DNA of 64,000 nt from a virus. Under the pieces are notes generated by a model. That model made no database searches. It had not been told where the DNA came from and saw only the letters and a program-made list of their open reading frames with translations. Location of the stretch: positions 1 to 64,000 of the IMG/VR virus record IMGVR_UViG_3300006735_000020; one strand, 5' to 3'. The position numbers and the translations under genes are program-made. Positions 1 through 64,000 of the stretch are shown piece by piece. Numbering within the stretch: position 1 is the first letter of the stretch; each line of letters begins with the position of its first letter.

Positions 1-1
1 A

Positions 2-814
2 ATACCTAATCTTCTTTTTGTTGGTAATCCTGGTACTGGTAAGACCACCCTTGCTAGAGTTATTGTTAACGATATTCTCGGATGTAATTACCTTTATATT
101 AATGCTTCTGATGAGTCTGGTATTGATACTATTCGACATAATATCACTAATTTTGCACAAACTAAGTCTTTTGATGGCGGGGTTAAGGTCGTTATTCTAG
201 ATGAGGCTGATGGTCTCACTTCACAGGCGCAAGCTGCTTTGCGTAATACTATGGAGACGTATGCTAAGTACTGTCGGTTTATCCTTACTGCAAATTACAA
301 ACATAAAATTATACCAGCTCTACAATCAAGATGTCAATCACTAACTATTAAACCTGTTGTTGAATTAGCAGTTAAAAGATGTTATAATATTCTTAAAGAT
401 GAAAATGTTAAAGTACCGGAAGAGCAAAAGAAGAAGTTTGTCCAACTTGTCAAGCGTCACTTCCCCGATTTACGGAAAACGATCAACGAGCTACAGAAGA
501 ACGTCATTGATTCAGAGTTGTGTATTACTAGCGTTGTTAGTGATAACGAGCTGCTCGAAGCCGTTTTCAAAAAAATAGCTTCTAAGCAATGTTTAGAAGC
601 AAGAAGGTATCTAATTGAAAACGAAGACAGATTTCAAGGTGATTATGATACTTTATTAAGTAACTATCTAAATTTTATCTACTCTGCTAATATCGATGAT
701 ATCAAAAAGAAAGAGATGATTGCTATTATTGCAGATCATCTCTATAAAAGTGCGTTTGTAGTAGATAAAGAGATTAACGCCTTTGCTTGTTTAGTTAACC
801 TAGAAAGAGTTTAA
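2..814 (+). CDS. gp44: Clamp loader AAA+ ATPase large subunit (5'-truncated by window edge)
   Basis: Frame is open from nt 2: Walker A GNPGTGKT, INASDESGID, Walker B ILDEAD, ALQSRC; RFC/gp44 signature. Confidence 0.93.
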   Translation: MPNLLFVGNPGTGKTTLARVIVNDILGCNYLYINASDESGIDTIRHNITNFAQTKSFDGGVKVVILDEADGLTSQAQAALRNTMETYAKYCRFILTANYKHKIIPALQSRCQSLTIKPVVELAVKRCYNILKDENVKVPEEQKKKFVQLVKRHFPDLRKTINELQKNVIDSELCITSVVSDNELLEAVFKKIASKQCLEARRYLIENEDRFQGDYDTLLSNYLNFIYSANIDDIKKKEMIAIIADHLYKSAFVVDKEINAFACLVNLERV

Positions 815-821
815 GCTCCTT

Positions 822-1412
822 TTATTTTAAGTCAGAAAGATACTGTTTTGTATATGTCGCAGCTTCTGGAGAAGGTGTAGCTGGCTCGCTTGGAATTACC
901 GTATTTTGTTTCGGTAAAGATCTTTCCGTTGGAGTGAGACCATGTGGCTCAGTACCACCTCTATCAGTTCTATTTGAAATTTGCTCTTCATCCTCAACAT
1001 ATTCTTCTGGTTTAATGTTTACCTTATCTTTTCTTCTTATAGCATCAGGAATAGGTAAGAGATTTGGAGCATATTGTACAGCGTGTCCGAGTAGACCGGG
1101 TACTGTAACATGGTATGAATATCTACCACCACCTTCATCTAGAGCGAGATTTAAATTTACATCTAAGGAAGACTGTTGCGAACTAGCAGGGTAACGAGTA
1201 GGTGATGTATCTTTAATACCGGTAACTCTAATATGAAGACCGGATTCTTTCATTTTAGTTAAAAGATCTTTTGTAGCTTTTGGAAGTTCTTTATAACAAT
1301 CAGTTGATTCATAGTCATCATTAAACTCAAAAACGTCACCAACGAGGAAGCCCCCACGCTCGTATCTTCTCATATAAGATTCATGCAAGTTTACAAACTT
1401 TTTATCTGCCAT
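822..1412 (-). CDS. Hypothetical late protein, possible head-internal protein (start revised to ATG 1412)
   Basis: TAAATA at 1418-1423 lies 5 nt before ATG; N-terminus MADKKFVNLHE resembles a capsid-targeting leader. Confidence 0.65.
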   Translation of the reverse strand: MADKKFVNLHESYMRRYERGGFLVGDVFEFNDDYESTDCYKELPKATKDLLTKMKESGLHIRVTGIKDTSPTRYPASSQQSSLDVNLNLALDEGGGRYSYHVTVPGLLGHAVQYAPNLLPIPDAIRRKDKVNIKPEEYVEDEEQISNRTDRGGTEPHGLTPTERSLPKQNTVIPSEPATPSPEAATYTKQYLSDLK

Positions 1413-1459
1413 AATATTATTTATGCAGACCTGCAAATAATCACACGGTATAGGGTAAC

Positions 1460-1726
1460 TTAATCTCTAAGAAATTCTGCTATAGTATGAAACGCTGTAA
1501 AAACGTCAGTATCGTCTTCTATAGCAAGACCTAGATCTTCTTCAATTTCGAAAGAGTGTGTTGTATATACGGACTTTTCATGAACAAATCGACCGTCTTT
1601 AATATACACCCGCCCTTCTCTAGGTTTAGGAAGATTTAAGGCTGCATAAACTTCTTCTTTAAGAGCAGATACTAGTTCTGACACTGTTATCTCTACATCT
1701 ACTTCGGTCTTTCCTTTAACACGCAT
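1460..1726 (-). CDS. Hypothetical protein
   Basis: 88-aa ORF preceded by GGAAC-N5-TATAAT-N6-ATG motif. Confidence 0.65.
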   Translation of the reverse strand: MRVKGKTEVDVEITVSELVSALKEEVYAALNLPKPREGRVYIKDGRFVHEKSVYTTHSFEIEEDLGLAIEDDTDVFTAFHTIAEFLRD

Positions 1727-1732
1727 ACTATA

Positions 1733-1748
1733 ATTATATTATAGTTCC
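1733..1748 (-). promoter_or_regulatory. GGAAC-N5-TATAAT promoter-like motif
   Basis: 1729-1748 is identical over 20 nt to 27399-27418; both sit 6 nt before an ATG. Confidence 0.6.
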
Positions 1749-1786
1749 TTAATTTCGATTTACCACTAAGGTATTAAATATTATAA

Positions 1787-2275
1787 ATGGCTCTAATTAA
1801 GATAAAGGACGTATCAATAGACAAAGGTGGCGAAGCAGCCTTAGAAGGAGGCTATCTTTACAAGGATCTCTTTTTAGACCTTGTACCTGAAGTATATTAT
1901 AATAAACAGCTTAAGAAAAATGTAATTTTAAAAGATGTTCAAGGGTCGTATGATTTACAAGCCATTAAAAATAGTATTATAAATATATTTTTAACTTCAC
2001 CTGGTCAAAAAATCTTAAATCCAGAATTTGGTTTAGATTTGAGAAGATATCTATTTGATCCTGTAAATAGCTCCACTGCTTATAAAATTAAATATGATAT
2101 TGATACCTTACTACCTTCACAAGAACCACGTATACAACTAGAAAATGTTAATGTAGATGCTATTACAGACGCACAAGAATATTATATTGAAATGCAAATA
2201 AACATTCCCTCATTAGATGCTTATGGGATAACTCTCAAATCATTATTAAATAGTAACGGATACTACGTATTATAG
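1787..2275 (+). CDS. gp25: Baseplate wedge subunit gp25-like
   Basis: AIKNSIINIFLTSPGQKILNPEFGLDLRRYLFDP and EPRI motifs; directly precedes gp6-like gene. Confidence 0.9.
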   Translation: MALIKIKDVSIDKGGEAALEGGYLYKDLFLDLVPEVYYNKQLKKNVILKDVQGSYDLQAIKNSIINIFLTSPGQKILNPEFGLDLRRYLFDPVNSSTAYKIKYDIDTLLPSQEPRIQLENVNVDAITDAQEYYIEMQINIPSLDAYGITLKSLLNSNGYYVL

Positions 2276-2277
2276 CC

Positions 2278-4122
2278 ATGCCAACTAACACAAACGAGAC
2301 ATCAAATAAGTTTTTAGATTTTAATCTTCCGCAGGACGCGTATGTTGCGTTTGATGCTGTAAGTTTAAAAGACTATATCATTAACCGGTTAGACGAGAAT
2401 CAAAAATTTACAGATCAAAACTACGAAGGTAGTAACTTAGCAGCAGTTATTGATATAATTGCTTATTCGTATCATGTTCTTCTATTCTACTTAAACAATA
2501 CAGCAGCTGAAGTAAATTTTGATCAAGCTACTCTATACGAGAACATGAATAAGATTGTTAAGTTGATTGGTTATAAACCAGCTGGTAAACAAACTTCAAT
2601 CGTGCCTATAAACGCCGTCGCATCTGCTTCACTACCTATAGGCAATTACACTATTCGTAAATATTCGTATTTTTTAGCTGATGGGGTACAGTATAATTTT
2701 AACAAAGATATATCTTTTAATAAATCAACTAATGGTGTAGAGACATTACAAAGTGTAAATGATGAAACAATATTATACCAAGGTACAATAAAAGAGTATC
2801 CAGATTACACTGCTCAAGGAGAAGAGTTTGAAATTCTACCTGTTGTGGTTGATAACATTGTTGATAGTAATAGTGATAAATTTATTGCTGATGGTACATT
2901 GAGCGTTTATGTTAAAGAAACGAGTAACAACACATATTATGAGTATGAAGTTATAGAAAGCTTATACCTTACAAAGTCAGTTGATAGAGTTTGTGAGTTG
3001 AGATTAAACGAATACGGTCACTACGAAGTAAAATTTGGAAATGGTGTGTTTGGTAAGAAGCTTGATGAGGGAGATATAGTATCAGTAAACTATATACAAT
3101 CTGATAATACCGCTGGTGTTATTAGTAAGAATATTATCAACGGTAATAAGCTGTTTGTTTATGACTCTACAAGACAGCGTGAATTGTTTCAAGACTTATA
3201 TCCAAACAAAGATGAAACTACCTTTTTAAATATTACTAATAGTCCAAAAATTACATTTAATAACCCACTCAACTCTTCTGCGCTATCTACAGAAGAAACA
3301 GTAGAGCAGATTAGACAAAATGCTCCAAAAATGTTTTCTTCGCAACTAAGATTGGTTACGGAGGGTGATTATCAATCATTTTTACAAAAAAATCTAGCCA
3401 ACATTGTCTCTAGTACAAAAGTTGTTAGTAATGATAGTTATATTAATGAATATATACAATATTTTTACGACATATGTGTCGATCCAAATAAAGTTAATAG
3501 AGTAATAATTAATCAAGTTAATTTCGCTGATTCATGTGACTTTAATAACATAAATGTTTTTGTCGTACCTAAATTTAAAATAACAGAGGATAAATCTTAC
3601 CCGCCTTTTTTGAGTAACTCGTTTAAAAATTATATTGTTACTCAAACGCAAGATAGAAAAATGTTATCGAATACTGTTGTACCGCGAGATCCTATTTACA
3701 TGGCTTTTGGATTAGGTATAGGCGATGCATCAGATTTAACATTGGATATACTTGATCAAACAAAATTATATGCTGTAAGAGAGACAAATAATAAAATTAA
3801 TAAGACAACTTTAAAGACAAGAATTGGTAGTTTGATTAAAAAGTTTTTTAATCCTGATGATAATGTGTTAGGTGGTAATTTAAAATTAATAAATCTTGCT
3901 AATGATATACTTTCTTTAGAGGGAATAAAACGAATCGAAACTAGGAATGAATCAACAGGAGAAATCTTTACCGGTGGTGTTTCGTTTTTATCATTCAATC
4001 CACAGTATCCAGATAGTGACATAGAATTAGTGAATCAAGATAAGACATTACCGTTTTTTAAGTTTCCATATTTATATTCGCCACTATCTGTAGCTGATCG
4101 CATTGTTATAACAGATGAGTAA
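2278..4122 (+). CDS. gp6: Baseplate wedge subunit gp6-like
   Basis: FTDQNYEGSNLAAVIDIIAY, YEVKFGNGVFGKKL, ETVEQIRQNAP...QLRLVTEGDY motifs. Confidence 0.88.
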   Translation: MPTNTNETSNKFLDFNLPQDAYVAFDAVSLKDYIINRLDENQKFTDQNYEGSNLAAVIDIIAYSYHVLLFYLNNTAAEVNFDQATLYENMNKIVKLIGYKPAGKQTSIVPINAVASASLPIGNYTIRKYSYFLADGVQYNFNKDISFNKSTNGVETLQSVNDETILYQGTIKEYPDYTAQGEEFEILPVVVDNIVDSNSDKFIADGTLSVYVKETSNNTYYEYEVIESLYLTKSVDRVCELRLNEYGHYEVKFGNGVFGKKLDEGDIVSVNYIQSDNTAGVISKNIINGNKLFVYDSTRQRELFQDLYPNKDETTFLNITNSPKITFNNPLNSSALSTEETVEQIRQNAPKMFSSQLRLVTEGDYQSFLQKNLANIVSSTKVVSNDSYINEYIQYFYDICVDPNKVNRVIINQVNFADSCDFNNINVFVVPKFKITEDKSYPPFLSNSFKNYIVTQTQDRKMLSNTVVPRDPIYMAFGLGIGDASDLTLDILDQTKLYAVRETNNKINKTTLKTRIGSLIKKFFNPDDNVLGGNLKLINLANDILSLEGIKRIETRNESTGEIFTGGVSFLSFNPQYPDSDIELVNQDKTLPFFKFPYLYSPLSVADRIVITDE

Positions 4123-6397
4123 TATACAAGTTAATTATGCAACCTTTGATGTAGAAGATTATAAGCGTGAAGCTAAATTATCTTCATACAATCTACCCTT
4201 TACACCGCTTACATTTAAAGCGCGTATACCTAGCTCTCTAGGCGGTGAAGCTGTAACTACACAATATAATACTCTTAAAGCAACCTTCGACTTTGGTGAT
4301 GGTACCTACGGTAACACACTAACAAGTATACACGCATACCAATATCCAGGCGTATACAATGTTCGAATGATTTTACGGGATTGTGATAACAATAGTATAT
4401 TAGCGTCATATAGTACTAATGTCACAATACATGATTATATTACTAATACTTTTACTTTAACAGCAGGTCCGACTAAATCTAATATATTAGAATTATCAGC
4501 AGGTGAATTTTCTAACCCAATAACAATTAATTCCCAGACGCCCTTTTATCAAGATTTTCAAGATATCTATTTTTCTGTATCAGGGTGTGATGTACCTAAC
4601 TTTTTTAATCTAAAACCAAATAAATTTAATAACCTTAGAGCATTTCACTCGTTTTATAAGAAAAACTACATTGACACGCTATCGGGATTTGAATATGAAG
4701 AGATAAAGAAAATGTCTTTATCATCTACAAACATATATATACGTTTAAGTGGAAACAATCATACATCAGGTAAAGGACCAACAGCTTTCTCTATAGTTAA
4801 CACTATTAGTTCACATATTTCAAGCTTTCACGCTGGTAGCTCTGGTAAAGATATATTTTATTTTAAAACTGACAAACAAAAACAACCCTATAGACCTATT
4901 AACATATCTCTCTTTAAAGATAGAGATAATATTTTTTCAGATACTACATCTGGGTTTAAGAATAACGATTATTCAAATAACTTTACTATTGCTCTCTCTT
5001 CTTTAGTTGGAACGGTTTCTTCGCAAACTATTAGTAGTATAGCAATCACATCAAATGGTATACCTGGTGAAGGTGACAGTGTCACAACTTTTGAAGTTTC
5101 ACCAGTTCAATTTAAAGGGTTAGGTATCCCGTTTATTTTATCACCAAAGAACACAGGTTATTATACAATGAAGTCGTTGTCAAGTAACACAACACCTACA
5201 TTCGAATTGTTATCTGGAACATCACCAGAAATTATACCTGGAGTCAGTGGTGTTGTTGTATCCACAACTCATTATGATATACAGAGTTTAAGTGGCGCGC
5301 CTTTATCTGCTTTTGATACAAGATTTTGGTATAGAGGTTTGTTAACATTTAATGACAAGACCTTAGCGACACTTTCTGGTAAACCATCTGTATTAACTTT
5401 AAGCGCCAAATGTTTATATGAAGATACTGCTACGAGCCCAACGTTAAAAAATACTGTAACTGGTTTTGCTCCATTTACCTGTTACCCTAAAAATTATTAT
5501 GAAGCTTATAAACAAAATGAAAATTTTGATTTTGAGCAAACAATAAAAGATTTAAGATTTCAAGAAATATTATTAGATAAAGATATACTATTTACGGATT
5601 TTATAGGTACTATATTTGGTAGTGTTAGTAGCGATTATACTGTTCTTGGTAAAAAGTTATGGTCAAAGATACAAAACTTTACATCAAATACTAATGATAT
5701 AGATTATTGTGATATAACATCTCTTATTAATTTAGCTAGTTTAACAGATGATGATGGTATAGTATTTGATAGAGCTTTGGCCCAGCAACCGGAGATGGTA
5801 GATAGGTTAATGAGTGTCTTAAGTGTTAACTATAATAAATTTAGAGGTACACAAAATAAATTTGATGAAAATTATAACCCTCAAGGACATACGACAAAAG
5901 CCACATATGGTAAAAATTTAGATGGGTTGTTAAATACATCAACATATGAAGTATCTGCCGGTACAGATATAGTAGCTTATGAAAAATTTAGTGAAACGTA
6001 TACAAGGTTAAATACATATCAACCTCTATGTGCACTAAGTGGTGGGTCTGGTGAGTTTGGCGCAGCATATTCACGTTCACGTAATACAAATACATATATG
6101 TTAAGTGATTTTAGTACAACCGTACCTACAGGATCTGCTATAACGAGTAGTGGCTCGTATTGGGGGTGGCCTTTAGTATTACCAACGTCGTATGATACAA
6201 CAGAAGTAGATAAATTTTATAAATTTTACAGTCTATCTGCTGGGTTTGATAATACTATAGAAGGAGGGTTAATTGATTATAAAAATGGCTTAACAACACT
6301 CGATTATAGTACACCACTCAGTTCACTAGAGGGTGATAACAATGTATTTGATGTTATGATTCGAAACTCCTTATTTAGTAGTCTATCTCTGTTCTAG
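4115..6397 (+). CDS. Virion structural protein with N-terminal PKD-like domain (baseplate region)
   Basis: FDFGDGT...HAYQYPGVYNV PKD-like motif; follows gp6. Confidence 0.65.
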   Translation: MSNIQVNYATFDVEDYKREAKLSSYNLPFTPLTFKARIPSSLGGEAVTTQYNTLKATFDFGDGTYGNTLTSIHAYQYPGVYNVRMILRDCDNNSILASYSTNVTIHDYITNTFTLTAGPTKSNILELSAGEFSNPITINSQTPFYQDFQDIYFSVSGCDVPNFFNLKPNKFNNLRAFHSFYKKNYIDTLSGFEYEEIKKMSLSSTNIYIRLSGNNHTSGKGPTAFSIVNTISSHISSFHAGSSGKDIFYFKTDKQKQPYRPINISLFKDRDNIFSDTTSGFKNNDYSNNFTIALSSLVGTVSSQTISSIAITSNGIPGEGDSVTTFEVSPVQFKGLGIPFILSPKNTGYYTMKSLSSNTTPTFELLSGTSPEIIPGVSGVVVSTTHYDIQSLSGAPLSAFDTRFWYRGLLTFNDKTLATLSGKPSVLTLSAKCLYEDTATSPTLKNTVTGFAPFTCYPKNYYEAYKQNENFDFEQTIKDLRFQEILLDKDILFTDFIGTIFGSVSSDYTVLGKKLWSKIQNFTSNTNDIDYCDITSLINLASLTDDDGIVFDRALAQQPEMVDRLMSVLSVNYNKFRGTQNKFDENYNPQGHTTKATYGKNLDGLLNTSTYEVSAGTDIVAYEKFSETYTRLNTYQPLCALSGGSGEFGAAYSRSRNTNTYMLSDFSTTVPTGSAITSSGSYWGWPLVLPTSYDTTEVDKFYKFYSLSAGFDNTIEGGLIDYKNGLTTLDYSTPLSSLEGDNNVFDVMIRNSLFSSLSLF

Positions 6398-6412
6398 AGA
6401 TAAATATGTTTA

Positions 6413-9406
6413 ATGGATACTATTGTTACAGGCTACCCTGAAGTAGATTTATCTATAACTAATCCTAATGTAAAGCGTGATGATGCATTAGATAGGTTTA
6501 CTCCATTTTCTTTTGTTCAGTTTATAGAAACTGTAACTGAGCAATATAATCCGGATACACTAACTGGATTTTATAATACGTATATTAGTAGATGGAATAC
6601 ACAAATTGAAGGTAAAGATAGTGATAATAAAGATATAATAATTGAACGATATCGTGACTTCTTAAAAGATATTACTTTAAATTTTTCTACTAATGCAGAG
6701 CGAAGATATCTTACACAGTTAGATTTTTCAGACGCGCATGATTTAGAAGTAGCGATGTCTTTTTACAGTAAAAAGATACGAAGTATTATATCATACTACA
6801 AAAGCAAAAGACAGAAGCTACATTACGCATCTACAAAAGCAAAAGTAAAAGGTAGTACATTAGGCGCAGAGCAGGCTGCTATAGATCTTATTTTAGAATT
6901 TTTAGAAAATCGAAGTACAGCTGCTAAGGACTACGATATAGATAAAATTAAAGAAAAGTTATCAATATCTATGACAGAGTATTTCGATAACTTCGCACAA
7001 TACTTTAATAGGGATCCTAACGCGTCATCTTATGGTGAAACTTTTAAAGGTTACGATCCTTTACAAACACCACGGGATAATATATTTTTATCAGATGATG
7101 AGTCTCTTATACAACAAGTTTTTGCTAATGTCGCGAGTGATTTAATTGAGCTTAAAGAAGCTCAGCAAACTTTAAATTTTAACATAAAAGAAGATTCATT
7201 ATTCAATAATAAAAGAAAGCTTACAGAAAAGTTTATGGGGGCTGACTTCTATTATATTGCAACAGATGACGATGGACATCCGGAGCTAGATGAAAACAAC
7301 AATATAAAAATGTTGTTTAAAGCTGAAAAACCATATGCTAATTTCTTAAATCAAGATTTTCCATCAACTGCGTCAGTTTTTTCTAATGATATAATTAGTA
7401 AGCGAGATCTAGGATTTTTTAGACCGCAAAATTCTGCAATTGTAGTTATCGAGGGTAAGAGATTACAATTTTTTACAAGAAAAAAATACCCACCAAATCA
7501 ATTATATATTTTTCCTGATCCTAGTTTATTTACAAATACAGAAAATGTTCTTACATTTATTATTGATACATCACGCGCCATTAATAACGCAAGTAAGGGT
7601 ATTGCAGTTAATCAGCCCAACACAGATAGAGACAGTACCGCTTTTATAGGTTATAATTCTGAAATGGGGCAGGATAGAAACTTAAATACTGATCTATCTT
7701 ATCTATTCGATGAAGGTTATATTTATGATGGTAAAAAGGATCTCATCGGTAATATATTTGGGTTAGTAAAGGACTCAAATTACTATAGAAATAATGTAAC
7801 ACTTGAAACGCGTAAACAGGTTAAGAGTCTGTTAATGAATGGTTATCAGTTTTTTGATGATCTATACGGTGAAGGATATAAATTTTCTTATAAAACAGCT
7901 GACTCGTCTACATTTTCTGAAACTATAAGATCCGGATTATCTACATTCACTAATGGGTTTACAGGTAGAGGGCCTGCTGACTTATTACCTGATACGCCTG
8001 GTAGCTGGACGAGCTTCCCAACTTCTGCTTATAATATATTTTACAGATATTTTAACCCATATCAAGGGCTAAAAGAGCCATCTAATTACTTAGAAGTTGA
8101 CTATAAGAGACCGGAGGGCTTAGTCATAGATGCAGATGTAAAGGAGGGAGCATATTTTGCCTTTTCAGATACAGAAGCTCTCGTAGACCCAACAAGTGCA
8201 ACTGATATAGGTGTGTCAAATGTTTCAGATTTAAGCTCCTACGCTACAAGCACTGCACAATTTTATTTTTCAGAACTAGCTGAAGCGGGTATCGGGTTGT
8301 TTAACTCAAATCCGCCGTACCCTGCTTCGTTTCCTAATAAGACTATCTTCACAGCGTTATGTGATCCAACTGATGCTTTTACTAAAAGTCTTGTAGGTAA
8401 CTTTAGTTACAATGTACGTTTATCTGGTGGGTCTGGAAACTCAGGGAATGATGTTAAAAATTATGACGGTGGGTTGTTTACAGATAATATAATATTCAAT
8501 TATTCACAAAATAGAGAGACATTTGATTATAATACTGACGTCTTTGCAAAGACGTCTATTGCAGATGTAACATCAGCGACTTCAAGATTTTTTAATAAGA
8601 GAGAGCATTTAGGTAAAATATATGTTAAAAATATAAACAAAGCGTGGAACGCGCCAGCGGTACAAGAGCTTACAGAAACACTACCATATCTCTCCACTAA
8701 ATATAACAAAGCGGTTTGTAATGAATTATCTACAGCTGTGGTTAATTTTGATATCTTCTATAATACACTTTTTATTGAGACAAGTAGTTATGTAGTTATT
8801 GAAAGAACTAACTATGACAAAGATACGTTTGAAACACCAAACACATTTACCAATTCTTTAACAATAAATACAAACTTTTTTGATAAAGCTAGTAATAGAT
8901 TAAAAGTTGAGGATAATGTTTTTTATTGTCGAATGGCGAGGCAGCAAGTAAATTATAAAGGTGATAATTTTTACCCAGAAATTTACAGATATAATTATAC
9001 AAAAGATAGTAGCGAACAAATATACCCAACAGCTGGTAACTCTGTTCTTTCGTCAGCAGCATATTTTGCATTAACGGCTGATGATTCTGTATACATTGAA
9101 TGTAGTCGCCCGCAACTAACCTATAGCAGTGATAATAATCAATTTAATCTCGCTGTAATCTTAAAGGATCAGAATAAAGGCCCAGTTTTATTAAATTATC
9201 TCTTTGAGTATGTTGATGACATTAAGTTTTTAAATACAGAGGCGTATGTATGTAATAATAGTAGATTTACCTTTAACTTTACTCAATCTGCAAAAAATAT
9301 ACGTAATTTAAATAATATTAATTTTGTACTATCGTCTATCGTACCTACACTTACAACAACATACGTTACCCCTTCACCTTTATCCGGAGCAGCTTTAATA
9401 CTATGA
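6413..9406 (+). CDS. Large virion structural protein (baseplate/tail region)
   Basis: 997-aa ORF, TAAATA late motif 6 nt upstream, gene context. Confidence 0.6.
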   Translation: MDTIVTGYPEVDLSITNPNVKRDDALDRFTPFSFVQFIETVTEQYNPDTLTGFYNTYISRWNTQIEGKDSDNKDIIIERYRDFLKDITLNFSTNAERRYLTQLDFSDAHDLEVAMSFYSKKIRSIISYYKSKRQKLHYASTKAKVKGSTLGAEQAAIDLILEFLENRSTAAKDYDIDKIKEKLSISMTEYFDNFAQYFNRDPNASSYGETFKGYDPLQTPRDNIFLSDDESLIQQVFANVASDLIELKEAQQTLNFNIKEDSLFNNKRKLTEKFMGADFYYIATDDDGHPELDENNNIKMLFKAEKPYANFLNQDFPSTASVFSNDIISKRDLGFFRPQNSAIVVIEGKRLQFFTRKKYPPNQLYIFPDPSLFTNTENVLTFIIDTSRAINNASKGIAVNQPNTDRDSTAFIGYNSEMGQDRNLNTDLSYLFDEGYIYDGKKDLIGNIFGLVKDSNYYRNNVTLETRKQVKSLLMNGYQFFDDLYGEGYKFSYKTADSSTFSETIRSGLSTFTNGFTGRGPADLLPDTPGSWTSFPTSAYNIFYRYFNPYQGLKEPSNYLEVDYKRPEGLVIDADVKEGAYFAFSDTEALVDPTSATDIGVSNVSDLSSYATSTAQFYFSELAEAGIGLFNSNPPYPASFPNKTIFTALCDPTDAFTKSLVGNFSYNVRLSGGSGNSGNDVKNYDGGLFTDNIIFNYSQNRETFDYNTDVFAKTSIADVTSATSRFFNKREHLGKIYVKNINKAWNAPAVQELTETLPYLSTKYNKAVCNELSTAVVNFDIFYNTLFIETSSYVVIERTNYDKDTFETPNTFTNSLTINTNFFDKASNRLKVEDNVFYCRMARQQVNYKGDNFYPEIYRYNYTKDSSEQIYPTAGNSVLSSAAYFALTADDSVYIECSRPQLTYSSDNNQFNLAVILKDQNKGPVLLNYLFEYVDDIKFLNTEAYVCNNSRFTFNFTQSAKNIRNLNNINFVLSSIVPTLTTTYVTPSPLSGAALIL

Positions 9407-9939
9407 ATACTTTTACTCTCTCTTTATCTACAACACAAGCTGGTGATTCTACACTCTATGAAACTATTGATCTTTTCGATGTTACTAGCTTTAATATAAA
9501 TTTGGTAGATATATTTACCGATACATTTCCAAATTATCTAGCAATTGATTGGGGCGACGGTACACCTGTACTAGAGCCCAATGTTACTATTTTTCGCGAC
9601 TATTTAAAGGATTCAATATATCCTGAAGTAAATAGAGGTATTGCACCAAAATATCTATCAGATCTATATAATCATATATACGAGCCGTCTAATTATGCGC
9701 TTAACAAGTCTGTAGTATTAAAAATTAATGTGGGGTATGTTACAGGTGAAACGACGCAATTAAGCGCACCTATAAATATACGAACGGGCGGTTATTATCA
9801 AACTGTTGAAGATATTGACTTAGTAGGGCTGGATCTCTTAAACAAAAGCTATAATAGCTCTAGATTTACATTTCTTACTAAAAAAGATAATTATATAGTT
9901 CAATTGGATAACGAATCTTATAAAGAAGACACAGCATAA
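9403..9939 (+). CDS. Structural protein with PKD-like motif
   Basis: IDWGDG motif; overlaps upstream stop by 4 nt. Confidence 0.55.
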   Translation: MNTFTLSLSTTQAGDSTLYETIDLFDVTSFNINLVDIFTDTFPNYLAIDWGDGTPVLEPNVTIFRDYLKDSIYPEVNRGIAPKYLSDLYNHIYEPSNYALNKSVVLKINVGYVTGETTQLSAPINIRTGGYYQTVEDIDLVGLDLLNKSYNSSRFTFLTKKDNYIVQLDNESYKEDTA

Positions 9940-9948
9940 ATATTGTTA

Positions 9949-12327
9949 ATGGGATCTTTAGTAAAATCTAGTCTAAGTGCACTTAGCTCAGCAGAGGCTA
10001 GCTTTTGTCCGATGAATATTGAATTAGATCAATTTCCACGGACATTTAATGGCGGCTTTAAGATAAATTTTATTCAAGCTCTCTCTAGCTCACAAAGCTT
10101 TAAAAATTTAAATTATACTAACTTTTATCTTACTAATAATGTTTTATTAGATAGCGTTACAACATATAACGCACCAAAAATAAAGCCGAAAAAATATACA
10201 TCGACGTTAAATTTTGGAATTAGCGCTACGGCTTTTTGTACCTTCAAACAAGCTTCCTTAAGCACGTTTAAAATACAAAATAATATTTACGAAGCAGAAA
10301 ATTATGGGACAACATCAATTAGCTCTGAGAAGGGTGATGTTTTTGAAATTGAATTAGTGGATGATTTCAATTGTAGAGTTGCAACACGTGTTAACAATAT
10401 TCGATATTTTCTTGTTGTAGAAGATGATAACACTAGCGAGTTTAAAGATACACGTGAAGTATTATTTGTTGCAGAAAGTCAGTTACCTTTATCAGGCTTT
10501 AATCTAAACTACAACTTATGTAAATATACATCAATAAGCTATATTAATTTATATTCAACAAAAGCTAAATCTGGTACCCGGACGGTTTACGCCCTAACGA
10601 GTGATGGAAATAAGGTTGTAGCTACAAGATTAAATCCAATAAATCAATATAATGAACTTGCAGTTACAGCTTTTAGTATAAGACTGGATCAGGAATTAAA
10701 TTTAACTCTACCGTCTCCGTATAATACATCATATATAACATATGATAATTCCGGTAAGGTTAAAAATGCAGCAAGCGATTTTAATTTACCCTCTAACTAC
10801 TTATTTTATAGTTCGAGTAACAACGATAAGCAGGTTTTTAATTTTTTAACTTTAAAAAATATAGTAAATACACAAGATTCATTTACATCATCAAATAACC
10901 TCCTATCTACATCTGAAACTACTACCTTTGCGCAAAATTTAAGAAACTATACTAGTATTTTTTCTGACGTAGATAGTGAAGAAAATGAAACATTAGCATT
11001 AAACTATATTTACAATAATTATGATATAGTTATTAGGTCAGGCACGACACGCTTTACAACACCATCTTCACTTCAACCCTTTGATAAGATTAATATCAAT
11101 GATACAAAATTTGCAGATTGTGGTTCTTTTTCATTCGTTACGCCAGATTTATCAGATAGGGTATACAGTTTAGATGATAACTCTATTAAAGGTGAAAATG
11201 TAACCTACTTATGTACGTGGTTATCTGGTGGTATAGGTAAACGCGGAACGTGGGTAGATAGATATTTTTATCCTGATTTAGTCACAAAAGAAGAAGCTTT
11301 AGGCGGAGTTGGATCATTTAATGTAACTTATGATCAAGCTGTTGAAAACTTAATTATGACTAATTCAGATCTTAAGACGTCGGTAACTGAAAAATATTAT
11401 TTTGATAAAAAGAGTGATTTAGTTTTTGAACCATCAAAAAGATACAAATATGTGAGAATTGCAAAACAAGATTTTACTAAAAAATCTCCGACAAATTTTT
11501 GCGAAACTTCGGTTGTAAATAGAAAGGTTAATAATTACTTTTCTAATATAAATGAAAATGGTGGTTTTGGATTAGGATTTACAATACAAAACGATACAAA
11601 TGATTTTTATATAGAGTCGGAATATAATTCAATTGACGGTGGTATTTGTTTTAAGAAAAATGGAAAAACTTGTAAGTTTACCTATAAGTTATTTGATAAT
11701 AGCACCGAAGGTTTAAGTTTATCAGCTAGGATTGCGCAAACAACGTATGAGTATGAATTTGATATTGATTTATTTGAACAAAATAATGTTTTCTTATCTT
11801 TTGATGCTGTATTAGGTGAGTTTAAATTATATTTAAATTCAATTGAGTTGTATACATTTGAAATTAACGCTTTTCAAATGTATACTAAACGACTTCTATT
11901 TGGTGATATTTTCATATATTATATGAATGAGGATAATGAGCAACAAAGTATAGAAATATTACGTAATGCTGCTAGCGACCCGGAAGATAGAATAGCTATT
12001 GATAATCTATATCTCTCCCTCGAACCTCTTAATGAGAATGAACGATTAGCTTTCTTGTTTAATTCCAGTCTTAATAATATACAAGATATTACTATATCTC
12101 TACCGTGTGGTCAGAGAAATTTAACAGACAACATACAATTAGTAAACTCGATTAATACAAATCTCAAACATAAGAGTAATGCGGTGGATATTAACATTAA
12201 GAATTTAAATATAACAGACAGTAGTATTCGCGATGAGGTTAAAAATATTATTTTAACAAACATTAAAAACTCTATTCCTAAAACAACTAATATTAACGAG
12301 GTTAAATTTATAAACTATAAAAAATGA
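9949..12327 (+). CDS. Virion structural protein, possible ConA/LamG-like domain (start revised to ATG 9949)
   Basis: TAAATA 9937-9942 then N6-ATG; beta-rich C-terminal half (VFLSFDAVLGEFKLYLN). Confidence 0.55.
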   Translation: MGSLVKSSLSALSSAEASFCPMNIELDQFPRTFNGGFKINFIQALSSSQSFKNLNYTNFYLTNNVLLDSVTTYNAPKIKPKKYTSTLNFGISATAFCTFKQASLSTFKIQNNIYEAENYGTTSISSEKGDVFEIELVDDFNCRVATRVNNIRYFLVVEDDNTSEFKDTREVLFVAESQLPLSGFNLNYNLCKYTSISYINLYSTKAKSGTRTVYALTSDGNKVVATRLNPINQYNELAVTAFSIRLDQELNLTLPSPYNTSYITYDNSGKVKNAASDFNLPSNYLFYSSSNNDKQVFNFLTLKNIVNTQDSFTSSNNLLSTSETTTFAQNLRNYTSIFSDVDSEENETLALNYIYNNYDIVIRSGTTRFTTPSSLQPFDKININDTKFADCGSFSFVTPDLSDRVYSLDDNSIKGENVTYLCTWLSGGIGKRGTWVDRYFYPDLVTKEEALGGVGSFNVTYDQAVENLIMTNSDLKTSVTEKYYFDKKSDLVFEPSKRYKYVRIAKQDFTKKSPTNFCETSVVNRKVNNYFSNINENGGFGLGFTIQNDTNDFYIESEYNSIDGGICFKKNGKTCKFTYKLFDNSTEGLSLSARIAQTTYEYEFDIDLFEQNNVFLSFDAVLGEFKLYLNSIELYTFEINAFQMYTKRLLFGDIFIYYMNEDNEQQSIEILRNAASDPEDRIAIDNLYLSLEPLNENERLAFLFNSSLNNIQDITISLPCGQRNLTDNIQLVNSINTNLKHKSNAVDINIKNLNITDSSIRDEVKNIILTNIKNSIPKTTNINEVKFINYKK

Positions 12328-14288
12328 TTGAATATTTTAAATATGCTGCTACTGGTAGTTTTACCTTAAGTGGTGCACCATATACGGGATTTGTTAACGT
12401 AAGAGATGGTGTAGCTTATACCGGTAAATCACTTACTCAGTCTTCACAAATTTTACAATCTACTGATACTTTTTTCGCAAATAGTATTTTACATGAATTA
12501 GAGTTTGATAGAACAACAACACCTACTGTAGAGTCCGACATACTAACTAGACCTGTTATATCTCCGAGAAGTGTAATTGATCAATCTTTTATTGATACAA
12601 ATTTAGGTATTTTAAATCAAAACAATCTTAATTTATATGCATTAAATATAACATCGCGAAATGATTTGCTTAACTTTAAAAATTCTGCAAAAAATGGAAA
12701 TGCATACTTTTTGGGGCTATCGAGTGGTAAAAATGATACACGTAATGATGATACAAAACTAGCTAAAGATAATCAATTTCCTATACAAATAGACCCGTTT
12801 AGTTTTATTGATAAAATACAAGGTGTAAGTGTATTGGATGATACTATCGATAGCACTCTTTTTGTTTATAATAATGAAACGTATTTTTATTTTACGACAA
12901 CCTCTTCATCATCGCACACCTTTTCAGGTAGTTTTGTTAAGAACAGTACTCTAGTGCCTATTACACCTGATGAGGATACAGGTGAAACTTTATTTAAAGG
13001 TGGTACTAGGTTTACATATGACAATTCAACGGATATATTATATAGCTTGTCTGCTGGTTCTGCAGAAATAAATCTTAATTTATACGATAATAGCTTTGTT
13101 AATCCTTGCGGTAAGTTAAAATTAGTAGATAAAATATCCTTACGAGAAAATATTATTGATGAAACAGTTAAAATAGGAAATAATTTATTAGGGTATAGAT
13201 ACCGGGAGGACGGGGAAGAGAATAATACAATTGCTATTTCTATTAGGAATAAGTACTCGAATAAATTAATTGCAACAATCACAGCCGAGGAAGATGAAAG
13301 TATAGTTTCTTTTGATATAAGAGACTCGGATGATTCTATTTTAATTTTAACCGAGCCGGGTCAGGTACCACCAGAAGTTAGTGAAAAAGACACTAGCGGT
13401 GAAGGTGTATTTTACCTATATCAATTAGACGCTGAAAAAATAACTAATCTAAGTTCGAGTTTAAATCCAAAATGTGTATTTAGACATAGACCAACATATG
13501 AGTTTTCTGCAGTTGAGGGAGATGATATTAATATATTTTTCTCTCAAAACGATTCAAACGTCTTTATAATAAATGATAGGGGATTTATAACAACAAGATT
13601 TATATCGAATCCTGAAGAAGTTTCTGGCTTTGCAGATCCAGATAATTTACAATATCTCCCCGATATGTATTTTGATAACACAGGGGAGAGATTTAATTTA
13701 ATTGAAAAGAAGTTTAATTCTAATACACTTAGATCAAACTACTTTAATTACATAAATTATATAGTATCAAAAAATGAAACTGATCTATTTTTTCTTCTAC
13801 ATAATATAGGCCGTATATATTTGTTTAAAGAAAGCAATTTATTGTATCAAAATTTTGTACCACTCGATCTTAAGAATTTGTATGAAAAAATTACTAGTTG
13901 TGAGTCCAGTTTAGGAAGTACATTGAATAGTGAGATACAAAACATTATTAAAGATACGGTAAATATCTTTTTAAGCCTTAGTCTTATACCAGCTGCAACA
14001 ATATCAGCTGGTATACCTATACTAAGAGATTATATAACATATAAAGGGTTAGACATTAATTTTAGAGATATCGAGTTTCATGAAAACGAAGCAGTAGATT
14101 ATAATGTTGTTTCTCGTGTAATCAATCAACTTTTTGAGCTACAGCAACAAGTTTTAAATAGTATAATAGATAAAACAGAATTATTAGAAGAACCGGAGGA
14201 GGACTTTTTCGGTGAAATTGTAATCGGTGAGACTGAATTTGATGAAATAAACCCAGGTAGTACTGATAGTGGTTCTCCTAATTACTAA
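12324..14288 (+). CDS. Virion structural protein
   Basis: 654-aa ORF coupled to upstream gene within the tail block. Confidence 0.55.
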   Translation: MIEYFKYAATGSFTLSGAPYTGFVNVRDGVAYTGKSLTQSSQILQSTDTFFANSILHELEFDRTTTPTVESDILTRPVISPRSVIDQSFIDTNLGILNQNNLNLYALNITSRNDLLNFKNSAKNGNAYFLGLSSGKNDTRNDDTKLAKDNQFPIQIDPFSFIDKIQGVSVLDDTIDSTLFVYNNETYFYFTTTSSSSHTFSGSFVKNSTLVPITPDEDTGETLFKGGTRFTYDNSTDILYSLSAGSAEINLNLYDNSFVNPCGKLKLVDKISLRENIIDETVKIGNNLLGYRYREDGEENNTIAISIRNKYSNKLIATITAEEDESIVSFDIRDSDDSILILTEPGQVPPEVSEKDTSGEGVFYLYQLDAEKITNLSSSLNPKCVFRHRPTYEFSAVEGDDINIFFSQNDSNVFIINDRGFITTRFISNPEEVSGFADPDNLQYLPDMYFDNTGERFNLIEKKFNSNTLRSNYFNYINYIVSKNETDLFFLLHNIGRIYLFKESNLLYQNFVPLDLKNLYEKITSCESSLGSTLNSEIQNIIKDTVNIFLSLSLIPAATISAGIPILRDYITYKGLDINFRDIEFHENEAVDYNVVSRVINQLFELQQQVLNSIIDKTELLEEPEEDFFGEIVIGETEFDEINPGSTDSGSPNY

Positions 14289-14302
14289 GATAAATATAGA
14301 TA

Positions 14303-17092
14303 ATGCCAGAGAGTCTTTCACAACAACGTATATCAGATCAATACACATCTCTATTACATATAAGCGGTGGTAGTATTGCTTCTTGGGATAGGCGTAGCGC
14401 TGGAGAACATCCAGCTAAAGTGGCAAAAGTATACGACGGTGCTGGAAATGTTACTGGTATTTCTTTAAGTTCAGCAGACGATAGATTTATTATTAATAAC
14501 TTCACTAAGCCTATAGGCTGGTCCTATCAAAAAGAGTGGTTGGATGCTTTTTTTCCTATTAATGTTATAATAATGACAACAAATTTTGTAAACCCAGGAA
14601 CGAGAATAATGGGTACAAGATGGGTTCTGCAATCAGAAGGATTATTTACAGTTGGTGCTGGAACGTATACTGATAAAAATAACGATACTTTTACTTTTAC
14701 TGCAGGAAATAATAAGCAAAGAAATGGTAATAATCTTCAACAGGGTGATATAGCTGGTGAGTATAGAGCCCCTGTATTATTAGAAGATCTACCAAACCAT
14801 ACCCACACAACTAATACTAGGACAGAGATAGTTCCAGCTGGTAAACAAGGTGAAGGTACAAATGTTGGTTTTATATATTACTTCGGAGATACTATTAACC
14901 CGAAACAATTAACTGGTGAGGATGAGCGTTATCTAGATAGTGATGCTATTGTAGCATTTCAAAATAATACCGAATACAACGATCAATTAAATTACCGTGA
15001 TTATTTAATTAAAACTCGTCATGAGCAGGGTAGAACATATACTGATGCAGATTTTGATCCACAATATTCAAATCAATCACTGAGAGGCTGGGCGCAGCCA
15101 TCTGCTGGTGGCCCTGGTTGGGGTGGTATGTTAAATACAACAGGTAAATTTATTGGCAATAGTCCAAGACCAATTGATGTAAGATGGACATTTCAAGGTA
15201 CAGAGTATTTTATTGCTAGACCTATATTTGATCCTCGTACACAGAGTAGAGTGCATCCAGGTAGATTTACAAATGCAGATTTACTTAAAGCACGTGATTT
15301 TATCATCGGTGTTCTCGGGGTAAAAGAAGCACAAAAAGCGTTAGCGGGTGTTAATAGATTGATAGAGTTAAACGAATTACCGGAGCAAGCACGTTTTGGT
15401 GAAAATTTATATTATGGATTAGTTCCAGGTTCAAGAGTTGTTGAATCCACAACTACTGGTCAGTGTATAGGTCATAATAATATACCACCAAATTACCCAG
15501 TATATTTTTGGAGACGTGTACCTCTTGATTCTGTTGATAATATACCTCCAGCTGAACGACCAAGAGAAAACTTACCATTTGAGCTTATTATCGATAGTAA
15601 TCAAAAGTCTACTAAAGGGAATGTATTTAATTTAAATAGGTGGGCAGTAGATAATGGTTGGAATGGTCAAGCTGCTTGTCGAATTATTATTGACACTGGC
15701 GTTTACATTTACTCTGATGATCCAAATGATGATAAGGTACCAGGGATGATTATAGATGATTTTCCTGGTGGTTTAACCTTAATAAACAAGGGATTTATTA
15801 TGGGTAGAGGCGGTAACGGCGGTAGTTTTTATTCTGACGCGCAAAATGGTGGAGATGCTATACATGTTATTGGAAACTCTGAAATTACTATCGATAATAC
15901 TGCTGGTGGTATTGGTGGTGGAGGTGGCGGTGGTTCTGCTTCTCTAGAAGGGGAATCAGGAGGCGGCGGTGGCGCCGGTGGTGGTTGGGGCGGTACGTCT
16001 ACAATATTTCAATATCCAGGGTGGGATTTCGGTGATGGGGATGGTGGTCTAGTAGATATATCTACAGTAAGAGGTGCAAGGAATGATTTATGGAAAACTA
16101 CTGCTGCTGGTGGAGCAGGTGGCGCGCCTGGTGAACTTGGCAGTAACGGTCGGTGGTATAATAAGTTTACTAGTCAGTATTCATTACAATTATTTAAATC
16201 TAGAGGTGATATTGTAACAATTGGCTGGGGACCATTGTGGCCTGCATTACCAGGTGTAGGTGGACAAGCCGGGGGGAGCGGTGCTCATGGAAGAAGAAGA
16301 AAAGGCTACGATGATCAAGGGACTGGTGGTGGAGGTGGCCGTATACTAACAGCTACTGCTTATGGTGGCGGGACAGGCGGTATTCCTGGAGCACGTTTCG
16401 GTGCTATAGATGCTGATGGTAACTTAAAAACTGATGGCCCGGAGTGGAGTAATACAGCACCGCGTAATAACGGATCAGTTAATGTACAGGTAATACCTAG
16501 GCCAGGTAGATCAAGAGATAAAGTAATTGAAACATATGTAACAGCTTATAATAGAAGTCAACCATATCGTGGTTGGAACTCTGGTTATACGTTAAGACAA
16601 GCAAGAGGATTTGGTGCTGGTCGAAACTGGGCAGTAGGTCCTCACTGGAGAGCTGATCAGGTTAATAATAATACACCTGGACTTCCTTATATTGTAGCTG
16701 GTGTAAATAAACCAGGTAGGGGATCTCATACAGAGTTTGGTACTACAACAACTTTAAATTATAATGGATTTTCATACTTATCACCAACCGGTTGGGATGG
16801 TTATAACCATAGATCTGCTTTAGTACGTGGTGGCAGTACTAATCAACCTGGTGTATATGAGATTGCACCAGTTCGTAGAATAGGTGGGCAAGATCTTTGG
16901 GCTGCGCGATGGACTGAATATGTTAGTGCAGGTGGCGGTGGCTGGGGAGCAGCTGGAGGCCAGTCATGGGCTTCTACTAATCCAAGAAAACCTGGAAATG
17001 GTGGATTTACAGTAAAAGCTACGGCTGGTACTGTTACTATAATAGGTGGTTTAGTATATGGTGAAACTCAAGGAAATGTCAACATTAGATAG
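14303..17092 (+). CDS. Tail fibre/baseplate protein with glycine-rich C-terminal region
   Basis: LPNHTHT and HNNIPPNYPVYFWRR motifs (gp10/short-fibre-like), then Gly-rich GGGGG repeats. Confidence 0.72.
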   Translation: MPESLSQQRISDQYTSLLHISGGSIASWDRRSAGEHPAKVAKVYDGAGNVTGISLSSADDRFIINNFTKPIGWSYQKEWLDAFFPINVIIMTTNFVNPGTRIMGTRWVLQSEGLFTVGAGTYTDKNNDTFTFTAGNNKQRNGNNLQQGDIAGEYRAPVLLEDLPNHTHTTNTRTEIVPAGKQGEGTNVGFIYYFGDTINPKQLTGEDERYLDSDAIVAFQNNTEYNDQLNYRDYLIKTRHEQGRTYTDADFDPQYSNQSLRGWAQPSAGGPGWGGMLNTTGKFIGNSPRPIDVRWTFQGTEYFIARPIFDPRTQSRVHPGRFTNADLLKARDFIIGVLGVKEAQKALAGVNRLIELNELPEQARFGENLYYGLVPGSRVVESTTTGQCIGHNNIPPNYPVYFWRRVPLDSVDNIPPAERPRENLPFELIIDSNQKSTKGNVFNLNRWAVDNGWNGQAACRIIIDTGVYIYSDDPNDDKVPGMIIDDFPGGLTLINKGFIMGRGGNGGSFYSDAQNGGDAIHVIGNSEITIDNTAGGIGGGGGGGSASLEGESGGGGGAGGGWGGTSTIFQYPGWDFGDGDGGLVDISTVRGARNDLWKTTAAGGAGGAPGELGSNGRWYNKFTSQYSLQLFKSRGDIVTIGWGPLWPALPGVGGQAGGSGAHGRRRKGYDDQGTGGGGGRILTATAYGGGTGGIPGARFGAIDADGNLKTDGPEWSNTAPRNNGSVNVQVIPRPGRSRDKVIETYVTAYNRSQPYRGWNSGYTLRQARGFGAGRNWAVGPHWRADQVNNNTPGLPYIVAGVNKPGRGSHTEFGTTTTLNYNGFSYLSPTGWDGYNHRSALVRGGSTNQPGVYEIAPVRRIGGQDLWAARWTEYVSAGGGGWGAAGGQSWASTNPRKPGNGGFTVKATAGTVTIIGGLVYGETQGNVNIR

Positions 17093-17124
17093 TATTTTCA
17101 AATTGTGACATAAATAATAGTAGT

Positions 17125-18204
17125 ATGCCAGAAAGTTTAACAAATCAATTTATATCTGATTTTTACACTTCTTTGCTCCATTTAAGTGGTGCGGAGTTAG
17201 GGGATACTTTAAATAAAGTTTTTGATGGTGCTGGTAATTCTACAGGACTTGCGTTAAGTGGTGATAGAGTTATAATTAATAATTATATATACCCTGAAGG
17301 ACCTCTATCTGAACCAATAGAATGGTTAGATGCGTTTTTCCCTGTTGGTTGTCTCCAATTAACTTTTGATAATATAAACCCTCAAACAAGAATAGCTGGA
17401 ACTACTTGGGAGATAGCTGCAGAAGGAAGGTTTTTAGTGGGTGTTGGTGGTCATACAGATAAAAACACCGATTATAGAAAATTTTGTGAAGATGGCTTAC
17501 CTCCTGAGTCTGGTAACAGAGCAGGTGAATATATGACAGAGCTTAATGTTGGTAACATGCCAGCACATACACATACAACTAATGTTGGTTCTAATGATGT
17601 ATTTGTATCTACCGGTACAAGTGTTGCTAATGGCCAGCCCTTTGTTGCAACAGGGGTAGGTGTGACAAATTCAACACAAGCATGGCAAGAGCAGCAACGG
17701 GCAAGAAACGCGTTAGGAGCAGCGAGTGGATGGAATTGGAATAATCAGTTTGGAAACAGAACAGCAAATAATGATGATCCACAAGATATTGTAAGAAGAT
17801 CACTTGATCTTAATTTTCAATTAGGTTCTGCTGCAAACTATGATCCGGATATAAGAAGCAGATATCTAAGTAATACACAGTTTCAATATAAAGAAGTAAT
17901 CGGACTATGGAATGGTGAAACGCGATTTGTAGCGAGTAAATCGCCTTTAGGTAATGGATCGCAGTGGGACTTTAATGCTTATAGTTGGTGTATCGAGAAG
18001 GGTGCTGTGGATGTAGGGTCAGCACAAGCTGGAGAGCTAGCTAATAATGCTAGCCGTGCAAGTGTTGTAACAAGAGATAATCAGCAAGTTAATTTTAATG
18101 AAGGATCTGAGAGCATTAGACAATCTACGTCTGTAGGTGAAGGTAAAAAACATAATAACATTCCTCCATCATATGGAGCATATGTATGGAGAAGAATAGC
18201 ATAA
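17125..18204 (+). CDS. Baseplate/short tail fibre protein, paralog of 14303
   Basis: MPESL..Q.ISD.YTSLLH.SG N-terminus shared with 14303; MPAHTHT; C-terminal HNNIPPSYGAYVWRRIA. Confidence 0.72.
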   Translation: MPESLTNQFISDFYTSLLHLSGAELGDTLNKVFDGAGNSTGLALSGDRVIINNYIYPEGPLSEPIEWLDAFFPVGCLQLTFDNINPQTRIAGTTWEIAAEGRFLVGVGGHTDKNTDYRKFCEDGLPPESGNRAGEYMTELNVGNMPAHTHTTNVGSNDVFVSTGTSVANGQPFVATGVGVTNSTQAWQEQQRARNALGAASGWNWNNQFGNRTANNDDPQDIVRRSLDLNFQLGSAANYDPDIRSRYLSNTQFQYKEVIGLWNGETRFVASKSPLGNGSQWDFNAYSWCIEKGAVDVGSAQAGELANNASRASVVTRDNQQVNFNEGSESIRQSTSVGEGKKHNNIPPSYGAYVWRRIA

Positions 18205-18210
18205 AAAATC

Positions 18211-19761
18211 ATGGCAAATATTACTATAGTAAAATTAAAAGTTAGAAGAGGTACTGATAGTCAGCGTCAAGACATTGTATTAGATCAAGGAGAGGTTGGT
18301 TATACTCTTGATTCTAAGAGATTATTTGTTGGTGACGGAGCAACTTACGGTGGTACTGTTGCTGGTAATAAAGCAGTAGGCCCATTTGCATCAGTTGCTA
18401 GTTTAGGTCCAGGTGCTGGGGAATCTCCTTACTTACAAATCGGTGACCTTGGATATGCAGATAGTCGGTTATATATTTTAACTGGAGCTAGCTCGACTGG
18501 TAAAGCATATACTAATGCTTTGTCAGGATGGGCATATATAGGCAATATACCTGATGATACATCTATCGAATTTGATAGTAATAATAAGCTTTCTGTTAAA
18601 AACCAAGGTTTAGATTCGCAAAATATAGGTACAACATTTTTTGGAGATGGTTTATTATCATCTAATACAGAGGCTGGGCAAGCAAGTGTAGCATTCAATA
18701 CAGACTTTTTAGAGTTATCAAGTGCTGCTGGAGTAAAAGGGAGGCTAACACCTAAGCAGAATTCTATAACAAAGCGAGAAATAAAGGCTTTATTTCCATC
18801 TGCAAGTGGTTTAAAAGGCGGGGACGGTGAAGAGTTATCTCTCAGCGTTAATGAAGATCAATTTAAGTTTGATGTTAATAATAAGTTAGAACTTAAGAGT
18901 GTTGGATCATTATCATTTCCTATATCTACATGGGCTGGACCAGGCGATGGAACATCCTCAACAGAGGGTAGATTAGGTGGTGGTTTAACTGTAAATACAG
19001 CATCTAATAGACTCGAAACAACATTACAATCTGTTGACGGAGCACTTTTAATAAATGATAACGGCGTTGTAACATTAAATGGATCTACTTCAGCATTTCA
19101 AGAAATGCCTTATGTTAATGTAGAAAAGGGGTTAGTCACTGACGTACAAAGCTCTATATTTGATGTTGTAACAGCTACTGGGTTATCTGGTGCAGGTGCT
19201 GGTGATGGTGTGCCAATTGGTTCTATTTTACCACATGCGCAAGCGTTTAGCACCCCTCCCGCAGGTTATCTATTGTGTGATGGTCATGCATATGATGCAA
19301 ATACTGATCCGAAGTATAGACAGCTTTTTGATAAGATAGGTACTGTATATGGAGGTACAGGAATGTCTCTCTTTAGAGTACCGAGTTTAACTGGTGGTGA
19401 CGTTATGCTTTACGGTGCAGATGGTGCTATTACAGCAAGTACAAAAACACTATTCTTAAGTGCTACTGATGATGATCCTAACGGACTGCAGCAAAATAAT
19501 TTAAGCGCCTTTGGTGTTAACTTTATTATTAAATATGCTGAAGATCCTGTTTTAAACATCTTTAATGGCGCTCCTAATCAGGTGAGTCAGGGATTTTTAG
19601 GTAAATATGCACAGCAAGTATGTAACGGATTAGATTCAGGTGGAGGTGCAGTATCTTTAAGTTCTGCTGGATTTATTACCATGGCTTTATCCGGTGCTGT
19701 GCGTAATAGCGGTAGTAATGAAACATTTGATAGATTTGCAATACCGGTTTATAGCTATTAA
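18211..19761 (+). CDS. Tail fibre protein with tail-collar domain
   Basis: N-terminal VRRGT...GEVGYTLDSKRLFVGDG; collar motif VPIGSILP...GYLLCDG...LFDKIGTVYG. Confidence 0.8.
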   Translation: MANITIVKLKVRRGTDSQRQDIVLDQGEVGYTLDSKRLFVGDGATYGGTVAGNKAVGPFASVASLGPGAGESPYLQIGDLGYADSRLYILTGASSTGKAYTNALSGWAYIGNIPDDTSIEFDSNNKLSVKNQGLDSQNIGTTFFGDGLLSSNTEAGQASVAFNTDFLELSSAAGVKGRLTPKQNSITKREIKALFPSASGLKGGDGEELSLSVNEDQFKFDVNNKLELKSVGSLSFPISTWAGPGDGTSSTEGRLGGGLTVNTASNRLETTLQSVDGALLINDNGVVTLNGSTSAFQEMPYVNVEKGLVTDVQSSIFDVVTATGLSGAGAGDGVPIGSILPHAQAFSTPPAGYLLCDGHAYDANTDPKYRQLFDKIGTVYGGTGMSLFRVPSLTGGDVMLYGADGAITASTKTLFLSATDDDPNGLQQNNLSAFGVNFIIKYAEDPVLNIFNGAPNQVSQGFLGKYAQQVCNGLDSGGGAVSLSSAGFITMALSGAVRNSGSNETFDRFAIPVYSY

Positions 19762-19773
19762 ATATTTTAACAC

Positions 19774-21435
19774 ATGTCCATACAAATTTTAGAAAACACA
19801 TTATTAAAACTTCTTGTTAGGAGAGGTACGAATTTTGATCGACAGCAAATAACATTAGAAACTGGCGAATTAGGTTACACAACTGATACAAAGAGATTAT
19901 ATATTGGTGATGGTACAACTAAGGGTGGTATTATAGTTGGAAATAAATGGGCAGGTGAAGCAGCTGATCTAACATCATTAGCACCTGTAGCGAGTGGTGA
20001 TTATGCATATGATACAGATAATCGTGAATTTAAAATTCTAGTTAAAGGTACAGGAAGCGTAGCAGCTGATTGGGTAACTGTTGCAACATATTTAAGTGCA
20101 TTTAACCCATCTATTAATATTGACGCCAATAATAGGATATCAGTTGGTACATTATCAGCTGGTAATTTTTCTTTAAATGCAATAGGAAATTCCTTAACAA
20201 TCGATGGATCAGAAAAATTAGCGTTAAGTTCTACTATAAGTATAGACAAGATTACACAGAATAGTACGGGCTTAACTGATTATCTTACTCTACCATCAAA
20301 AGTAGATGTAGGTGGTGTACCATATACTTTTCCTACTACAGGTCCGCAAAAAGAGGACTTTTTGGCTTTCGAAAAGAGTAATGGCGCTGGGGGATCTCAA
20401 CTTGCTTGGAAAGTACCCAAAGAAGTTTTAACAGCTGTTGCACCAACCACAGCTGCTTTAATTCCGGTTGGTTCTATTCAAACATATGCCGGTCCATTGA
20501 CAAGTGCACCATATGGTTGGTTGAATTGTAACGGGCAAGCTGTTAATGCTGTAACATATTCTGAGCTTCTCACTGCTCTTAATGGACAATATGGGCGTAA
20601 TTTTACAGATAATACTTTCAATGTTCCAAATTTAAGTTCTACATTTATACATGGCTTTGATTCAACAACCAACAGTCTAGGAGCTCAATTCCCTTCTCGT
20701 GGAGTAGGATTATCGGCTCAAAAAACAACACTTTCAGCTGTTGGTATGAATTTTATTATCAAAGCTTTTGGCGGTGTAACTAATCCAACATATACCATTG
20801 GTAAAAACTTATCTGCTACTATTACTTCAGGATCAGGTGTTACACAAAATGTAACCGATACAGCCTTTAACCCACTTAGTGGTGAAGTAAGAATAACAAG
20901 ACCACAGCCTGGTATGCAAATATACGATACACCGAATATAGAACATACCTTTAAAATGCCAGGTGGTGTATCGTATGTTAAGTTTTACGTAACCGGGTCA
21001 GGATCTCCCGGTGATAAGCAATCGGGTAACGCCGGTGCTACAGCTATTGGATATCTTTCTGCAAAACCCGGAACAGAGTTTCCAGTTATTGTTGGAGCCG
21101 CTCCAATTGGACTTACTAGCGGACAAACTAGTTACATATATGAACCTAAAGCAGATGGTAATGATCCAATAGTTACAGCGCCAGGTGGCGCGTTTGGTTC
21201 AATAGACGCTGCGTCTCCAACAATTGCTGAAAGTGGATATTTACCGACAGGTACATTAAGGATTTTAGGTGGGGTTGGATTTATCGATACAGACGATGGT
21301 GGAGATGAAGAAGATGTTGGTGGAGCTGGATTTTATGGACACTCACCTGCATATGGCGGGGGTGGAGGGTCACATGCTGATAAACCCGCAAGTGCTGCCG
21401 TTGCAACTGGTGTTGTTGTGTTTGAATGGAACTAG
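19774..21435 (+). CDS. Tail fibre protein with tail-collar domain, paralog of 18211
   Basis: VRRGT...GELGYTTDTKRLYIGDG; IPVGSI...GWLNCNG...FNVPNL; Gly-rich C-terminus. Confidence 0.8.
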   Translation: MSIQILENTLLKLLVRRGTNFDRQQITLETGELGYTTDTKRLYIGDGTTKGGIIVGNKWAGEAADLTSLAPVASGDYAYDTDNREFKILVKGTGSVAADWVTVATYLSAFNPSINIDANNRISVGTLSAGNFSLNAIGNSLTIDGSEKLALSSTISIDKITQNSTGLTDYLTLPSKVDVGGVPYTFPTTGPQKEDFLAFEKSNGAGGSQLAWKVPKEVLTAVAPTTAALIPVGSIQTYAGPLTSAPYGWLNCNGQAVNAVTYSELLTALNGQYGRNFTDNTFNVPNLSSTFIHGFDSTTNSLGAQFPSRGVGLSAQKTTLSAVGMNFIIKAFGGVTNPTYTIGKNLSATITSGSGVTQNVTDTAFNPLSGEVRITRPQPGMQIYDTPNIEHTFKMPGGVSYVKFYVTGSGSPGDKQSGNAGATAIGYLSAKPGTEFPVIVGAAPIGLTSGQTSYIYEPKADGNDPIVTAPGGAFGSIDAASPTIAESGYLPTGTLRILGGVGFIDTDDGGDEEDVGGAGFYGHSPAYGGGGGSHADKPASAAVATGVVVFEWN

Positions 21436-21467
21436 TTGCTTTATAGCGTAGAGAAAATAACTACAAT

Positions 21468-21635
21468 ATGGAAGAAGTTATAGTTGAAGGTCTCGATTTT
21501 GAAGACTTTGTAACTCTAAAACAAATTTTAGCTAATAACACTAGCTTTAGATATGGTGAAAGTCAACTGCATGCTGACACCAGTATTTTAATTGAAAAGA
21601 TAGATAAAATTCTTCAAGTCTTTGATGAAGAATAA
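21468..21635 (+). CDS. Small acidic hypothetical protein (55 aa, not in ORF track)
   Basis: ATG 21468 to TAA 21635, MEEVIVEGLDFEDF...QVFDEE; fills the intergenic gap. Confidence 0.6.
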   Translation: MEEVIVEGLDFEDFVTLKQILANNTSFRYGESQLHADTSILIEKIDKILQVFDEE

Positions 21636-21643
21636 ATACTTGT

Positions 21644-21856
21644 ATGAATACAAGTGTTTGCAGAGCTAATGCACTCTGCGAAGAATTTTCCGACTACGTT
21701 ATATATGATAACGAGTCTGAAAGTATCCTTGTCAATATACCATTCGAGCACTTTAAAACGGTACATTTAGAGTTATCAAAGTTAGGTTACATGTTAGTGT
21801 TTAAAACACAAATCAAAAAAACAAAATCTCTAACCTGTACTTTTATAAAGGAATGA
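21644..21856 (+). CDS. Hypothetical protein
   Basis: 70 aa; TAAATA 21633-21638 lies 5 nt upstream. Confidence 0.6.
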   Translation: MNTSVCRANALCEEFSDYVIYDNESESILVNIPFEHFKTVHLELSKLGYMLVFKTQIKKTKSLTCTFIKE

Positions 21857-21872
21857 GTAATTAAATATATAT

Positions 21873-22799
21873 ATGGCAGCATTAGCAGGATTTCCAACAG
21901 ATATATCATTACCCGCGGAGGCAAGATATTATACCTTCGTCGAAGTTGGTAAATCTTTTAATTCAAATTATGATATTACGTGGTCTTTTCAATATAAGCT
22001 ACCGAGTACTAGTTTTGGTACAACAGCTAAATCTCATAATTATGAATTAGGTTTTTCAACGTTTTTAACTAATTTACCTAAACCTCTATCTTGTCTACCT
22101 GGACAATATATTGGTGATCAAGACCCAGAATTTGTATTATCAGCAAATGCACTGCTGACGGAAGGATATACCGCCGCAGGTGTTTTATCCTCTTCTGAAC
22201 CTTTAAAAACAGAAGGCGCTTCTACAGTTTTACTCCAAGGGGCTGTACTTAGTGGTATGTTAGTTAAAGTAGCGTTTGATTCTACTGGTAAATACGCGTT
22301 AACAGGTAGAGATGATCGACCCGGGGTAAAGCCTCACCAAGTATTAAGAGAATCAATTATAACACGAGACTTTTTACATAATGTAGTTGTTAATAACCAC
22401 CTTTCTTCCATTTCTACTACATTTAGTACTATATCTACAGATACATATAGAACTTTAAGATTTAGGTATGTTGATCTTGGACGAACCCTGTATGTTGATT
22501 CACGAGAGAGTGATACTACAACATATACTTTACTAACAGCTATTAACCTCGGTACAAGATATAGTACTCTTTCTAATATAGAAAACATTTATTGCGGGTT
22601 TGCCTTCTCTACTCCAATTTCAGCGAATTATGCAGCAACTGCTGCTGCTTATCAATTAAGTGCAAAAGACTTTTTCTTAAGAAACTTTCATGTTGAAGGG
22701 TATGAAGGAAGTGAGGTACTTACTGAAACTATACGTACACCTCGTTTAAGTTCAGTGCCTAGTACTCCATTTACAACTGTTACTAACATTACTGCATAA
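21873..22799 (+). CDS. Virion protein with probable L-type lectin/ConA-like fold
   Basis: LVKVAFDSTG and IYCGFAFST resemble legume-lectin VAVEFDT / VYVGFSAST strands; late motif upstream. Confidence 0.5.
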   Translation: MAALAGFPTDISLPAEARYYTFVEVGKSFNSNYDITWSFQYKLPSTSFGTTAKSHNYELGFSTFLTNLPKPLSCLPGQYIGDQDPEFVLSANALLTEGYTAAGVLSSSEPLKTEGASTVLLQGAVLSGMLVKVAFDSTGKYALTGRDDRPGVKPHQVLRESIITRDFLHNVVVNNHLSSISTTFSTISTDTYRTLRFRYVDLGRTLYVDSRESDTTTYTLLTAINLGTRYSTLSNIENIYCGFAFSTPISANYAATAAAYQLSAKDFFLRNFHVEGYEGSEVLTETIRTPRLSSVPSTPFTTVTNITA

Positions 22800-25700
22800 T
22801 GGAAACGCCAGCACCAGATTTTTCTAATACACCACCACCTGATCCATATGGAGTACCATCTGGAACACCGGCGCCGGCTGCTGTACATTTAGGAAGCCCA
22901 GATGTAGAGATACAGGATATTTTTGTAACTGTTATATCTTACCCACAACTCGGTGCAGGTGGTGTTGAGGGTTCATTTGATAACACTAGAGGTAGTGTTA
23001 ATGTTGATTACGTTTCTTTAAGTAGGGGGTTTGATGGTGAAGTAGAATATTTTGTTGAAGATTTTAACAATAAGGAAGAACTTGAGGATGGTGTTTCAGC
23101 AGTATCACCTGGTACTGCGCAAATAACTATAAATGCTGCTAACTTAACTTTAGGTGCTGATGAAGTCTCTAGAGACGGCAGCATGGATGTTACTATATCT
23201 CTTCAGCAAATTGTAGATGGTAGACCATATGTTAAATCTCAAACTTTAAACATACCTAACCCTAATTACGATCCTTCAACACCTGGTGTTACTCCACCAC
23301 CGGAACGAGAGAGTGAGGGGGTAAATGTAAGGGAAGTAGAGATTATTACGGATGTTTTGGAATCAGAACCATCACGTCCTACTATTGTTGAAGACACGGG
23401 CGTTACACAACCGCCTGATGAAGCTACACCTCCTCCTACTGTTACAGATGCTGACCCCACACCTGAATTAACTTATACAGATGACAGCGGGTTAAGTGAT
23501 CAGACTGAAGATTTTGAATCAGCTCCGGAGACGGAAACTGTTACGATTAGTAAGAGTGATATTGTTGATACAATACGTGATCCGTTAGCAGCAGCAGCTA
23601 AGTTAGCTGAAGAATCAGTTACTGCTGCTGAAAATACAATTGGAAATGGTCGTCCAGGAGGTCGTGGTTACGCGCCCGGTACACTTGGCTTATCATTAAG
23701 AGTACAAAATAGAAGGCCTAATGAATTTCCGCAAAGTTTTGTAACTCGAGTTGCAAATCTAAATGACATGGCTGAAAGCGCCCGAGACTCAGCGAACTTA
23801 GCAAATGGAAAGGTTGCTATGGCTTTGATGAGTGTTAACCAATGGTTAAATACAGCTAATAATTTTGATGTATTATCTAATACATCGATAACAGACGTTT
23901 ATAATAATATTGACAGTGCTGCAATAGCTATAAACGCAGCAGCTGGTGATGCAGAGGAAACATATCGAATTGGCCAAGCTGGGAAGCAGCATGCTGCTTG
24001 GCAAATTACATCTAGAACAAGTGCTAGTAAAACTACAGCTCTTAACCTTGCGGGAGCTTTTATTAGCATACTTGCAAAAATAGAATCTCTTAAAGAAGCA
24101 GTGGATGCAGCGCAGCTAGCTGCTGATAGGGCTTCAGCAGATGCTGCTGCACGAATTGCAGCAGAAAGGCTTGAAAGACTTAATGCAATAAAAGACCGGG
24201 CGATAAGTTCATTAGGCGAGGATGTTATACCTTATTATAGAAAGCAAGAGTATATTGATCAAATTAATTCGTTAGGTACAACAACAGTATTAATAAATCA
24301 GTTTTTATTTAATGCAGCTCAAGCTCGACAACAAGCTATTCAGCAAGTTAGTGATGATAAAGTAAAGGAAGCAGAAGCTCGTGCTGAAGCGAAAAGACAA
24401 GAAGAAGAGGATCGAACAGCGCAGGCTGAACTAGAATATGAAGCTCAGAGACAACAAGGTATAGATCGAGCGGCTAGACTTGAAGAAATTGCTGCTAAAC
24501 GCTTCGAGGCTCGTGAACGAAGCCTAAACAGTCGATTAGAGTTATTAACCTGGACAGAAATAACTGAACTGGCTGAGGAAATATACGCAAAGTACGTAGA
24601 AGTCCGAGATAGTAATCTGCCGGCGGATGCTAAGCTTATACAGATGCGTTTTCTAGACGATGATCTCGGTATTATTCAAAAGTTTTTAGATGATAATCCA
24701 GAGTTAGTATTTGAAGACCCAACGACCATAGAGTCGCAGCTAGCTGCGCGAGAGCTATCACAAACAGCTAAGAATATAAATAAGGTTCTTTTAGATGCAA
24801 TGCCTATTAACTTTGGTACTGGGCTATCAAAAGTAGATTTTTCCGGAGTTAATGAGGCTGGTGCAGAAAACTGGTCTCCACAAAATCAAAATGATAGACC
24901 ACCTCCATGGAGAAAGGCAGCTACATTAATAACCCCGCAGCATGTCGTCCTATCAAAACATTGGCCTGTTTTATATGGTCCTAATGATCCATTTGGCGGT
25001 GAAGTAGTTTTTGTAGATAAAAATGGAAATAGAATTACTAGAAGGATAGTTTTAACGCAAAATCTAGATCGGGAAGTCGGAGGTAATAGTAAGTATGATG
25101 TAACTGTTGGTTTACTCAATGAACCGGTTGATAATGTAACAATTTACTCACTACCTCAACCTAAGAGTTTCACTGAATATTCAGAAATTCTAAAAGGTAG
25201 TCATTTTGTACGCACGGATCAAGAAAGAAAAGCGCTTATTGTAAAATATGGAGGGGGATCTAATAATGGTGTTAATATTACATTTCCACCACACACTAAT
25301 GTTGACGAGGAATATCGAGAGTCTGATAATTACATCAATGAACCATTAGAAAGAGGCGATAGTAGTTCCCCTACTTTTATATATACAAATAATACACCGA
25401 TTCTAATTGAAACTCATTTTACTACTAGCGGTGGTCCTTTCTACGGTACACTTGCGATACAGGAGCTTATAAACAAAGCAATAACTAAACTAGCAGGTGA
25501 AACGATGGGTGTGTATGGTGGTAATTATACACCTAACACAGTTGATATTGATGAAGAACTTTTAAAAGGTATTTCATCAAGTGATGATGATAGTTATGGT
25601 GTTGTACGTACAACACCACCGCCGGATGAAACCACTCCTCCACCACCTCCAGTAACCCAACCTCCGTGTCCTGAAGGTAAGGAAAGAGTTAACGGTGAAT

Positions 25701-26329
25701 GTGTAGATGTTTGTCCTGACGGTTGGAGGCGTAATGAACAGGGTATATGCTATGATCCGTATCCTGAGCCGGTTGATGAATCGGATGGTTCATTAAACGG
25801 TAGCCCGATCATAAGAACACCAGATTTACCCGGATTAATATTTTCTGATCCAACCGACGGTAGTAGTAGTGATTTTAGGATATATGAAGATCCTACTACT
25901 GAGCCACCGTATAGAACTACACCACCGTATACTACGCCACCTTATACGACTACACCGACGTATACCACACCGACGTATACCACACCGGTATATACTACCC
26001 CACCGCCGCCATGTACAACTATTCCACCACATATTGTACCACCGGGAGAGAGCTTTCCTCCAGATCCTAGAACCCCAATAATTACTCTACCTCCTGAACC
26101 ACCAGAGCCGCCGGAGCTACCGGAAACACCTGAGACTCAAGAGGTGCCGATATTTTTATATCCGGCTCCTATTTTACCGTTACAAACACCGTTCATAATG
26201 GACGAGGTTACAACTACGACTACTACAACTACTACAACTACTACTACGACAACGACAGTTCCTCCTGTATTAACGGTGACTACAACTATTTGTCCGGAGG
26301 ATGAAGATTGCAATAACCTACAGTTTTAG
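22799..26329 (+). CDS. 1176-aa Pro/Thr-rich protein with coiled coil and trypsin-like serine protease domain
   Basis: TLITPQHVVLSKH (His), KYDVTVGLL (Asp), RGDSSSP (Ser); Cys-rich CPEG..C..CPDG..C; mucin-like tail. Confidence 0.65.
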   Translation: METPAPDFSNTPPPDPYGVPSGTPAPAAVHLGSPDVEIQDIFVTVISYPQLGAGGVEGSFDNTRGSVNVDYVSLSRGFDGEVEYFVEDFNNKEELEDGVSAVSPGTAQITINAANLTLGADEVSRDGSMDVTISLQQIVDGRPYVKSQTLNIPNPNYDPSTPGVTPPPERESEGVNVREVEIITDVLESEPSRPTIVEDTGVTQPPDEATPPPTVTDADPTPELTYTDDSGLSDQTEDFESAPETETVTISKSDIVDTIRDPLAAAAKLAEESVTAAENTIGNGRPGGRGYAPGTLGLSLRVQNRRPNEFPQSFVTRVANLNDMAESARDSANLANGKVAMALMSVNQWLNTANNFDVLSNTSITDVYNNIDSAAIAINAAAGDAEETYRIGQAGKQHAAWQITSRTSASKTTALNLAGAFISILAKIESLKEAVDAAQLAADRASADAAARIAAERLERLNAIKDRAISSLGEDVIPYYRKQEYIDQINSLGTTTVLINQFLFNAAQARQQAIQQVSDDKVKEAEARAEAKRQEEEDRTAQAELEYEAQRQQGIDRAARLEEIAAKRFEARERSLNSRLELLTWTEITELAEEIYAKYVEVRDSNLPADAKLIQMRFLDDDLGIIQKFLDDNPELVFEDPTTIESQLAARELSQTAKNINKVLLDAMPINFGTGLSKVDFSGVNEAGAENWSPQNQNDRPPPWRKAATLITPQHVVLSKHWPVLYGPNDPFGGEVVFVDKNGNRITRRIVLTQNLDREVGGNSKYDVTVGLLNEPVDNVTIYSLPQPKSFTEYSEILKGSHFVRTDQERKALIVKYGGGSNNGVNITFPPHTNVDEEYRESDNYINEPLERGDSSSPTFIYTNNTPILIETHFTTSGGPFYGTLAIQELINKAITKLAGETMGVYGGNYTPNTVDIDEELLKGISSSDDDSYGVVRTTPPPDETTPPPPPVTQPPCPEGKERVNGECVDVCPDGWRRNEQGICYDPYPEPVDESDGSLNGSPIIRTPDLPGLIFSDPTDGSSSDFRIYEDPTTEPPYRTTPPYTTPPYTTTPTYTTPTYTTPVYTTPPPPCTTIPPHIVPPGESFPPDPRTPIITLPPEPPEPPELPETPETQEVPIFLYPAPILPLQTPFIMDEVTTTTTTTTTTTTTTTTVPPVLTVTTTICPEDEDCNNLQF
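25904..26010 (+). repeat. Coding tandem repeat of ~15-nt units encoding YTTP[P/T/V]
   Basis: acaccgacgtatacc-type units visible; protein YTTPPYTTTPTYTTPTYTTPVYTTPPPP. Confidence 0.85.
26210..26257 (+). repeat. Poly-threonine tract (16 Thr)
   Basis: 16 consecutive ACN codons with mixed third positions. Confidence 0.9.
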
Positions 26330-26340
26330 TAATTATTAAT

Positions 26341-27168
26341 GTGGGAAAGCTAACTATCGGAACTTGCGTTTATGATGACTATGAAGGTCTCTATTTTACT
26401 ATTCAATCCTTAAGATTACATCATAAAGAGGTATTAGATAGGCTAGAATTTGTTATCATTAATAACAACCCAAAATCAGCACAAGGAAGAGAGATCCGTA
26501 AGTTTGTCGACTGGCTTAAAGAGCCTGTAACATATGTTGAGTTTGATGGTTTCTCAGCAACCTCACTAAGAGATAAAATATTTGGTTTAGCTAACACTGA
26601 ATACGTATTAGTATTAGATTGTCATGTATTATTAGATCCTGGTAGCTTAAAGAAGCTTTTAGATTTTTATGATGCAGGTAAAGATCATCAAAACTTATTA
26701 CAAGGGCCGTTAATATATGATGATATGAAGAATGTAAGCACCCATTTTAATCTCGATAAGTGGGGTAGTGATATGTGGGGCGTTTGGGATACAGATAAAC
26801 GAGGTAAAGATCCTAATAATAAACCATTTGAAATACCAGCACAAGGTTTAGGTTTATTTACATGTAGAAAAGATAGCTGGTTAGGCTTTAATAAAAAGTT
26901 TAGAGGATTTGGTGGTGAAGAGGGCTATATTCATGAAAAATATAGATTAGCTGGGCGAAAGGCTGTTTGTTTACCGTTTCTTCGATGGTTACATCGCTTC
27001 GGTAGACCTGCTGGTGTTCCTTATCGCCCAACTAAAGAGGATAGATTCCGTAATTATATGATTGGATTCCAAGAAATTGGAAAAGATACTAATGAAATAA
27101 TCGAAAGATTTAAAGGTAAAGTATCAACAGAATATATCCAAGCCGTTAAAGAAGAATTAGGTTTATAA
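26341..27168 (+). CDS. Glycosyltransferase, GT2/GT-A fold
   Basis: LTIGTCVYD, FVIINNNP, VLVLDCH (DxH), GFGGEEGY. Confidence 0.82.
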   Translation: MGKLTIGTCVYDDYEGLYFTIQSLRLHHKEVLDRLEFVIINNNPKSAQGREIRKFVDWLKEPVTYVEFDGFSATSLRDKIFGLANTEYVLVLDCHVLLDPGSLKKLLDFYDAGKDHQNLLQGPLIYDDMKNVSTHFNLDKWGSDMWGVWDTDKRGKDPNNKPFEIPAQGLGLFTCRKDSWLGFNKKFRGFGGEEGYIHEKYRLAGRKAVCLPFLRWLHRFGRPAGVPYRPTKEDRFRNYMIGFQEIGKDTNEIIERFKGKVSTEYIQAVKEELGL

Positions 27169-27396
27169 GTTACCTAAAGTAGCTTCTACCTTGAGATCAT
27201 GCTTCATTGAATGAAATCTCTCATCAATATACTTTTGAAAAGCGAGAGGCTTAATCCAGTTATTACTTTCAATATCGATATCTTCTCTACCACCTACTAC
27301 TTCAAGCGCTTCAATTAGACAAGCCCAACGAACTAGTTCATCAAAGTCCATCGTCTTCGTTGTACCGTCTTTTAGTTTAAATTCATGTTTATTCAT
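27163..27396 (-). CDS. Hypothetical protein
   Basis: 77 aa; GGAAC-N5-TATAAT-N6-ATG upstream. Confidence 0.65.
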   Translation of the reverse strand: MNKHEFKLKDGTTKTMDFDELVRWACLIEALEVVGGREDIDIESNNWIKPLAFQKYIDERFHSMKHDLKVEATLGNL

Positions 27397-27408
27397 AATA
27401 TAATTATA

Positions 27409-27864
27409 TTATAGTTCCGTTCCTGGCTTATAGTCAGATGTTATTTTTATATCCTGGCTTTCGCTTACTTCTTTCGCTAAGTCAGAGAATGTCTTATTAA
27501 CATCGAGAGTTTCGGTTAGGAGCGTTGGTACTAGATTTATATCTACTCTATATGTATTGTTACACTTATCACATGTAAATGTATTATCCATATTTACAAA
27601 TACATTCTGCTGAAAAGTATTATTATTACATGGGCATACAATTGTCGCTTCATTAAGATCGAGAAGTTGTTGTAATTCTCCTTCAAACTCTGCAGTAAGA
27701 TTATCTACTTTATTAATCTTGAGAGATGAAACAATAAAAGCAATTAAAAACTGACAAACAAAAACGAGAACTGTAGTCTCCCAAAATCCAAATATATTGC
27801 GTAATCCAAAACCAATAGCAAGAGATACAAGTATAGTAATAAAAAACGACCTTAAGATAGTCAT
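27409..27864 (-). CDS. Membrane protein with zinc-ribbon motif
   Basis: Two N-terminal hydrophobic segments; CPC...CDKC. Confidence 0.6.
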   Translation of the reverse strand: MTILRSFFITILVSLAIGFGLRNIFGFWETTVLVFVCQFLIAFIVSSLKINKVDNLTAEFEGELQQLLDLNEATIVCPCNNNTFQQNVFVNMDNTFTCDKCNNTYRVDINLVPTLLTETLDVNKTFSDLAKEVSESQDIKITSDYKPGTEL

Positions 27865-28187
27865 ATAGCTATTTTAGCCATATCCTCTGGAATATCAAGT
27901 AGTAGTTCGTTAATTTGATCAATTTTATTGTTAATTTGATCAATAACACCACCAGCAATATTTTCATTAGATTTTGCTGCTGCTAACATATTTCTTACTT
28001 CAACTAAATTTGTAAACGTGTCTCCTAGGAGCTGATTCATTTGCTGTAAGTGATATGGTAAGATAGGCGGCGCTTTTTGGTGTTTTTCATTATCCTTATA
28101 CATACCCATTTGATCTGAAGCATTCATATGAAAGTTGATAGGCTTATCTTCTGGGCCTACGCTGTAAGGAAATTCTGGTCCATCCAT
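27861..28187 (-). CDS. Hypothetical late protein
   Basis: TAAATA 28193-28198 lies 5 nt before ATG. Confidence 0.6.
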   Translation of the reverse strand: MDGPEFPYSVGPEDKPINFHMNASDQMGMYKDNEKHQKAPPILPYHLQQMNQLLGDTFTNLVEVRNMLAAAKSNENIAGGVIDQINNKIDQINELLLDIPEDMAKIAI

Positions 28188-28219
28188 GTAATTATTTATG
28201 CTAGAGACTAAATAATTTT

Positions 28220-28657
28220 ATGACCAAATTTGAAAACCGTTTTTTTAAATCTCTTAATGAACAAGCTGAAGAGGAGAGAGCAGCTTTTGAAGCAGAATTA
28301 GAGGATAATACCGAGGCTGGTGATTTTGACGTAGATGTTGAAGTAGATGAAGTTGCTGTTGATGAAGATCCAAATGTAAAGGCTGCACAAGCTGTTAGCG
28401 AGCGCAACGCGGCTATGAGAACTAAGCTTGAAGGTTGGGTTGGTGAAATTGAACAGTTTTTAGAGTACTTAAATGGTTCATCTCCAGATTCAATTCAAAC
28501 TCTACTAGCTAATGCTGAGCCTGATACAATCTTTGATCGTATGAAAGCTTCTGAACAGCGTAAAATTGCTAGAGTTGCTACAGAGCTAGCTGCTCTAAAC
28601 GAGTCGTTTAAAGGTTATATTGCCCAGACCGGAAATGCTCAGTTTAAATACGTTTGA
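28220..28657 (+). CDS. Acidic hypothetical protein, possible head-internal/scaffold-like
   Basis: TAAATA 28209-28214; leader MTKFENRFFKSLNE. Confidence 0.6.
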   Translation: MTKFENRFFKSLNEQAEEERAAFEAELEDNTEAGDFDVDVEVDEVAVDEDPNVKAAQAVSERNAAMRTKLEGWVGEIEQFLEYLNGSSPDSIQTLLANAEPDTIFDRMKASEQRKIARVATELAALNESFKGYIAQTGNAQFKYV

Positions 28658-29700
28658 TTTCGATATTTTTTAATCTCAGATAATCTCACAATACCTTCGA
28701 TTCCATCGAAGGTATTTTTTTCTATAAAGCTCCACTTTATTTCATCTATCTTACAAGCAATTGCAATATCATTAAAGTCTTTAAATCTCTTGCCAAACTT
28801 CTCCGGCCATATAAACACTCTCTCTCCTTGTTTGAGTAGTACTTCAGACTTTACTAAGGATGCCTGATCAACCCACTGTGAATCAAGGATCCACGTTTTA
28901 TCATACCATTTAAGCGTTGTATTTAACTGCTCTTCTTGCCGTTGTGTAAACGATTTACCACGTTCAGTAATACCTGCTACAGCAATTGAATTTTTCGTAA
29001 AGAAAGCATTAATTGGCCCCTCAAAAATATAAACACAATCATGATCACTACTTACACGATTAATATTAAAGAGCGTTTTTTCAGCATTTACCTTTCCTAA
29101 ATATTTCGGTTTAACTTTATTATCTTTGTTTAGGACGGTCCTTGTTTGATAGAACTCTATTTCATCACGCTCATTAAAAAAAGGTATAACGAGTCTATTT
29201 TTATGTACCATATCAGTTAATGATACATATAACGATGAAGGTTTGTTTATCGCGGTATCTAATCGCCGCTCTTTAATTAAATGTCTAACAGCTGTAACAA
29301 CGTTACTACTATTATAAAAGTTAAGCTGAAGCTCGTCAGACAAATTAATACTATCCTTAGGTAAGGTAGCGACTTTAAAGTTTGGTTTAGTATCTTCACT
29401 TCTTTCAACAATATCTTCAGCATCTGGAACATGATCTTTTAATTCTTTAATTATATCTTTATCCGTAGTACCTGATACTTCTTTTATCCATCTTAACGGT
29501 TTACCAGACCACCCACAGTTATGACAAAATATATTTTCATTTTTAGGTATGTAATAACATCGTCTTTTTTTACCTAATGACTTACCCTCTCTGCAGATAG
29601 GACAACTACATTGATAAACGTTATTAAATTTGTTATACTTAGGATAAAAACCTAGCTCAAAGAATTTTAGTATAACAAAATCTTCAGGAAGCGATATCAT
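28639..29700 (-). CDS. gp61: DNA primase
   Basis: Zn finger CPIC...CHNC, RLVIPFF, Toprim FEGPINA, KDFND. Confidence 0.9.
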   Translation of the reverse strand: MISLPEDFVILKFFELGFYPKYNKFNNVYQCSCPICREGKSLGKKRRCYYIPKNENIFCHNCGWSGKPLRWIKEVSGTTDKDIIKELKDHVPDAEDIVERSEDTKPNFKVATLPKDSINLSDELQLNFYNSSNVVTAVRHLIKERRLDTAINKPSSLYVSLTDMVHKNRLVIPFFNERDEIEFYQTRTVLNKDNKVKPKYLGKVNAEKTLFNINRVSSDHDCVYIFEGPINAFFTKNSIAVAGITERGKSFTQRQEEQLNTTLKWYDKTWILDSQWVDQASLVKSEVLLKQGERVFIWPEKFGKRFKDFNDIAIACKIDEIKWSFIEKNTFDGIEGIVRLSEIKKYRNQTYLN

Positions 29701-30568
29701 TTAACTTATTATATAAGTTTTTCATAAAAAACAAATTATGCCAATCTTCTTTTTTATCTAAAATTCTCTTAAAGGAATATTCCTCGCAATATTCAAGAAA
29801 TACCTTATATGAAGGATCAACTTTAACAGCTAATTGATCTTTATAGTATTGTGCTTCATCAGGTAGAGACTCATACTTATCTAAACAAAATATATCTACG
29901 TTTCGTTTGAATATTTCGCGTTGAGAATCATCTAGCATAAATCCAGGATCTTCAAAATATTTTTTAACTGAAGCTTTACCAAAGCGAGGTATACCTGGTA
30001 CATTATCCGACTTATCACCCGTCAAACATTTTGCAGTAAACCATTGCTCAACATCCTTATACCCTGTCTGCTCTTCAAAATTACTATCTTCAAAGAATCT
30101 CTTACGTATCGGATCGTATAAGGTACACTCAGAACTAACCAATTGCAGAAAGTCTCTATCAACCGAGATAATTACTTTCGAACCTTCGTGCTCTCTACAA
30201 ATATATGCAACAATATCATCTGCCTCTAGTTCACGAGGAAAGATAGAATTAATACCCATTGAGTAGAGTATCGACTTTATGACCTCGTTATTTTGATGAG
30301 GTGAAAGATCCTTAGATCGATTACCCTTGTATTCCTTAAGGATGCTCTTGCGTATATTGGGTTTATAGTCTTGCTTTTCATCCCATACAAATATCGTAGT
30401 ATCAGGAACAAACTGCTTCACGTAGGAGCTAACAGCGTTAAGCGTAAAGTAAATATGGAAGTTACTTACCTGGTAATCCGAGTGGTTCTCCGTCTTCTTC
30501 GACTGAATCTTCGCTGTATGATATGTTCGGTGTATTAAATTGTTCCCGTCTATTATTAGAGTTTTCAT
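29684..30568 (-). CDS. rnh: RNase H / 5'-3' exonuclease
   Basis: IIDGNNL, YKGNR, EADD, SVDRDFLQL, GDKSDNVPGI. Confidence 0.92.
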   Translation of the reverse strand: MKTLIIDGNNLIHRTYHTAKIQSKKTENHSDYQVSNFHIYFTLNAVSSYVKQFVPDTTIFVWDEKQDYKPNIRKSILKEYKGNRSKDLSPHQNNEVIKSILYSMGINSIFPRELEADDIVAYICREHEGSKVIISVDRDFLQLVSSECTLYDPIRKRFFEDSNFEEQTGYKDVEQWFTAKCLTGDKSDNVPGIPRFGKASVKKYFEDPGFMLDDSQREIFKRNVDIFCLDKYESLPDEAQYYKDQLAVKVDPSYKVFLEYCEEYSFKRILDKKEDWHNLFFMKNLYNKLNDIAS

Positions 30569-30800
30569 TTTTATTATATTGAGCCTCTACAACAGAATAT
30601 ACGTTTTTAGGAAGCTTCTCTACAAACTTAATTATATCATTGTTCCTTCCGTTATCAAATGATTCTATCGGAACATCAACGTTTTCCATTTGCGGTAAAA
30701 TAAGACAGCCAATGGTGTCTTTTTTTAATTTTACCACTGCAAACATTTTACCTACGTAGTCTCCCGTCTCAACTGCGTATATATCTCTTTTACGATATTT
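30462..30800 (-). CDS. Hypothetical protein
   Basis: ORF from ATG 30800 (MKYRKRD); C-terminus overlaps rnh by about 100 nt. Confidence 0.5.
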   Translation of the reverse strand, partial: KYRKRDIYAVETGDYVGKMFAVVKLKKDTIGCLILPQMENVDVPIESFDNGRNNDIIKFVEKLPKNVYSVVEAQYNKNENSNNRREQFNTPNISYSEDSVEEDGEPLGLPGK

Positions 30801-31134
30801 CATCTGGACCGAACCCATGGCCTTTTATATGATGCATTTCAGATGCAAAGTATTTTAATAAAAACGAATTTAATGCTTCTTGTTGTTGTGGTGTTTTAGA
30901 CGCTTTAATGTCTAAATGTTGCCCTTGAAAATCATAACCCAATAAAATATAACAATCTAAATATTCACTAATAATATTGCATAACCTACGCGCTAAATCT
31001 TGTCTTCTTTTAAATGTTTTTTTCTCAACTATACTTTGCTTAAGGGCCTTTTCAACCAATTCTCTTAATTCCTCATCATTTTCAACCGGATCCTCAAAAT
31101 CTTCAAAATCTTTTTCTGGTTGATCATCGCTCAT
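30790..31134 (-). CDS. Hypothetical protein
   Basis: 114 aa; TAAATA 31140-31145 lies 5 nt upstream. Confidence 0.6.
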   Translation of the reverse strand: MSDDQPEKDFEDFEDPVENDEELRELVEKALKQSIVEKKTFKRRQDLARRLCNIISEYLDCYILLGYDFQGQHLDIKASKTPQQQEALNSFLLKYFASEMHHIKGHGFGPDEIS

Positions 31135-31138
31135 ATAA

Positions 31139-31474
31139 TTATTTATTCAGAAAATCATTCTTATTCCTCTGCTGTACTCCGGATTTTAATAGCTTACTTA
31201 CAACAACTTCAATTGAATCGGTTTTCAAACTAAAGTTATTGTTGAATATTTGATTACCGTCATTAAAGTTAAACAGATATTCTCCTTTAAATGGTGTATT
31301 TTCAAAACACGTAACATAGACAGAAGTTCCACCTGGATCAATTAAAACAGTCCACTTACGAGGATCAGTTTCACTATACTTATCAAATATTCGTAACGTT
31401 ACAAAATCGTTATCTTTTAATCTTTTAATAAAATAACCTGCGGTTTTAAGCTTGTTCTTCTTCTGTGTATCCAT
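31139..31474 (-). CDS. Hypothetical protein
   Basis: 111-aa ORF tightly packed in the replication block. Confidence 0.6.
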   Translation of the reverse strand: MDTQKKNKLKTAGYFIKRLKDNDFVTLRIFDKYSETDPRKWTVLIDPGGTSVYVTCFENTPFKGEYLFNFNDGNQIFNNNFSLKTDSIEVVVSKLLKSGVQQRNKNDFLNK

Positions 31475-31476
31475 TA

Positions 31477-32202
31477 TTATTGAGTTAAGGCTGATATAAT
31501 ATATTTTAATTTAATATCTTTATCTTCAATATCAAATACAACAACACCATATTCAGTATTTACTTTAACATTAAATTCTTCATTTATAATTGAAAGTAAT
31601 CTAATATTATCTAAGTTTACCGGTACAGGTTTTAACTCAATATTCGTCTTACCTAAGCTTAAGGTAAAATTATCGGTATTATGTCGTGCACGGTCAGTAA
31701 GCTCTGCCATTAAGTTATCACCTTCAGTATAAAAATATATTTTATTAGTCTCAGATGCAAAAGTACTGCCTTTAAATAACCGCTGCAGTGTATTTTTATT
31801 GAGCTTAAACTCAACATCAAATTTAAAGGAATTAATTTTTTCTAAATTAATATTAGGTCTAGTTATAAACCCTTCTTCAAATAAATGATACTTAAACTTA
31901 ACACTATCACCTTTATACTCGAGATTATTCGAATTAATATCTAAAGCTATATCAGTATCTTCTACGGTATCTAGAACATTACGCAGCTTTTTAACATCCG
32001 GAATATTTAGTGAGCTGTTAAAACCAATCTCTGTTTTATATTCAGAGCACAATATTAAAGTACTATCAATACTTGATACTAAACTAGTTATTTTATTTTC
32101 TTGTAAATCAAGAATAACACCACTATCATTTATTTTTGAAATAGCGTCTAATAACTTTAAAAATTCAGCTTTGTTTGCGACCTTTAATTGTCTTTTTTCC
32201 AT
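31477..32202 (-). CDS. gp45: Sliding clamp (gp45/PCNA-like)
   Basis: 241 aa, two-domain alpha/beta pattern typical of clamps; near gp32, rnh and primase. Confidence 0.65.
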   Translation of the reverse strand: MEKRQLKVANKAEFLKLLDAISKINDSGVILDLQENKITSLVSSIDSTLILCSEYKTEIGFNSSLNIPDVKKLRNVLDTVEDTDIALDINSNNLEYKGDSVKFKYHLFEEGFITRPNINLEKINSFKFDVEFKLNKNTLQRLFKGSTFASETNKIYFYTEGDNLMAELTDRARHNTDNFTLSLGKTNIELKPVPVNLDNIRLLSIINEEFNVKVNTEYGVVVFDIEDKDIKLKYIISALTQ

Positions 32203-32653
32203 TATCTAATTTTAAGCTAATTTCTTTTAATAGCAAATTTTGCTCTTTTAAGAGATCAAGCAACTTATCTGTGGTAGAAGGTTCGGATAAGTTAAACTCC
32301 ATTTGATCTGGATTCTCAACTGGTATGGTATTAGGAATTTGTACTGGTACTGGAGCTTGCTGTAATTCAGCTGCAGCTTGCTCAGGCGTAACTTGTTGCA
32401 CCTGTGGTGCTGGTTGCACCGGTTGGTCTGGTTGAGGTGCAGCTTGTGGTTGCTGCTGATATTGCGGGTGTTGTTGTACAGTAGGCATATGAGCAGTTTG
32501 TTCGAATACGGCTTTCATTTCTTGTGACTTAGGTTTTAAGTTAGTGGCACTTCCAACAATATTTTGATCTTGTTGGTGTAATTGACCGTATGTCTGGCCC
32601 ATAAACTGCATCACTACAGCCTTTTCTTCTGGTGTCATTCCTTGTGTACTCAT
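32165..32653 (-). CDS. Gln/Pro-rich hypothetical protein
   Basis: 162 aa with low-complexity QP core. Confidence 0.6.
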   Translation of the reverse strand: MSTQGMTPEEKAVVMQFMGQTYGQLHQQDQNIVGSATNLKPKSQEMKAVFEQTAHMPTVQQHPQYQQQPQAAPQPDQPVQPAPQVQQVTPEQAAAELQQAPVPVQIPNTIPVENPDQMEFNLSEPSTTDKLLDLLKEQNLLLKEISLKLDNGKKTIKGRKQS

Positions 32654-32654
32654 A

Positions 32655-33488
32655 TTAAAGATCCTTTAACAAATCATCAATATCCTCTTCTACACTATCA
32701 TTAGTAGCAGCTACCGGTTCCGGTTCTGCTGGTGTAGTATTAGTAGGTTCAGGGGCTGAAGTAGCAGGTACTTCTTCTTCTGTCTTACAATAATAATGCT
32801 CGTTAAGCATCTCTTTAAGTTCATCGTAAGACTTTTGAGTAAACACTTCAGTAAGATCAAATGCACTCTCGTAGATTTCTTTCTGCTTATCATCCGATAC
32901 ATCAATCTTACCTGCAGTAGTAAATCTTGATGATACATACGTCGGAAAGTCGCCTTGTTGCTCAACTTTAATCTTAAAGTTTACACCTTCACTACCTAGA
33001 TCAAAGATACGAGGACCAAACTCTTCAGCATCTTCACCTTCAATAGCTTCAGTAATAATTTTTTGAAGCTGCTTACCGTATCGAAGAATTTTTACTTTAC
33101 CGTTATTATCCGGATTAGCAGGATCATCGATAACATATACGTTAACAAGCCACTTTTCCAAACGACGAATAGCTTGCATCTTTTCTTTCTCTTCTTCACT
33201 ACCTGTTCTAAGAACCTTAAACCTCTCCTCAGCAATCGGATCTCTTTCACCGAAGGTTTGAGGGCTAAGCGTTTGAACATATTGTCCGGTTGCGAAAGAA
33301 TTCCATCCATGATTGTAATAATGGAAAAAAGTCTTACTAGGATCTTTTGCATAAGGCAAAAGTCTTACCGTATAAGTATTACCTACTTTAGTAGGCATAA
33401 TCTCGTTAAATGTAGCTGAACCCTTACTATCGGAGCTAGCTAACGCGTCTTTGATTGATTGAAACATTGAAGTATTAAAAGTACTCAT
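32655..33488 (-). CDS. gp32: Single-stranded DNA-binding protein
   Basis: VRLLP, NVYVIDDPANPDNNGKVKILRYGKQL, FKIKV, acidic tail DIDDLLKDL. Confidence 0.9.
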   Translation of the reverse strand: MSTFNTSMFQSIKDALASSDSKGSATFNEIMPTKVGNTYTVRLLPYAKDPSKTFFHYYNHGWNSFATGQYVQTLSPQTFGERDPIAEERFKVLRTGSEEEKEKMQAIRRLEKWLVNVYVIDDPANPDNNGKVKILRYGKQLQKIITEAIEGEDAEEFGPRIFDLGSEGVNFKIKVEQQGDFPTYVSSRFTTAGKIDVSDDKQKEIYESAFDLTEVFTQKSYDELKEMLNEHYYCKTEEEVPATSAPEPTNTTPAEPEPVAATNDSVEEDIDDLLKDL

Positions 33489-33494
33489 GCAATA

Positions 33495-33522
33495 ATTATA
33501 AGATCTAAAGAAAAGATATCAA
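33495..33522 (-). promoter_or_regulatory. Sigma70-like promoter TTGATA-N16-TATAAT (representative of about 10 copies)
   Basis: Hexamers at 33517-33522 and 33495-33500, 6 nt before the gp32 ATG. Confidence 0.7.
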
Positions 33523-33529
33523 CAGCTTT

Positions 33530-33829
33530 TTACAACTGTATATTCGAATTTGAATTAAGGAACTTAGTAATGTATTTAGACTTTGTTATTGCGGGTTCGA
33601 AGTCTATAAACAATTTTACTATATCGTAGTTTGTTTCAATTGTTAAAAGTTCCTTTAAAATGTTTCTCAATCTTTCCTCTTGTAATACTAGTATAAAGAT
33701 ATTTTGTAGAGATAGTTTTTTACCTTTTAGCATTGAGCAAAACGTACAAAAGCAAAGAAGGAGATGCTCTGTCTCGTCTTTAATTAACGTTTTTGAGGGA
33801 TTTGGGGATATATTTGATGTTGTTAGCAC
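33530..33829 (-). CDS. Hypothetical protein
   Basis: 99-aa ORF overlapping the DHH gene end. Confidence 0.55.
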   Translation of the reverse strand: MLTTSNISPNPSKTLIKDETEHLLLCFCTFCSMLKGKKLSLQNIFILVLQEERLRNILKELLTIETNYDIVKLFIDFEPAITKSKYITKFLNSNSNIQL

Positions 33830-34698
33830 GGTACAAATGTTTTGGTTAAGTTTGCAAATTGTTCAGTTAATTTACCACCCGCTGATGATGCATGTCCTCC
33901 ACCCTCACATATTTTTTTAGCTAATATACTTACATCAACGTCACTTTCTTTCGAGCGTCTAAATGAAACTGTTTTAGCTTGAGTATTAACTATTATGCTG
34001 ATATCTGTACTATATTTTTTAATTAAAAAATGCGCTAGCTCATTAATTGCATAATTTGCAAAAGTAGCTACTACACTATAGTCTTTTATCATCCCTGTAA
34101 ATACTTGCCCACTATCTATCTGGTCTTTAAATTTTTTAAAATATAACTTTATAGCATTCTTTTCATGAATTGTAAATTCTCTATAACCATCTATAAACGC
34201 TTCTATAAATTTTTCAGTTTTAGGGGAATTTAAATTATAATAGACAGCATTTAGTTTTAATGATTCTTTATGTGTTGTGTTATACCAGTCGTAAGTACTA
34301 ATATATTCTAACAGTAGCTTTTGTTTATCGGTTAAATGCTGTAAGTGTTTATTAAATTTATCTAACATTAAGTTAACGCAGGAATAATAACTATCATCTA
34401 TTATAATTTTTGCTTCTTTATAAAGATGTTTATGCTTAATGTGACCTCTATGTGTATCAATAACAACAACATTATGGTGATCAGCTAACTTAATTTGTTC
34501 TGGCGTTAAGTCTAAGTCAACAACAAAGACTTTATCATAATGATCTAATGATTGTTCTGCTCCTTTAAATTTACCGGTAAAAGTATACTCAGAAACGTCA
34601 TTAATGCTAAATGTTTTAGCATCTTTATATAACCACTTTAATACAAGAGTAGCACCTGCTCCATGTAAGTCGGTATCTGTCCATACTTGTATATTCAC
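33823..34698 (-). CDS. DHH/DHHA1-family phosphoesterase
   Basis: DTDLHG, VVDLD, IDTH (DHH variant), SFRR, GGGHASSAGG. Confidence 0.8.
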   Translation of the reverse strand: MNIQVWTDTDLHGAGATLVLKWLYKDAKTFSINDVSEYTFTGKFKGAEQSLDHYDKVFVVDLDLTPEQIKLADHHNVVVIDTHRGHIKHKHLYKEAKIIIDDSYYSCVNLMLDKFNKHLQHLTDKQKLLLEYISTYDWYNTTHKESLKLNAVYYNLNSPKTEKFIEAFIDGYREFTIHEKNAIKLYFKKFKDQIDSGQVFTGMIKDYSVVATFANYAINELAHFLIKKYSTDISIIVNTQAKTVSFRRSKESDVDVSILAKKICEGGGHASSAGGKLTEQFANLTKTFVPC

Positions 34699-34721
34699 TT
34701 CTAGTATTTACTAAAAGTTCC

Positions 34722-36029
34722 TTATTGTGCAAGCCCAGCTAACACGTTAAGGGTATCATCCATTTCCTCACCTACCTCCACATCATCAGCTTGCTCAATT
34801 GTTAATGTAGAATAATCAATTCTCATAGCCTGAGTATTACCTCTTGGACCGTATCGATTTTTCATCATACCTAAACGTATAACCCCTATACCTCTATCTT
34901 CTTCATTCTGAAAGATAGAAATAATAGCATCAGCAGTAGCAGCAAGACCAATAGATTCAGAAATAGTCGCTAAGTCAGGGTTATCTGTATCGAACCCTGC
35001 TCTATTCAATTGAGTAGCTGAAATAATAGGACAATTAAACAAGTAGCTCATAGCACGTACTTGCTCAGTTACATGCTTGATACGTTCATATGAATTATTA
35101 CCCACAGTAGAGTGCATTAGGTTAAGGTAGTCTAATACAATAGCATCTAACTTAATACCTTGCTCTTCAAACTTTTTAACAAACGCTTTAAGTTGATTTG
35201 CGGTAATAGTTGCAGGCGGAAACTCCTTAATAAAAATTTTACCACCGTGCTGATTCATCCCATGTTTAATACTTGCAGAGTTTTGAGCTAGCTCCTTCAT
35301 TGGAATCTTAGTAACATTACTACAAATACGTCTAGCATACAATAGCTCAGACATTTCTAAAGTAACCAATAGAACGTTTTTACCTTCTTCAGCTATATTA
35401 CTAGCAATATTACCAAGAAAGATAGATTTACCAATATTAGTTTCACCAGCAAAGACATACAAGGCTTTACCTGCTTCTAAAAAGCCACCACCCAAGCAAT
35501 TGTCTAACCATTCCCATTTACTAGGAACATATCTTTCAACAGAGTTAAGATCATCAATAAGCTTATCAACATCGCCGTAAAAGTCTAAACCAAGATCAGT
35601 TACAAGATTAATATTACAAGACTTTTCAAACTTATCTAGTACTACGGATGTATCTACTTTACCACTCGATACATCTTCTGCAACATTAAGCATTGTATGA
35701 TAGACAGCCTTTTCTTTAAGGAACTGCTCGGTATTATCATACAACTCGTCTTTATCTAAAGTATTATCAATATCAGAAAACGACTTAACAAGTTCCTTAA
35801 ATGACTCTTTTTGCTCGTCAGAAACAAGATAAGATTTTATTTCAGTAGCAGTAGGAAGTTTATTCCTCTTTTCAGAAAAGTCTTTGATAATATCAAAGAT
35901 ACTAGCAATCGATTTATTTTTAAAGTATTCAGGCTTTACAAAATCAGCAATAGAAGCCAGGTAACCACTATCAGTAAGAGACTTATAAATAAGAATATTT
36001 TCGAAATAATCTAAGTCTAATTTACTCAC
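34722..36029 (-). CDS. gp41: Replicative DnaB-like helicase
   Basis: GETNIGKS, LEMSE, LDYLNL, SATQLNR, MKNRYG. Confidence 0.93.
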   Translation of the reverse strand: MSKLDLDYFENILIYKSLTDSGYLASIADFVKPEYFKNKSIASIFDIIKDFSEKRNKLPTATEIKSYLVSDEQKESFKELVKSFSDIDNTLDKDELYDNTEQFLKEKAVYHTMLNVAEDVSSGKVDTSVVLDKFEKSCNINLVTDLGLDFYGDVDKLIDDLNSVERYVPSKWEWLDNCLGGGFLEAGKALYVFAGETNIGKSIFLGNIASNIAEEGKNVLLVTLEMSELLYARRICSNVTKIPMKELAQNSASIKHGMNQHGGKIFIKEFPPATITANQLKAFVKKFEEQGIKLDAIVLDYLNLMHSTVGNNSYERIKHVTEQVRAMSYLFNCPIISATQLNRAGFDTDNPDLATISESIGLAATADAIISIFQNEEDRGIGVIRLGMMKNRYGPRGNTQAMRIDYSTLTIEQADDVEVGEEMDDTLNVLAGLAQ

Positions 36030-36048
36030 AATTTAATGGTATAATAGT

Positions 36049-36708
36049 TTATTGAGTTTTCCACTTCTCGAGAAACCAGTCTTCACCTTTTTGAAACTCT
36101 TCAGTAAACTCTGTAAGACCGGGGGATTTATGCGTTACGATAAAATCACCAACACCGACTCTAAATCCAGCTTTATGACATTGCATAGAATAATCTAAAT
36201 CATAAAAATGCCACTTAGATGGACACGTTTCATCAAAACGTATTTTTTCAAATACCTTTCTTTTTATAACTAAAAAGACTCCGTCAATAAGAATAGCTCT
36301 ATTAGGATAAAATCCAAAACCGCCCATGTGTTTTTGGCCTTCTGTACCATGAGCAACTGCACCTAATAAATTTCCACCTTCGAATCCTCCTCCGAGTAAA
36401 TGCCATAACACTGGTTTTTTAAGAGTTACTTTATTACAGCCAGCTACACCTACTATATCAAATTTTTCAAAGTTTCTCTCTATTCTTTTTTCTGAAAAAG
36501 CTTCTAAGATTACATCATCGTGAACTAAGACTAAATTTTCAACTCTCTCCTTGATTGCAAAATCGATTGCTTTGTTATATGTTTTTTGTAACGATTCTTT
36601 ATTATACTCTTTCATGAAGATATCAATTCCTTCATCTTTACAAGTATTATAAAGCATTGAATCTTCCTTCTTACCTGCTGTTGCAGAAAATATAAATGTT
36701 TTACTCAT
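36049..36708 (-). CDS. Glycosyltransferase, GT2-like
   Basis: YNKAI, VLVHDDV, VGVAG, IDGVFL, WHFYDLD, HKSPG. Confidence 0.8.
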   Translation of the reverse strand: MSKTFIFSATAGKKEDSMLYNTCKDEGIDIFMKEYNKESLQKTYNKAIDFAIKERVENLVLVHDDVILEAFSEKRIERNFEKFDIVGVAGCNKVTLKKPVLWHLLGGGFEGGNLLGAVAHGTEGQKHMGGFGFYPNRAILIDGVFLVIKRKVFEKIRFDETCPSKWHFYDLDYSMQCHKAGFRVGVGDFIVTHKSPGLTEFTEEFQKGEDWFLEKWKTQ

Positions 36709-37367
36709 ACAAATGCAAATGGGGATTTAACTTCAAAAGTACCGGCTTTATTCCAACGTTTTGTTTTTTTATTTAATTTCATTATAACACCTTCCGGTAA
36801 AACTTTATAACCAGCACCAGGCATTGTAGTATAGTTACCTCTATTATTGTAATGTAATATAGATCCTACCCTAGCAATAAACACTTCATTCGTTTCACAA
36901 TTAACAATACTCAAAGCAAATGAACCCTCGAGCATTGATAATACTTGCTTTATAGTATTAATAGATGTTTTATTAACTTGAGAGTGTTTCTCAAGCAACT
37001 CAACTATAACAGCTGTATCGACAGGATTTTCTAGAAACTCTACATGATTTTTTCTTAGCTTCTTTTCATTTGTCAAAACACCATTATGACTCACTAACCA
37101 ATTCATAGTCTCAAACGGATGAGATGTATTATAGTTCCAAGTTCTTTTAACTGAAGTTGGAGCTTGTACATGACCTAAAAGATATTCTATGTCTTTTTTA
37201 CCAGCGTAGTTAAATTTATCAAAATCTATATCACCTTCATATTTAGCAATAAATTGATCATCATCTGATAGACATACAACACTGCTAGCAAAAGTACCAC
37301 GATCCTTATTTGCGTCATATAAGACTTCTAACATATTCCTATCGAATGATCCAAAAATTGCACACAT
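36705..37367 (-). CDS. Class II (Ntn) glutamine amidotransferase
   Basis: N-terminal MCAIFG (catalytic Cys2), RG, GHVQAPT, HPF, HNGVLTN, VDT. Confidence 0.85.
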   Translation of the reverse strand: MCAIFGSFDRNMLEVLYDANKDRGTFASSVVCLSDDDQFIAKYEGDIDFDKFNYAGKKDIEYLLGHVQAPTSVKRTWNYNTSHPFETMNWLVSHNGVLTNEKKLRKNHVEFLENPVDTAVIVELLEKHSQVNKTSINTIKQVLSMLEGSFALSIVNCETNEVFIARVGSILHYNNRGNYTTMPGAGYKVLPEGVIMKLNKKTKRWNKAGTFEVKSPFAFV

Positions 37368-37396
37368 AATTTATGTTAATATATTCTATGCAATAA

Positions 37397-37849
37397 TCAA
37401 TCTTCCCAATCGAACTTAAATCCTGGCTCCCACATATGTGAATTATCAACATATTTACTCATAGTACCTTCAGGTCCCTCAGCTCTAACTCTTTCGCAAA
37501 TTTTTCTCATTCGTAATGAATGCGCACTTGGTTCAGCGATAGATTGTCTATGCTCCTTAGGTATCCTCCAAAACAAATCAATATTACCATATCTCTTGTC
37601 TTTGGCTAGACTATAATCCGGGTAATCGACACCATCAATAGTAAACCATTTTTTCTTTTTCTTTTTAGTTTTTTCGATTCCTAGATTCTTAAGTGTCTTT
37701 CTACCTAGACCCTTTACCTTAAACAGATCGTCATTGTTTCTAAAAGGCCTAAAGCCTAAAACACGTTTAGCTGTGGTCCTCCCTACACCAGGTAGTTTAC
37801 ACAGTTCTTTTTCAGTCATTTTATTAAAATCCTTATAATTTAGCTTCAT
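37397..37849 (-). CDS. Helix-hairpin-helix DNA-binding protein
   Basis: LPGVGRTTA and VKGLGRKT HhH motifs. Confidence 0.75.
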   Translation of the reverse strand: MKLNYKDFNKMTEKELCKLPGVGRTTAKRVLGFRPFRNNDDLFKVKGLGRKTLKNLGIEKTKKKKKKWFTIDGVDYPDYSLAKDKRYGNIDLFWRIPKEHRQSIAEPSAHSLRMRKICERVRAEGPEGTMSKYVDNSHMWEPGFKFDWED

Positions 37850-37852
37850 GGG

Positions 37853-37860
37853 TATAAATA
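37853..37860 (+). promoter_or_regulatory. T4-type late promoter TATAAATA (representative of over 20 TAAATA sites)
   Basis: Exact T4 late consensus 6 nt before ATG 37867; gp55 is encoded in the window. Confidence 0.8.
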
Positions 37861-37866
37861 TATTAT

Positions 37867-39252
37867 ATGAGTTCCTTCGATTTTACCGATAATTTTAGCG
37901 GCTTTAATGATTTATTCAACAGGGCAGAGTTCCTTACGGAAGCTAAAAAGTCACCTTACGCTAAATACCACCCTTCTTTTGGTGGTGTTACTAAAGATCT
38001 AAGATCTGCTGGGTTCAGTTCTGCTCCGTTGGATACAATTAACTTTATTAGAACAGCACTGTATAACTTAGAGCTTATAAGCGATGACGAGTTAGCTGCT
38101 GCTAAGAGAGGAGCTGGGTTTGCTGCCAAAAAGCAAAATCTTCTAGCTTTATTGGATGCAAAAGAGGATGTTATCGAACAAAATAAAGACGCAATTGCTA
38201 AAGAAGTTGAAGATAATCTCGCTCGTTATATTAACAGAGCAACAACTGATAGAGGTAGAGAAGAAAAATATGCAGCACAAAAAGCTGCTTTGGAATTAGC
38301 TAAAGACATTAAAGCAGGTGAAGATATGGGTGATGCTGTTGAAGGCGCTGTAGGTCAAATGGATGCTGCAGAATCTGAGTTAGCTCAAAGTTTGGAAATG
38401 TCAAAAAAAGATCCAACAACATTTATTGAGATTAAAATTAGAGATGCTGAGCGTGTTGAAGATGTTGGTAATATTGTCTCTAAGTATGCTAATGAAGATG
38501 GGTTAGATATTAGTGGTAATACAGTTCAGTTTTCAGTTGACCCAGATACTCCATTAGCTAATGCTGTTACAGCACACGGTATTGATAAAATTGAAGCAGC
38601 GTTAAAGAGAGACGTTGATAAGATTAGTGATAGTGTAGTTGTTGTTATGTCACCAGATGAAGATTACGAGGAGATGGGATATGGTTTTGATAGTCCGGAA
38701 GAGCCTGATGAGTATTCAATGGGTGAAGAAGGTGGTGGAATTACTGAAGTAGAAGATGCAGAAGATCTTAGCGCTAAGAAAGCTAGAGCAGGAAAAGATA
38801 TCGGTAAACCAGGAAAGAATTTCTCTAAAATAGCAAAAAGCGCTGGTAAAAAGTATGGCTCAAAAGCAGCTGGAGAAAGAGTAGCTGGTGCTGTATTAGC
38901 TAAGATGAGAGGTAATTACGAGGGTGCCGAGGACCTTGATCACTTCTTAACTAAAGAGCAGCCAGAGGATTATGTTCCATCAACTGATTATGAAGACGTG
39001 TTAGATGATCTTGTTAACAAGGATAAAGAAAAGCATGCTATGAAGAAGCTTAGCAATGAAGATGAAGAAGATGCTATAGTAATGCAACCAATGCTTGAGT
39101 CACATAAGACAGATACATCTGCATATCTTACAGAGCAATCAGCTTCAGATAAACGTAATAAGAAAACGGAGATTGAACCTCAATCCTTTAAGGAAAAATA
39201 CAAGCCAAAAACATCTTGGCAGTTAGAAGAGCTTAGACGCTACGGTCTCTAA
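37867..39252 (+). CDS. Acidic late protein with embedded basic module, probable head-internal protein
   Basis: Late promoter; FLTE|AKK leader; internal EDAE/EGAE/EDEE sites. Confidence 0.6.
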   Translation: MSSFDFTDNFSGFNDLFNRAEFLTEAKKSPYAKYHPSFGGVTKDLRSAGFSSAPLDTINFIRTALYNLELISDDELAAAKRGAGFAAKKQNLLALLDAKEDVIEQNKDAIAKEVEDNLARYINRATTDRGREEKYAAQKAALELAKDIKAGEDMGDAVEGAVGQMDAAESELAQSLEMSKKDPTTFIEIKIRDAERVEDVGNIVSKYANEDGLDISGNTVQFSVDPDTPLANAVTAHGIDKIEAALKRDVDKISDSVVVVMSPDEDYEEMGYGFDSPEEPDEYSMGEEGGGITEVEDAEDLSAKKARAGKDIGKPGKNFSKIAKSAGKKYGSKAAGERVAGAVLAKMRGNYEGAEDLDHFLTKEQPEDYVPSTDYEDVLDDLVNKDKEKHAMKKLSNEDEEDAIVMQPMLESHKTDTSAYLTEQSASDKRNKKTEIEPQSFKEKYKPKTSWQLEELRRYGL

Positions 39253-40007
39253 GCACACTCTTTGCAATTATTTTCTTCGTACAGTTTATCCAACTTTTCT
39301 TGTTGGACATAGGCGATAGGATCTTTTAAACCGGCATCCACAAACCCTTTTACTCTCATACTACTAGACGGCGTAGTAGCATCTGCTAGTTTATCTTTTC
39401 TATCTGAATAACAAGTCCAAGTATCTTTATACTTAACACCAAGTCTAGCCCCCTCTTTAATAATTTCAGCTTTAGACATTTCAAGCAACGGAGCTTCAAT
39501 TACAACTCTATTTTCTCTATTAAGATCTGTAACGTTATTAACCACATCTACAAACTCTTCACTACCATCCCAGTACCCAGCTAAGGAATCTACCTGAGCC
39601 GCACCATACCAAACAGTATCAGCACCAACACTTTCAGCATACGAAGAGCAGATAGATAAAAACATTAAGTTTCGAAACGGTACATATGATACAGGTTGTG
39701 CATCACCAGCCATTTCACTAATATTGGGATTATCAATATCTTCATTAGTTAAAGATGAAGTAGGAGCAATATCTCTAATGTATTTTACATCTAAGACCTT
39801 ATTAGTTACCTCTAAATTAAACCAACCGGAAAACTGCTCGTTAAAATTATTAATTTGTTTATTAACACACGTTAATTCACGTTTATGTCGCTGACCATAA
39901 TCAAAAGTTAGAGTATGTATTTCTTCATAACCTCTATCTTGTGCCATATACAACAGCACAGACGAGTCCATTCCACCGCTAAGAGTTAATACTAGTTTAC
40001 GTTTCAT
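39249..40007 (-). CDS. queC: 7-cyano-7-deazaguanine synthase QueC-like (atypical)
   Basis: SGGMDS PP-loop, FDYGQRH, YVPFRN, TWTCY. Confidence 0.88.
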   Translation of the reverse strand: MKRKLVLTLSGGMDSSVLLYMAQDRGYEEIHTLTFDYGQRHKRELTCVNKQINNFNEQFSGWFNLEVTNKVLDVKYIRDIAPTSSLTNEDIDNPNISEMAGDAQPVSYVPFRNLMFLSICSSYAESVGADTVWYGAAQVDSLAGYWDGSEEFVDVVNNVTDLNRENRVVIEAPLLEMSKAEIIKEGARLGVKYKDTWTCYSDRKDKLADATTPSSSMRVKGFVDAGLKDPIAYVQQEKLDKLYEENNCKECA

Positions 40008-40698
40008 TAATTATAAAAGCTTTACAGAAGGTACCGTATCTTAAAAATTCTTCTGTTTTAATATTTTTATTTTCTTCCAAAAATTCTTTAAATGCTAATC
40101 GTTCACCTTTATTCCTATCACCTTTAAAGTGAAACCAATCATCAAATAAAATTATACTACCTGGAACTAGTTTATCTCTAATTAAATTTAGTACAGTCTT
40201 TGTGCTAGTATATAAATCACAATCTATATGTACAATAGCAATTTTCGAAATATCATTAATTTCTAGATCTTCAAAATAGCCTGGTCTAATAATAGGTGTT
40301 TGTAAATTATAATGTGAAAAGAAGTTAACTACCTTCTCAGGCGTCACATCTTCACCATAACCAATTAAAGGGTGAAAAGAATGATTAACTTTAAAGACGC
40401 CTTTTTCCCATCTTGGATGCCCTTCTGAATCTTGTAACCCTTCAAAACTATCAAACCCATAAATTTTTCTATTTATGCTACTTTTTCTATTATGTTGATT
40501 TTCGTCTTGAAAGTATTGTTGATGAGAGTATGCTAGACTAGCTAAGCTCCTTCCCGTGTAACATCCAAACTCACATATATCACCTGGTACGAGTTCGTAG
40601 TTAATAAACCTCACAGCTTTTTTAAAAGCTTCATGACGAATATCACTTAATATCTGTTCGCGAAATTTATGACCAATTTTCATTATGTTATTTATCAC
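39997..40698 (-). CDS. TylF/MycF-family O-methyltransferase
   Basis: GDICEFGCYTGRS, FDSFEGL, HIDCDLY, LFDDW. Confidence 0.85.
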   Translation of the reverse strand: MINNIMKIGHKFREQILSDIRHEAFKKAVRFINYELVPGDICEFGCYTGRSLASLAYSHQQYFQDENQHNRKSSINRKIYGFDSFEGLQDSEGHPRWEKGVFKVNHSFHPLIGYGEDVTPEKVVNFFSHYNLQTPIIRPGYFEDLEINDISKIAIVHIDCDLYTSTKTVLNLIRDKLVPGSIILFDDWFHFKGDRNKGERLAFKEFLEENKNIKTEEFLRYGTFCKAFIINET

Positions 40699-41803
40699 TG
40701 TCTAATAAATCTTCTAATCCAATCTCATCAGGAGCTTCTTCCCCTTCTTTATTACTATATGACCACTCATCTTTAATTCTTTCTTCTAACTTAGGTAAAA
40801 TAGTTTCCTCCCAAAGCTTTTCATCTTTACGCCAATTTTTATAATATCCTAACTTTTTACCATCTTCAAGTTGATAGGTAGCTCCAGTTTGTATCACTGC
40901 TCCTACTCCAACTGCTAAGTCCACTAGTCCGTAGTACCTATCTAAACCAGTAGAGAAAGAAAGATACATTTCACCCTCTAGGTATTGTTTGATAAATCTA
41001 TTTTTACGAGTTAAAGCTCTAATAATAATACCAGAGTATTTTTTCTGACCAACAGCTAACTCACCATCAACAGTTTTACCACCATCCGATTTCATAGGCT
41101 TACGCGCTAATTGTACAGTTACTGATGGTAGATATACACATGATTTACCACCCGGCATATTTTTTTCAATAGAAGGAAACAATGCAGTAGGGTCGTCGTA
41201 TACATGGTTAGTACAGAGGATTGTAGTCTGAGTAATAGCACCTAAGTTGGTACAAGTTTGCATTAAGGTTTTCATAGCTCGAGCTTTAGTACCCATATCA
41301 GATGAAGTACTATCTTTACTCATACGACTGAGTTCAAGTTCAGATTGTAAATTAGCAAGAGAATCAATAGCTACAATAAACTTACCTTCGAGTCCCTTCT
41401 CTTTAACAGAAGTAAGAAATTTATATAGAGCGTTTCTTGCTTGTTCAATACTAGTAGTAGGTACGTATTTTACTTTACTAATATCTAAACCGAGTCTCTC
41501 TGCACCATCTGGATCAATAGCATTTTCAGTATCAAAAATAACAGGAGTAAGACCTTCTTGCTGTGCTTTAGCTAGAATTTTTTGAACAAACAATGACTTA
41601 CCGGTCATAGATTCACCAGCGAGCATAGTTACTCTACCTTTAGGAATTCCACCATTAATTGAACCAGAAATAATCGCATTTAACACATATGATCCAGTAT
41701 CAATCCATTCTCCAACATGACTAAGAGTATTATTATCGAGGTAGGTAGCAAAAGGGTTTACTTTATCTATAGCGTCTAATGCGCTAGCAATATCTTTATC
41801 CAT
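40688..41803 (-). CDS. uvsX: RecA-like recombinase UvsX
   Basis: GESMTGKS, FDTENA, IDSLANL, NHVY, PGG. Confidence 0.92.
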   Translation of the reverse strand: MDKDIASALDAIDKVNPFATYLDNNTLSHVGEWIDTGSYVLNAIISGSINGGIPKGRVTMLAGESMTGKSLFVQKILAKAQQEGLTPVIFDTENAIDPDGAERLGLDISKVKYVPTTSIEQARNALYKFLTSVKEKGLEGKFIVAIDSLANLQSELELSRMSKDSTSSDMGTKARAMKTLMQTCTNLGAITQTTILCTNHVYDDPTALFPSIEKNMPGGKSCVYLPSVTVQLARKPMKSDGGKTVDGELAVGQKKYSGIIIRALTRKNRFIKQYLEGEMYLSFSTGLDRYYGLVDLAVGVGAVIQTGATYQLEDGKKLGYYKNWRKDEKLWEETILPKLEERIKDEWSYSNKEGEEAPDEIGLEDLLDSDK

Positions 41804-41811
41804 ATATAAGA

Positions 41812-42129
41812 TTATATTTTCTTATATATGCTTTTCAACTGTTTAATTTGCTCTAATAGATGGAATACATTAGTTACTTTTATTCTATCTGTTTGTATTG
41901 TCATTGGATAGTTTAATTCTGTATCAATACGTATACCTTCTACGTCACATTCCGGTGTAACCATATCATCTACAAAGTCATATAAACCTTGACTCTTGAG
42001 ACTTTTATAGTGATAATCAATTAATGGTCTAGTTGTCTCAACTACAACGTCAGCATCAACCATCATTGTTAGATACCTAAAGTATAGCCCCTCATTTGTG
42101 GTTAAATCAGCTATAATTATAAGATTCAC
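41812..42129 (-). CDS. Hypothetical protein
   Basis: 105 aa, GTG start 5 nt after TATAAATA (42135-42142). Confidence 0.6.
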   Translation of the reverse strand: MNLIIIADLTTNEGLYFRYLTMMVDADVVVETTRPLIDYHYKSLKSQGLYDFVDDMVTPECDVEGIRIDTELNYPMTIQTDRIKVTNVFHLLEQIKQLKSIYKKI

Positions 42130-42145
42130 ACTTATATTTATAGAT

Positions 42146-42171
42146 AAAAAAAGCCCCTTTCGGGGCTTTTT
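42146..42171 (-). terminator. Intrinsic terminator, probably bidirectional
   Basis: GCCCC-GAAA-GGGGC stem-loop flanked by A/U tracts. Confidence 0.85.
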
Positions 42172-42176
42172 AAAGA

Positions 42177-42346
42177 GGTGGGTGAGAGGATTGTCTGGTT
42201 ACCTCCAACTTTCAGTTAGGCAAGATGCAGTTTCATCTTTTTACCTACTTGTACCCCGCATTATACACATAATAGTCAGTTGACCCTCCATGTAAGTCAG
42301 CAGTCCCCTTAACACTCTTGCTTAAAATGTTTATTCAGGCACACCC
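42177..42346 (-). ncRNA. Candidate structured ncRNA (~170 nt)
   Basis: Longest non-coding gap, GC-richer; GGGUG/CACCC closing stem, internal hairpins, directly followed by terminator. Confidence 0.55.
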
Positions 42347-42376
42347 GGGTTTGGGCTAGCTAAGCCCATTTAAATT

Positions 42377-42787
42377 TTAGACTGTATATGTTTTAATATA
42401 TTCTTCTTTTTTCCTACGAGGTACATCTACCTCAAGGACTCCATTGATATAAGTGAAGTTAATCTTGTTAAGATCAAACTCTCTCCCGACTGAGAACGAC
42501 CTATTATAGGTTTGTTCTTTTTCACCATCATGAGCCTTAACCTTACGTTTAGCTTTGATGTAGACCTCACGTTGGTCAGTGTCTGTCGAAAGATCTAGAT
42601 CATCTTTCGCAACTCCAGGTAAATCGATCTGCACACTTAGTGTGTCTTCGTCTGAAGAAAATCGAACTTGATCACCTGTCTTGTAAACTTCTTCCAATTG
42701 ATGAAAGACAGGTGTTAAGTTAAAAAAGCCATCAAAGGCTCTTTCGATTTCAGCAATTGGGTTATGTGTATATTTAGTTAGTTTCAT
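42377..42787 (-). CDS. hsp20: Small heat shock protein (Hsp20)
   Basis: IDLPGV, YNRSF, YINGVLEVDVP alpha-crystallin motifs. Confidence 0.88.
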   Translation of the reverse strand: MKLTKYTHNPIAEIERAFDGFFNLTPVFHQLEEVYKTGDQVRFSSDEDTLSVQIDLPGVAKDDLDLSTDTDQREVYIKAKRKVKAHDGEKEQTYNRSFSVGREFDLNKINFTYINGVLEVDVPRRKKEEYIKTYTV

Positions 42788-42827
42788 AGTAAAAGTATTT
42801 ATTACACAGTATATATTTTTTTATCAA

Positions 42828-43190
42828 TTAATCATCAAAAAGTTTAATTACTTCTGGCTCTTCTGTAGGAGCTTGCTCTTGAATGGGCGGTTGTGGGTTA
42901 TTAATGTTTTCGTACTGCGTGATAATTCTTTCATCAAGCTCGACATCAGAAGTACTAATAGAACTCTTGGTAAACGTCCAGTTGTTCTTATCTTTGTCTT
43001 TTAAGAACTCCATAAAGATATATGGAAAGGACTGTACTTGAAGTTGACCAGATTGTGGATCAGGTTGTACGTGAATAATCACAGGATTAAACAATGTAAT
43101 TGTTTTTGGATCCTCTTTAGTGACGGTACCTACAACTGTACGTCCAATATGATCAATAATAGTTTTGATTGTTGGTTTTTTGTCTGCCAT
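42828..43190 (-). CDS. Hypothetical protein (beta-rich)
   Basis: 120 aa; TGGATT-N16-TAAAAT upstream. Confidence 0.6.
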   Translation of the reverse strand: MADKKPTIKTIIDHIGRTVVGTVTKEDPKTITLFNPVIIHVQPDPQSGQLQVQSFPYIFMEFLKDKDKNNWTFTKSSISTSDVELDERIITQYENINNPQPPIQEQAPTEEPEVIKLFDD

Positions 43191-43224
43191 AATAATATTT
43201 TAAATTAAATTTTGTAAAAATCCA

Positions 43225-43542
43225 CTAACCTTTTTGATATCTTAGTGTATCTGCTACTTTAATTGCTTCATCAAGCGCTTCTTTTGCTTGCTTTGAAAGG
43301 TATGTAGATTTGTCTGATGCATGTGATAGGGCATCTCTCAGAAGAAAAACTGATCTCCTAATTTTTTCAATCTCCGGGGAGTTAATAGTTCCGGAACCAT
43401 CGTCGTTGCCGGTGATTACATCTTTTAAGATTGCTAATGTTTCTAATATACCTTGGATTTTACCTCTATTAAACGCAGGGTGTGCGTTTCGAGTATTATC
43501 ATCTTCAGGTCTGTCTGTATATCCGCCGGGTTGTAATGCCAT
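43225..43542 (-). CDS. Hypothetical protein (start revised to ATG 43542)
   Basis: TAAATA 43551-43556 lies 8 nt before ATG. Confidence 0.55.
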   Translation of the reverse strand: MALQPGGYTDRPEDDNTRNAHPAFNRGKIQGILETLAILKDVITGNDDGSGTINSPEIEKIRRSVFLLRDALSHASDKSTYLSKQAKEALDEAIKVADTLRYQKG

Positions 43543-43549
43543 AATGTTC

Positions 43550-46126
43550 TTATTTACTAAACAAGTCAAAAAGTTCTACTGTAACATTCTCAGCTGGTTT
43601 GCGAATATTCCAACCCACACAATCATAAAATCTTTCGATACCTTGAAACAAAATCTTTTCAAACATTTTATCATAATCAATCTTAAACGTATCTTTAAAC
43701 TCAGAAGGGTAAGCATACTTAAAGCCGATACTATCCAATCCGTATTTATTGGGTTTTTCGACATACATATAACGAACTTTATCACCCGAACCTAACGATT
43801 CATACTTGTTTCCTGTATTAAGCTTATCTAAAAGTAGATTATAAAAATATGCAGACTTAACATGTATTGGCATACTTTTCACAGTATTAAATTCGTTACA
43901 ATCTACAGCATACTTCTCGTAACCCTTTACTCCCATAACAAACGCAAGTTCTTCCGGAGATAAACCTTTAAATATATCATACGTCTCGTTGAGTATCTTA
44001 TTAGTTTCAGTCAAAGACTGTGTACTTAACATAGTCTCAATAATTTTTTTAGCATACGGCTTAATAGCATTAGGCATAGTAGTTCGAACTACTTCAACTC
44101 CTGTATATTTAAATTTATTTTCCTTAATACCCTCATCATCAAGGATATGCATAACGTATCTTTTCTTTTGCAAAAAGACGCCTACATCCGCTATACATTC
44201 TCGCTTAAACACAAACCTACTATCTTTTGATAGTAGGGATTTTTTAGCCCAATTCTGTACACCTTCATTTAAATAGTCCTCAATCTCTTGAATCTTATCA
44301 TGTGTATCTTGATGTACATCATCTCCATCTAAAAAGTTTAAACCCTTGCTAACAAGAGGAGTAATAGAAACATACGACGAGTCCGTATCATTGTATACAA
44401 TACACTCTTCAAGCTCATTATCAGAGATATCTGGAATCTCTTTTTTGATAAATTGCTTGATAAGCTCATTTGAATATTTAATGACAGCTTGCCCGGTAAG
44501 CGTAACAGAAGATGCGATATCATCATCACCAATAGGAGCATTCTTATTACCCATGTAACCATAACACGAATTAATAAGAATCTTAATAACCATTTGTGAT
44601 GTATTCAGTCTCTCTACTTCATACTTCGCGCTAGTATATTCTGCAGAATCTTTTTTAAGTTTCTTAAGTTTTGTCTTAGCTTTAAAGAGGTCTTTCTTAA
44701 TTTTAACACGTTGATTATAATAATGCTCTAGAAACTCTGGTATAATACCTTTCTTCTTTTGAGTAAAAAGGAACCCAGCTTTAGACAGTGCACACTCTTC
44801 ATCTTTTAGGAACTTTACAAAAGCAGGCTTATCAAGTTCAAACACTTTACCTGTTACATGCTGTATAATAACCTTATCATCTGTGGTCTTCTCTACTCTA
44901 CCTACTTTAGTTTCTGGTGAAGTATTCAAAGATATCATCACATTAGGATATAGAGAATTAGCATCAAACGACACAACATGATTTTTAAAACCTTGCTTAG
45001 GTTCTGCAACATACGCGCCCGGATTTTTACCGGTATCAGCATTACGTAAAAATGTAGCAATAACCTCACCTCGACGCCTTGCTTTAATGCAAAGAGCACC
45101 GTTAATCACCTGAATAGTTCCCATTGCTCCCTCAAGAGTCGTTAACCCAACATATGAGAGCATTCTCAATAAAGGAACATATTGAAGCTTTTCTTCTAGT
45201 CTTACTAAAAGGTTAACGTCTTGAATGTTGTAGTCAATAAACGTATCCCAGTCTTCATCAGATAAAGTTGCAAGGTTAGTATCACCGTAATCAATCTTTC
45301 GTTGACCGAGCTCAACTTCACCAATTGCATCCAACTTATAAGACTCACGAAGCTTTAAACAAAACCGTCTATATACATCGAGATAATCTAAACAAGCAAT
45401 ACCATCAATATAGTATCTTTTTAGATCACGCCCAAACTTACCCTTTACAGCTCTAAAATGTACTCTACCTAGAGGAGATAATCTATCAACATAATCTTGC
45501 CCAAGTATACGTTCAATTCGATTAATAATATAAGGTATATCAAAGAATTCAGAGTTCCAACCACTTAAGATATCCGGGTAGTCGCTTTCAAGATATTCAA
45601 TGAACCGGATAAACATTTCACGTTCATCTCTACAATGAACATAGTTTAAATTATCAGCACCTTTACCATTATATGGTTTAATACCAAATGTATGAAACTT
45701 TTTACTAAAGTTATCATAACAAGTTATAACGTTTACAACATGAGTTGGGTCTTCTGGGTTAGGAAACGAATCTGGTGAATATGTCTCAATATCAAGTAAA
45801 CACGTCTTAAGCGGGTTAGTACTAAATTCCGGTTCTTCGTTTTGCTGCCAGTATAAATCAAGCAAGAATTGCTGAACGGGCGGCATATTTTCAAATACAC
45901 GCTTTATGTTTGAGTCACGAACAAATCTAGATCGGTCAAAACTAGTATTAAATTTACGTTTTGATACCTTAGTCCCGTAGATAGATGTTTTATCACCGGC
46001 AGTATTTTCAACATAGAGATAAGGCTCAAAAGAGCATTCGTGCATTACACGCTTACCATCTTTATCCCAAGTAAATAAATTTACACAACGGTTTCTACCG
46101 TTATAAACAACATTACGATACGACAT
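43550..46126 (-). CDS. gp43: Family B DNA polymerase
   Basis: Exonuclease DIET, GWNSEFFDIPY, YNIQD; polymerase DANSLYP, KILINSCYG, YNDTDS, KKRY. Confidence 0.96.
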   Translation of the reverse strand: MSYRNVVYNGRNRCVNLFTWDKDGKRVMHECSFEPYLYVENTAGDKTSIYGTKVSKRKFNTSFDRSRFVRDSNIKRVFENMPPVQQFLLDLYWQQNEEPEFSTNPLKTCLLDIETYSPDSFPNPEDPTHVVNVITCYDNFSKKFHTFGIKPYNGKGADNLNYVHCRDEREMFIRFIEYLESDYPDILSGWNSEFFDIPYIINRIERILGQDYVDRLSPLGRVHFRAVKGKFGRDLKRYYIDGIACLDYLDVYRRFCLKLRESYKLDAIGEVELGQRKIDYGDTNLATLSDEDWDTFIDYNIQDVNLLVRLEEKLQYVPLLRMLSYVGLTTLEGAMGTIQVINGALCIKARRRGEVIATFLRNADTGKNPGAYVAEPKQGFKNHVVSFDANSLYPNVMISLNTSPETKVGRVEKTTDDKVIIQHVTGKVFELDKPAFVKFLKDEECALSKAGFLFTQKKKGIIPEFLEHYYNQRVKIKKDLFKAKTKLKKLKKDSAEYTSAKYEVERLNTSQMVIKILINSCYGYMGNKNAPIGDDDIASSVTLTGQAVIKYSNELIKQFIKKEIPDISDNELEECIVYNDTDSSYVSITPLVSKGLNFLDGDDVHQDTHDKIQEIEDYLNEGVQNWAKKSLLSKDSRFVFKRECIADVGVFLQKKRYVMHILDDEGIKENKFKYTGVEVVRTTMPNAIKPYAKKIIETMLSTQSLTETNKILNETYDIFKGLSPEELAFVMGVKGYEKYAVDCNEFNTVKSMPIHVKSAYFYNLLLDKLNTGNKYESLGSGDKVRYMYVEKPNKYGLDSIGFKYAYPSEFKDTFKIDYDKMFEKILFQGIERFYDCVGWNIRKPAENVTVELFDLFSK

Positions 46127-46152
46127 CTACTACTATTATAATAGCATAGTTC

Positions 46153-47385
46153 CTAATTCCACTCTCTTAGGTATCGTCTTTCGGAACTTCCGTATGGTGT
46201 ATTCAGAGCTTCAAGATGAGCTCCAATATTAGGATCTAATTCAAGTATTCTCGCTTCACCTATTTTTCGAAGCTTATGTACATTTTGCATGTACTTATTC
46301 TTTTTATTTGGCCTTAGAATACGTTCTATTTTATCTTCGAATTCTTCTACCGAGCTAAATTTTAGGTTACTTGGAGCGTTACTATATGTTTCCATATCTT
46401 GACATAAACAAGGTATACCAAGTATACACCCCTCTATATACTTAATATCAGATTTTGATCGATTAAAATCATTAACTTGTAAAGGTGCTACCATTAATTG
46501 CGCTCTTAAGCTATTAATAAAGTATGGATATCTTAATAAAGTTTGCCAATTATAAAATTCAATTTTTTGCTGCTGTACTAAATCTGCTAGTTGTGGAGGA
46601 AAAGCACCAACGAAAATCCATTGATATTTATCAACGGTTTTTCTTATAAAGTCGCGTACTTCAGATAAATCATCCTTACCACCAGTTTTATTATCTACAT
46701 CATAATGGGCTCCGGAGCCTGTATATAGTATACGAGGCTTCTTTTTATTTTGATCGTAGTTTCTCTCTATCTCTCTCGGATTAAAAAGCTGACCCATCCA
46801 ACCATGTGGTATAAAGTTTGGAATAACAGTAATATTTTGCTGACCAGTTTTTTCTTGATAAAGCTTTCTCATGAAGTCACAAGTTACGGTAACTTCGTCA
46901 ACTAAATTAATTATATCGACACAATTTTGTCGAACTTCCTCTGTATCAAATGCAAATTTAAATTTATTATAATCAGGAATCACTTCCTTAAATACAACAT
47001 CATCAACTTCATATATTATTTTAAAGCCATATTCTTGCTGAACCTGTTTTAAATATTTAACAAACTCGAGTTGATGCTTCGACGCTTGTCGTTGTAGCTT
47101 TACTGCCTTTACCCCTTGATACCATTTCGGATCAGCAACCATAGCTGTGGTAGATTGAGACATACCATCACCTCTTGCATTAATTACTGCTTCAGGCCAA
47201 AGTATTCGCCAATGTCCACATCCAGAATAGTCTGCTAAATAATTAACATACCTAGGCATATCTGCTTCCGCAGGTTTATTTGCATCCGGCGTTAATGATA
47301 CACCAGGCATTTGTGCTTGTTGACCTACTACTGGAGCAGCAACCGGTGCTACCATTGGCTGCGGATAAGGAGACGGAGTAATCAT
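46153..47385 (-). CDS. Glycosyltransferase, GT-B-like
   Basis: DYSGCGHWR, YEVDD, VIPNF, APL...FNRSKSDIKYIE. Confidence 0.75.
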   Translation of the reverse strand: MITPSPYPQPMVAPVAAPVVGQQAQMPGVSLTPDANKPAEADMPRYVNYLADYSGCGHWRILWPEAVINARGDGMSQSTTAMVADPKWYQGVKAVKLQRQASKHQLEFVKYLKQVQQEYGFKIIYEVDDVVFKEVIPDYNKFKFAFDTEEVRQNCVDIINLVDEVTVTCDFMRKLYQEKTGQQNITVIPNFIPHGWMGQLFNPREIERNYDQNKKKPRILYTGSGAHYDVDNKTGGKDDLSEVRDFIRKTVDKYQWIFVGAFPPQLADLVQQQKIEFYNWQTLLRYPYFINSLRAQLMVAPLQVNDFNRSKSDIKYIEGCILGIPCLCQDMETYSNAPSNLKFSSVEEFEDKIERILRPNKKNKYMQNVHKLRKIGEARILELDPNIGAHLEALNTPYGSSERRYLREWN

Positions 47386-47399
47386 TATATTTATATAGG

Positions 47400-49205
47400 T
47401 TAAAGTTCCGTATAATCTACCCTCTTAGTAATACCATTCTTTTTCTCAAGATATATTACATCACCAGTTACAGCTTTAATTGACTCTTTACGATGTGAAA
47501 TAACTATCGAACATTCATCAAGTTCTTCAACTCTATCTTGTAGTATGCTTGTAATTAATTCGATACCTTTTTCATCAAACGATGAGTCAAACAACTCATC
47601 ATAGATTGCAATATTATACTGTACCCCGCCTTGCAGTCTACGTATATCTGAAAAGGTAAATAGGCATGCTAAGTCAATTGATTTACGTTCAGCACCTGAG
47701 AAGTTAAAATAGGAACATACTTTATTTTTTTCATTAAGGATTTCTTCCTCAAAATATTCATTAAAAATACAAATTGAGTTTGAATCCAATCTTTTAAGAT
47801 AATGTAGAAGTTTACTATTTAAAAGTTCCAATAACTTATTAACAATATAAGATTTTACACCTTCCTCTGAAACTACATACTTAACAATATCAAGCTTAGC
47901 TAATTCATCTCTATATTCTTCAACTCTACCTTGAAGTTTATCAACACGCTTCTTAGTTTCAACAATAAGAGAATCAAAGTCAGTCTCTGTGGACTCTATC
48001 GCCTCTAAGTCACCTTCTAACTCTTCTTGCCACTTATCCAACTGCTCAATTCGTTGTTCAATATTCCTCTTATTTTGTTCTTGTAGCCTTGCTTCAGATA
48101 TCTTGTTTTGACACTGACTTATAGCTCTCGTAAATCTGTCTTTTCTTACTCTTAATTCCTTAAGTCCATCAGAGTAGTTTTTAATATTGTCAATCGCCTC
48201 GTGAATATACTCTTTGAGGTTTTCCTTCTCTTTAGCTATTAACTCTGCATCGTGTTCTTCCATAGGTCGAAGACATACCGGGCATTTTTCTTCTTCTGTA
48301 CCCATCTTTTTATATCTTTCCTTTCTTTCTGCAGCTAAAGCTTTATTACGAGCAACAGCTTCTAAATTACTTTCGATCCTTATATCTTGATCTAAAACAG
48401 CCTCTTCAAGAGAAGATATTTGATTTTGTATCTTACTAATATCTACTTCTTCGACTTCGTTGAGTTCGTTTTCGAGCTTTTCTTTTTCTTCGGTATTATC
48501 TTCTTGACGACCAAGGTACTTTTTTCTTTTTTCATTTCTTGTTTGAAGGATTCTTTGTTTTTGGTCTTCATAATTTTTATATGCTTTATCAATCTCTTCT
48601 AACTTAGTTAACTGCGTATCGTGCTCTTTCGAAATTTCATTATACTCTGTACGTAGCATCGTTAACATTGTACTAAAGATTTCCATACCAAAAATATCCT
48701 CAATAAACTTTCGTTTTTCAATTTTATTTTTAGCCATAAAAGGAACTGCATTGTTTACGGTCATAATAACACAGTTTTGAAATATAGAAGGTGAAGCGCT
48801 TAACACACTGTTAATATAAGCAGTTGTATTTTTAATACTATCACGAGTCCTATCAACTCCATCCTTAAAAATTAAAACCTTCGAAGGGGATAGTGTACGA
48901 ATAATTTTATAACTGTTTGTGCCTTTAGGTGAATCTAATTCAAAGTCTAGTTCAATGTGAGTCTTACCGTTTGTTAAATTATTCGGTATAAGATCTTTCT
49001 TAAGCTCGCGTAACGTCTCGCCGAATATAGCAAAATATAAAGCATCTGCTATAGTACTCTTACCAATAGCATTTCTACGATCTGGCTTGTCTTTATTTTT
49101 ACCGGTGATGACATGAAGACCCTTACTAAACTCAACAGTTACAGGTTCTTCACCGACAGATAAAAAATTTACTATACTAAGCTTTTTAAAGTTTACTTTT
49201 TTCAT
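47400..49205 (-). CDS. gp46: Recombination endonuclease ATPase subunit (SbcC/Rad50-like)
   Basis: NFLSVG, NAIGKST, CPVC hook, FSGAE, YDELFDSSFD, ISH. Confidence 0.93.
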   Translation of the reverse strand: MKKVNFKKLSIVNFLSVGEEPVTVEFSKGLHVITGKNKDKPDRRNAIGKSTIADALYFAIFGETLRELKKDLIPNNLTNGKTHIELDFELDSPKGTNSYKIIRTLSPSKVLIFKDGVDRTRDSIKNTTAYINSVLSASPSIFQNCVIMTVNNAVPFMAKNKIEKRKFIEDIFGMEIFSTMLTMLRTEYNEISKEHDTQLTKLEEIDKAYKNYEDQKQRILQTRNEKRKKYLGRQEDNTEEKEKLENELNEVEEVDISKIQNQISSLEEAVLDQDIRIESNLEAVARNKALAAERKERYKKMGTEEEKCPVCLRPMEEHDAELIAKEKENLKEYIHEAIDNIKNYSDGLKELRVRKDRFTRAISQCQNKISEARLQEQNKRNIEQRIEQLDKWQEELEGDLEAIESTETDFDSLIVETKKRVDKLQGRVEEYRDELAKLDIVKYVVSEEGVKSYIVNKLLELLNSKLLHYLKRLDSNSICIFNEYFEEEILNEKNKVCSYFNFSGAERKSIDLACLFTFSDIRRLQGGVQYNIAIYDELFDSSFDEKGIELITSILQDRVEELDECSIVISHRKESIKAVTGDVIYLEKKNGITKRVDYTEL

Positions 49206-50235
49206 ATAAGCCGAGAGTGTATTTTATTATCTCTTTTTTATTCTTAATTTCAAGCAAGTTTACAAACTCTTCAATAGCTTGTGGTATATCAATGCCTGAA
49301 AGATCTTCCTTATCTTCGGTATCGTCTAAAAGTCTGTTAAAGTTAATATCATAATCAACTGTTAACACTTCAGGTTTCAGAAGTGTTAATTTTTTAATCA
49401 ATATATCCATATCAGCTTGTGATATATTCATATCGACTTTTAGCTTCGCAATATTACCAGCAAAACTATCTATTACCTCTCGTGTAATATTACCCTCTCT
49501 TACTAATTCACTAAGTGATATTTTTTTATACGACGGTGATATAGTATTAACGGTAAACTCATACTCTAGGGTATCTAAATCTAGTACATAATAGCCTTTA
49601 TCATTACCAGCATCTCCAAAATCCATTTGAAAGGGATTACCAACATACAGTACCGTTCCTTTACCAAATTTTTTCTCATGTCTAGTATGAAAATGCCCGG
49701 AAATAACTAACGAACTTTTCTTTAATAAGTCTTTAACCTTTAATCCCTCTTCACAAACTTTATAAGAGTTCATCTTGAAGGTTTCTATCTCAAAGTGACC
49801 GAAGATAACATCACTTTTTGGTATGTCACTTACTTTTGTGTTCCATGGACAAAGAGTAATTGTACGATCAAAAGCTTCAATCGTGTCGAAAGTATCTAAA
49901 ATTGTAACATTTTGTCTTTTCTTAAAGATAGACAATGAATTAACATCTGTTCTATGCTTGTAGTAAATATCATGATTACCAGTGATCGCTATAATATTGA
50001 AATCACATAATATATCTAAAATATCTGCAGATACTTGCAGAGTACTAACTGATATCTCACTTCTGTTGTGATGCCAATCACCGCAAAAGATTATATCTTT
50101 GATATTTTTTCTCTTACACTCGTCCTTAAACCAATGAGCCCATTCTACAGCATAATTATGCCAGTCTGAACTATTTGTATGAACACCTAAGTGAAGATCT
50201 GAAAAAATAGCAACTCTAGGCTTACTAATCTTCAA
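49186..50235 (-). CDS. gp47: Recombination endonuclease nuclease subunit (SbcD/Mre11-like)
   Basis: SDLHLG, GDWHH, GNHD, GHFH. Confidence 0.93.
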   Translation of the reverse strand: MKISKPRVAIFSDLHLGVHTNSSDWHNYAVEWAHWFKDECKRKNIKDIIFCGDWHHNRSEISVSTLQVSADILDILCDFNIIAITGNHDIYYKHRTDVNSLSIFKKRQNVTILDTFDTIEAFDRTITLCPWNTKVSDIPKSDVIFGHFEIETFKMNSYKVCEEGLKVKDLLKKSSLVISGHFHTRHEKKFGKGTVLYVGNPFQMDFGDAGNDKGYYVLDLDTLEYEFTVNTISPSYKKISLSELVREGNITREVIDSFAGNIAKLKVDMNISQADMDILIKKLTLLKPEVLTVDYDINFNRLLDDTEDKEDLSGIDIPQAIEEFVNLLEIKNKKEIIKYTLGLYEKSKL

Positions 50236-50680
50236 AAGAATTTTCTTCGTCGGGTGGTTTTACATAAACGTGTCCGTGTGTATTATCCGGATTTGACATA
50301 TAGTCCTCATAAACTCGTTCTCTATATTTTGTAACAGCTTCATGGTGCTTCTTTTCCTTTTTTATTCTATTAATAAACGCGTGGTATGCAATAGTAGTAA
50401 AATAAGAGAAAGGATTTGTAGCTTTTTCGAAGTTAAACTTTTTATGTTTTAATGCTGAATACATTTTAATAAGAGCATCACCTATCATATCGTCTTTATA
50501 CGTATAATTGATAAATGATCCATTATAACTTAAACCATAAGCAATCTTCTTAATATTTTCTGCCAAATCATCCGTTAGAATATCTGTATCATAATATTTT
50601 TGTAGCGATGCTTTAAAGACCTTTGGCTCTATGTAATATGGTTTCTTTTCTTTTTTCGGTTTTTTCTCTTTTCCGGCCAT
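50225..50680 (-). CDS. gp55: Late-transcription sigma factor
   Basis: FINYTYKDDMIGDA, NPFSYFTTIAYHAFINRIKKEKK. Confidence 0.92.
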   Translation of the reverse strand: MAGKEKKPKKEKKPYYIEPKVFKASLQKYYDTDILTDDLAENIKKIAYGLSYNGSFINYTYKDDMIGDALIKMYSALKHKKFNFEKATNPFSYFTTIAYHAFINRIKKEKKHHEAVTKYRERVYEDYMSNPDNTHGHVYVKPPDEENSFED

Positions 50681-50704
50681 TTGTTAGATTATAGTATAAA
50701 ATTT

Positions 50705-52126
50705 TTATTTTTCAACAATATTAGTTTCACTATACTTTATCTTCTCTATATCGTAAATTTCCTTACGCTTTTCACAGTGTCTAATACCATATCTCAGTCT
50801 ATCGCAGAGATCAAATATGATAAGTTTGGATTTTAGGTTGTGCTTCCTCAAACCACGGCCAATGGATTGTACTGTACGTACAAACGACTTGCCACCCGAG
50901 GCAAAAATAATATTATGTATATTCTTGATATTAACCCCGGTAGAAAAAATAGAACTCATTGCTACACATATAACGTCATTATCTTTCTCCATTATCCTCT
51001 TTATATCCTCACGTGTTTCTACTTCAACTTCACCTCTAATAAAGTAAATTTGCTTATCTTTACATTGAGTAAGGTATTCGGATAGATTTACCCCGTGAGA
51101 AATATGATTAACAAGTATTAGGGTGTTATTCTCGAGTTTAGAACATAATTTAGTAATAAAATCGTTTCTAAAATGACTTTCATATATGTAATCTAGCTCT
51201 TCTCTGTAGTAATTATCACTATTATATGGCGGTGGTATACGATAATCTAAATTTAAGATCTTAACGTTAACATTAGCGAGGTAATCTTCTATTCTAAGTT
51301 CATAACTCGTCTTTTCGTATATAACTGGTCCTAATTTACCTATAATTGTCCACTTATCTAAGTTGTTCTCCGGGAGAGTACCAGTAAAGCCATACTTATT
51401 AGGTGTTCTTATTCTAGATACTATTTTACTAATCTTATTAGACGATTTTATCTTATGACACTCATCAACTATAAGTAGATCAACGTGCTTTAACCAGTCA
51501 TTTTGTTCAAACCTACTTTGAACAATACCTATGTTGCAGATAATAACGTTTGCAGTTAAGTCTGGCTTAATTTTACCTGTCCATTTAGTTATTTTAAAGG
51601 TAGTACCGCAGTTTAAGAACTCATCATACGTTTGAGTAACGAGCCCTAAGTCTGGAACTAATACTACACACTTAAATGTATCTCTATCCTTACTATCTCT
51701 AAAGTAATTTTCAATTAAAGCTGCTGTCGTAAAGGTTTTACCGGCACCGGTACCCAAAACACAAGTGCCAGTACCGAGTTTAAGGGCTTTTTTGATAACA
51801 TCTTCTTGATATTCCCGTAAATCAAATGCAAAGTCTTTATAAAGCTCTATATCTTTACCGACCTTTAACACTTTTTGTAGTTTATCGGTAGTTTCTGTAT
51901 CTTCTTTAGTTAAAAACTTCTTAATCTCCCAATATAGACCAACTTCACATGCACCACCTGGGGTTATAGCATACTTTCTCTGTGGTGCATATCGACCATA
52001 TCGTCTACCAAAGCGTGCAGCATCATTTATAATACTAAAATGCTGCCTTACACGGTTAAATAGATCTAAATCCTCTGTTTTTAGTAACAGCTTACGTGTT
52101 GAGGGGTTATAATCAAAAGTTATCAT
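50705..52126 (-). CDS. uvsW: SF2 DNA helicase UvsW
   Basis: LREYQ, GTGAGKT, DECH, GFTGT, QSIGRGLR. Confidence 0.92.
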   Translation of the reverse strand: MITFDYNPSTRKLLLKTEDLDLFNRVRQHFSIINDAARFGRRYGRYAPQRKYAITPGGACEVGLYWEIKKFLTKEDTETTDKLQKVLKVGKDIELYKDFAFDLREYQEDVIKKALKLGTGTCVLGTGAGKTFTTAALIENYFRDSKDRDTFKCVVLVPDLGLVTQTYDEFLNCGTTFKITKWTGKIKPDLTANVIICNIGIVQSRFEQNDWLKHVDLLIVDECHKIKSSNKISKIVSRIRTPNKYGFTGTLPENNLDKWTIIGKLGPVIYEKTSYELRIEDYLANVNVKILNLDYRIPPPYNSDNYYREELDYIYESHFRNDFITKLCSKLENNTLILVNHISHGVNLSEYLTQCKDKQIYFIRGEVEVETREDIKRIMEKDNDVICVAMSSIFSTGVNIKNIHNIIFASGGKSFVRTVQSIGRGLRKHNLKSKLIIFDLCDRLRYGIRHCEKRKEIYDIEKIKYSETNIVEK

Positions 52127-52521
52127 TAATATTGTTCCATTTTATTCATATCGATAACATTTTTGATCTCCCAATGCATATTACTAAGAATTTTTTCAAC
52201 CTTCTCAAGATATTCTATAATAGTATCTTGTTCTTTTATGTTATCGTTAAGTTTTGCAACAGATTCATACCTTTCAGCAGCTGATTCTGCAGAAGCTTGA
52301 TTAATACGTACAGGAGAATCAGCAATTACCTTCTTAACTAAGTCCTTTTTAAGCTTACTCTTTTGAGCAATCAGTTTATTGCGTTGAATCTTTGCTTCCA
52401 CAAGTCTACCAACCCAAAAATGCTTACGAGCTGGGAGTCTTTGCTGTTGTTGTTTAAGGTTGAGATCGTTTAGTACAAGATCTTCACCAATTTCTTGCAT
52501 ATACTTTTTTAGCAATTCCAC
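52126..52521 (-). CDS. uvsY: Recombination mediator UvsY
   Basis: 131-aa helical protein coupled to uvsW; C-terminal WEIKNVID pattern. Confidence 0.7.
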   Translation of the reverse strand: MELLKKYMQEIGEDLVLNDLNLKQQQQRLPARKHFWVGRLVEAKIQRNKLIAQKSKLKKDLVKKVIADSPVRINQASAESAAERYESVAKLNDNIKEQDTIIEYLEKVEKILSNMHWEIKNVIDMNKMEQY

Positions 52522-52545
52522 TCTATTATTATAAATATAATTATA

Positions 52546-52932
52546 ATGGAATCAAGTGGCAAATTTGAACGTATCTTTTTAAGAATGCTAAAAGAAGAGA
52601 TGACAGCTGGTGCTGGAGGTGCACTTGGTAGCGGATCTTCATACAATCCACCCGGAGATGTAAGTTCTGGTGATACTTATGCTCCAGGTGATGCTAGATT
52701 ACCCAAGGCTCTTGGAGCAGTCCAAACACGTAAAGGTACAGCAGGTAAGAAGAAGAAAAGGAAAAGAAAAGAGGAGAACGAAGAGGGGTTTCCTGAGGAA
52801 GATGCAGAAAAGAAAAAGAAAGCTGATAGATGTAAGCGTAGGGCTGATTCCGCTTATGGTAAAAAGACTTCTGCTTACAAATCTGGAGCAATCGTAAGGT
52901 GTAGACAGGGAAAAATCTGGAAAAAGAAATGA
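52546..52932 (+). CDS. Late protein with C-terminal basic Cys-containing module
   Basis: TATAAATA upstream; EDAE followed by ADRCKRRA...TSAYKSGAIVRCR. Confidence 0.65.
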   Translation: MESSGKFERIFLRMLKEEMTAGAGGALGSGSSYNPPGDVSSGDTYAPGDARLPKALGAVQTRKGTAGKKKKRKRKEENEEGFPEEDAEKKKKADRCKRRADSAYGKKTSAYKSGAIVRCRQGKIWKKK

Positions 52933-53360
52933 GCATGTCACAAAAAGAGGTTCTTGAAGCTAGTGACTCTTTGCGACAGTGGTTTAAGAGAGGTGGAACT
53001 GATCCTAAGACTGGTAAGAAGTTTAAAGGGTGGGTAAATTGCAAGACTGGTGGCCCATGTGGTCGTAAATCTAAAAAATCCGGTGGTAGTTACCCGGCTT
53101 GTCGACCAACTAAAGCGGCTTGTAAGAGTATCAAGGGTAAGATGTATAAGAAAAAAGGACCTAAGCGTGTTAACTGGAAGAAGAAAAAGAGAAAGAGTGA
53201 AAACGCTGAAGATGTGCATAAGCCTGTTAAGCCTGGTATCTTAAAAAAGAGATTAGGTAAGTTATCTTGTAGTAAGGTGAGAGGTGCGAAGGGTAAGTTA
53301 AAGGATAAGGGTACGCATTACGCAAAAGCACTACAACGCTATTTAAATTATCATTGTTAG
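52929..53360 (+). CDS. Basic Cys-rich late protein with two modules
   Basis: SLRQWF...WVNCKTGGPCGR...YPACRP; ENAE; KPGILK...LSC. Confidence 0.65.
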   Translation: MSMSQKEVLEASDSLRQWFKRGGTDPKTGKKFKGWVNCKTGGPCGRKSKKSGGSYPACRPTKAACKSIKGKMYKKKGPKRVNWKKKKRKSENAEDVHKPVKPGILKKRLGKLSCSKVRGAKGKLKDKGTHYAKALQRYLNYHC

Positions 53361-53373
53361 CATAAATATTGTT

Positions 53374-53808
53374 ATGCAATTCGACGAATTAGTAAAGCAA
53401 ATCTTAGAAGCTAAAGAAGCACCAAAGGGTAAGCATTATAACTCTGCCGGTCAGTTGAGAAAAGGCGATGCTGATTCAGATGGCCGTGGAGGTCCAAAGT
53501 ATAGGTCTGATCCTACTTACAATAACCCTAATGATCCGGATGATGAGGAGATTCCTGCTGAAGACGCTGAGAAAGTCGATAAGGATCGTATGAAGTGTAA
53601 CAGTCCTCGTCGTACTTCAGGTGGTTCTAAGAAATTCGTTGTTAAAGCTTGTAAAGATGGTAAAGAAAAGATTGTTCGCTTTGGAGATCCAAATATGAAG
53701 ATCAAAAAGAGCAATCCTAAGCGTAGAAAGTCGTTCCGCGCACGTCATAAGTGTGATCAGAAAAAGGATAAGTTCTCTGCTGGTTACTGGAGTTGTAAAA
53801 AATGGTAG
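53374..53808 (+). CDS. Basic late protein with conserved phage C-terminal module
   Basis: EDAE then KKFVVKAC...VRFGDPNM...RRKSFRARHKC...AGYWSCKKW. Confidence 0.7.
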   Translation: MQFDELVKQILEAKEAPKGKHYNSAGQLRKGDADSDGRGGPKYRSDPTYNNPNDPDDEEIPAEDAEKVDKDRMKCNSPRRTSGGSKKFVVKACKDGKEKIVRFGDPNMKIKKSNPKRRKSFRARHKCDQKKDKFSAGYWSCKKW

Positions 53809-53821
53809 ATAAATACGCCAT

Positions 53822-54610
53822 ATGGCGGTCGTAGATAAATACCTCAAAAACAGCTTTGCAGGGACTTTGCTTCCTGATGAGTGTGAGCAAAAAAACATTA
53901 ATGTATTAACTCAAGTACACGAAGTTTTACAGATGAGATTGTTTTCTTATCTTATAGAACAAGAGTGTATTAAAGATAAAAATGACACTATTAGTATGAT
54001 TGAGTTAGGTGCTGATGATGGTGAATATACTCATATTTTTCGTAAAGTAGTTTCTTTGTTTGATAAAAAAAGCTTTAACATATGTACTGATGCTATGTTA
54101 CATAGGGTCGAAAGCTTAGAAGATAGATTTGAAGGTGAAAATGTAAAGTTATATCATGGATATTCAGGTGTATTCGATAAAAAATCGCATGAAGATGAGG
54201 CGGTTCCAGCAGGTTATTTTAGCGCAAAAAAAATTACAATGCGAGAACTCTTCACAAAAAATAATTTAGATTATTTAAATTTTTTACATATTGATATTCA
54301 GGGTGGGGAAGAAGAGTTAATTACAGAGATTATTAATGAAGATTTATATGATAAAATAGGTTATTATTTTATTTCTACTCATGATATTGACAGACATTTA
54401 AGAGTATTGAGTGCATTAAAAAATAATGGTCACGTAGTGTTTGATATAGCAGAGCCAGCGACTGGGTGGGCTTTTGGTGATGGTTTTATTTTAGCTACAA
54501 ATAAAAAACAATCGTTATCACCAAGAGATATACCATTAGAATATATGCATTTTAATACTAAATTTAATGATCCTCCAGAAATCCGGGGCATAATACGGTA
54601 TAATTTATGA
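53822..54610 (+). CDS. FkbM-like SAM-dependent methyltransferase
   Basis: MIELGADDGEY, FLHIDIQGGE, FISTH; late motif upstream. Confidence 0.7.
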   Translation: MAVVDKYLKNSFAGTLLPDECEQKNINVLTQVHEVLQMRLFSYLIEQECIKDKNDTISMIELGADDGEYTHIFRKVVSLFDKKSFNICTDAMLHRVESLEDRFEGENVKLYHGYSGVFDKKSHEDEAVPAGYFSAKKITMRELFTKNNLDYLNFLHIDIQGGEEELITEIINEDLYDKIGYYFISTHDIDRHLRVLSALKNNGHVVFDIAEPATGWAFGDGFILATNKKQSLSPRDIPLEYMHFNTKFNDPPEIRGIIRYNL

Positions 54611-55005
54611 AAGATTTAGGCCATTGGAAAGGAATTCTCGAAGAAAGTGTAGAGCTACCTTATGGTTTCATTTATAAGATAACTAATCTTACTAATGACA
54701 AAAAGTATATTGGTAAGAAGCAGTGTCAGTCAATAAGAAAGCGTCCTCCTCTGAAAGGTAAGAAGAATAAACGACATCAAAAAATAGAAACTGACTGGAA
54801 GACCTATACTTCCTCATCAAACGAACTCAATGAACATATAAGAATACTCGGAAAGGTTAATTTTAAGTTTGAAATCCTTAGATGGTGCGATTCCAAGTGG
54901 GAGTTGAGTTATCATGAAACTAGATTACAATTTGAAGAAGAGGTATTACTAAGAGATGACTATTACAACGGAATTATCAACGTCAGAATCGGAAGGCGTA
55001 AATGA
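54607..55005 (+). CDS. GIY-YIG family endonuclease
   Basis: YGFIYKITN...YIGKK, WKTYTSS, YYNG. Confidence 0.8.
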   Translation: MKDLGHWKGILEESVELPYGFIYKITNLTNDKKYIGKKQCQSIRKRPPLKGKKNKRHQKIETDWKTYTSSSNELNEHIRILGKVNFKFEILRWCDSKWELSYHETRLQFEEEVLLRDDYYNGIINVRIGRRK

Positions 55006-55450
55006 TACCATACGTGGTTTTGAGTTTATTAACCTTAATAAGTGTCTTAACAAGTCTTTCAATGAATATCTTCTTTATATTACCGAGCATGAGCTAAAAT
55101 TAACTCGAAAAGAGAAGAATAAGCTTGGTATACACTTCATTATTAAAGAACTTATAAGTGTATGTTCTAAGACTAGTAATAAGAAATGGTTTTACTACAA
55201 GACAGACGGTAAAACAATCGAACATACACTGGTTAAGCGTATTTTTAATGCACTACCTACTAATATATCATATAGTGAAGATAGCTTTGATACGTTTTTA
55301 GAAGAAAGAGACTACATTTCATTTAAAAAGAAAGATACATCAGCTGTTTCTTTCTATAAATTTAGACTTTTCCTTCGAAGATACGAATTGCAGCAAATTG
55401 AAAGTGAGTTTCTATCTAATATAAATATAAAACTCTCACTACTTCCATAA
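54956..55450 (+). CDS. Hypothetical protein
   Basis: 164-aa ORF; start uncertain. Confidence 0.55.
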   Translation: MTITTELSTSESEGVNDTIRGFEFINLNKCLNKSFNEYLLYITEHELKLTRKEKNKLGIHFIIKELISVCSKTSNKKWFYYKTDGKTIEHTLVKRIFNALPTNISYSEDSFDTFLEERDYISFKKKDTSAVSFYKFRLFLRRYELQQIESEFLSNINIKLSLLP

Positions 55451-55458
55451 ATATATAC

Positions 55459-55872
55459 ATGAGTAAGTTTCTAAGACTGGTAGAAGAGAATCGACCAGGT
55501 GAAGATAAATATACTGTGGAGTTAAGAGACGTAAACGGTGAAATAGTCGATTCTTTTGATATGTTTGGCGTGAGTAGCCCTTTCGATATTTTTGATAGCT
55601 TTAAGCGAGAGTATGCTCCCGAGATTCCCGTAGAAGATCAAGAGGTTACCATGGGAAATAAAAATCCATACGATGTTGATAAGGAAGTTAATAAGTTAGC
55701 TAATCAAGCTAAGGGTGGTGTAATGGGTAAGATTGCAGGAGCAATGGGAACAGCACCGCAAGAAGCTAAAAAGGCCGTAAAAATGAGATCAGACCTTGCA
55801 AAAAAAGCTGTAGAACTATATAAACAACAAACTGGTAAGTTATCTAACGCAATTGATGACGCAAAAGTATAA
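55459..55872 (+). CDS. Late hypothetical protein, probable head-internal
   Basis: TAAATA-N5-ATG; leader MSKFLRLVEE; internal EDQE. Confidence 0.6.
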   Translation: MSKFLRLVEENRPGEDKYTVELRDVNGEIVDSFDMFGVSSPFDIFDSFKREYAPEIPVEDQEVTMGNKNPYDVDKEVNKLANQAKGGVMGKIAGAMGTAPQEAKKAVKMRSDLAKKAVELYKQQTGKLSNAIDDAKV

Positions 55873-55877
55873 AAATC

Positions 55878-56225
55878 ATGAAAAAGACATTACAATTATT
55901 TGAACAATATAAAAGGCTTTATTCAGAGCAGGATGAGGTAGAAGAAGTCGATGTTGATGTTGATGTCGAAGCTGATGCTACTGATGCAGAGGATATTCCA
56001 CCGGAGCCTACTGGTATTTCACCTGAAGGTGAGGTATATGTCGCTGATCTGTTAACTAATGCCTTTATATATGCACCAGCTATGCAAGATATTAACATTG
56101 CTGCACAAGTGAATAAAGAATTTGGTAGGACACAGCCTAGAAAGGTCATTGAAACGATTGAAAGATTGATCGAATTTTCAAATGAAGAGGTTGAACAAGA
56201 ACTTGAAGACTTAGACGCACAATAA
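55878..56225 (+). CDS. Acidic hypothetical protein, probable head-internal
   Basis: Leader MKKTLQLFEQYKRLYSE; very acidic. Confidence 0.6.
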   Translation: MKKTLQLFEQYKRLYSEQDEVEEVDVDVDVEADATDAEDIPPEPTGISPEGEVYVADLLTNAFIYAPAMQDINIAAQVNKEFGRTQPRKVIETIERLIEFSNEEVEQELEDLDAQ

Positions 56226-56226
56226 C

Positions 56227-57618
56227 ATGCAGTGGTCATTAGAAGACATTTATAAAAAGCAGGTACGTGGTATTATTCCACCGCGTAGACATCTTCGCGT
56301 ATTGGGTGAAAAGTTTAATTTAGAGGATGCGCCGGGGCTTGAACGTGTAAGAAAAGAGTTAAGCGGGGAAACGCCTATAAGAGCTAATTTATCGTTTATT
56401 GGTAAGCAAATTAATAGTAAAGAGGATATTGAGAAGTTGAATTTAGATCCAGAGATGGAAGAATATCTTAAGAAGACTCTATCGTATTGTTTAACACTTC
56501 CGGAAGAGGACCGTGAGGCTTGCTGGCAGGAATTAGCAGGGAAGGTTAAAACACATCCTATTGATAATATACTTACAAGATATCTTGTGTCAAGAGATTG
56601 GCCGAGTGTTTCTGCAGGTAAATATGCAGGTGAGTTAGTTAAATTACTTACTAAGGATGTAGATGATATGAGAGGATTTAGTACAAAAGATCTAGAGGAT
56701 TATATTGAGGGAAATATAGCTAAACCTAATTTTGGTACTGAAACAAAAGGCAATCTTGTAACTGACTTAGGTAAGATTAAAGTACCTAGTGATTTTGTAT
56801 ATAAACTTATGCAGCATAAGACTCAGGATGAAAAAATAAGAGGAGTTGGAATGGGTGAGCTTGCGATGACTATATTCTTTGATAATGTTAAAGCAGCGAC
56901 AGGTAAAGGAGATTTAAGTATAGACGATCAGGAATTAGAAATTAAGGGGCATGGAGCAGCTTTAGGGGCAACTGGGGATCAAAGATTAGATATTAGGGAG
57001 TTGGTTAAAAAACCTTTAGAAGCGGGAGGGTTAGGTATTGGTTATAAGGATGTTTTAGCAAAAACAGGTAAGTTAAGGTTCACAGGACCGACTTATGGTG
57101 GTAAGATTTACAATGCTGCAAATTTTGCACAAGCTATTGCAGATGCGTACGCGGATGCGCGCGATAAAAAGAGATTTAAAGATAACTTTTGGACTATTAT
57201 AGAGAAAAACTTTAACTCTGGTCAAAAAGGTGAAATGGGTAACGAACAAGATGTTAAGAGGGTATATGATGAGATAGATTTGACGAGTGCAGACGATATT
57301 AATAGTACTATAGCATTAATGAATTTTGTTAGATATATTAGTAAAGAGGAGGTTAATCACTTTATGGTGCATGATTTTGGATCTAGAGGGAAGATTGCAA
57401 AAACAACTGGGGATTATGGACCGAGTACACCAGCGAATAGAGGAGATTATATTTACGTACACGGTGAGCCTCTAGAAATGGCACAACAATTAAGTGAGCT
57501 AGGAGAGAAAGTTGGATTTGAGCGTATACAGCTTAATAACTTAAGGCCACGGATAGGGTTACCAATGCACGGTGGAGGGTTCTACGGAGCTCCAACTGTA
57601 TTAAAAGACAAATATTAA
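56227..57618 (+). CDS. Hypothetical protein with PD-(D/E)xK nuclease-like motif
   Basis: GVGMGELAM...KGDLSID.QELEIKG. Confidence 0.5.
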   Translation: MQWSLEDIYKKQVRGIIPPRRHLRVLGEKFNLEDAPGLERVRKELSGETPIRANLSFIGKQINSKEDIEKLNLDPEMEEYLKKTLSYCLTLPEEDREACWQELAGKVKTHPIDNILTRYLVSRDWPSVSAGKYAGELVKLLTKDVDDMRGFSTKDLEDYIEGNIAKPNFGTETKGNLVTDLGKIKVPSDFVYKLMQHKTQDEKIRGVGMGELAMTIFFDNVKAATGKGDLSIDDQELEIKGHGAALGATGDQRLDIRELVKKPLEAGGLGIGYKDVLAKTGKLRFTGPTYGGKIYNAANFAQAIADAYADARDKKRFKDNFWTIIEKNFNSGQKGEMGNEQDVKRVYDEIDLTSADDINSTIALMNFVRYISKEEVNHFMVHDFGSRGKIAKTTGDYGPSTPANRGDYIYVHGEPLEMAQQLSELGEKVGFERIQLNNLRPRIGLPMHGGGFYGAPTVLKDKY

Positions 57619-57621
57619 AAA

Positions 57622-58830
57622 ATGAAAAAATTTAAACTATATTTCGAAGATTACTTAGAGCTCCTTGAAGAGGGTAAGGCTAATACACATCTCACACACT
57701 TAGAAGAACTAATTCTTACTAAAGGTAAGGGTGGTTATGATCAAGCTAAGGGCTTTTTAGTTAATTTACTCGGTCATTTACAGGGAAAGAGTAAGAGAAA
57801 GATCGGTACTACAGTAAAATGGGACGGTGCGCCTGCTATCTTCGCTGGAAAGCACCCTGATACCGGTAAATTCTTTGTTGGTACTAAGTCTATCTTTAAT
57901 AGAGATCCTAAAATTAACTATAATGAGCAAGATGTTGAAATAAATCACGGGCATTCACCTGGTTTAGCAGATAAGCTTAAAAAAGCTCTTAAGCATTTAC
58001 CTAAATTAGGTATCAAAAACATAATGCAAGGTGATTTCATGTTTGACTCTTCATCAGTTAAGAAAGAGAACATCGACGGTGAGGTACATTATACCTTTCA
58101 ACCAAATACAATTAAGTATGCAGTAGAAGCTGACTCAGATTTAGGTAAACAGATAGCTAACTCCGTGTTTGGTATTATATTCCACACTGAATATGATGGA
58201 TTGGACAGCCCTGCATCATTTGGTGCTAAGGTTAACCGGTTGAATAAGGTGCCCGGTGTTTGGTTTGATGATGCTTTCTTTAAAGACGATACTGGCATTG
58301 TAAATTTAACAGATGATGAGGTAAAACAGGTTAGAGACTTAATTAAGACCGCTGATTCAATTAAAGTAGATTATAAAGACCTACCTTCCGACCTACTCAA
58401 CCCTTATATCAATACAGAAATTAGAGAAGGTAAGTTCTTAAATGATCCAGAAGAATCTTATAGGAACTTTATTGAGTGGTATACTACTAGAATTAAAAAA
58501 GAAATAGATAAAAGAAAATCTGTACGTGGTAAACAGAAATTAGAAGAGACACTTAAGCAAAAGACGGCTCAGTTTGAATCACAAAAGAGTGATATAGTTA
58601 ATTTGTTTAAGGTTAGTAGTTTGTTGTCGCAGGCTAAACAGATCTTTATTAACAAGTATAATAATGCTGTATATAACACTAAACACTTCATTGATGAAGG
58701 TGAGGGTGTGCTGAGGGTCACTGCTCCTGAGGGATATGTAGCAGTTGATAGAGATGGTAATGCTGTTAAGCTTGTTAACAGATTAGATTTTAGTTCAGCT
58801 AACTTTCAAAAAGATAAACCTGGGTCATGA
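57622..58830 (+). CDS. ATP-dependent ligase-like nucleotidyltransferase
   Basis: TVKWDGAP (KxDG), QGDFMF, EGYV, VKLV in ligase motif order. Confidence 0.65.
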   Translation: MKKFKLYFEDYLELLEEGKANTHLTHLEELILTKGKGGYDQAKGFLVNLLGHLQGKSKRKIGTTVKWDGAPAIFAGKHPDTGKFFVGTKSIFNRDPKINYNEQDVEINHGHSPGLADKLKKALKHLPKLGIKNIMQGDFMFDSSSVKKENIDGEVHYTFQPNTIKYAVEADSDLGKQIANSVFGIIFHTEYDGLDSPASFGAKVNRLNKVPGVWFDDAFFKDDTGIVNLTDDEVKQVRDLIKTADSIKVDYKDLPSDLLNPYINTEIREGKFLNDPEESYRNFIEWYTTRIKKEIDKRKSVRGKQKLEETLKQKTAQFESQKSDIVNLFKVSSLLSQAKQIFINKYNNAVYNTKHFIDEGEGVLRVTAPEGYVAVDRDGNAVKLVNRLDFSSANFQKDKPGS

Positions 58831-59366
58831 GAACATTTAGAGAATATTTTGAAGATATGGAGACAAGAGTTGAGCGAATCGCTCTTCTCCCCGGTGGTTT
58901 TAAGCCCCCTACAAAGGGTCACTTTAATGCTTTAAGGTATTTGCTTGATGATGCTGATAAGGGTATTGTTTTTATTGGTGGTAAGGCGCGTGAGGGTATC
59001 ACACCAGAGCAATCAGAGAAGATATGGAACATATATGCAAAATATTTTGATAAGCCTGTAGAGGTTGTGCATGTACCAAACCCAGTAAGGGCGGTTTATG
59101 ACTTTGCTGACGAACATTTAGACAGTACATTACTTGTTGGTGCTGGTGAAAAGGATGAAGATGTTAAGCGTTACAAATATTTTATAGATAATGTTGAAAA
59201 GTATCCATATGTTAATGTAGTTAAGATACCAATGCAAGAAGGTGGTATATCTGGTAGTGAAACAAGAGAGATGATACAAAAAAATATTGACGAGTCGTTA
59301 GATTACTTTGTACCTGAAGAGATATCCATTGAAGATAGAGATCAAATAAAAGCAATATTGGTATAA
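58827..59366 (+). CDS. HxGH-family nucleotidyltransferase (cytidylyltransferase-like)
   Basis: PGGFKPPTKGH and ISGSETRE. Confidence 0.78.
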   Translation: MRTFREYFEDMETRVERIALLPGGFKPPTKGHFNALRYLLDDADKGIVFIGGKAREGITPEQSEKIWNIYAKYFDKPVEVVHVPNPVRAVYDFADEHLDSTLLVGAGEKDEDVKRYKYFIDNVEKYPYVNVVKIPMQEGGISGSETREMIQKNIDESLDYFVPEEISIEDRDQIKAILV

Positions 59367-59374
59367 ATAATATT

Positions 59375-59794
59375 ATGAGAGATAAGAAACGTAAAGAGAA
59401 AGCTATGCTTGAAGAAGCGTACGGAAGGGTCAACGAGATGTTAGGACCTCATAATAACCCTTATCCTCAAGAGATGACAATAGCAGTGCCTGTACCAGCA
59501 GAAGATGAAAGCTGTGGAGAGTATGATCAATCAGAAATCGATATGGCTGGTAGAGACCTTCTCAAAGCTCAAGAGTACGCAGCTAAGTTAACCGCTATGG
59601 TACAGCAGGTTCCAGGTTTAGATGGATGGGTTTCCGCTAAGATAACAAAAGCTTCAGATTATCTTTCTTCTGTATACCATTTTCTCGATTATGAGCTACG
59701 TGAAAAGCCACAGGAGGCAGTGATAGACGTAGAGGAGATTGAAGCTCCTGTAGAAGTCTTCAATGTTGGGTATGAAGAAGCAGAAAACACTTGA
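59375..59794 (+). CDS. Late hypothetical protein, probable head-internal
   Basis: TATAAATA upstream; LDGWVSAKITKASDYL helical motif. Confidence 0.6.
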   Translation: MRDKKRKEKAMLEEAYGRVNEMLGPHNNPYPQEMTIAVPVPAEDESCGEYDQSEIDMAGRDLLKAQEYAAKLTAMVQQVPGLDGWVSAKITKASDYLSSVYHFLDYELREKPQEAVIDVEEIEAPVEVFNVGYEEAENT

Positions 59795-59818
59795 CCTCAT
59801 TCTTAGATAACAGTTGTT

Positions 59819-60259
59819 ATGAAAAAATTTAATCAATTCTTCCTCGAAAAACAAGTTTTAGGACTCATCGAGTTCTTTGACGTAGATGGTATTGGTAAGA
59901 TACCATCAAAGCTTGACTCCGGTAACGGAGCATTTAACGTTATACATGGGGAAGATATACAAGTACAGGGTAATAAAGTGCTTTTTAAGACAGTTAACAA
60001 TCAACATCTTATGAAAGATAAGGTGGACGACATTGTTATTAACGTTGGTGCTGGTAATACAGAAGAAAGACCTGTAGTTAACTTTGATCTTAAGATTGGT
60101 AATAAAGAATTTAAAGATATACCCTTTTCAATTGGTAATAGATCTTCTAACCTATTTAAAATCTTAGTAAGTAAAGATTTTATTGAAAAAGAGCTTGATG
60201 CTCTTATCGATGTTAGTCAAGAAAACATCGCTGATAGTGAAATTGAAGCTACTTATTAA
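59819..60259 (+). CDS. Retropepsin-like aspartic protease (RimK-associated family)
   Basis: SKLDSGNG active-site motif, ERPVV, FSIGNR. Confidence 0.72.
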   Translation: MKKFNQFFLEKQVLGLIEFFDVDGIGKIPSKLDSGNGAFNVIHGEDIQVQGNKVLFKTVNNQHLMKDKVDDIVINVGAGNTEERPVVNFDLKIGNKEFKDIPFSIGNRSSNLFKILVSKDFIEKELDALIDVSQENIADSEIEATY

Positions 60260-60786
60260 TACCAAGTAGGCTTCCAACGTAACGTCCAAGTAGCAAAGTC
60301 TTTATCATGACGAATATACTCTCTATATTTGTCAATGGTTGAAAGATTATTAAAATCTTTTACCTTTCTACAATCACAATCGTCACTAATAGCTACTGCA
60401 TAATTAGTTAGACCGGTTTTATTCATAATAGTATTATGAATATTCTTACCGCACCATTCAATAAACGTTTTTGTAAAATGCTCGTTTGATTCAGGCCATC
60501 TATACATACGCTCAGTAAACATTTCCAATGTATGATCAACTAACCACTTAAAGTTATCTTTAGTTTCGCGAGCCCATATAGAGCATTGATGATTAAAGTA
60601 CCCTTTACCTCTTCTTCGAGGTTTACCGGTAGAAGTTCTTGGAGTAGATGGATGATCTAATACTTCTTGAGGAAATGCATGAGCTAACATAATAGCCCCT
60701 TCAATTTGCATCTTTGATCTTACGTGTTGATCACAGAGATTATAAGTAGAGACGATAGGATCGTCATCCGTTACAAAAATATTCAT
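60256..60786 (-). CDS. denV: Pyrimidine-dimer DNA glycosylase / endonuclease V family
   Basis: MNIFVTDDDP...DQHV.SKM.IE...ML, HQCSIWAR, YREY. Confidence 0.7.
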   Translation of the reverse strand: MNIFVTDDDPIVSTYNLCDQHVRSKMQIEGAIMLAHAFPQEVLDHPSTPRTSTGKPRRRGKGYFNHQCSIWARETKDNFKWLVDHTLEMFTERMYRWPESNEHFTKTFIEWCGKNIHNTIMNKTGLTNYAVAISDDCDCRKVKDFNNLSTIDKYREYIRHDKDFATWTLRWKPTWY

Positions 60787-60808
60787 TCCTTTATTGTAAA
60801 GTCGTTCC

Positions 60809-61858
60809 TTACCTTAATCCAGTCGACTCAAAAACATCTCTAGTAACACCAGCTTTAAAGCCTCCTTCAATACCTTTTACAATAACTGATACAGCATTAT
60901 GACTATGCAAACTCTCATTATGAGAAGCTACAATCTTAAAGTCTAAGATACGGGATTCGTTAGTAAGCTTTTCATATAACAGTCTCACAGCGTCTTCCAC
61001 GAACTTTAAGTAAGCACCATTCTTTTCAGCAAATGCTTGCTCATCTTCTCGCTTAACCATAACTTGTGTCTCAGTTTGTAGAGCATCGAGACATAATTCT
61101 TGAATATCTTCAATCCAAAGCATATCTTCAAACTTTACACTTACACGAGCAACGCTTCTCTGACTATGAGGTACAGTAGCTCTATTACGATACTTCTCAG
61201 CATGCTCACTTAATTCAAAGCTACAAGGACAGGCAGAAGAATAAACAAAATCAAAATGAATATACTTCTTAAATTCACCCTCTTTAGTTAAGTCACCTTC
61301 AAATACCACATCATAGTATTGATAACCTTCTAGACCACTACGTAAGCTTTTTTGTTTAATAGGGTAAGAAATTTTAAGCATTATTCTTGAGTCAAAACAC
61401 TTGAGATTATTTTTATAAGTCTCTAAAACGTCTTTAATCTTATCAATACTAAATGTCTCATCCTTATGATCGTAAAAACTTCTCATAATACGTGACATAT
61501 TAATGCCTTTCTTATGAGCTTCTAAACTAACACTACCAGTAACACTCGTTTCTAGTTCAATAGTCTTACCATTTCTCTTTTTATAAGTCAAAGGCAGTTT
61601 AAAGTTATGAATACCTACTTGCTGAATAGGAACTGCCGCACCTTGAATTAAGCTAGATGGTCCATTTTGCAGATCAGGTAAAGAAGATATATACTCTTTA
61701 GTAGCGACGACGTTTTTATCATAAACTCGAATAGGAGGAAAATAACTACTGCTATATTCTTCACCCATTATTTTTTTTGCAATAACATCTTTTTCGCCAG
61801 TAAGTTCATCATCCTCTCCTAGCCACTCATAATTAGAATCTTTTTTACTTTTACTCAT
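60809..61858 (-). CDS. folE2: GTP cyclohydrolase IB
   Basis: KGINMSR, SACPCS, PHSQRS, VKREDE, FVEDAVR, ESLHSHNA. Confidence 0.92.
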   Translation of the reverse strand: MSKSKKDSNYEWLGEDDELTGEKDVIAKKIMGEEYSSSYFPPIRVYDKNVVATKEYISSLPDLQNGPSSLIQGAAVPIQQVGIHNFKLPLTYKKRNGKTIELETSVTGSVSLEAHKKGINMSRIMRSFYDHKDETFSIDKIKDVLETYKNNLKCFDSRIMLKISYPIKQKSLRSGLEGYQYYDVVFEGDLTKEGEFKKYIHFDFVYSSACPCSFELSEHAEKYRNRATVPHSQRSVARVSVKFEDMLWIEDIQELCLDALQTETQVMVKREDEQAFAEKNGAYLKFVEDAVRLLYEKLTNESRILDFKIVASHNESLHSHNAVSVIVKGIEGGFKAGVTRDVFESTGLR

Positions 61859-61912
61859 TTATATGATACTATTATAACTACAATATTTGATTTTCAAGAC
61901 TAAATATTGTAT

Positions 61913-63334
61913 ATGGCGAAAATGTCACAAAAAGAACTGGTTGAAGAAGGTTTTTCAGATAAGATACGTGGTATAGCGAAAGCGGTTAAAACCGGTGTTA
62001 AGCAAGCTGCTCAGCAAGGTGTAAATTTAGATACCGGTCAGCTAACTACGGGGATGTATAAGTCTTATAAAGGCGAGCAACCAGTAGCGTTCCTTAAGAA
62101 AGCTCTAGAGAATGACAAAGAGATTGGGATAGTTAAAATTGACAAGAGTAATATTAAAAAACAACAAGCAAGTGGTAAGAAGGGTTACCTAGGTCGAATT
62201 GTTGGACCGAAAACAGTAACTTTAATTCCATTCGAAGGTACTTTATATAATAAGAAGGAGAGGCGTTATGAGGGACCTGGAGCTGGTACTTCACCTCCAC
62301 CTGATGCTGTAAATGCGGAGCTTAAAAATGAAAAGACAGCATATATGGGTGATTCAAGAGGTGAAAGAGGTAAGTACAGACCGGTAAGTGAGAAGGGATC
62401 AGTAAAAAAACGACTGTTGGGAGCTCTAACCAAGATAGGTATAGATGATCAATCGGCAAAAGAGTTCGCTTTATATTTAAGTAAAAATATGAAACGAGTT
62501 CTCGCAGGGATACAGAAAACAAGAGCTGGACGTGGTTATGATTTTACGTTTGATCCTGATGCAGCACTCGGTGTAACTAAGACAACAAAGAAGGCTCCGA
62601 AGTTTCCTAGAGCGGGAGGTGTTGCCGAGGGTCCTACTGTGCAAGAGTTACAAGATAACCCTCCTAAAACAAAAAAGTTAGTTATACCAGAAGGTTTTAC
62701 TTTAAGAGATATTATTCAGTTATCTAAAAAGGTTTTGCTTTTTGAAGAGCCAGGGGATGACTTTTCTGAATATAAAAAAATGGGCCCTGCTAAATTTATT
62801 GCTAATTTATCTGATGAACAAATGGAATCCTTGTTAAAGGATATTCAAGAGATACAGCCTGGATTAGACGTGCAATTTAAATTAAAAGCATCACAAGACT
62901 ATCTTGATAGAAAAGAGAAAGAAGAGACTGGTCCGAAATCAGACTATCAAGGTGAAACAGGGATGTTTGTAGCAGAAATATTTAGAACGAAAGATGGATT
63001 ACAGCTTGGCGATATATATAGACAAGAAGATCCAACAGACGTTGTTAGAGGCGCGCAACAAAGTAAGAGTAAAGAAGAAGTTAAACTGTCCCCATTTGAT
63101 AAAACTGTAGAAACCTTAAAAACTAAGAATAATCTTAAAGCTAACACGCTAGTATCTGCAATCAAAGAAATTAATGATGTTAATATAATAACTAATATTA
63201 CCGGTGGCAAGGAAGGGGATAGATTATCTGATGATGATATAGTAAAAATTAAAAACGAGTTAATTAAGCAAAAGATCATTAAAGAAAAAAGTTCTCAAAA
63301 AATCCTGCTTCGACAGTTGACTTCGCTTTCCTAA
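61913..63334 (+). CDS. Large late hypothetical protein, probable head-internal (start revised to ATG 61913)
   Basis: TAAATA 61901-61906 then N6-ATG; leader MAKMSQKELVEE. Confidence 0.6.
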   Translation: MAKMSQKELVEEGFSDKIRGIAKAVKTGVKQAAQQGVNLDTGQLTTGMYKSYKGEQPVAFLKKALENDKEIGIVKIDKSNIKKQQASGKKGYLGRIVGPKTVTLIPFEGTLYNKKERRYEGPGAGTSPPPDAVNAELKNEKTAYMGDSRGERGKYRPVSEKGSVKKRLLGALTKIGIDDQSAKEFALYLSKNMKRVLAGIQKTRAGRGYDFTFDPDAALGVTKTTKKAPKFPRAGGVAEGPTVQELQDNPPKTKKLVIPEGFTLRDIIQLSKKVLLFEEPGDDFSEYKKMGPAKFIANLSDEQMESLLKDIQEIQPGLDVQFKLKASQDYLDRKEKEETGPKSDYQGETGMFVAEIFRTKDGLQLGDIYRQEDPTDVVRGAQQSKSKEEVKLSPFDKTVETLKTKNNLKANTLVSAIKEINDVNIITNITGGKEGDRLSDDDIVKIKNELIKQKIIKEKSSQKILLRQLTSLS

Positions 63335-63422
63335 TAATTAATTAACCGAGACCAGACGAGGGAAAGCCTTTTAAATTCACCTCTGCAGTTGATTTTTACT
63401 TGCATCCTCATATAATAATATT

Positions 63423-64000
63423 ATGACTTATACATCTTCGAAGGTACTCGAATTAGGATCAACAGCATTTCGTCAGCCTAATGCAGATTCTCATTGCAAA
63501 TATTTACATGGCTATCAACTCAAAGCAGAACTTACTTTTGGTTGTGAAAAACTAGATAACAATAACTGGGTATTTGATTTTGGTGGGTTAAAACAACTTA
63601 AAGAAATTTTTAATAATCAATTTGATCATACTACTGTTATTTCTGGTTTAGATCCTGATTTGGATACTTTTAAGGACTTGCAAGATAAAAATATTATTCA
63701 ACTAAGAATTCTAGAAACTGGTGTAGGTATTGAAAAATTTGGTGAATGGGTATTTAAGACTGCAGATACGTATATTGAAGAAGCAACTGAAGGACGCGTA
63801 TGGATTGAAAACGTAACAGTATTTGAGCATGGTAATAACTTTGCATCATGTCATAAGTCTGTAAAAGCTGGATCAACGTTTGTTGATGAAGAGGGTACTA
63901 AAACACATGTTGTTGAGGATGTGGCTCCGGAAGAGCCAATCACTACAACAGAACCACCGGAACAGCGAGTTGATCCAAGAGCTGCTAATGTTGGTCCTGC
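63423..64000 (+). CDS. queD: 6-carboxytetrahydropterin synthase QueD (3'-truncated; not in ORF track)
   Basis: AFRQPNADSHCKYLHGY, WVFDFGGLK, FDHT, GIEKF, VFEHGNN; TTGATT-N16-TATAAT promoter upstream. Confidence 0.88.
   Translation, partial: MTYTSSKVLELGSTAFRQPNADSHCKYLHGYQLKAELTFGCEKLDNNNWVFDFGGLKQLKEIFNNQFDHTTVISGLDPDLDTFKDLQDKNIIQLRILETGVGIEKFGEWVFKTADTYIEEATEGRVWIENVTVFEHGNNFASCHKSVKAGSTFVDEEGTKTHVVEDVAPEEPITTTEPPEQRVDPRAANVGP

Follow-up and report, generated by a model that had tools for sequence, protein, structure and literature searches.

Does a three-residue motif scattered over the virion proteins of a marine T4-like phage mark serines for decoration by the phage's own glycosyltransferases? 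The window, i.e. the whole stretch of DNA that was analysed, comprises 64,000 nucleotides (positions 1 to 64,000 of IMG/VR record IMGVR_UViG_3300006735_000020), and a first reading of its letters, made without database searches (the sequence-only reading), had proposed that the tripeptide L-S-[A/G/S], written here as LS[AGS], saturates the peripheral virion proteins and serves as an O-glycosylation sequon. The clade to which this phage belongs is uncultured, marine and T4-like; we found no cultured relatives of the clade with structures or proteomics, and among 50,697 phage records there are no relatives of either the 760-aa protein encoded at 4115 or the gp13-like neck protein (ORFs are named by their first coordinate in the window).

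Enrichment of LS[AGS] in the virion block

A strong excess of LS[AGS] is evident in the proteins encoded between 4115 and 22799, where the motif occurs 57 times compared to an expectation of 10.1 ± 3.2 (z = 14.8; the maximum in 2000 shuffles is 22). When all 8000 tripeptides in the same block are ranked without prior choice, LSA, LSS and LSG take ranks 1 to 3, with p-values of 3e-10 to 2e-8; the same scan on two unrelated phages returns top p-values of only ~1e-4. The composition-corrected expectation is 0.8–1.7 sites per protein, and shuffling proteins individually gives p < 0.002 to 0.01 in seven of them (Table 1). The hand counts behind the sequence-only reading were reproduced (15, 8, 9 and 6 sites in 4115, 18211, 19774 and 21873; none in gp25, gp6 or UvsW, the latter encoded at 50705; one each in gp43 and gp46), and the enrichment that they suggested withstands every composition correction, including the shuffles of the block. 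The 120 homologues of the 760-aa protein together hold 1762 sites where 213 are expected, and over the virion proteins of this phage and its clade the excess over chance is about sixfold.

Table 1. Features of the window that bear on the LS[AGS] motif
Feature	Coordinates	Strand	Observations
gp25 and gp6, inner baseplate wedge	1787..4122	+	0 sites; gp6 has 7 LS dipeptides; internal negative controls
760-aa baseplate-region protein	4115..6397	+	15 sites
997-aa structural protein	6413..9406	+	5 sites, all within the C-terminal 400 residues; p = 0.008
794-aa structural protein	9943..12327	+	6 sites; p = 0.004
654-aa structural protein	12324..14288	+	4 sites; p = 0.010
359-aa protein, gp10 C-terminal domain	17125..18204	+	2 sites (weak); paralogue of 14303
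516-aa fibre protein, Mtd_N and tail-collar domains	18211..19761	+	8 sites
553-aa fibre protein	19774..21435	+	9 sites; A/G/S follows 9/9 LS dipeptides
308-aa virion-block protein, unknown family	21873..22799	+	6 sites; p = 0.002
275-aa GT2 glycosyltransferase	26341..27168	+	Pfam PF00535; starts 11 nt past the Thr/Pro-rich 1176-aa protein
219-aa glycosyltransferase (Glyco_tranf_2_5)	36049..36708	-	in the block of replication and deazaguanine genes; conserved in G008 and G006
233-aa TylF-type O-methyltransferase	39997..40698	-	Pfam PF05711, E = 1.1e-18
410-aa glycosyltransferase	46153..47385	-	phrog_7162, E = 1.2e-23; TATAAATA 3 nt upstream of ATG

The excess depends on the order of the residues: the permuted orders and near-cognates S[AGS]L, [AGS]SL, [IV]S[AGS] and LS followed by a charged residue are at or below expectation, and LT[AGS] is weakly raised (16 vs 10.0, z = 1.9). 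SL[AGS], [AGS]LS and L[AGS]S show an apparent excess because they share residues with LS[AGS] (SLS, LSS) and because small residues are mildly preferred immediately before it. The N-glycosylation sequon NxS/T was also looked for in the proteins of the block and is not enriched. At the nucleotide level, the 57 sites are mostly different nine-base words, the commonest of which occurs three times, and leucine and serine codon usage at the sites matches the background, with both AGY and TCN serine codons in use; since the codons are mixed, the signal resides in the protein and not in the DNA, and a DNA motif is ruled out. A tandem repeat or shared domain is excluded as well, as the sequence-only reading had maintained: all-against-all BLAST of the tag-bearing proteins detects similarity in just two paralogue pairs (one of them 18211 and 19774, across the N-terminal 250 residues of the latter) and no internal repeats, and no logo extends beyond the three residues, with almost no information in the flanks (positions -8 to +10). 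Together, these results confirm that the enrichment is real, order-specific and exerted at the level of protein.

Restriction to virion proteins

Twelve virion proteins hold 67 LS[AGS] sites vs 11.4 expected, while the 77 non-virion proteins hold 14 vs 15.2, i.e. they show neither an excess of the motif nor any avoidance of it; the same split is seen in relatives G002, G003 and G008. Within the particle, the core parts gp6, gp25 and portal have no site where 2.8 are expected. The excess is thus limited to virion proteins, and the confinement that had been read from a handful of proteins is upheld, with core and non-virion proteins at or below expectation. The statement that the motif saturates the peripheral virion proteins is correct for several of them but too broad, given that the Gly-rich gp10-like protein 14303 (929 aa, 1 site), the Thr/Pro-rich 1176-aa protein at 22799 and two giant proteins of relatives show no excess. 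A general trait of T4-like tail proteins is ruled out by the structural proteins of T4 (12 sites vs 11.5 expected) and of the cyanophage S-MbCM100 (14 vs 18.1).

The carriers of the motif are Ig-like baseplate proteins, fibres, an insert in the gp13-like neck protein, a C-terminal extension of the gp15-like protein, the variable insertion of the major capsid protein and the hypervariable product of an ORF that follows the capsid gene; the sites are internal and dispersed over these parts of the baseplate, fibres, neck and capsid insertion, and this contig does not include the tail tube and sheath. In the conserved neck proteins the tag occurs in lineage-specific additions: five of the six sites of the gp13-like protein are in its variable insert, and all four sites of the gp15-like protein fall in the extension, outside the conserved gp15 domain (residues 9–219). 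The capsid sites are found in the insertion, which is rich in Gly and Ser and whose alignment to T4 gp23 is poor. The motif serines may be exposed on the particle.

Structure prediction adds a partial view. The 760-aa protein has an N-terminal PKD domain (Pfam), and its AF2 model (pLDDT 63.6) predicts a string of Ig-like beta-sandwiches over residues 10–457 followed by a low-confidence helical part; Foldseek matches it to S-layer proteins, integrin legs, Hoc and titin, all as generic Ig-like strings only. The AF2 model of the gp13-like protein, with a pLDDT of 33.5, is unusable. In the 760-aa model, motif serines lie in strands as often as other serines do, and 7 of 15 are near flexible loops compared to 17 of 74 other serines (p = 0.06), a proximity that is only suggestive.

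Conservation, turnover and a structural alternative

Among relatives with at least 60% identity, the motif serine is conserved in 97.4% of cases vs 73.5% for other serines; among more distant relatives the values are 70.8% and 38.4%. The serine is the most conserved of the three motif positions, and the third position remains A, G or S in 95.6% (≥ 60% identity) and 78.8% (distant) of cases, toggling freely among the three residues. By these measures of conservation, purifying selection is shown to act on the leucine, the serine and the small residue. Comparison of G000 and G008 (63 and 57 sites) finds 39 sites in common, and the lineage-specific ones fall on near-cognates; in the main clade, the excess is made up of positionally conserved sites. 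The distant clade represented by G006 differs: of 36 sites in G000 and 20 in G006, just 3 columns are shared, and at 29–35% identity the motif is lost at 33 of 36 fold-equivalent positions, with new sites arising elsewhere, while G006 still has ~3.4 times the expected number. The gp13-like insert carries 3–6 sites in each of 66 homologues, over insert lengths of 81–128 residues, and the hypervariable protein encoded after the capsid gene has 50 sites vs 7.2 expected, at shifting positions. Between distant clades, positions turn over while the density of sites stays high.

Could the fold of these proteins account for such a pattern in cis? A local structural preference, in which leucine opens or closes a beta-strand and serine plus a small residue forms a capped turn, may have been fixed repeatedly in the beta-sandwich and fibre modules of this clade with no reader in trans. 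The proteins are indeed beta-rich, with Ig-like strings, several sites in the 760-aa model are located exactly at strand ends or starts (residues 211, 366, 707, 22 and 202), and the positions are conserved inside the main clade. In the gp13-like insert, L176, S177, F180, F164 and F223 are invariant, and the resulting L-S-x-x-F, with its Phe at +4, looks structural, being typical of a packed strand. Two expectations of a modification site also find no signal: threonine accounts for 24.2% of the replacements at motif serines and 23.5% at other serines, so that the Ser/Thr interchange that might be taken as a sign of O-glycosylation is not favoured, and the motif is not avoided by non-virion proteins. 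Set against this, the structural proteins of T4 and the cyanophage share the same general architectures and have no excess; the secondary structure around the sites varies, from strand interiors and strand ends to loops and a helix end, and the flanks are uninformative; and a turn tied to the fold does not sit easily with the loss of the motif at nearly all equivalent positions in the distant clade at a density still ~3.4 times expectation. Moreover, a strand serine next to a conserved hydrophobic residue is expected to be solvent-facing and variable, whereas the motif serine is conserved more strongly than its two neighbours, and the tag is found neither in beta-rich core parts nor in the conserved gp13 and gp15 domains. 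We regard a purely structural origin as unlikely, though it deserves serious weight.

On this evidence LS[AGS] is best described as a short linear, serine-centred tag that is held by selection at high density in lineage-specific parts of the virion which presumably face outward.

The sugar machinery of the phage

More than 13 kb of the genome is devoted to sugar chemistry, with about nine soluble glycosyltransferases and nucleotide-sugar enzymes. The glycosyltransferases comprise a GT2 enzyme, a Glyco_tranf_2_5 enzyme, a GT77-type enzyme, two exostosin/RXYLT1-like enzymes, a GT11 enzyme and the 46153 enzyme, the family matches being GT2, Glyco_tranf_2_5, Nucleotid_trans, Exostosin_GT47 (two ORFs, with Pfam Exostosin_GT47/RXYLT1_C matches), GT11 and phrog_7162; alongside them are SDR epimerases/dehydratases, an RfbH-like enzyme, NDP-sugar dehydrogenases and the TylF methyltransferase. 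Family searches thus bear out the three glycosyltransferases (26341, 36049 and 46153) and the TylF enzyme named in the sequence-only reading. None of the glycosyltransferase or sugar ORFs has a hydrophobic or membrane segment (three ORFs in 89 kb have any), and no membrane export parts for sugar machinery are present among the ORFs of the genome; periplasmic, lipid-linked O-glycosylation of the Bacteroidota or PglL type is ruled out, the membrane segments that it requires being absent.

A late-type TAAATA motif is found upstream of 28 of 95 ORFs, compared to 2.2% of random 25-mers; virion genes make up most of this set, which also includes glycosyltransferase 46153, so that of the sugar genes said to follow late-type motifs this is the one for which the claim is confirmed. 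Homologues of 46153 are encoded in G002, G003, G008 and G006, and the enzyme is core to the clade, with at least 550 stretches in IMG/VR at 63–96% identity. Its name 'glycosyl transferases group 1' comes solely from automatic ESM Atlas cluster names, and those clusters are all viral; sequence and profile searches of the PDB retrieve no relatives of either 46153 or 36049. Two cultured phages with remote homologues of 46153 (PsgM04F and Justusliebigvirus, 24–30% identity) have no tag, at an identity too low to be informative.

The co-occurrence of tag and glycosyltransferases, which had been put forward as a check, offers no independent contrast. All sampled tag-bearing relatives carry 46153 and 36049. 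Glycosyltransferase 26341, present in G001, G004, G006 and G007, is absent from the G008 record (171 kb, estimated 81% complete), in which local synteny is intact and the tag is fully kept; 26341 is thereby ruled out as the reader of the tag. Because both the tag and 46153 are clade-wide, their co-occurrence counts as a single event. The neighbours of 36049 and 46153 are replication and 7-deazaguanine genes, so that the substrate of the two enzymes could be DNA instead.

A possible glycosylation sequon and other candidate readers of the tag

Our favoured reading, offered tentatively, is that LS[AGS] may be a glycosylation sequon decorated by the phage's own soluble glycosyltransferases. Late in infection, a soluble phage-encoded glycosyltransferase would place a sugar on the serine hydroxyl in the cytoplasm, and its acceptor pocket would accommodate the preceding leucine and the small residue that follows. 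The clade-core enzyme 46153, with its late-type promoter, would be the best candidate for this step, and the glycan might be extended and varied by the remaining soluble glycosyltransferases, the nucleotide-sugar enzymes and the methyltransferase, a set that is not the same in all relatives. That the tag has a reader at all, that this reader belongs to the glycosyltransferases, and the choice among them are inferences. Of the glycan coat originally proposed, what stands is a selected, virion-restricted tag and a soluble sugar machinery; nothing ties the tag to glycosylation, threonine exchange is not favoured and there is no avoidance elsewhere, and a methylated coat would add a second conjecture to the first. 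The fuller picture, that in an abundant uncultured aquatic T4-like superclade the outside of tail, neck and capsid bears an O-linked glycan coat, attached at LS[AGS] by a late, clade-core glycosyltransferase and extended by strain-variable, giant-virus-like glycosyltransferases, is a shade more doubtful still.

A selected, context-free, virion-restricted serine tag would be expected equally if the reader in trans were something other than a glycosyltransferase, whether an enzyme that phosphorylates or acylates the serine or attaches a phosphocholine-type group or a phospho-sugar to it, or else an assembly factor or decoration protein for which the motif is a docking site; the strict preference for serine over threonine would suit some Ser-specific enzymes. 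Family searches of the examined ORFs find no kinase, acyltransferase or phosphotransferase candidate, the genome is invested in sugar chemistry instead, and three residues are too weak a motif to serve as a binding site for a docking protein, so that we consider another reader improbable. As for an artefact of composition, DNA-level signal, hidden repeats or post hoc choice, the motif was first picked by eye in proteins rich in Ser, Gly and Leu, but the unbiased scan ranks the same three tripeptides first, the shuffles give the z of 14.8, codons are mixed, BLAST finds no repeats or shared modules and two unrelated phages reach only ~1e-4, which makes this explanation negligible.

Relation to known systems

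The general O-glycosylation sequon of Bacteroidota is D-(S/T)-(A/I/L/V/M/T), and the modification is extracytoplasmic, acting on exported proteins from a lipid-linked glycan donor. The LS[AGS] tag resembles it in being a three-residue motif with a restricted residue class after the hydroxyl residue, scattered over unrelated proteins; it differs in that the phage enzymes have no membrane segments, the virion proteins are cytoplasmic, and the motif has Leu before, a small residue after and Ser only. GtfA/GtfB, which modify serine-rich repeat adhesins, and TibC/Aah, which heptosylate autotransporters, are soluble cytoplasmic glycosyltransferases that act on many serines of a beta-rich surface protein. 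The proposed phage system would likewise use soluble cytoplasmic enzymes on many serines before assembly or export; the substrate there is a single protein with long tandem repeats, whereas here single tripeptides occur in more than 12 unrelated proteins. No sequence relation of 46153 to the GtfA/GtfB or TibC/Aah enzymes is demonstrable by sequence and profile search of the PDB.

Among viruses, the acceptor sites of PBCV-1 deviate from the canonical sequon. The capsid of PBCV-1 is described as glycosylated by virus-encoded soluble glycosyltransferases, including the xylosyltransferase A075L (PMC11571054; PMC7826918), an exostosin-like enzyme that builds the capsid-protein glycan (PMC11571054). 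As would hold for the set proposed here, the whole glycan-building set of PBCV-1 is virus-encoded and works without a host ER/Golgi or lipid-carrier route, and both viruses have exostosin-like enzymes (at the Pfam family level); in PBCV-1, a eukaryotic giant virus, the glycan is N-linked to the major capsid protein, whereas the candidate linkage here is an O-linkage to serine on many phage proteins. The closest phage precedent is in mycobacteriophages, whose own glycosyltransferases place glycans on the C-termini of capsid and tail-tube subunits, with the chemistry demonstrated (Freeman et al. 2023, Cell Host Microbe 31:1216, as cited in PMC12619734). The two cases have in common the phage's own glycosyltransferases, virion proteins as proposed acceptors, a predicted cytoplasmic action and a presumed shielding of the surface; the modified sites there are in C-terminal tails, unlike the internal, dispersed tripeptide on baseplate, fibre, neck and capsid-surface parts considered here, which is known from sequence alone. 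Full-text searches of the literature returned no published description of an LS[AGS] tag, and nothing specific on glycosylated tail proteins or such a sequon.

Implications

If the motif is structural, it would be a rare clade-specific, convergently fixed turn motif, of narrower interest. If LS[AGS] is a sequon, this would be the first case in a bacteriophage of protein glycosylation directed by a sequon, and it would provide a three-residue handle for in vitro tests of phage glycosyltransferase specificity. The identification of virion proteins in metaproteomes would be affected, because modified peptides go unseen. The clade is abundant: its core glycosyltransferase is represented in IMG/VR by at least 550 stretches, and Tara and ENA add many contigs. 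A sequon would mean that, in a very common group of ocean phages, the surfaces in contact with host and environment carry a sugar coat of the phage's own making, which would matter for recognition of the host, for the stickiness of the particle and for its resistance to proteases and grazing.

Enrichment of LS[AGS]

The enrichment of the Leu-Ser-(Ala/Gly/Ser) tripeptide LS[AGS], here called the tag, in the structural genes at 4115-22799 (the structural block) is a correct observation and a strong one. The hand counts per protein in the sequence-only reading were all reproduced on recount; composition predicts 0.8-1.7 sites per protein, and in seven proteins the count is above that of the protein's own shuffles (p <= 0.01). 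Because the motif had been chosen post hoc, we carried out an unbiased scan of all 8000 tripeptides over the 6048 block residues, with per-protein composition as the expectation; LSA (18 observed vs 2.6 expected), LSS (21 vs 4.3), and LSG (18 vs 3.4) fill ranks one to three of 8000 (p between 3e-10 and 2e-8). In total the block has 57 sites, vs 10.1 ± 3.2 in 2000 shuffles, whose maximum was 22. Within the block, permuted orders of the same residues occur at or below expectation, neither [IV]S[AGS] nor LS followed by a charged or bulky residue is in excess, and LT[AGS] is weakly raised (16 vs 10.0, z = 1.9); NxS/T is not enriched, and the same scan on two unrelated phages gives a best p of only about 1e-4. 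Leucine and serine codons at tag sites mirror overall usage, with AGY and TCN serine codons both present, and the commonest nine-base word under the sites occurs three times; the signal therefore lies in the protein, and a DNA-level signal is ruled out.

The genome and the proteins that carry the tag

The window covers the initial 64 kb of a viral contig of 89,324 bp, and the source phage is a divergent T4-like myovirus. Identity between its DNA polymerase and those of cyanophages reaches only about 32%; a search of 50,697 deposited phage genomes gave no relative of the structural-block proteins, which have hundreds in marine metagenomes (Tara, ENA, IMG/VR). Only three ORFs in the 89 kb have any hydrophobic segment; one encodes a 151-aa protein with two such segments at its N-terminus, which may be a holin or other membrane protein.

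Features of the contig (G000; window coordinates unless another record is named) and of the related uncultured phages G002, G003, and G008
Feature	Position	Strand	Remarks
gp44 clamp loader, gp25, gp6	in window		
Large structural genes	4115-22799		block of 19 kb
Thr/Pro-rich protein	22799-26329		1176 aa
GT2	26341-27168		
151-aa protein	27409-27864	(-)	
Glyco_tranf_2_5	36049-36708		
Glycosyltransferase (GT 46153)	46153-47385	(-)	410 aa; phrog_7162, E = 1e-23
TATAAATA	47386-47395		ends 3 nt upstream of GT 46153 ATG
Replication module	in window		primase, gp41, gp32, UvsX, gp43, gp46/47, UvsW
7-deazaguanine genes, head-internal proteins	in window		
Sugar island	beyond window		13 kb; then gp15-like, portal, gp13-like, prohead protease, scaffold genes
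gp13-like neck protein	G000 85767-87059		phrog_211; beyond window
Further glycosyltransferases	on contig		second GT2, GT77-type, two exostosin/RXYLT1-like, one GT11-like
Nucleotide-sugar enzymes	on contig		three SDR epimerase/dehydratases, RfbH-like enzyme, two short NDP-sugar dehydrogenases
TylF methyltransferase	on contig		
Hypervariable ~200-aa protein	G003 77980-78669; G002 2916-3530; G008 121826-122425		directly after major capsid gene
Two adjacent giant ORFs	G003 79310-96563; G008 123557-137212	(-)	2260-3397 aa; beside capsid module

Counted across the entire contig, the tag occurs 67 times in twelve virion proteins (11.4 expected) and 14 times in 77 non-virion proteins (15.2 expected). 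Together, gp25, gp6, portal, protease, scaffold, and the Thr/Pro-rich protein have none (2.8 expected), which includes the zero already reported for the core proteins gp25 and gp6. The gp15-like protein, encoded outside the window, carries all four of its sites in a C-terminal extension, and its conserved gp15 domain has zero; five of the six in the gp13-like neck protein lie within a hypervariable low-complexity insert. The records of G002, G003, and G008 extend further and contain two more tag-bearing proteins, namely the major capsid protein (1-3 sites each; 70 vs 20.6 expected over 36 homologues), with its sites in a Gly/Ser-rich insertion whose alignment to T4 gp23 is poor, and the hypervariable protein encoded after it (3-4 sites). 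None of the roughly 50 replication and metabolic proteins of these three phages was flagged. Twenty T4 structural proteins have 12 sites vs 11.5 expected, and the baseplate proteins of cyanophage S-MbCM100 (12.5 thousand residues) 14 vs 18.1, ruling out the tag as a general property of T4-like tails. The claim that it saturates peripheral virion proteins holds for many of them, but not for the Gly-rich gp10-like protein, the Thr/Pro-rich protein, or the giant proteins of relatives, which show no clear excess (giant ORFs of G003 and G008, 3 vs 4.4 and 11 vs 6.4).

The Thr/Pro-rich protein (0 sites vs 1.0 expected) ranges from 753 to 2058 aa in relatives; the GT2 gene starts 11 nt past its gene, and G008 has a large protein of this type and lacks the adjoining GT2 gene. 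The protein after the capsid gene matches no PHROG family; its C-terminus is conserved, and its N-terminal half is almost completely different between relatives.

Selection, turnover, and context of sites

Alignments with IMG/VR relatives, split at 60% identity, covered eight families. At or above this threshold the motif serine is identical in 97.4% vs 73.5% for other serines, and the third residue remains A/G/S in 95.6%; below it, the values are 70.8% vs 38.4%, and 78.8%. The motif leucine is also conserved above other leucines, and the alignments as a whole indicate that the tag is under selection. Homologues of the 4115 protein (120 sequences, 44-100% identity) contain 1762 sites vs 213 expected, 9-19 per protein, and the third position varies within a column (e.g. 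G45/S40/A28/T7) while serine is kept in 106-117 of 120. Comparison of the contig with G008 (50-70% identity) gives 63 and 57 sites, 39 of them shared, with near-cognates (e.g. ISS, LTS, LST, LCA) opposite lineage-specific sites; comparison with G006, from a distant clade (29-35% identity), gives 36 and 20 sites with 3 columns shared, and tag density in G006 is still about 3.4 times expectation. The gp13-like insert (81-128 residues, hard to align) has 3-6 sites in each of 66 homologues, and the protein after the capsid gene has 50 sites vs 7.2 expected, 1-4 per protein at shifting positions. These comparisons show that positions turn over while density stays.

As first proposed, the tag-bearing proteins are non-homologous and the tag is not a tandem repeat: there are two paralogue pairs only and zero internal repeats. 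The flanks of 66 sites (-8 to +10) carry almost no information beyond a mild small-residue preference at -1. AF2 models the 4115 protein (pLDDT 63.6; residues 10-457 reasonably confident) as a string of Ig-like sandwiches, for which Foldseek matched S-layer proteins, integrin legs, Hoc, and titin. Sites occur at strand starts, ends, and interiors, in loops, and at one helix end; location in a strand is no more or less frequent for motif serines than for other serines, and short low-confidence loops adjoin 7 of 15 motif serines vs 17 of 74 others (p = 0.06). Residues 461-591 (window 5495-5887), 131 residues predicted helical at very low confidence, hold 9 Ser, 12 Leu, and zero tag sites; the Ig-like part differs.

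Sugar machinery and late promoter

Family matches found on the contig the three glycosyltransferases (26341, 36049, 46153) and the TylF methyltransferase of the sequence-only reading. No sugar-machinery ORF has a membrane segment, so the glycosylated product is made in the cytoplasm, be it protein, DNA, or a host carrier. Conservation of both GT 46153 and GT 36049 extends to G002, G003, G008, and G006; GT 46153 matches at least 550 IMG/VR stretches (63-96% identity) and is, judged by this distribution, a clade-core gene, and its ESM Atlas clusters, viral throughout, are named 'glycosyl transferases group 1'. GT 26341, beside the structural block, is absent from the G008 record (171 kb, estimated 81% complete), in which the tag is intact and neighbouring gene order is kept; it is therefore ruled out as the reader. 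The sugar island of G008 differs in gene content: G000 64835-79497 and G008 96401-109463 are unlike in relatives that are otherwise syntenic, and several G008 island ORFs have no counterpart in G000, as expected for a strain-variable glycan.

Of 95 ORFs, 28 have the late-type motif TAAATA in the 25 nt preceding them, vs 2.2% of random 25-mers. Several sugar genes had been placed behind such motifs; this stands for GT 46153, and the remaining cases are mostly virion genes. G002 and G003 retain the GT 46153 motif, which is degenerate in G008 and G006. The gene is flanked by gp43 and gp46, and its cluster is otherwise early/middle. TAAATA is often 5-8 nt from the start, leaving no room for a Shine-Dalgarno sequence.

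What reads the tag

A trans-acting reader best explains the features of the tag taken together, because the tag is clade-specific, virion-specific, and context-independent, its central serine is more conserved than the hydrophobic neighbour, the residue after serine is limited to small ones, density is kept through positional turnover, and the sites within conserved neck and capsid proteins occupy lineage-specific additions. Serine O-glycosylation is the leading candidate, which we favour tentatively and short of calling it probable, given the large investment in soluble sugar chemistry and a late-promoter, clade-core glycosyltransferase. The link is circumstantial, since there is no independent phylogenetic contrast, Thr is not a preferred replacement at the motif serine, non-virion proteins do not avoid the motif, and the pattern partly looks structural; further, DNA-metabolism genes surround the conserved glycosyltransferases, for which DNA is a possible substrate.

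That the tag is a cis-structural motif we consider rather unlikely, though site positions are conserved within the main clade and the gp13-like insert, flanked by highly conserved sequence, has as its only invariant residues L176, S177, F164, F180, and F223. L176, S177, and F180 are spaced as L-S-x-x-F, F164 and F223 fit the same spacing, and the arrangement resembles packed strands, pointing toward a structural role there. A trans reader other than a glycosyltransferase is more doubtful still. With composition, DNA signals, and repeats excluded, an artefact is exceedingly improbable.

No published account of a tag like this turned up in full-text literature searches. There are precedents for virion glycosylation: that of mycobacteriophages, as cited in PMC12619734, and that of a chlorovirus capsid by virus-encoded enzymes, including an exostosin-like one (PMC11571054). 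By O-glycosylation, the tag serine would be the modified residue and GT 46153 the candidate enzyme.

What the first reader, a model, noticed from the sequence alone, without database searches (positions are those of the whole stretch)
52546..63334. Cluster of proteins with capsid-targeting-like leaders and internal E-[D/N/G]-A-E sites: a protease-processed ejected cargo system
Seen: most + strand genes here begin with a short amphipathic leader ending in hydrophobic-X-E: MESSGKFERIFLRMLKE, MSMSQKEVLE, MQFDELVKQILE, MSKFLRLVEE, MKKFKLYFEDYLELLEE, MRTFREYFE, MKKFNQFFLE, MAKMSQKELVEE (also 28220 MTKFENRFFKSLNE, 37867 ...FLTE, 1412 ...NLHE). A second motif lies exactly at module boundaries: PEEDAE|KKKKADRC (52546), SENAE|DVHKP (52929), PAEDAE|KVDKDRMKC (53374), PVEDQE|VTMG (55459). 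Known: T4 internal proteins carry the leader MKTYQEFIAE, which prohead protease gp21 removes after Glu. Inference: these are polyprotein-like precursors packaged in the head and cut into small, very basic, Cys-containing peptides (DNA condensation, DNA protection or anti-defence effectors).
Basis: partly seen in the sequence, partly recalled or inferred. Interest (0 to 1): 0.8.

Follow-up and report, generated by a model that had tools for sequence, protein, structure and literature searches.

The report
Capsid-cargo leaders and Glu-jointed polyproteins
An uncultured marine T4-like phage puts T4-style "load me into the head" leader peptides on a late gene cluster of small very basic modular proteins and enzymes whose parts are joined at conserved Glu-ending motifs, so they are probably packed into the capsid, trimmed and delivered with the DNA, though cutting and packaging are not shown for this phage.

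Summary
Observation confirmed. The window is part of an 89-kb contig of a marine T4-like myophage that encodes a gp21-type prohead protease.

- **Leaders.** They match the T4 capsid-targeting sequence and are enriched in the cluster (5/14 genes vs 0/85 elsewhere).
- **Cargo swapping.** Relatives keep the leader while the cargo behind it changes.
- **Joints.** Module boundaries end in Glu in 136 of 137 distinct contexts: [L/I/V]-x-E or E-[D/N/E]-A-E.
- **Leaderless homologues.** In podophages, an archaeal virus and cyanophage P-HM2 they start exactly at the predicted mature N-terminus.

New here: ORF 52546 carries a copy of the major capsid protein's maturation site and N-terminal arm. This copy matches the cognate capsid protein in three lineages. 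In cyanophage S-CREM2, a leader-bearing nucleotidyltransferase and a 52546-type protein were found in virions by mass spectrometry (PMC10665884).

Not shown: cleavage, and packaging in this phage. EDAE does not fit gp21's canonical L/I-x-E.

Verdict: a new variant of the T4 internal-protein/CTS system. This scan noted similar systems before in several other marine T4-like genomes.

The parts
52530..52537 (+). TATAAATA, a T4-type late-promoter-like motif 16 nt before the ATG of ORF 52546. Similar (T)ATAAATA motifs lie at 53362, 53809, 55420, 55447 and 59362.
   Evidence: the same motif sits 12-18 nt before baseplate, gp3, portal and neck genes of the contig. This is a consensus match only.
52546..52596 (+). 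Leader of ORF 52546 (aa 1-17, MESSGKFERIFLRMLKE), ending L-K-E.
   Evidence: the leader is conserved in more than 20 relatives while the C-terminal modules differ.
52597..52713 (+). Copy of the major capsid protein (gp23) segment that follows its maturation site (N-arm), aa 18-56.
   Evidence: BLASTP against relative's gp23, E 4e-8, 67% over 27 aa.: gp23 is the second-best hit in the G001 proteome (E 2e-9; next hit 0.29).: lineage-matched copies also in S-CREM2 and P-HM2.
52798..52809 (+). E-D-A-E joint (aa 85-88) of ORF 52546.
   Evidence: P4-P1 before module 1 is EDAE in 9 of 11 distinct contexts.
52810..52929 (+). Module 1 (aa 89-128): 40 aa, net charge +15, 2 Cys.
   Evidence: similar to the C-terminal module of the S-CREM2 virion protein gp160 (E 1e-5).
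52929..53360 (+). ORF 52929. Leader aa 1-10 (MSMSQKEVLE); module 3 aa 11-90 (net +24, 4 Cys); ENAE at aa 91-94 (53199-53210); module 4 aa 95-143 (net +12, 2 Cys).
   Evidence: Modules 3 and 4 occur separately, or with an inserted module 5, in relatives. Module 4 occurs in Flavobacterium phage immuto behind V-K-E.
53374..53808 (+). ORF 53374. Leader aa 1-12 (MQFDELVKQILE), disordered acidic linker, EDAE at aa 63-66 (53560-53571), module 2 aa 67-144 (53572-53805; net +21, 4 Cys; phrog_7595).
   Evidence: (AF2): helix 2-13, low confidence 14-68, pLDDT above 90 from about residue 70.
55459..55872 (+). ORF 55459. Leader MSKFLRLVEE, acidic part, V-E-D-Q-E joint (EDQE at 55633-55644), basic C-part (net +6).
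   Evidence: (relatives read PVEDAE).
55878..56225 (+). Acidic 115-aa protein (net -21) with the leader-like start MKKTLQLFEQYKRLYSE.
56227..57618 (+). Cassette gene. A conserved 28-aa leader (56227-56310; MQWSLEDIYKKQVRGIIPPRRHLRVLGE) is followed by a variable body.
   Evidence: 16 distinct leader sequences and at least 8 unrelated bodies of 343-467 aa; many synonymous codon differences.: no Pfam family in the bodies.
57622..58830 (+). DUF6267, ligase-like (KWDG), with leader MKKFKLYFEDYLELLEE before the conserved AKANTHL start.
   Evidence: Pfam E 2e-97, domain starts at residue 21.: [L/I]-x-E|A precedes the domain in all 35 contexts, also inside NTase-DUF6267 fusions.: P-HM2 homologue starts MSKNTHL.: leader disordered in the model; weak fold match to tRNA and DNA ligases.
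58827..59366 (+). HxGH nucleotidyltransferase (PPAT/NMNAT-like) with leader MRTFREYFE.
   Evidence: 4f3r PPAT E 8e-5, query residues 15-163.: profile starts at residue 18.: relatives start MKTFKEYFEQ, compared with T4 IPI MKTFKEF.
59375..59794 (+). Acidic 139-aa protein with its own TATAAATA; start MRDKKRKEKAMLEE|AY.
59819..60259 (+). Retropepsin-like (RimB / Zn_protease-like) protein with leader MKKFNQFFLE.
   Evidence: matches are below the curated cut-offs.: leader conserved in 25 loci.
61907..63334 (+). Basic 475-aa protein (net +18) with start M(YMAK)MSQKELVEE|G.
   Evidence: Homologues were found in only a few loci.
37867..39252 (+). Outlying member. It has TATAAATA and a 25-aa leader ending F-L-T-E|A. 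A basic 56-aa module is flanked by VEDAE| (aa 296-299) and YEGAE| (aa 352-355).
28220..28657 (+). Outlying acidic protein with leader MTKFENRFFKSLNE.
54607..55450 (+). SegE-type GIY-YIG homing endonuclease (two overlapping ORFs) inserted in the cluster. Not part of the cargo set.
   Evidence: PF19835, E 1e-32.

Best explanation
The + strand late cluster next to uvsY/uvsW (52546-63334, plus 37867 and 28220) encodes capsid cargo of a T4-like phage. Each protein starts with a 10-28 residue amphipathic leader that works like the T4 capsid-targeting sequence. The leader brings the protein into the scaffolding core of the prohead, and the gp21-type prohead protease removes it after the Glu of an [L/I/V]-x-E motif (inferred). 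The three small proteins 52546, 52929 and 53374 (also 55459 and 37867) are strings of interchangeable modules. A second conserved joint, E-[D/N/E]-A-E, precedes each very basic module and is most likely also a processing site, though the enzyme is uncertain. Cutting there would release 40-84 residue peptides with net charge +12 to +24 that stay with the DNA and leave with it. ORF 52546 additionally carries a lineage-matched copy of the capsid protein's maturation site and N-terminal arm. This copy probably docks it to the same partner as the capsid protein (scaffold, protease or inner capsid wall). Enzymes are loaded the same way for use at the start of infection: ligase-like DUF6267, HxGH nucleotidyltransferase, retropepsin-like protein and a variable cassette protein.
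For: - **Protease and phage type.** gp21-type protease, portal, gp3, gp4 and scaffold lie on the same contig.
- **Late expression.** Late-promoter motifs precede 52546, 53374, 53822, 55459, 59375 and 37867, as they do the structural genes.
- **Leaders match T4.** T4 starts read from NC_000866 are MKTYQEFIAE|A and MKTFKEF..ITE|A. The review PMC9026906 gives positions 4 and 7 for targeting, 8 and 10 for processing, and L/I-x-E for gp21. Enrichment is 5/14 vs 0/85, and 4/14 vs 1/234 in G001.
- **Leaders kept, cargo swapped.** Seen. Selection is on the peptide: 719 synonymous vs 1063 non-synonymous codon differences in the 56227 leader.
- **Joints.** P1 is Glu in 136/137 contexts. Modules 2a and 5 follow either joint class. 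EDAE codons vary synonymously.
- **Leaderless homologues.** They begin at the predicted mature N-terminus: module 2 in CRP-3, HTVC106P and a Nitrosopumilaceae virus, and DUF6267 and NTase in P-HM2. The viruses with stand-alone modules lack gp21, and those with leaders have it.
- **DUF6267.** The domain is always preceded by [L/I]-x-E|A, even inside fusions.
- **Capsid-protein copy.**. gp23 sites in relatives read L-x-E|A.
- **Structure model.** AF2 gives helix leader, disordered linker, folded module.
- **Virion data.** The S-CREM2 virion proteome contains gp154 (NTase starting MKNFSSFLTE|A) and gp160 (52546-type).
Against: - There is no proteomic or biochemical data for this phage, and the contig lacks gp23 itself.
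- EDAE has Asp at P3, whereas T4 gp21 needs L/I at P3. The scaffold and protease of this phage contain no EDAE.
- The loose hydrophobic-x-E motif is common by chance.
- The window's NTase belongs to a different HxGH subfamily from S-CREM2 gp154.
- The link between 52546 and gp160 is weak in the N-part (E 0.009).
- The S-CREM2 authors note that abundant proteins may co-purify with virions.
- In P-HM2, DUF6267 and NTase have no leader and are not annotated as virion proteins.
Confidence: 0.6

Rival explanations
1. The proteins are packaged through their leaders, but the E-D-A-E joints are not cut. They would be acidic hinges or charge-masking linkers between modules of intact multi-domain internal proteins.
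For: EDAE does not fit L/I-x-E. The linkers before it are acidic and disordered and sit next to poly-Lys runs. An earlier follow-up on another genome reached the same caution (e1-5763342).
Against: The motif is invariant before at least five unrelated modules and is absent from stand-alone homologues. At the same module start it is replaced by a leader end (ILNE|, LYLE|). Homologous joints in S-CREM2 gp160 and in many metagenomic relatives are canonical h-x-E sites.
Confidence: 0.22
2. The EDAE joints are cut by the cluster's own leader-bearing retropepsin-like protein (59819), not by gp21. That protein would be co-packaged and act in the head or after ejection.
For: The gene is conserved in 25 related loci with a CTS-like leader. 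It has weak similarity to RimB/RloA-type retropepsin-like peptidases. EDAE joints are a speciality of this lineage.
Against: All family matches are below the curated cut-offs. HTVC008M and Melnitz have Glu-ending joints before module 2 (LEEAE|, MESE|) but no homologue of 59819. Nothing is known about its substrate preference.
Confidence: 0.08
3. The proteins are not cargo. They are late cytoplasmic enzymes and DNA-binding proteins whose N-terminal helices happen to resemble the CTS, and the Glu-ending boundaries reflect domain linkers.
For: The cluster lies beside replication and recombination genes. DUF6267 and NTase are leaderless in cyanophage P-HM2 and are not marked as virion proteins there. 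Hydrophobic-x-E is frequent by chance.
Against: The strict-pattern enrichment. The leaders are add-ons absent from homologues in viruses without gp21. The capsid-protein site copy. The virion mass spectrometry of S-CREM2 homologues.
Confidence: 0.07
4. Leaders and EDAE are conserved as DNA, serving as recombination linkers for cassette shuffling, not as peptides.
For: Modules are swapped exactly at these points.
Against: Synonymous codon variation is abundant in EDAE (at least 12 codon combinations) and in the 56227 leader, while the amino acids are kept.
Confidence: 0.03

Closest known systems
Phage T4 internal proteins IPI, IPII, IPIII and Alt, with the capsid-targeting sequence (CTS) and gp21 processing (Mullaney and Black; reviewed in PMC9026906)
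   Same: Short N-terminal leader with aromatic or hydrophobic residues at positions 4 and 7 and L/I-x-E|A at its end. Late genes. Small basic products. Unrelated cargo behind a conserved leader. A gp21-type protease in the genome. An enzyme (Alt) among the cargo.
   Different: No sequence homology of the mature parts to T4 IPs. Many more cargo genes are clustered. Multi-module polyprotein-like proteins. A second joint (EDAE) that does not fit L/I-x-E. A 28-residue leader type. A copy of the capsid protein N-arm.
Polymorphic ipI locus of T-even phages (CTS-like leaders on different basic proteins in T2, T4, T6; cited in PMC9026906)
   Same: A conserved leader with replaceable bodies at one locus, as at 56227 and 52546.
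   Different: Here the bodies are 343-467 aa proteins and swappable mini-modules, in a distant marine lineage.
Ejection and inner-body proteins of giant phages phiKZ, 201phi2-1 and SPN3US, cut by gp21-like proteases after S/A/G-x-E or A-x-E (PMC9026906, PMC5694885)
   Same: Many head-packaged proteins are processed after Glu, with propeptides carrying several sites.
   Different: A different P3 preference. No CTS-like 10-residue leader. No modular basic polyproteins have been described there.
Virion-associated cytidylyltransferase gp154 and protein gp160 of cyanophage S-CREM2 (PMC10665884)
   Same: Same neighbourhood (uvsY/uvsW/gp55). gp154 has a CTS-like leader and an HxGH NTase. gp160 has the leader, a capsid-protein N-arm copy, a Lys run and basic Cys modules. 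Both were found in virions by LC-MS/MS.
   Different: That paper did not note leaders, joints or the capsid-protein copy. The joints there are L/I-x-E, not EDAE. The NTase belongs to another subfamily.

Membership tests
T4-type CTS / internal-protein cargo system | The genome encodes a gp21-family (S77/U9) prohead protease and a T4-type scaffold | tested here: met
   phrog_207 E 1.8e-56 at contig 87509-88174 (outside the window).: weak T4_CASP match for the next gene.
T4-type CTS / internal-protein cargo system | N-terminal 10-19 residue leader with key residues at positions 4 and 7, and L/I-x-E at 8-10 | tested here: met
   Five cluster genes fit strictly. The others (52546, 52929, 55878, 56227, 59375, 61907) fit only the h-x-E ending.
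T4-type CTS / internal-protein cargo system | Late expression together with head genes | tested here: inconclusive
   (T)ATAAATA lies 12-16 nt (one at 38-39 nt) before the start codons, as at structural genes. This is a consensus match only; no transcript data.
T4-type CTS / internal-protein cargo system | Protein physically present in the mature head | not testable with these tools
   Only indirect: S-CREM2 gp154 and gp160 were found in virions by LC-MS/MS.
T4-type CTS / internal-protein cargo system | Leader removed by gp21 after Glu | not testable with these tools
   Comparative support only: leaderless homologues start at the predicted mature N-terminus, and there is a copy of the gp23 site.
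T4-type CTS / internal-protein cargo system | Sequence homology of mature parts to T4 IPI, IPII, IPIII or Alt | tested here: not met
   no family match to internal virion proteins. The relation is functional analogy plus a leader resemblance.
Canonical gp21 cleavage site | L or I at P3 and Glu at P1 | tested here: not met
   For the E-D/N-A-E joints, P3 is Asp or Asn. The criterion is met for leader ends and the DUF6267 junction.
DUF6267 (PF19782) | Pfam model above the gathering score | tested here: met
   E 2.3e-97, 327 bits, residues 21-399.
ATP-dependent ligase / covalent nucleotidyltransferase superfamily (for DUF6267) | KxDG motif I and adenylyltransferase fold | tested here: inconclusive
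   KWDG is invariant. The AF2 model has pLDDT 75. Residues 66-219 match the Trl1 ligase domain at Z 5.8 and Sulfolobus DNA ligase at Z 5.1; Foldseek probability is 0.63 for an archaeal DNA ligase. All are below firm thresholds.
HxGH nucleotidyltransferases (PPAT/NMNAT-like) for ORF 58827 | (H/T)xGH motif and family profile match | tested here: inconclusive
   TKGH motif is in the sequence. PDB 4f3r PPAT E 8e-5. TIGR01510 and TIGR00125 are below cut-off. phrog cytidyltransferase E 1e-3.
Retropepsin-like peptidases (PF05618 / RloA) for ORF 59819 | Family profile above cut-off and a D-S/T-G active site | tested here: inconclusive
   DSGNG is present. PF05618 gives 22 bits against a cut-off of 27. 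NF052264 gives 25 bits against 210.

The most novel reading that the evidence does not exclude
Marine T4-like phages load a changeable payload by two devices not described for T4. (1) Glu-punctuated polyproteins, in which interchangeable basic mini-proteins and enzymes are joined at protease sites, including a non-canonical E-D-A-E site that implies a widened or second specificity. (2) An internal protein that carries a lineage-matched copy of the capsid protein's maturation site and N-terminal arm. This protein would dock into the capsid or scaffold by mimicking the capsid protein and hold a poly-Lys / basic tail on the DNA.
Probability: 0.35. Interest if true: 0.85.

Novelty: new variant of a known kind. 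Interest (0 to 1): 0.68.

Why it matters
T4-like myophages are among the most abundant viruses in the sea, yet what they carry in the head besides DNA is almost unknown. If this reading holds:

- A simple sequence grammar (leader, Glu joints) would let injected proteins be read directly from metagenomes.
- A large pool of unknown small basic proteins would be marked as first-minute effectors or DNA-packing proteins. Module 2 alone has about 4,000 clusters at 50% identity.
- It would explain why cytidylyltransferases keep turning up in cyanophage virion proteomes.
- It would give natural parts for protein delivery with T4-type capsids.
- The capsid-protein N-arm copy offers a directly testable new way of anchoring cargo.

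Tried and rejected
- **Family searches.** Pfam, PHROGs and NCBIfam gave nothing for the three basic proteins, 55459, 55878, 56227, 59375, 61907 or for nine cargo variants.
- **DNA search.** Megablast of the cluster against phage records found no match.
- **tblastn of 52546 against phages.** No match.
- **Fold searches.** Module 2 gave no match. DUF6267 gave only weak ligase-like rows.
- **Promoter and terminator scan.** The sigma-70 and terminator scan of the cluster was uninformative.
- **Capsid N-arm copy in Melnitz.** A second copy was sought and not found.
- **DNA-level recombination linker idea.** Rejected on synonymous variation.
- **Retropepsin as general joint protease.** Disfavoured, because HTVC008M and Melnitz lack it.
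- **Tools.** No sequencing-run search was made, because transcripts would not show packaging or cleavage.
- **Literature.** No paper describing CTS-like cargo leaders in marine T4-like phages was found.

Full report
**Setting.** The window is the first 64 kb of an 89,324-bp viral contig. Its genes identify a T4-like myophage: clamp loader, baseplate and fibre genes, a replication block on the minus strand, UvsY and UvsW. Beyond the window lie gp3, the portal, gp4, a gp21-type head maturation protease (phrog_207, E 1.8e-56) and a scaffold-like protein. The contig ends before gp23. The closest cultured relatives by the DUF6267 gene are pelagiphage HTVC008M, Methylophilales phage Melnitz and cyanomyophages of the Kyanoviridae. 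IMG/VR holds 80 or more related loci at 61-99% identity, including a 93%-complete 197-kb relative, G001.

**The observation.** Hydrophobic-x-E near the N-terminus is not rare by itself (about 36% of other proteins). The T4 internal protein starts, read from the T4 record, are MKTYQEFIAE|A for ipII and ipIII and MKTFKEF...ITE|A for ipI. The review PMC9026906 states that CTS positions 4 and 7 serve targeting, positions 8 and 10 serve processing, and gp21 cuts after L/I-x-E. A pattern built on those positions hits 5 of 14 cluster genes and none of the other 85 proteins. In G001 it hits 4 of 14 against 1 of 234, and shuffled N-termini give 0.2-0.5 hits per proteome. The pattern was fixed after seeing the data, so the p-values (about 3e-5) are optimistic. 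T4-type late-promoter motifs lie 12-16 nt (one further copy at 38-39 nt) before 52546, 53374, 53822, 55459, 59375 and 37867, as before the baseplate, gp3, portal and neck genes.

**Leaders are add-ons kept while cargo changes.**
- In relatives the 52546-type leader (MESxGKFExxFxKxLxE) is fused to different C-terminal modules: the module of 53374, a ParB-like domain, and Cys-rich mini-domains.
- ORF 56227 shares only its first 28 residues (MQWSLEDIYKKQVRG.IPPR.HLRVLGE) with its positional homologues. These go on into at least eight unrelated bodies of 343-467 aa. The leader shows 719 synonymous against 1063 non-synonymous codon differences over all pairs, so the peptide rather than the DNA is kept.
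- The DUF6267 Pfam model starts at residue 21.
- The NTase profiles start at residues 15-18.
- AF2 leaves the DUF6267 leader disordered and models the 53374 leader as a helix followed by a disordered linker.
- Cyanophage P-HM2 encodes the same DUF6267 and a cytidyltransferase without leaders (MSKNTHLEHLED; MKKVYVTFGRLNPPT). Stenotrophomonas phage DLP_6 has MMKFTQFLAE|SKD, and Melnitz has MKKFSEIIEA and MKKFSELTSE.

**Joints.** Over all distinct contexts in the window, the related loci and 267 database proteins, the residue before a module start is Glu in 136 of 137 cases. The joints fall into two classes.
- **Class I, [L/I/V]-x-E.** These form leader ends and the DUF6267 junction. They also occur inside roughly 640-950 residue NTase-DUF6267 fusion proteins, where the junction reads ...FKELLTE|AKANTHL.
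- **Class II, E-[D/N/E]-A-E.** These precede modules 1, 2, 4 and 5 and a module in ORF 37867.

Module 2 is preceded by EDAE(G) in 109 of 111 close homologues where the start could be located. In the other two it directly follows a leader end, ILNE|. Module 5 likewise follows either ENAE| or LYLE|. EDAE is written with at least 12 codon combinations.

Module 2 is a very large family: 7,307 hits in one search and 3,994 clusters at 50% identity in the other. In Roseobacter and Pelagibacter podophages and in a Nitrosopumilaceae spindle-shaped virus it is a stand-alone protein of about 80 aa. Its start, MAVDKSKMKC... or MAIYRGRKV..., lies exactly at the boundary. Those viruses have no gp21 homologue, whereas immuto, DLP_6, HTVC008M, Melnitz and P-HM2 all do. 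Among 147 diverse representatives, 27 stand alone, 46 have h-x-E and 27 have an EDAE-like joint before the module. Frequent forms are [L/I]-x-E-A|EYQGRKV and h-x-E|KKKKKSAKDRMKC. Thus the canonical class I joint is the general form and EDAE is a speciality of this lineage.

**A copy of the capsid protein's maturation site.** The gp23 of close relatives reads ...ENQEKWCIEE|GSTAGATPGGSFGNG...YNP...SSDSYATGDARLPKVLIPMIRR. Residues 15-56 of ORF 52546 (LKEE|MTAGAGGALGSGSSYNPPGDVSSGDTYAPGDARLPKAL) match it.
- BLASTP gives E 4e-8 for the pair.
- Against the 248 ORFs of G001, gp23 is the second-best hit after the orthologue (E 2e-9, next hit 0.29), with L-K-E aligned to I-E-E.
- In S-CREM2, gp160 residues 20-44 match its own gp23 residues 60-84 in 17 of 24 positions, just after gp23's L-L-T-E|A site.
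- In P-HM2 a second copy of the gp23 N-arm (70% identity, E 2.5e-9) forms the very N-terminus of PHM2_171 and is followed by RRRTKKRKK.
- No such copy was found in Melnitz.

The copy therefore co-varies with the cognate capsid protein in three lineages. This argues for a shared partner: the protease, the scaffold or the capsid wall. The gp23 maturation sites of DLP_6, Melnitz, HTVC008M, P-HM2, S-CREM2 and immuto all read [L/V]-x-E|[A/I].

**Experimental link.** I looked for it and found PMC10665884. The LC-MS/MS virion proteome of cyanophage S-CREM2 lists cytidylyltransferase ORF154 and the hypothetical proteins ORF155, 156 and 160. The authors remark that cytidyltransferases are often found in cyanophage virions, while warning about co-purification. 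In the record OR473000 these genes lie next to uvsY, uvsW and gp55, as here.
- gp154 starts MKNFSSFLTE|ADEK. It is homologous to the Melnitz, HTVC008M and L034 NTases (E 4e-44 to 2e-16).
- gp160 has the 52546 architecture: leader...IKEE|MMAAGATGFTG..., a Lys run, CW.GY-type and module-3-like units, and a C-terminal module-1-like unit (E 1e-5 to module 1, E 0.009 for the N-part). Its joints are class I (NLEE|KKNCW, EISE|GKKDAC).
- No peptide-level data are given, so processing remains unshown.

**Cargo.**
- **Predicted peptides.** Products of the three small proteins are 40, 84, 49 and 78 residues long. Their net charges are +15, +24, +12 and +21, with 2-4 Cys each. The intervening pieces are neutral to acidic.
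- **Module 2.** It folds with pLDDT above 90 but has no match among solved structures.
- **DUF6267.** It keeps an invariant KWDG. Its central domain resembles ligase adenylyltransferase domains only weakly.
- **ORF 58827.** It is PPAT/NMNAT-like.
- **ORF 59819.** It is weakly retropepsin-like.
- **Fusion.** DUF6267 is fused with an NTase in many relatives, which points to a joint function.

**Assessment.** Leaders that act as capsid-targeting propeptides removed by gp21 are well supported comparatively, and indirectly by the S-CREM2 proteome (about 0.7). That the EDAE joints are cut is plausible (about 0.5). The enzyme is open, because P3 is Asp. The retropepsin-like protein is a weak alternative, since HTVC008M and Melnitz have Glu joints without it. 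The system is a new variant of the T4 CTS / internal-protein system and not a homologue of the T4 IPs.

This scan has reported similar leader and joint systems in several other marine T4-like genomes. Specific to this report are the EDAE class with its statistics, the match to leaderless homologues, the capsid-protein N-arm copy and the S-CREM2 link. No paper describing these features was found in the searched library.

Noticed in passing
window 52597-52713; L092 1213-2745; L108 8343-9236 with L109 1982-3352; L117 (P-HM2 150780-151484): An internal protein carries a copy of the major capsid protein's post-cleavage N-arm. The copy matches the cognate capsid protein in three lineages. In P-HM2 it forms the protein's very N-terminus, with no leader.
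   Followed up: partly
L039-L083 (for example L045 2262-4697, L053 3901-6345): In relatives at 61-63% identity, DUF6267 is the C-terminal half of 640-950 aa fusion proteins with an HxGH nucleotidyltransferase. The junction keeps ...FKELLTE|AKANTHL. Other relatives (L040, L049, L070, L073) extend DUF6267 at its C-terminal end.
   Followed up: partly
window 53572-53805: Module 2 (phrog_7595) is a very widespread small basic domain: 3,994 clusters at 50% identity. It also occurs in podophages and in archaeal Nitrosopumilaceae spindle-shaped viruses. AF2 models it confidently, but no solved structure resembles it.
   Followed up: partly
window 54607-55450: A SegE-type GIY-YIG homing endonuclease is written as two overlapping ORFs (132 and 164 aa) and sits in the middle of the cargo cluster. 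It is present in about 30 related loci.
   Followed up: no
window 53822-54610: An FkbM-like methyltransferase candidate (weak) has a late-promoter motif but no leader. It was found in only 2 of 80 related loci.
   Followed up: no
L016 5336-6004; L029 3664-4308: In two relatives the 52546-type leader and N-arm copy are fused to a ParB/sulfiredoxin-like domain (motif ...DGNHRLHKA...). This identification is by eye only.
   Followed up: no
L106 589-1347 and 1407 onwards (Flavobacterium phage immuto): A second common leader type, MK(I/L/K)(T/S)xxxLxxIIKE|A, is seen in immuto and in many metagenomic module-2 proteins (for example MKITKRRLDQIIKEE). immuto has a gp21 homologue.
   Followed up: partly
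window 60256-61858 (- strand) and 63423-64000: FolE2-type GTP cyclohydrolase I and a QueD-like gene interrupt and flank the cargo cluster. They belong to the deazaguanine pathway noted by other readers.
   Followed up: no
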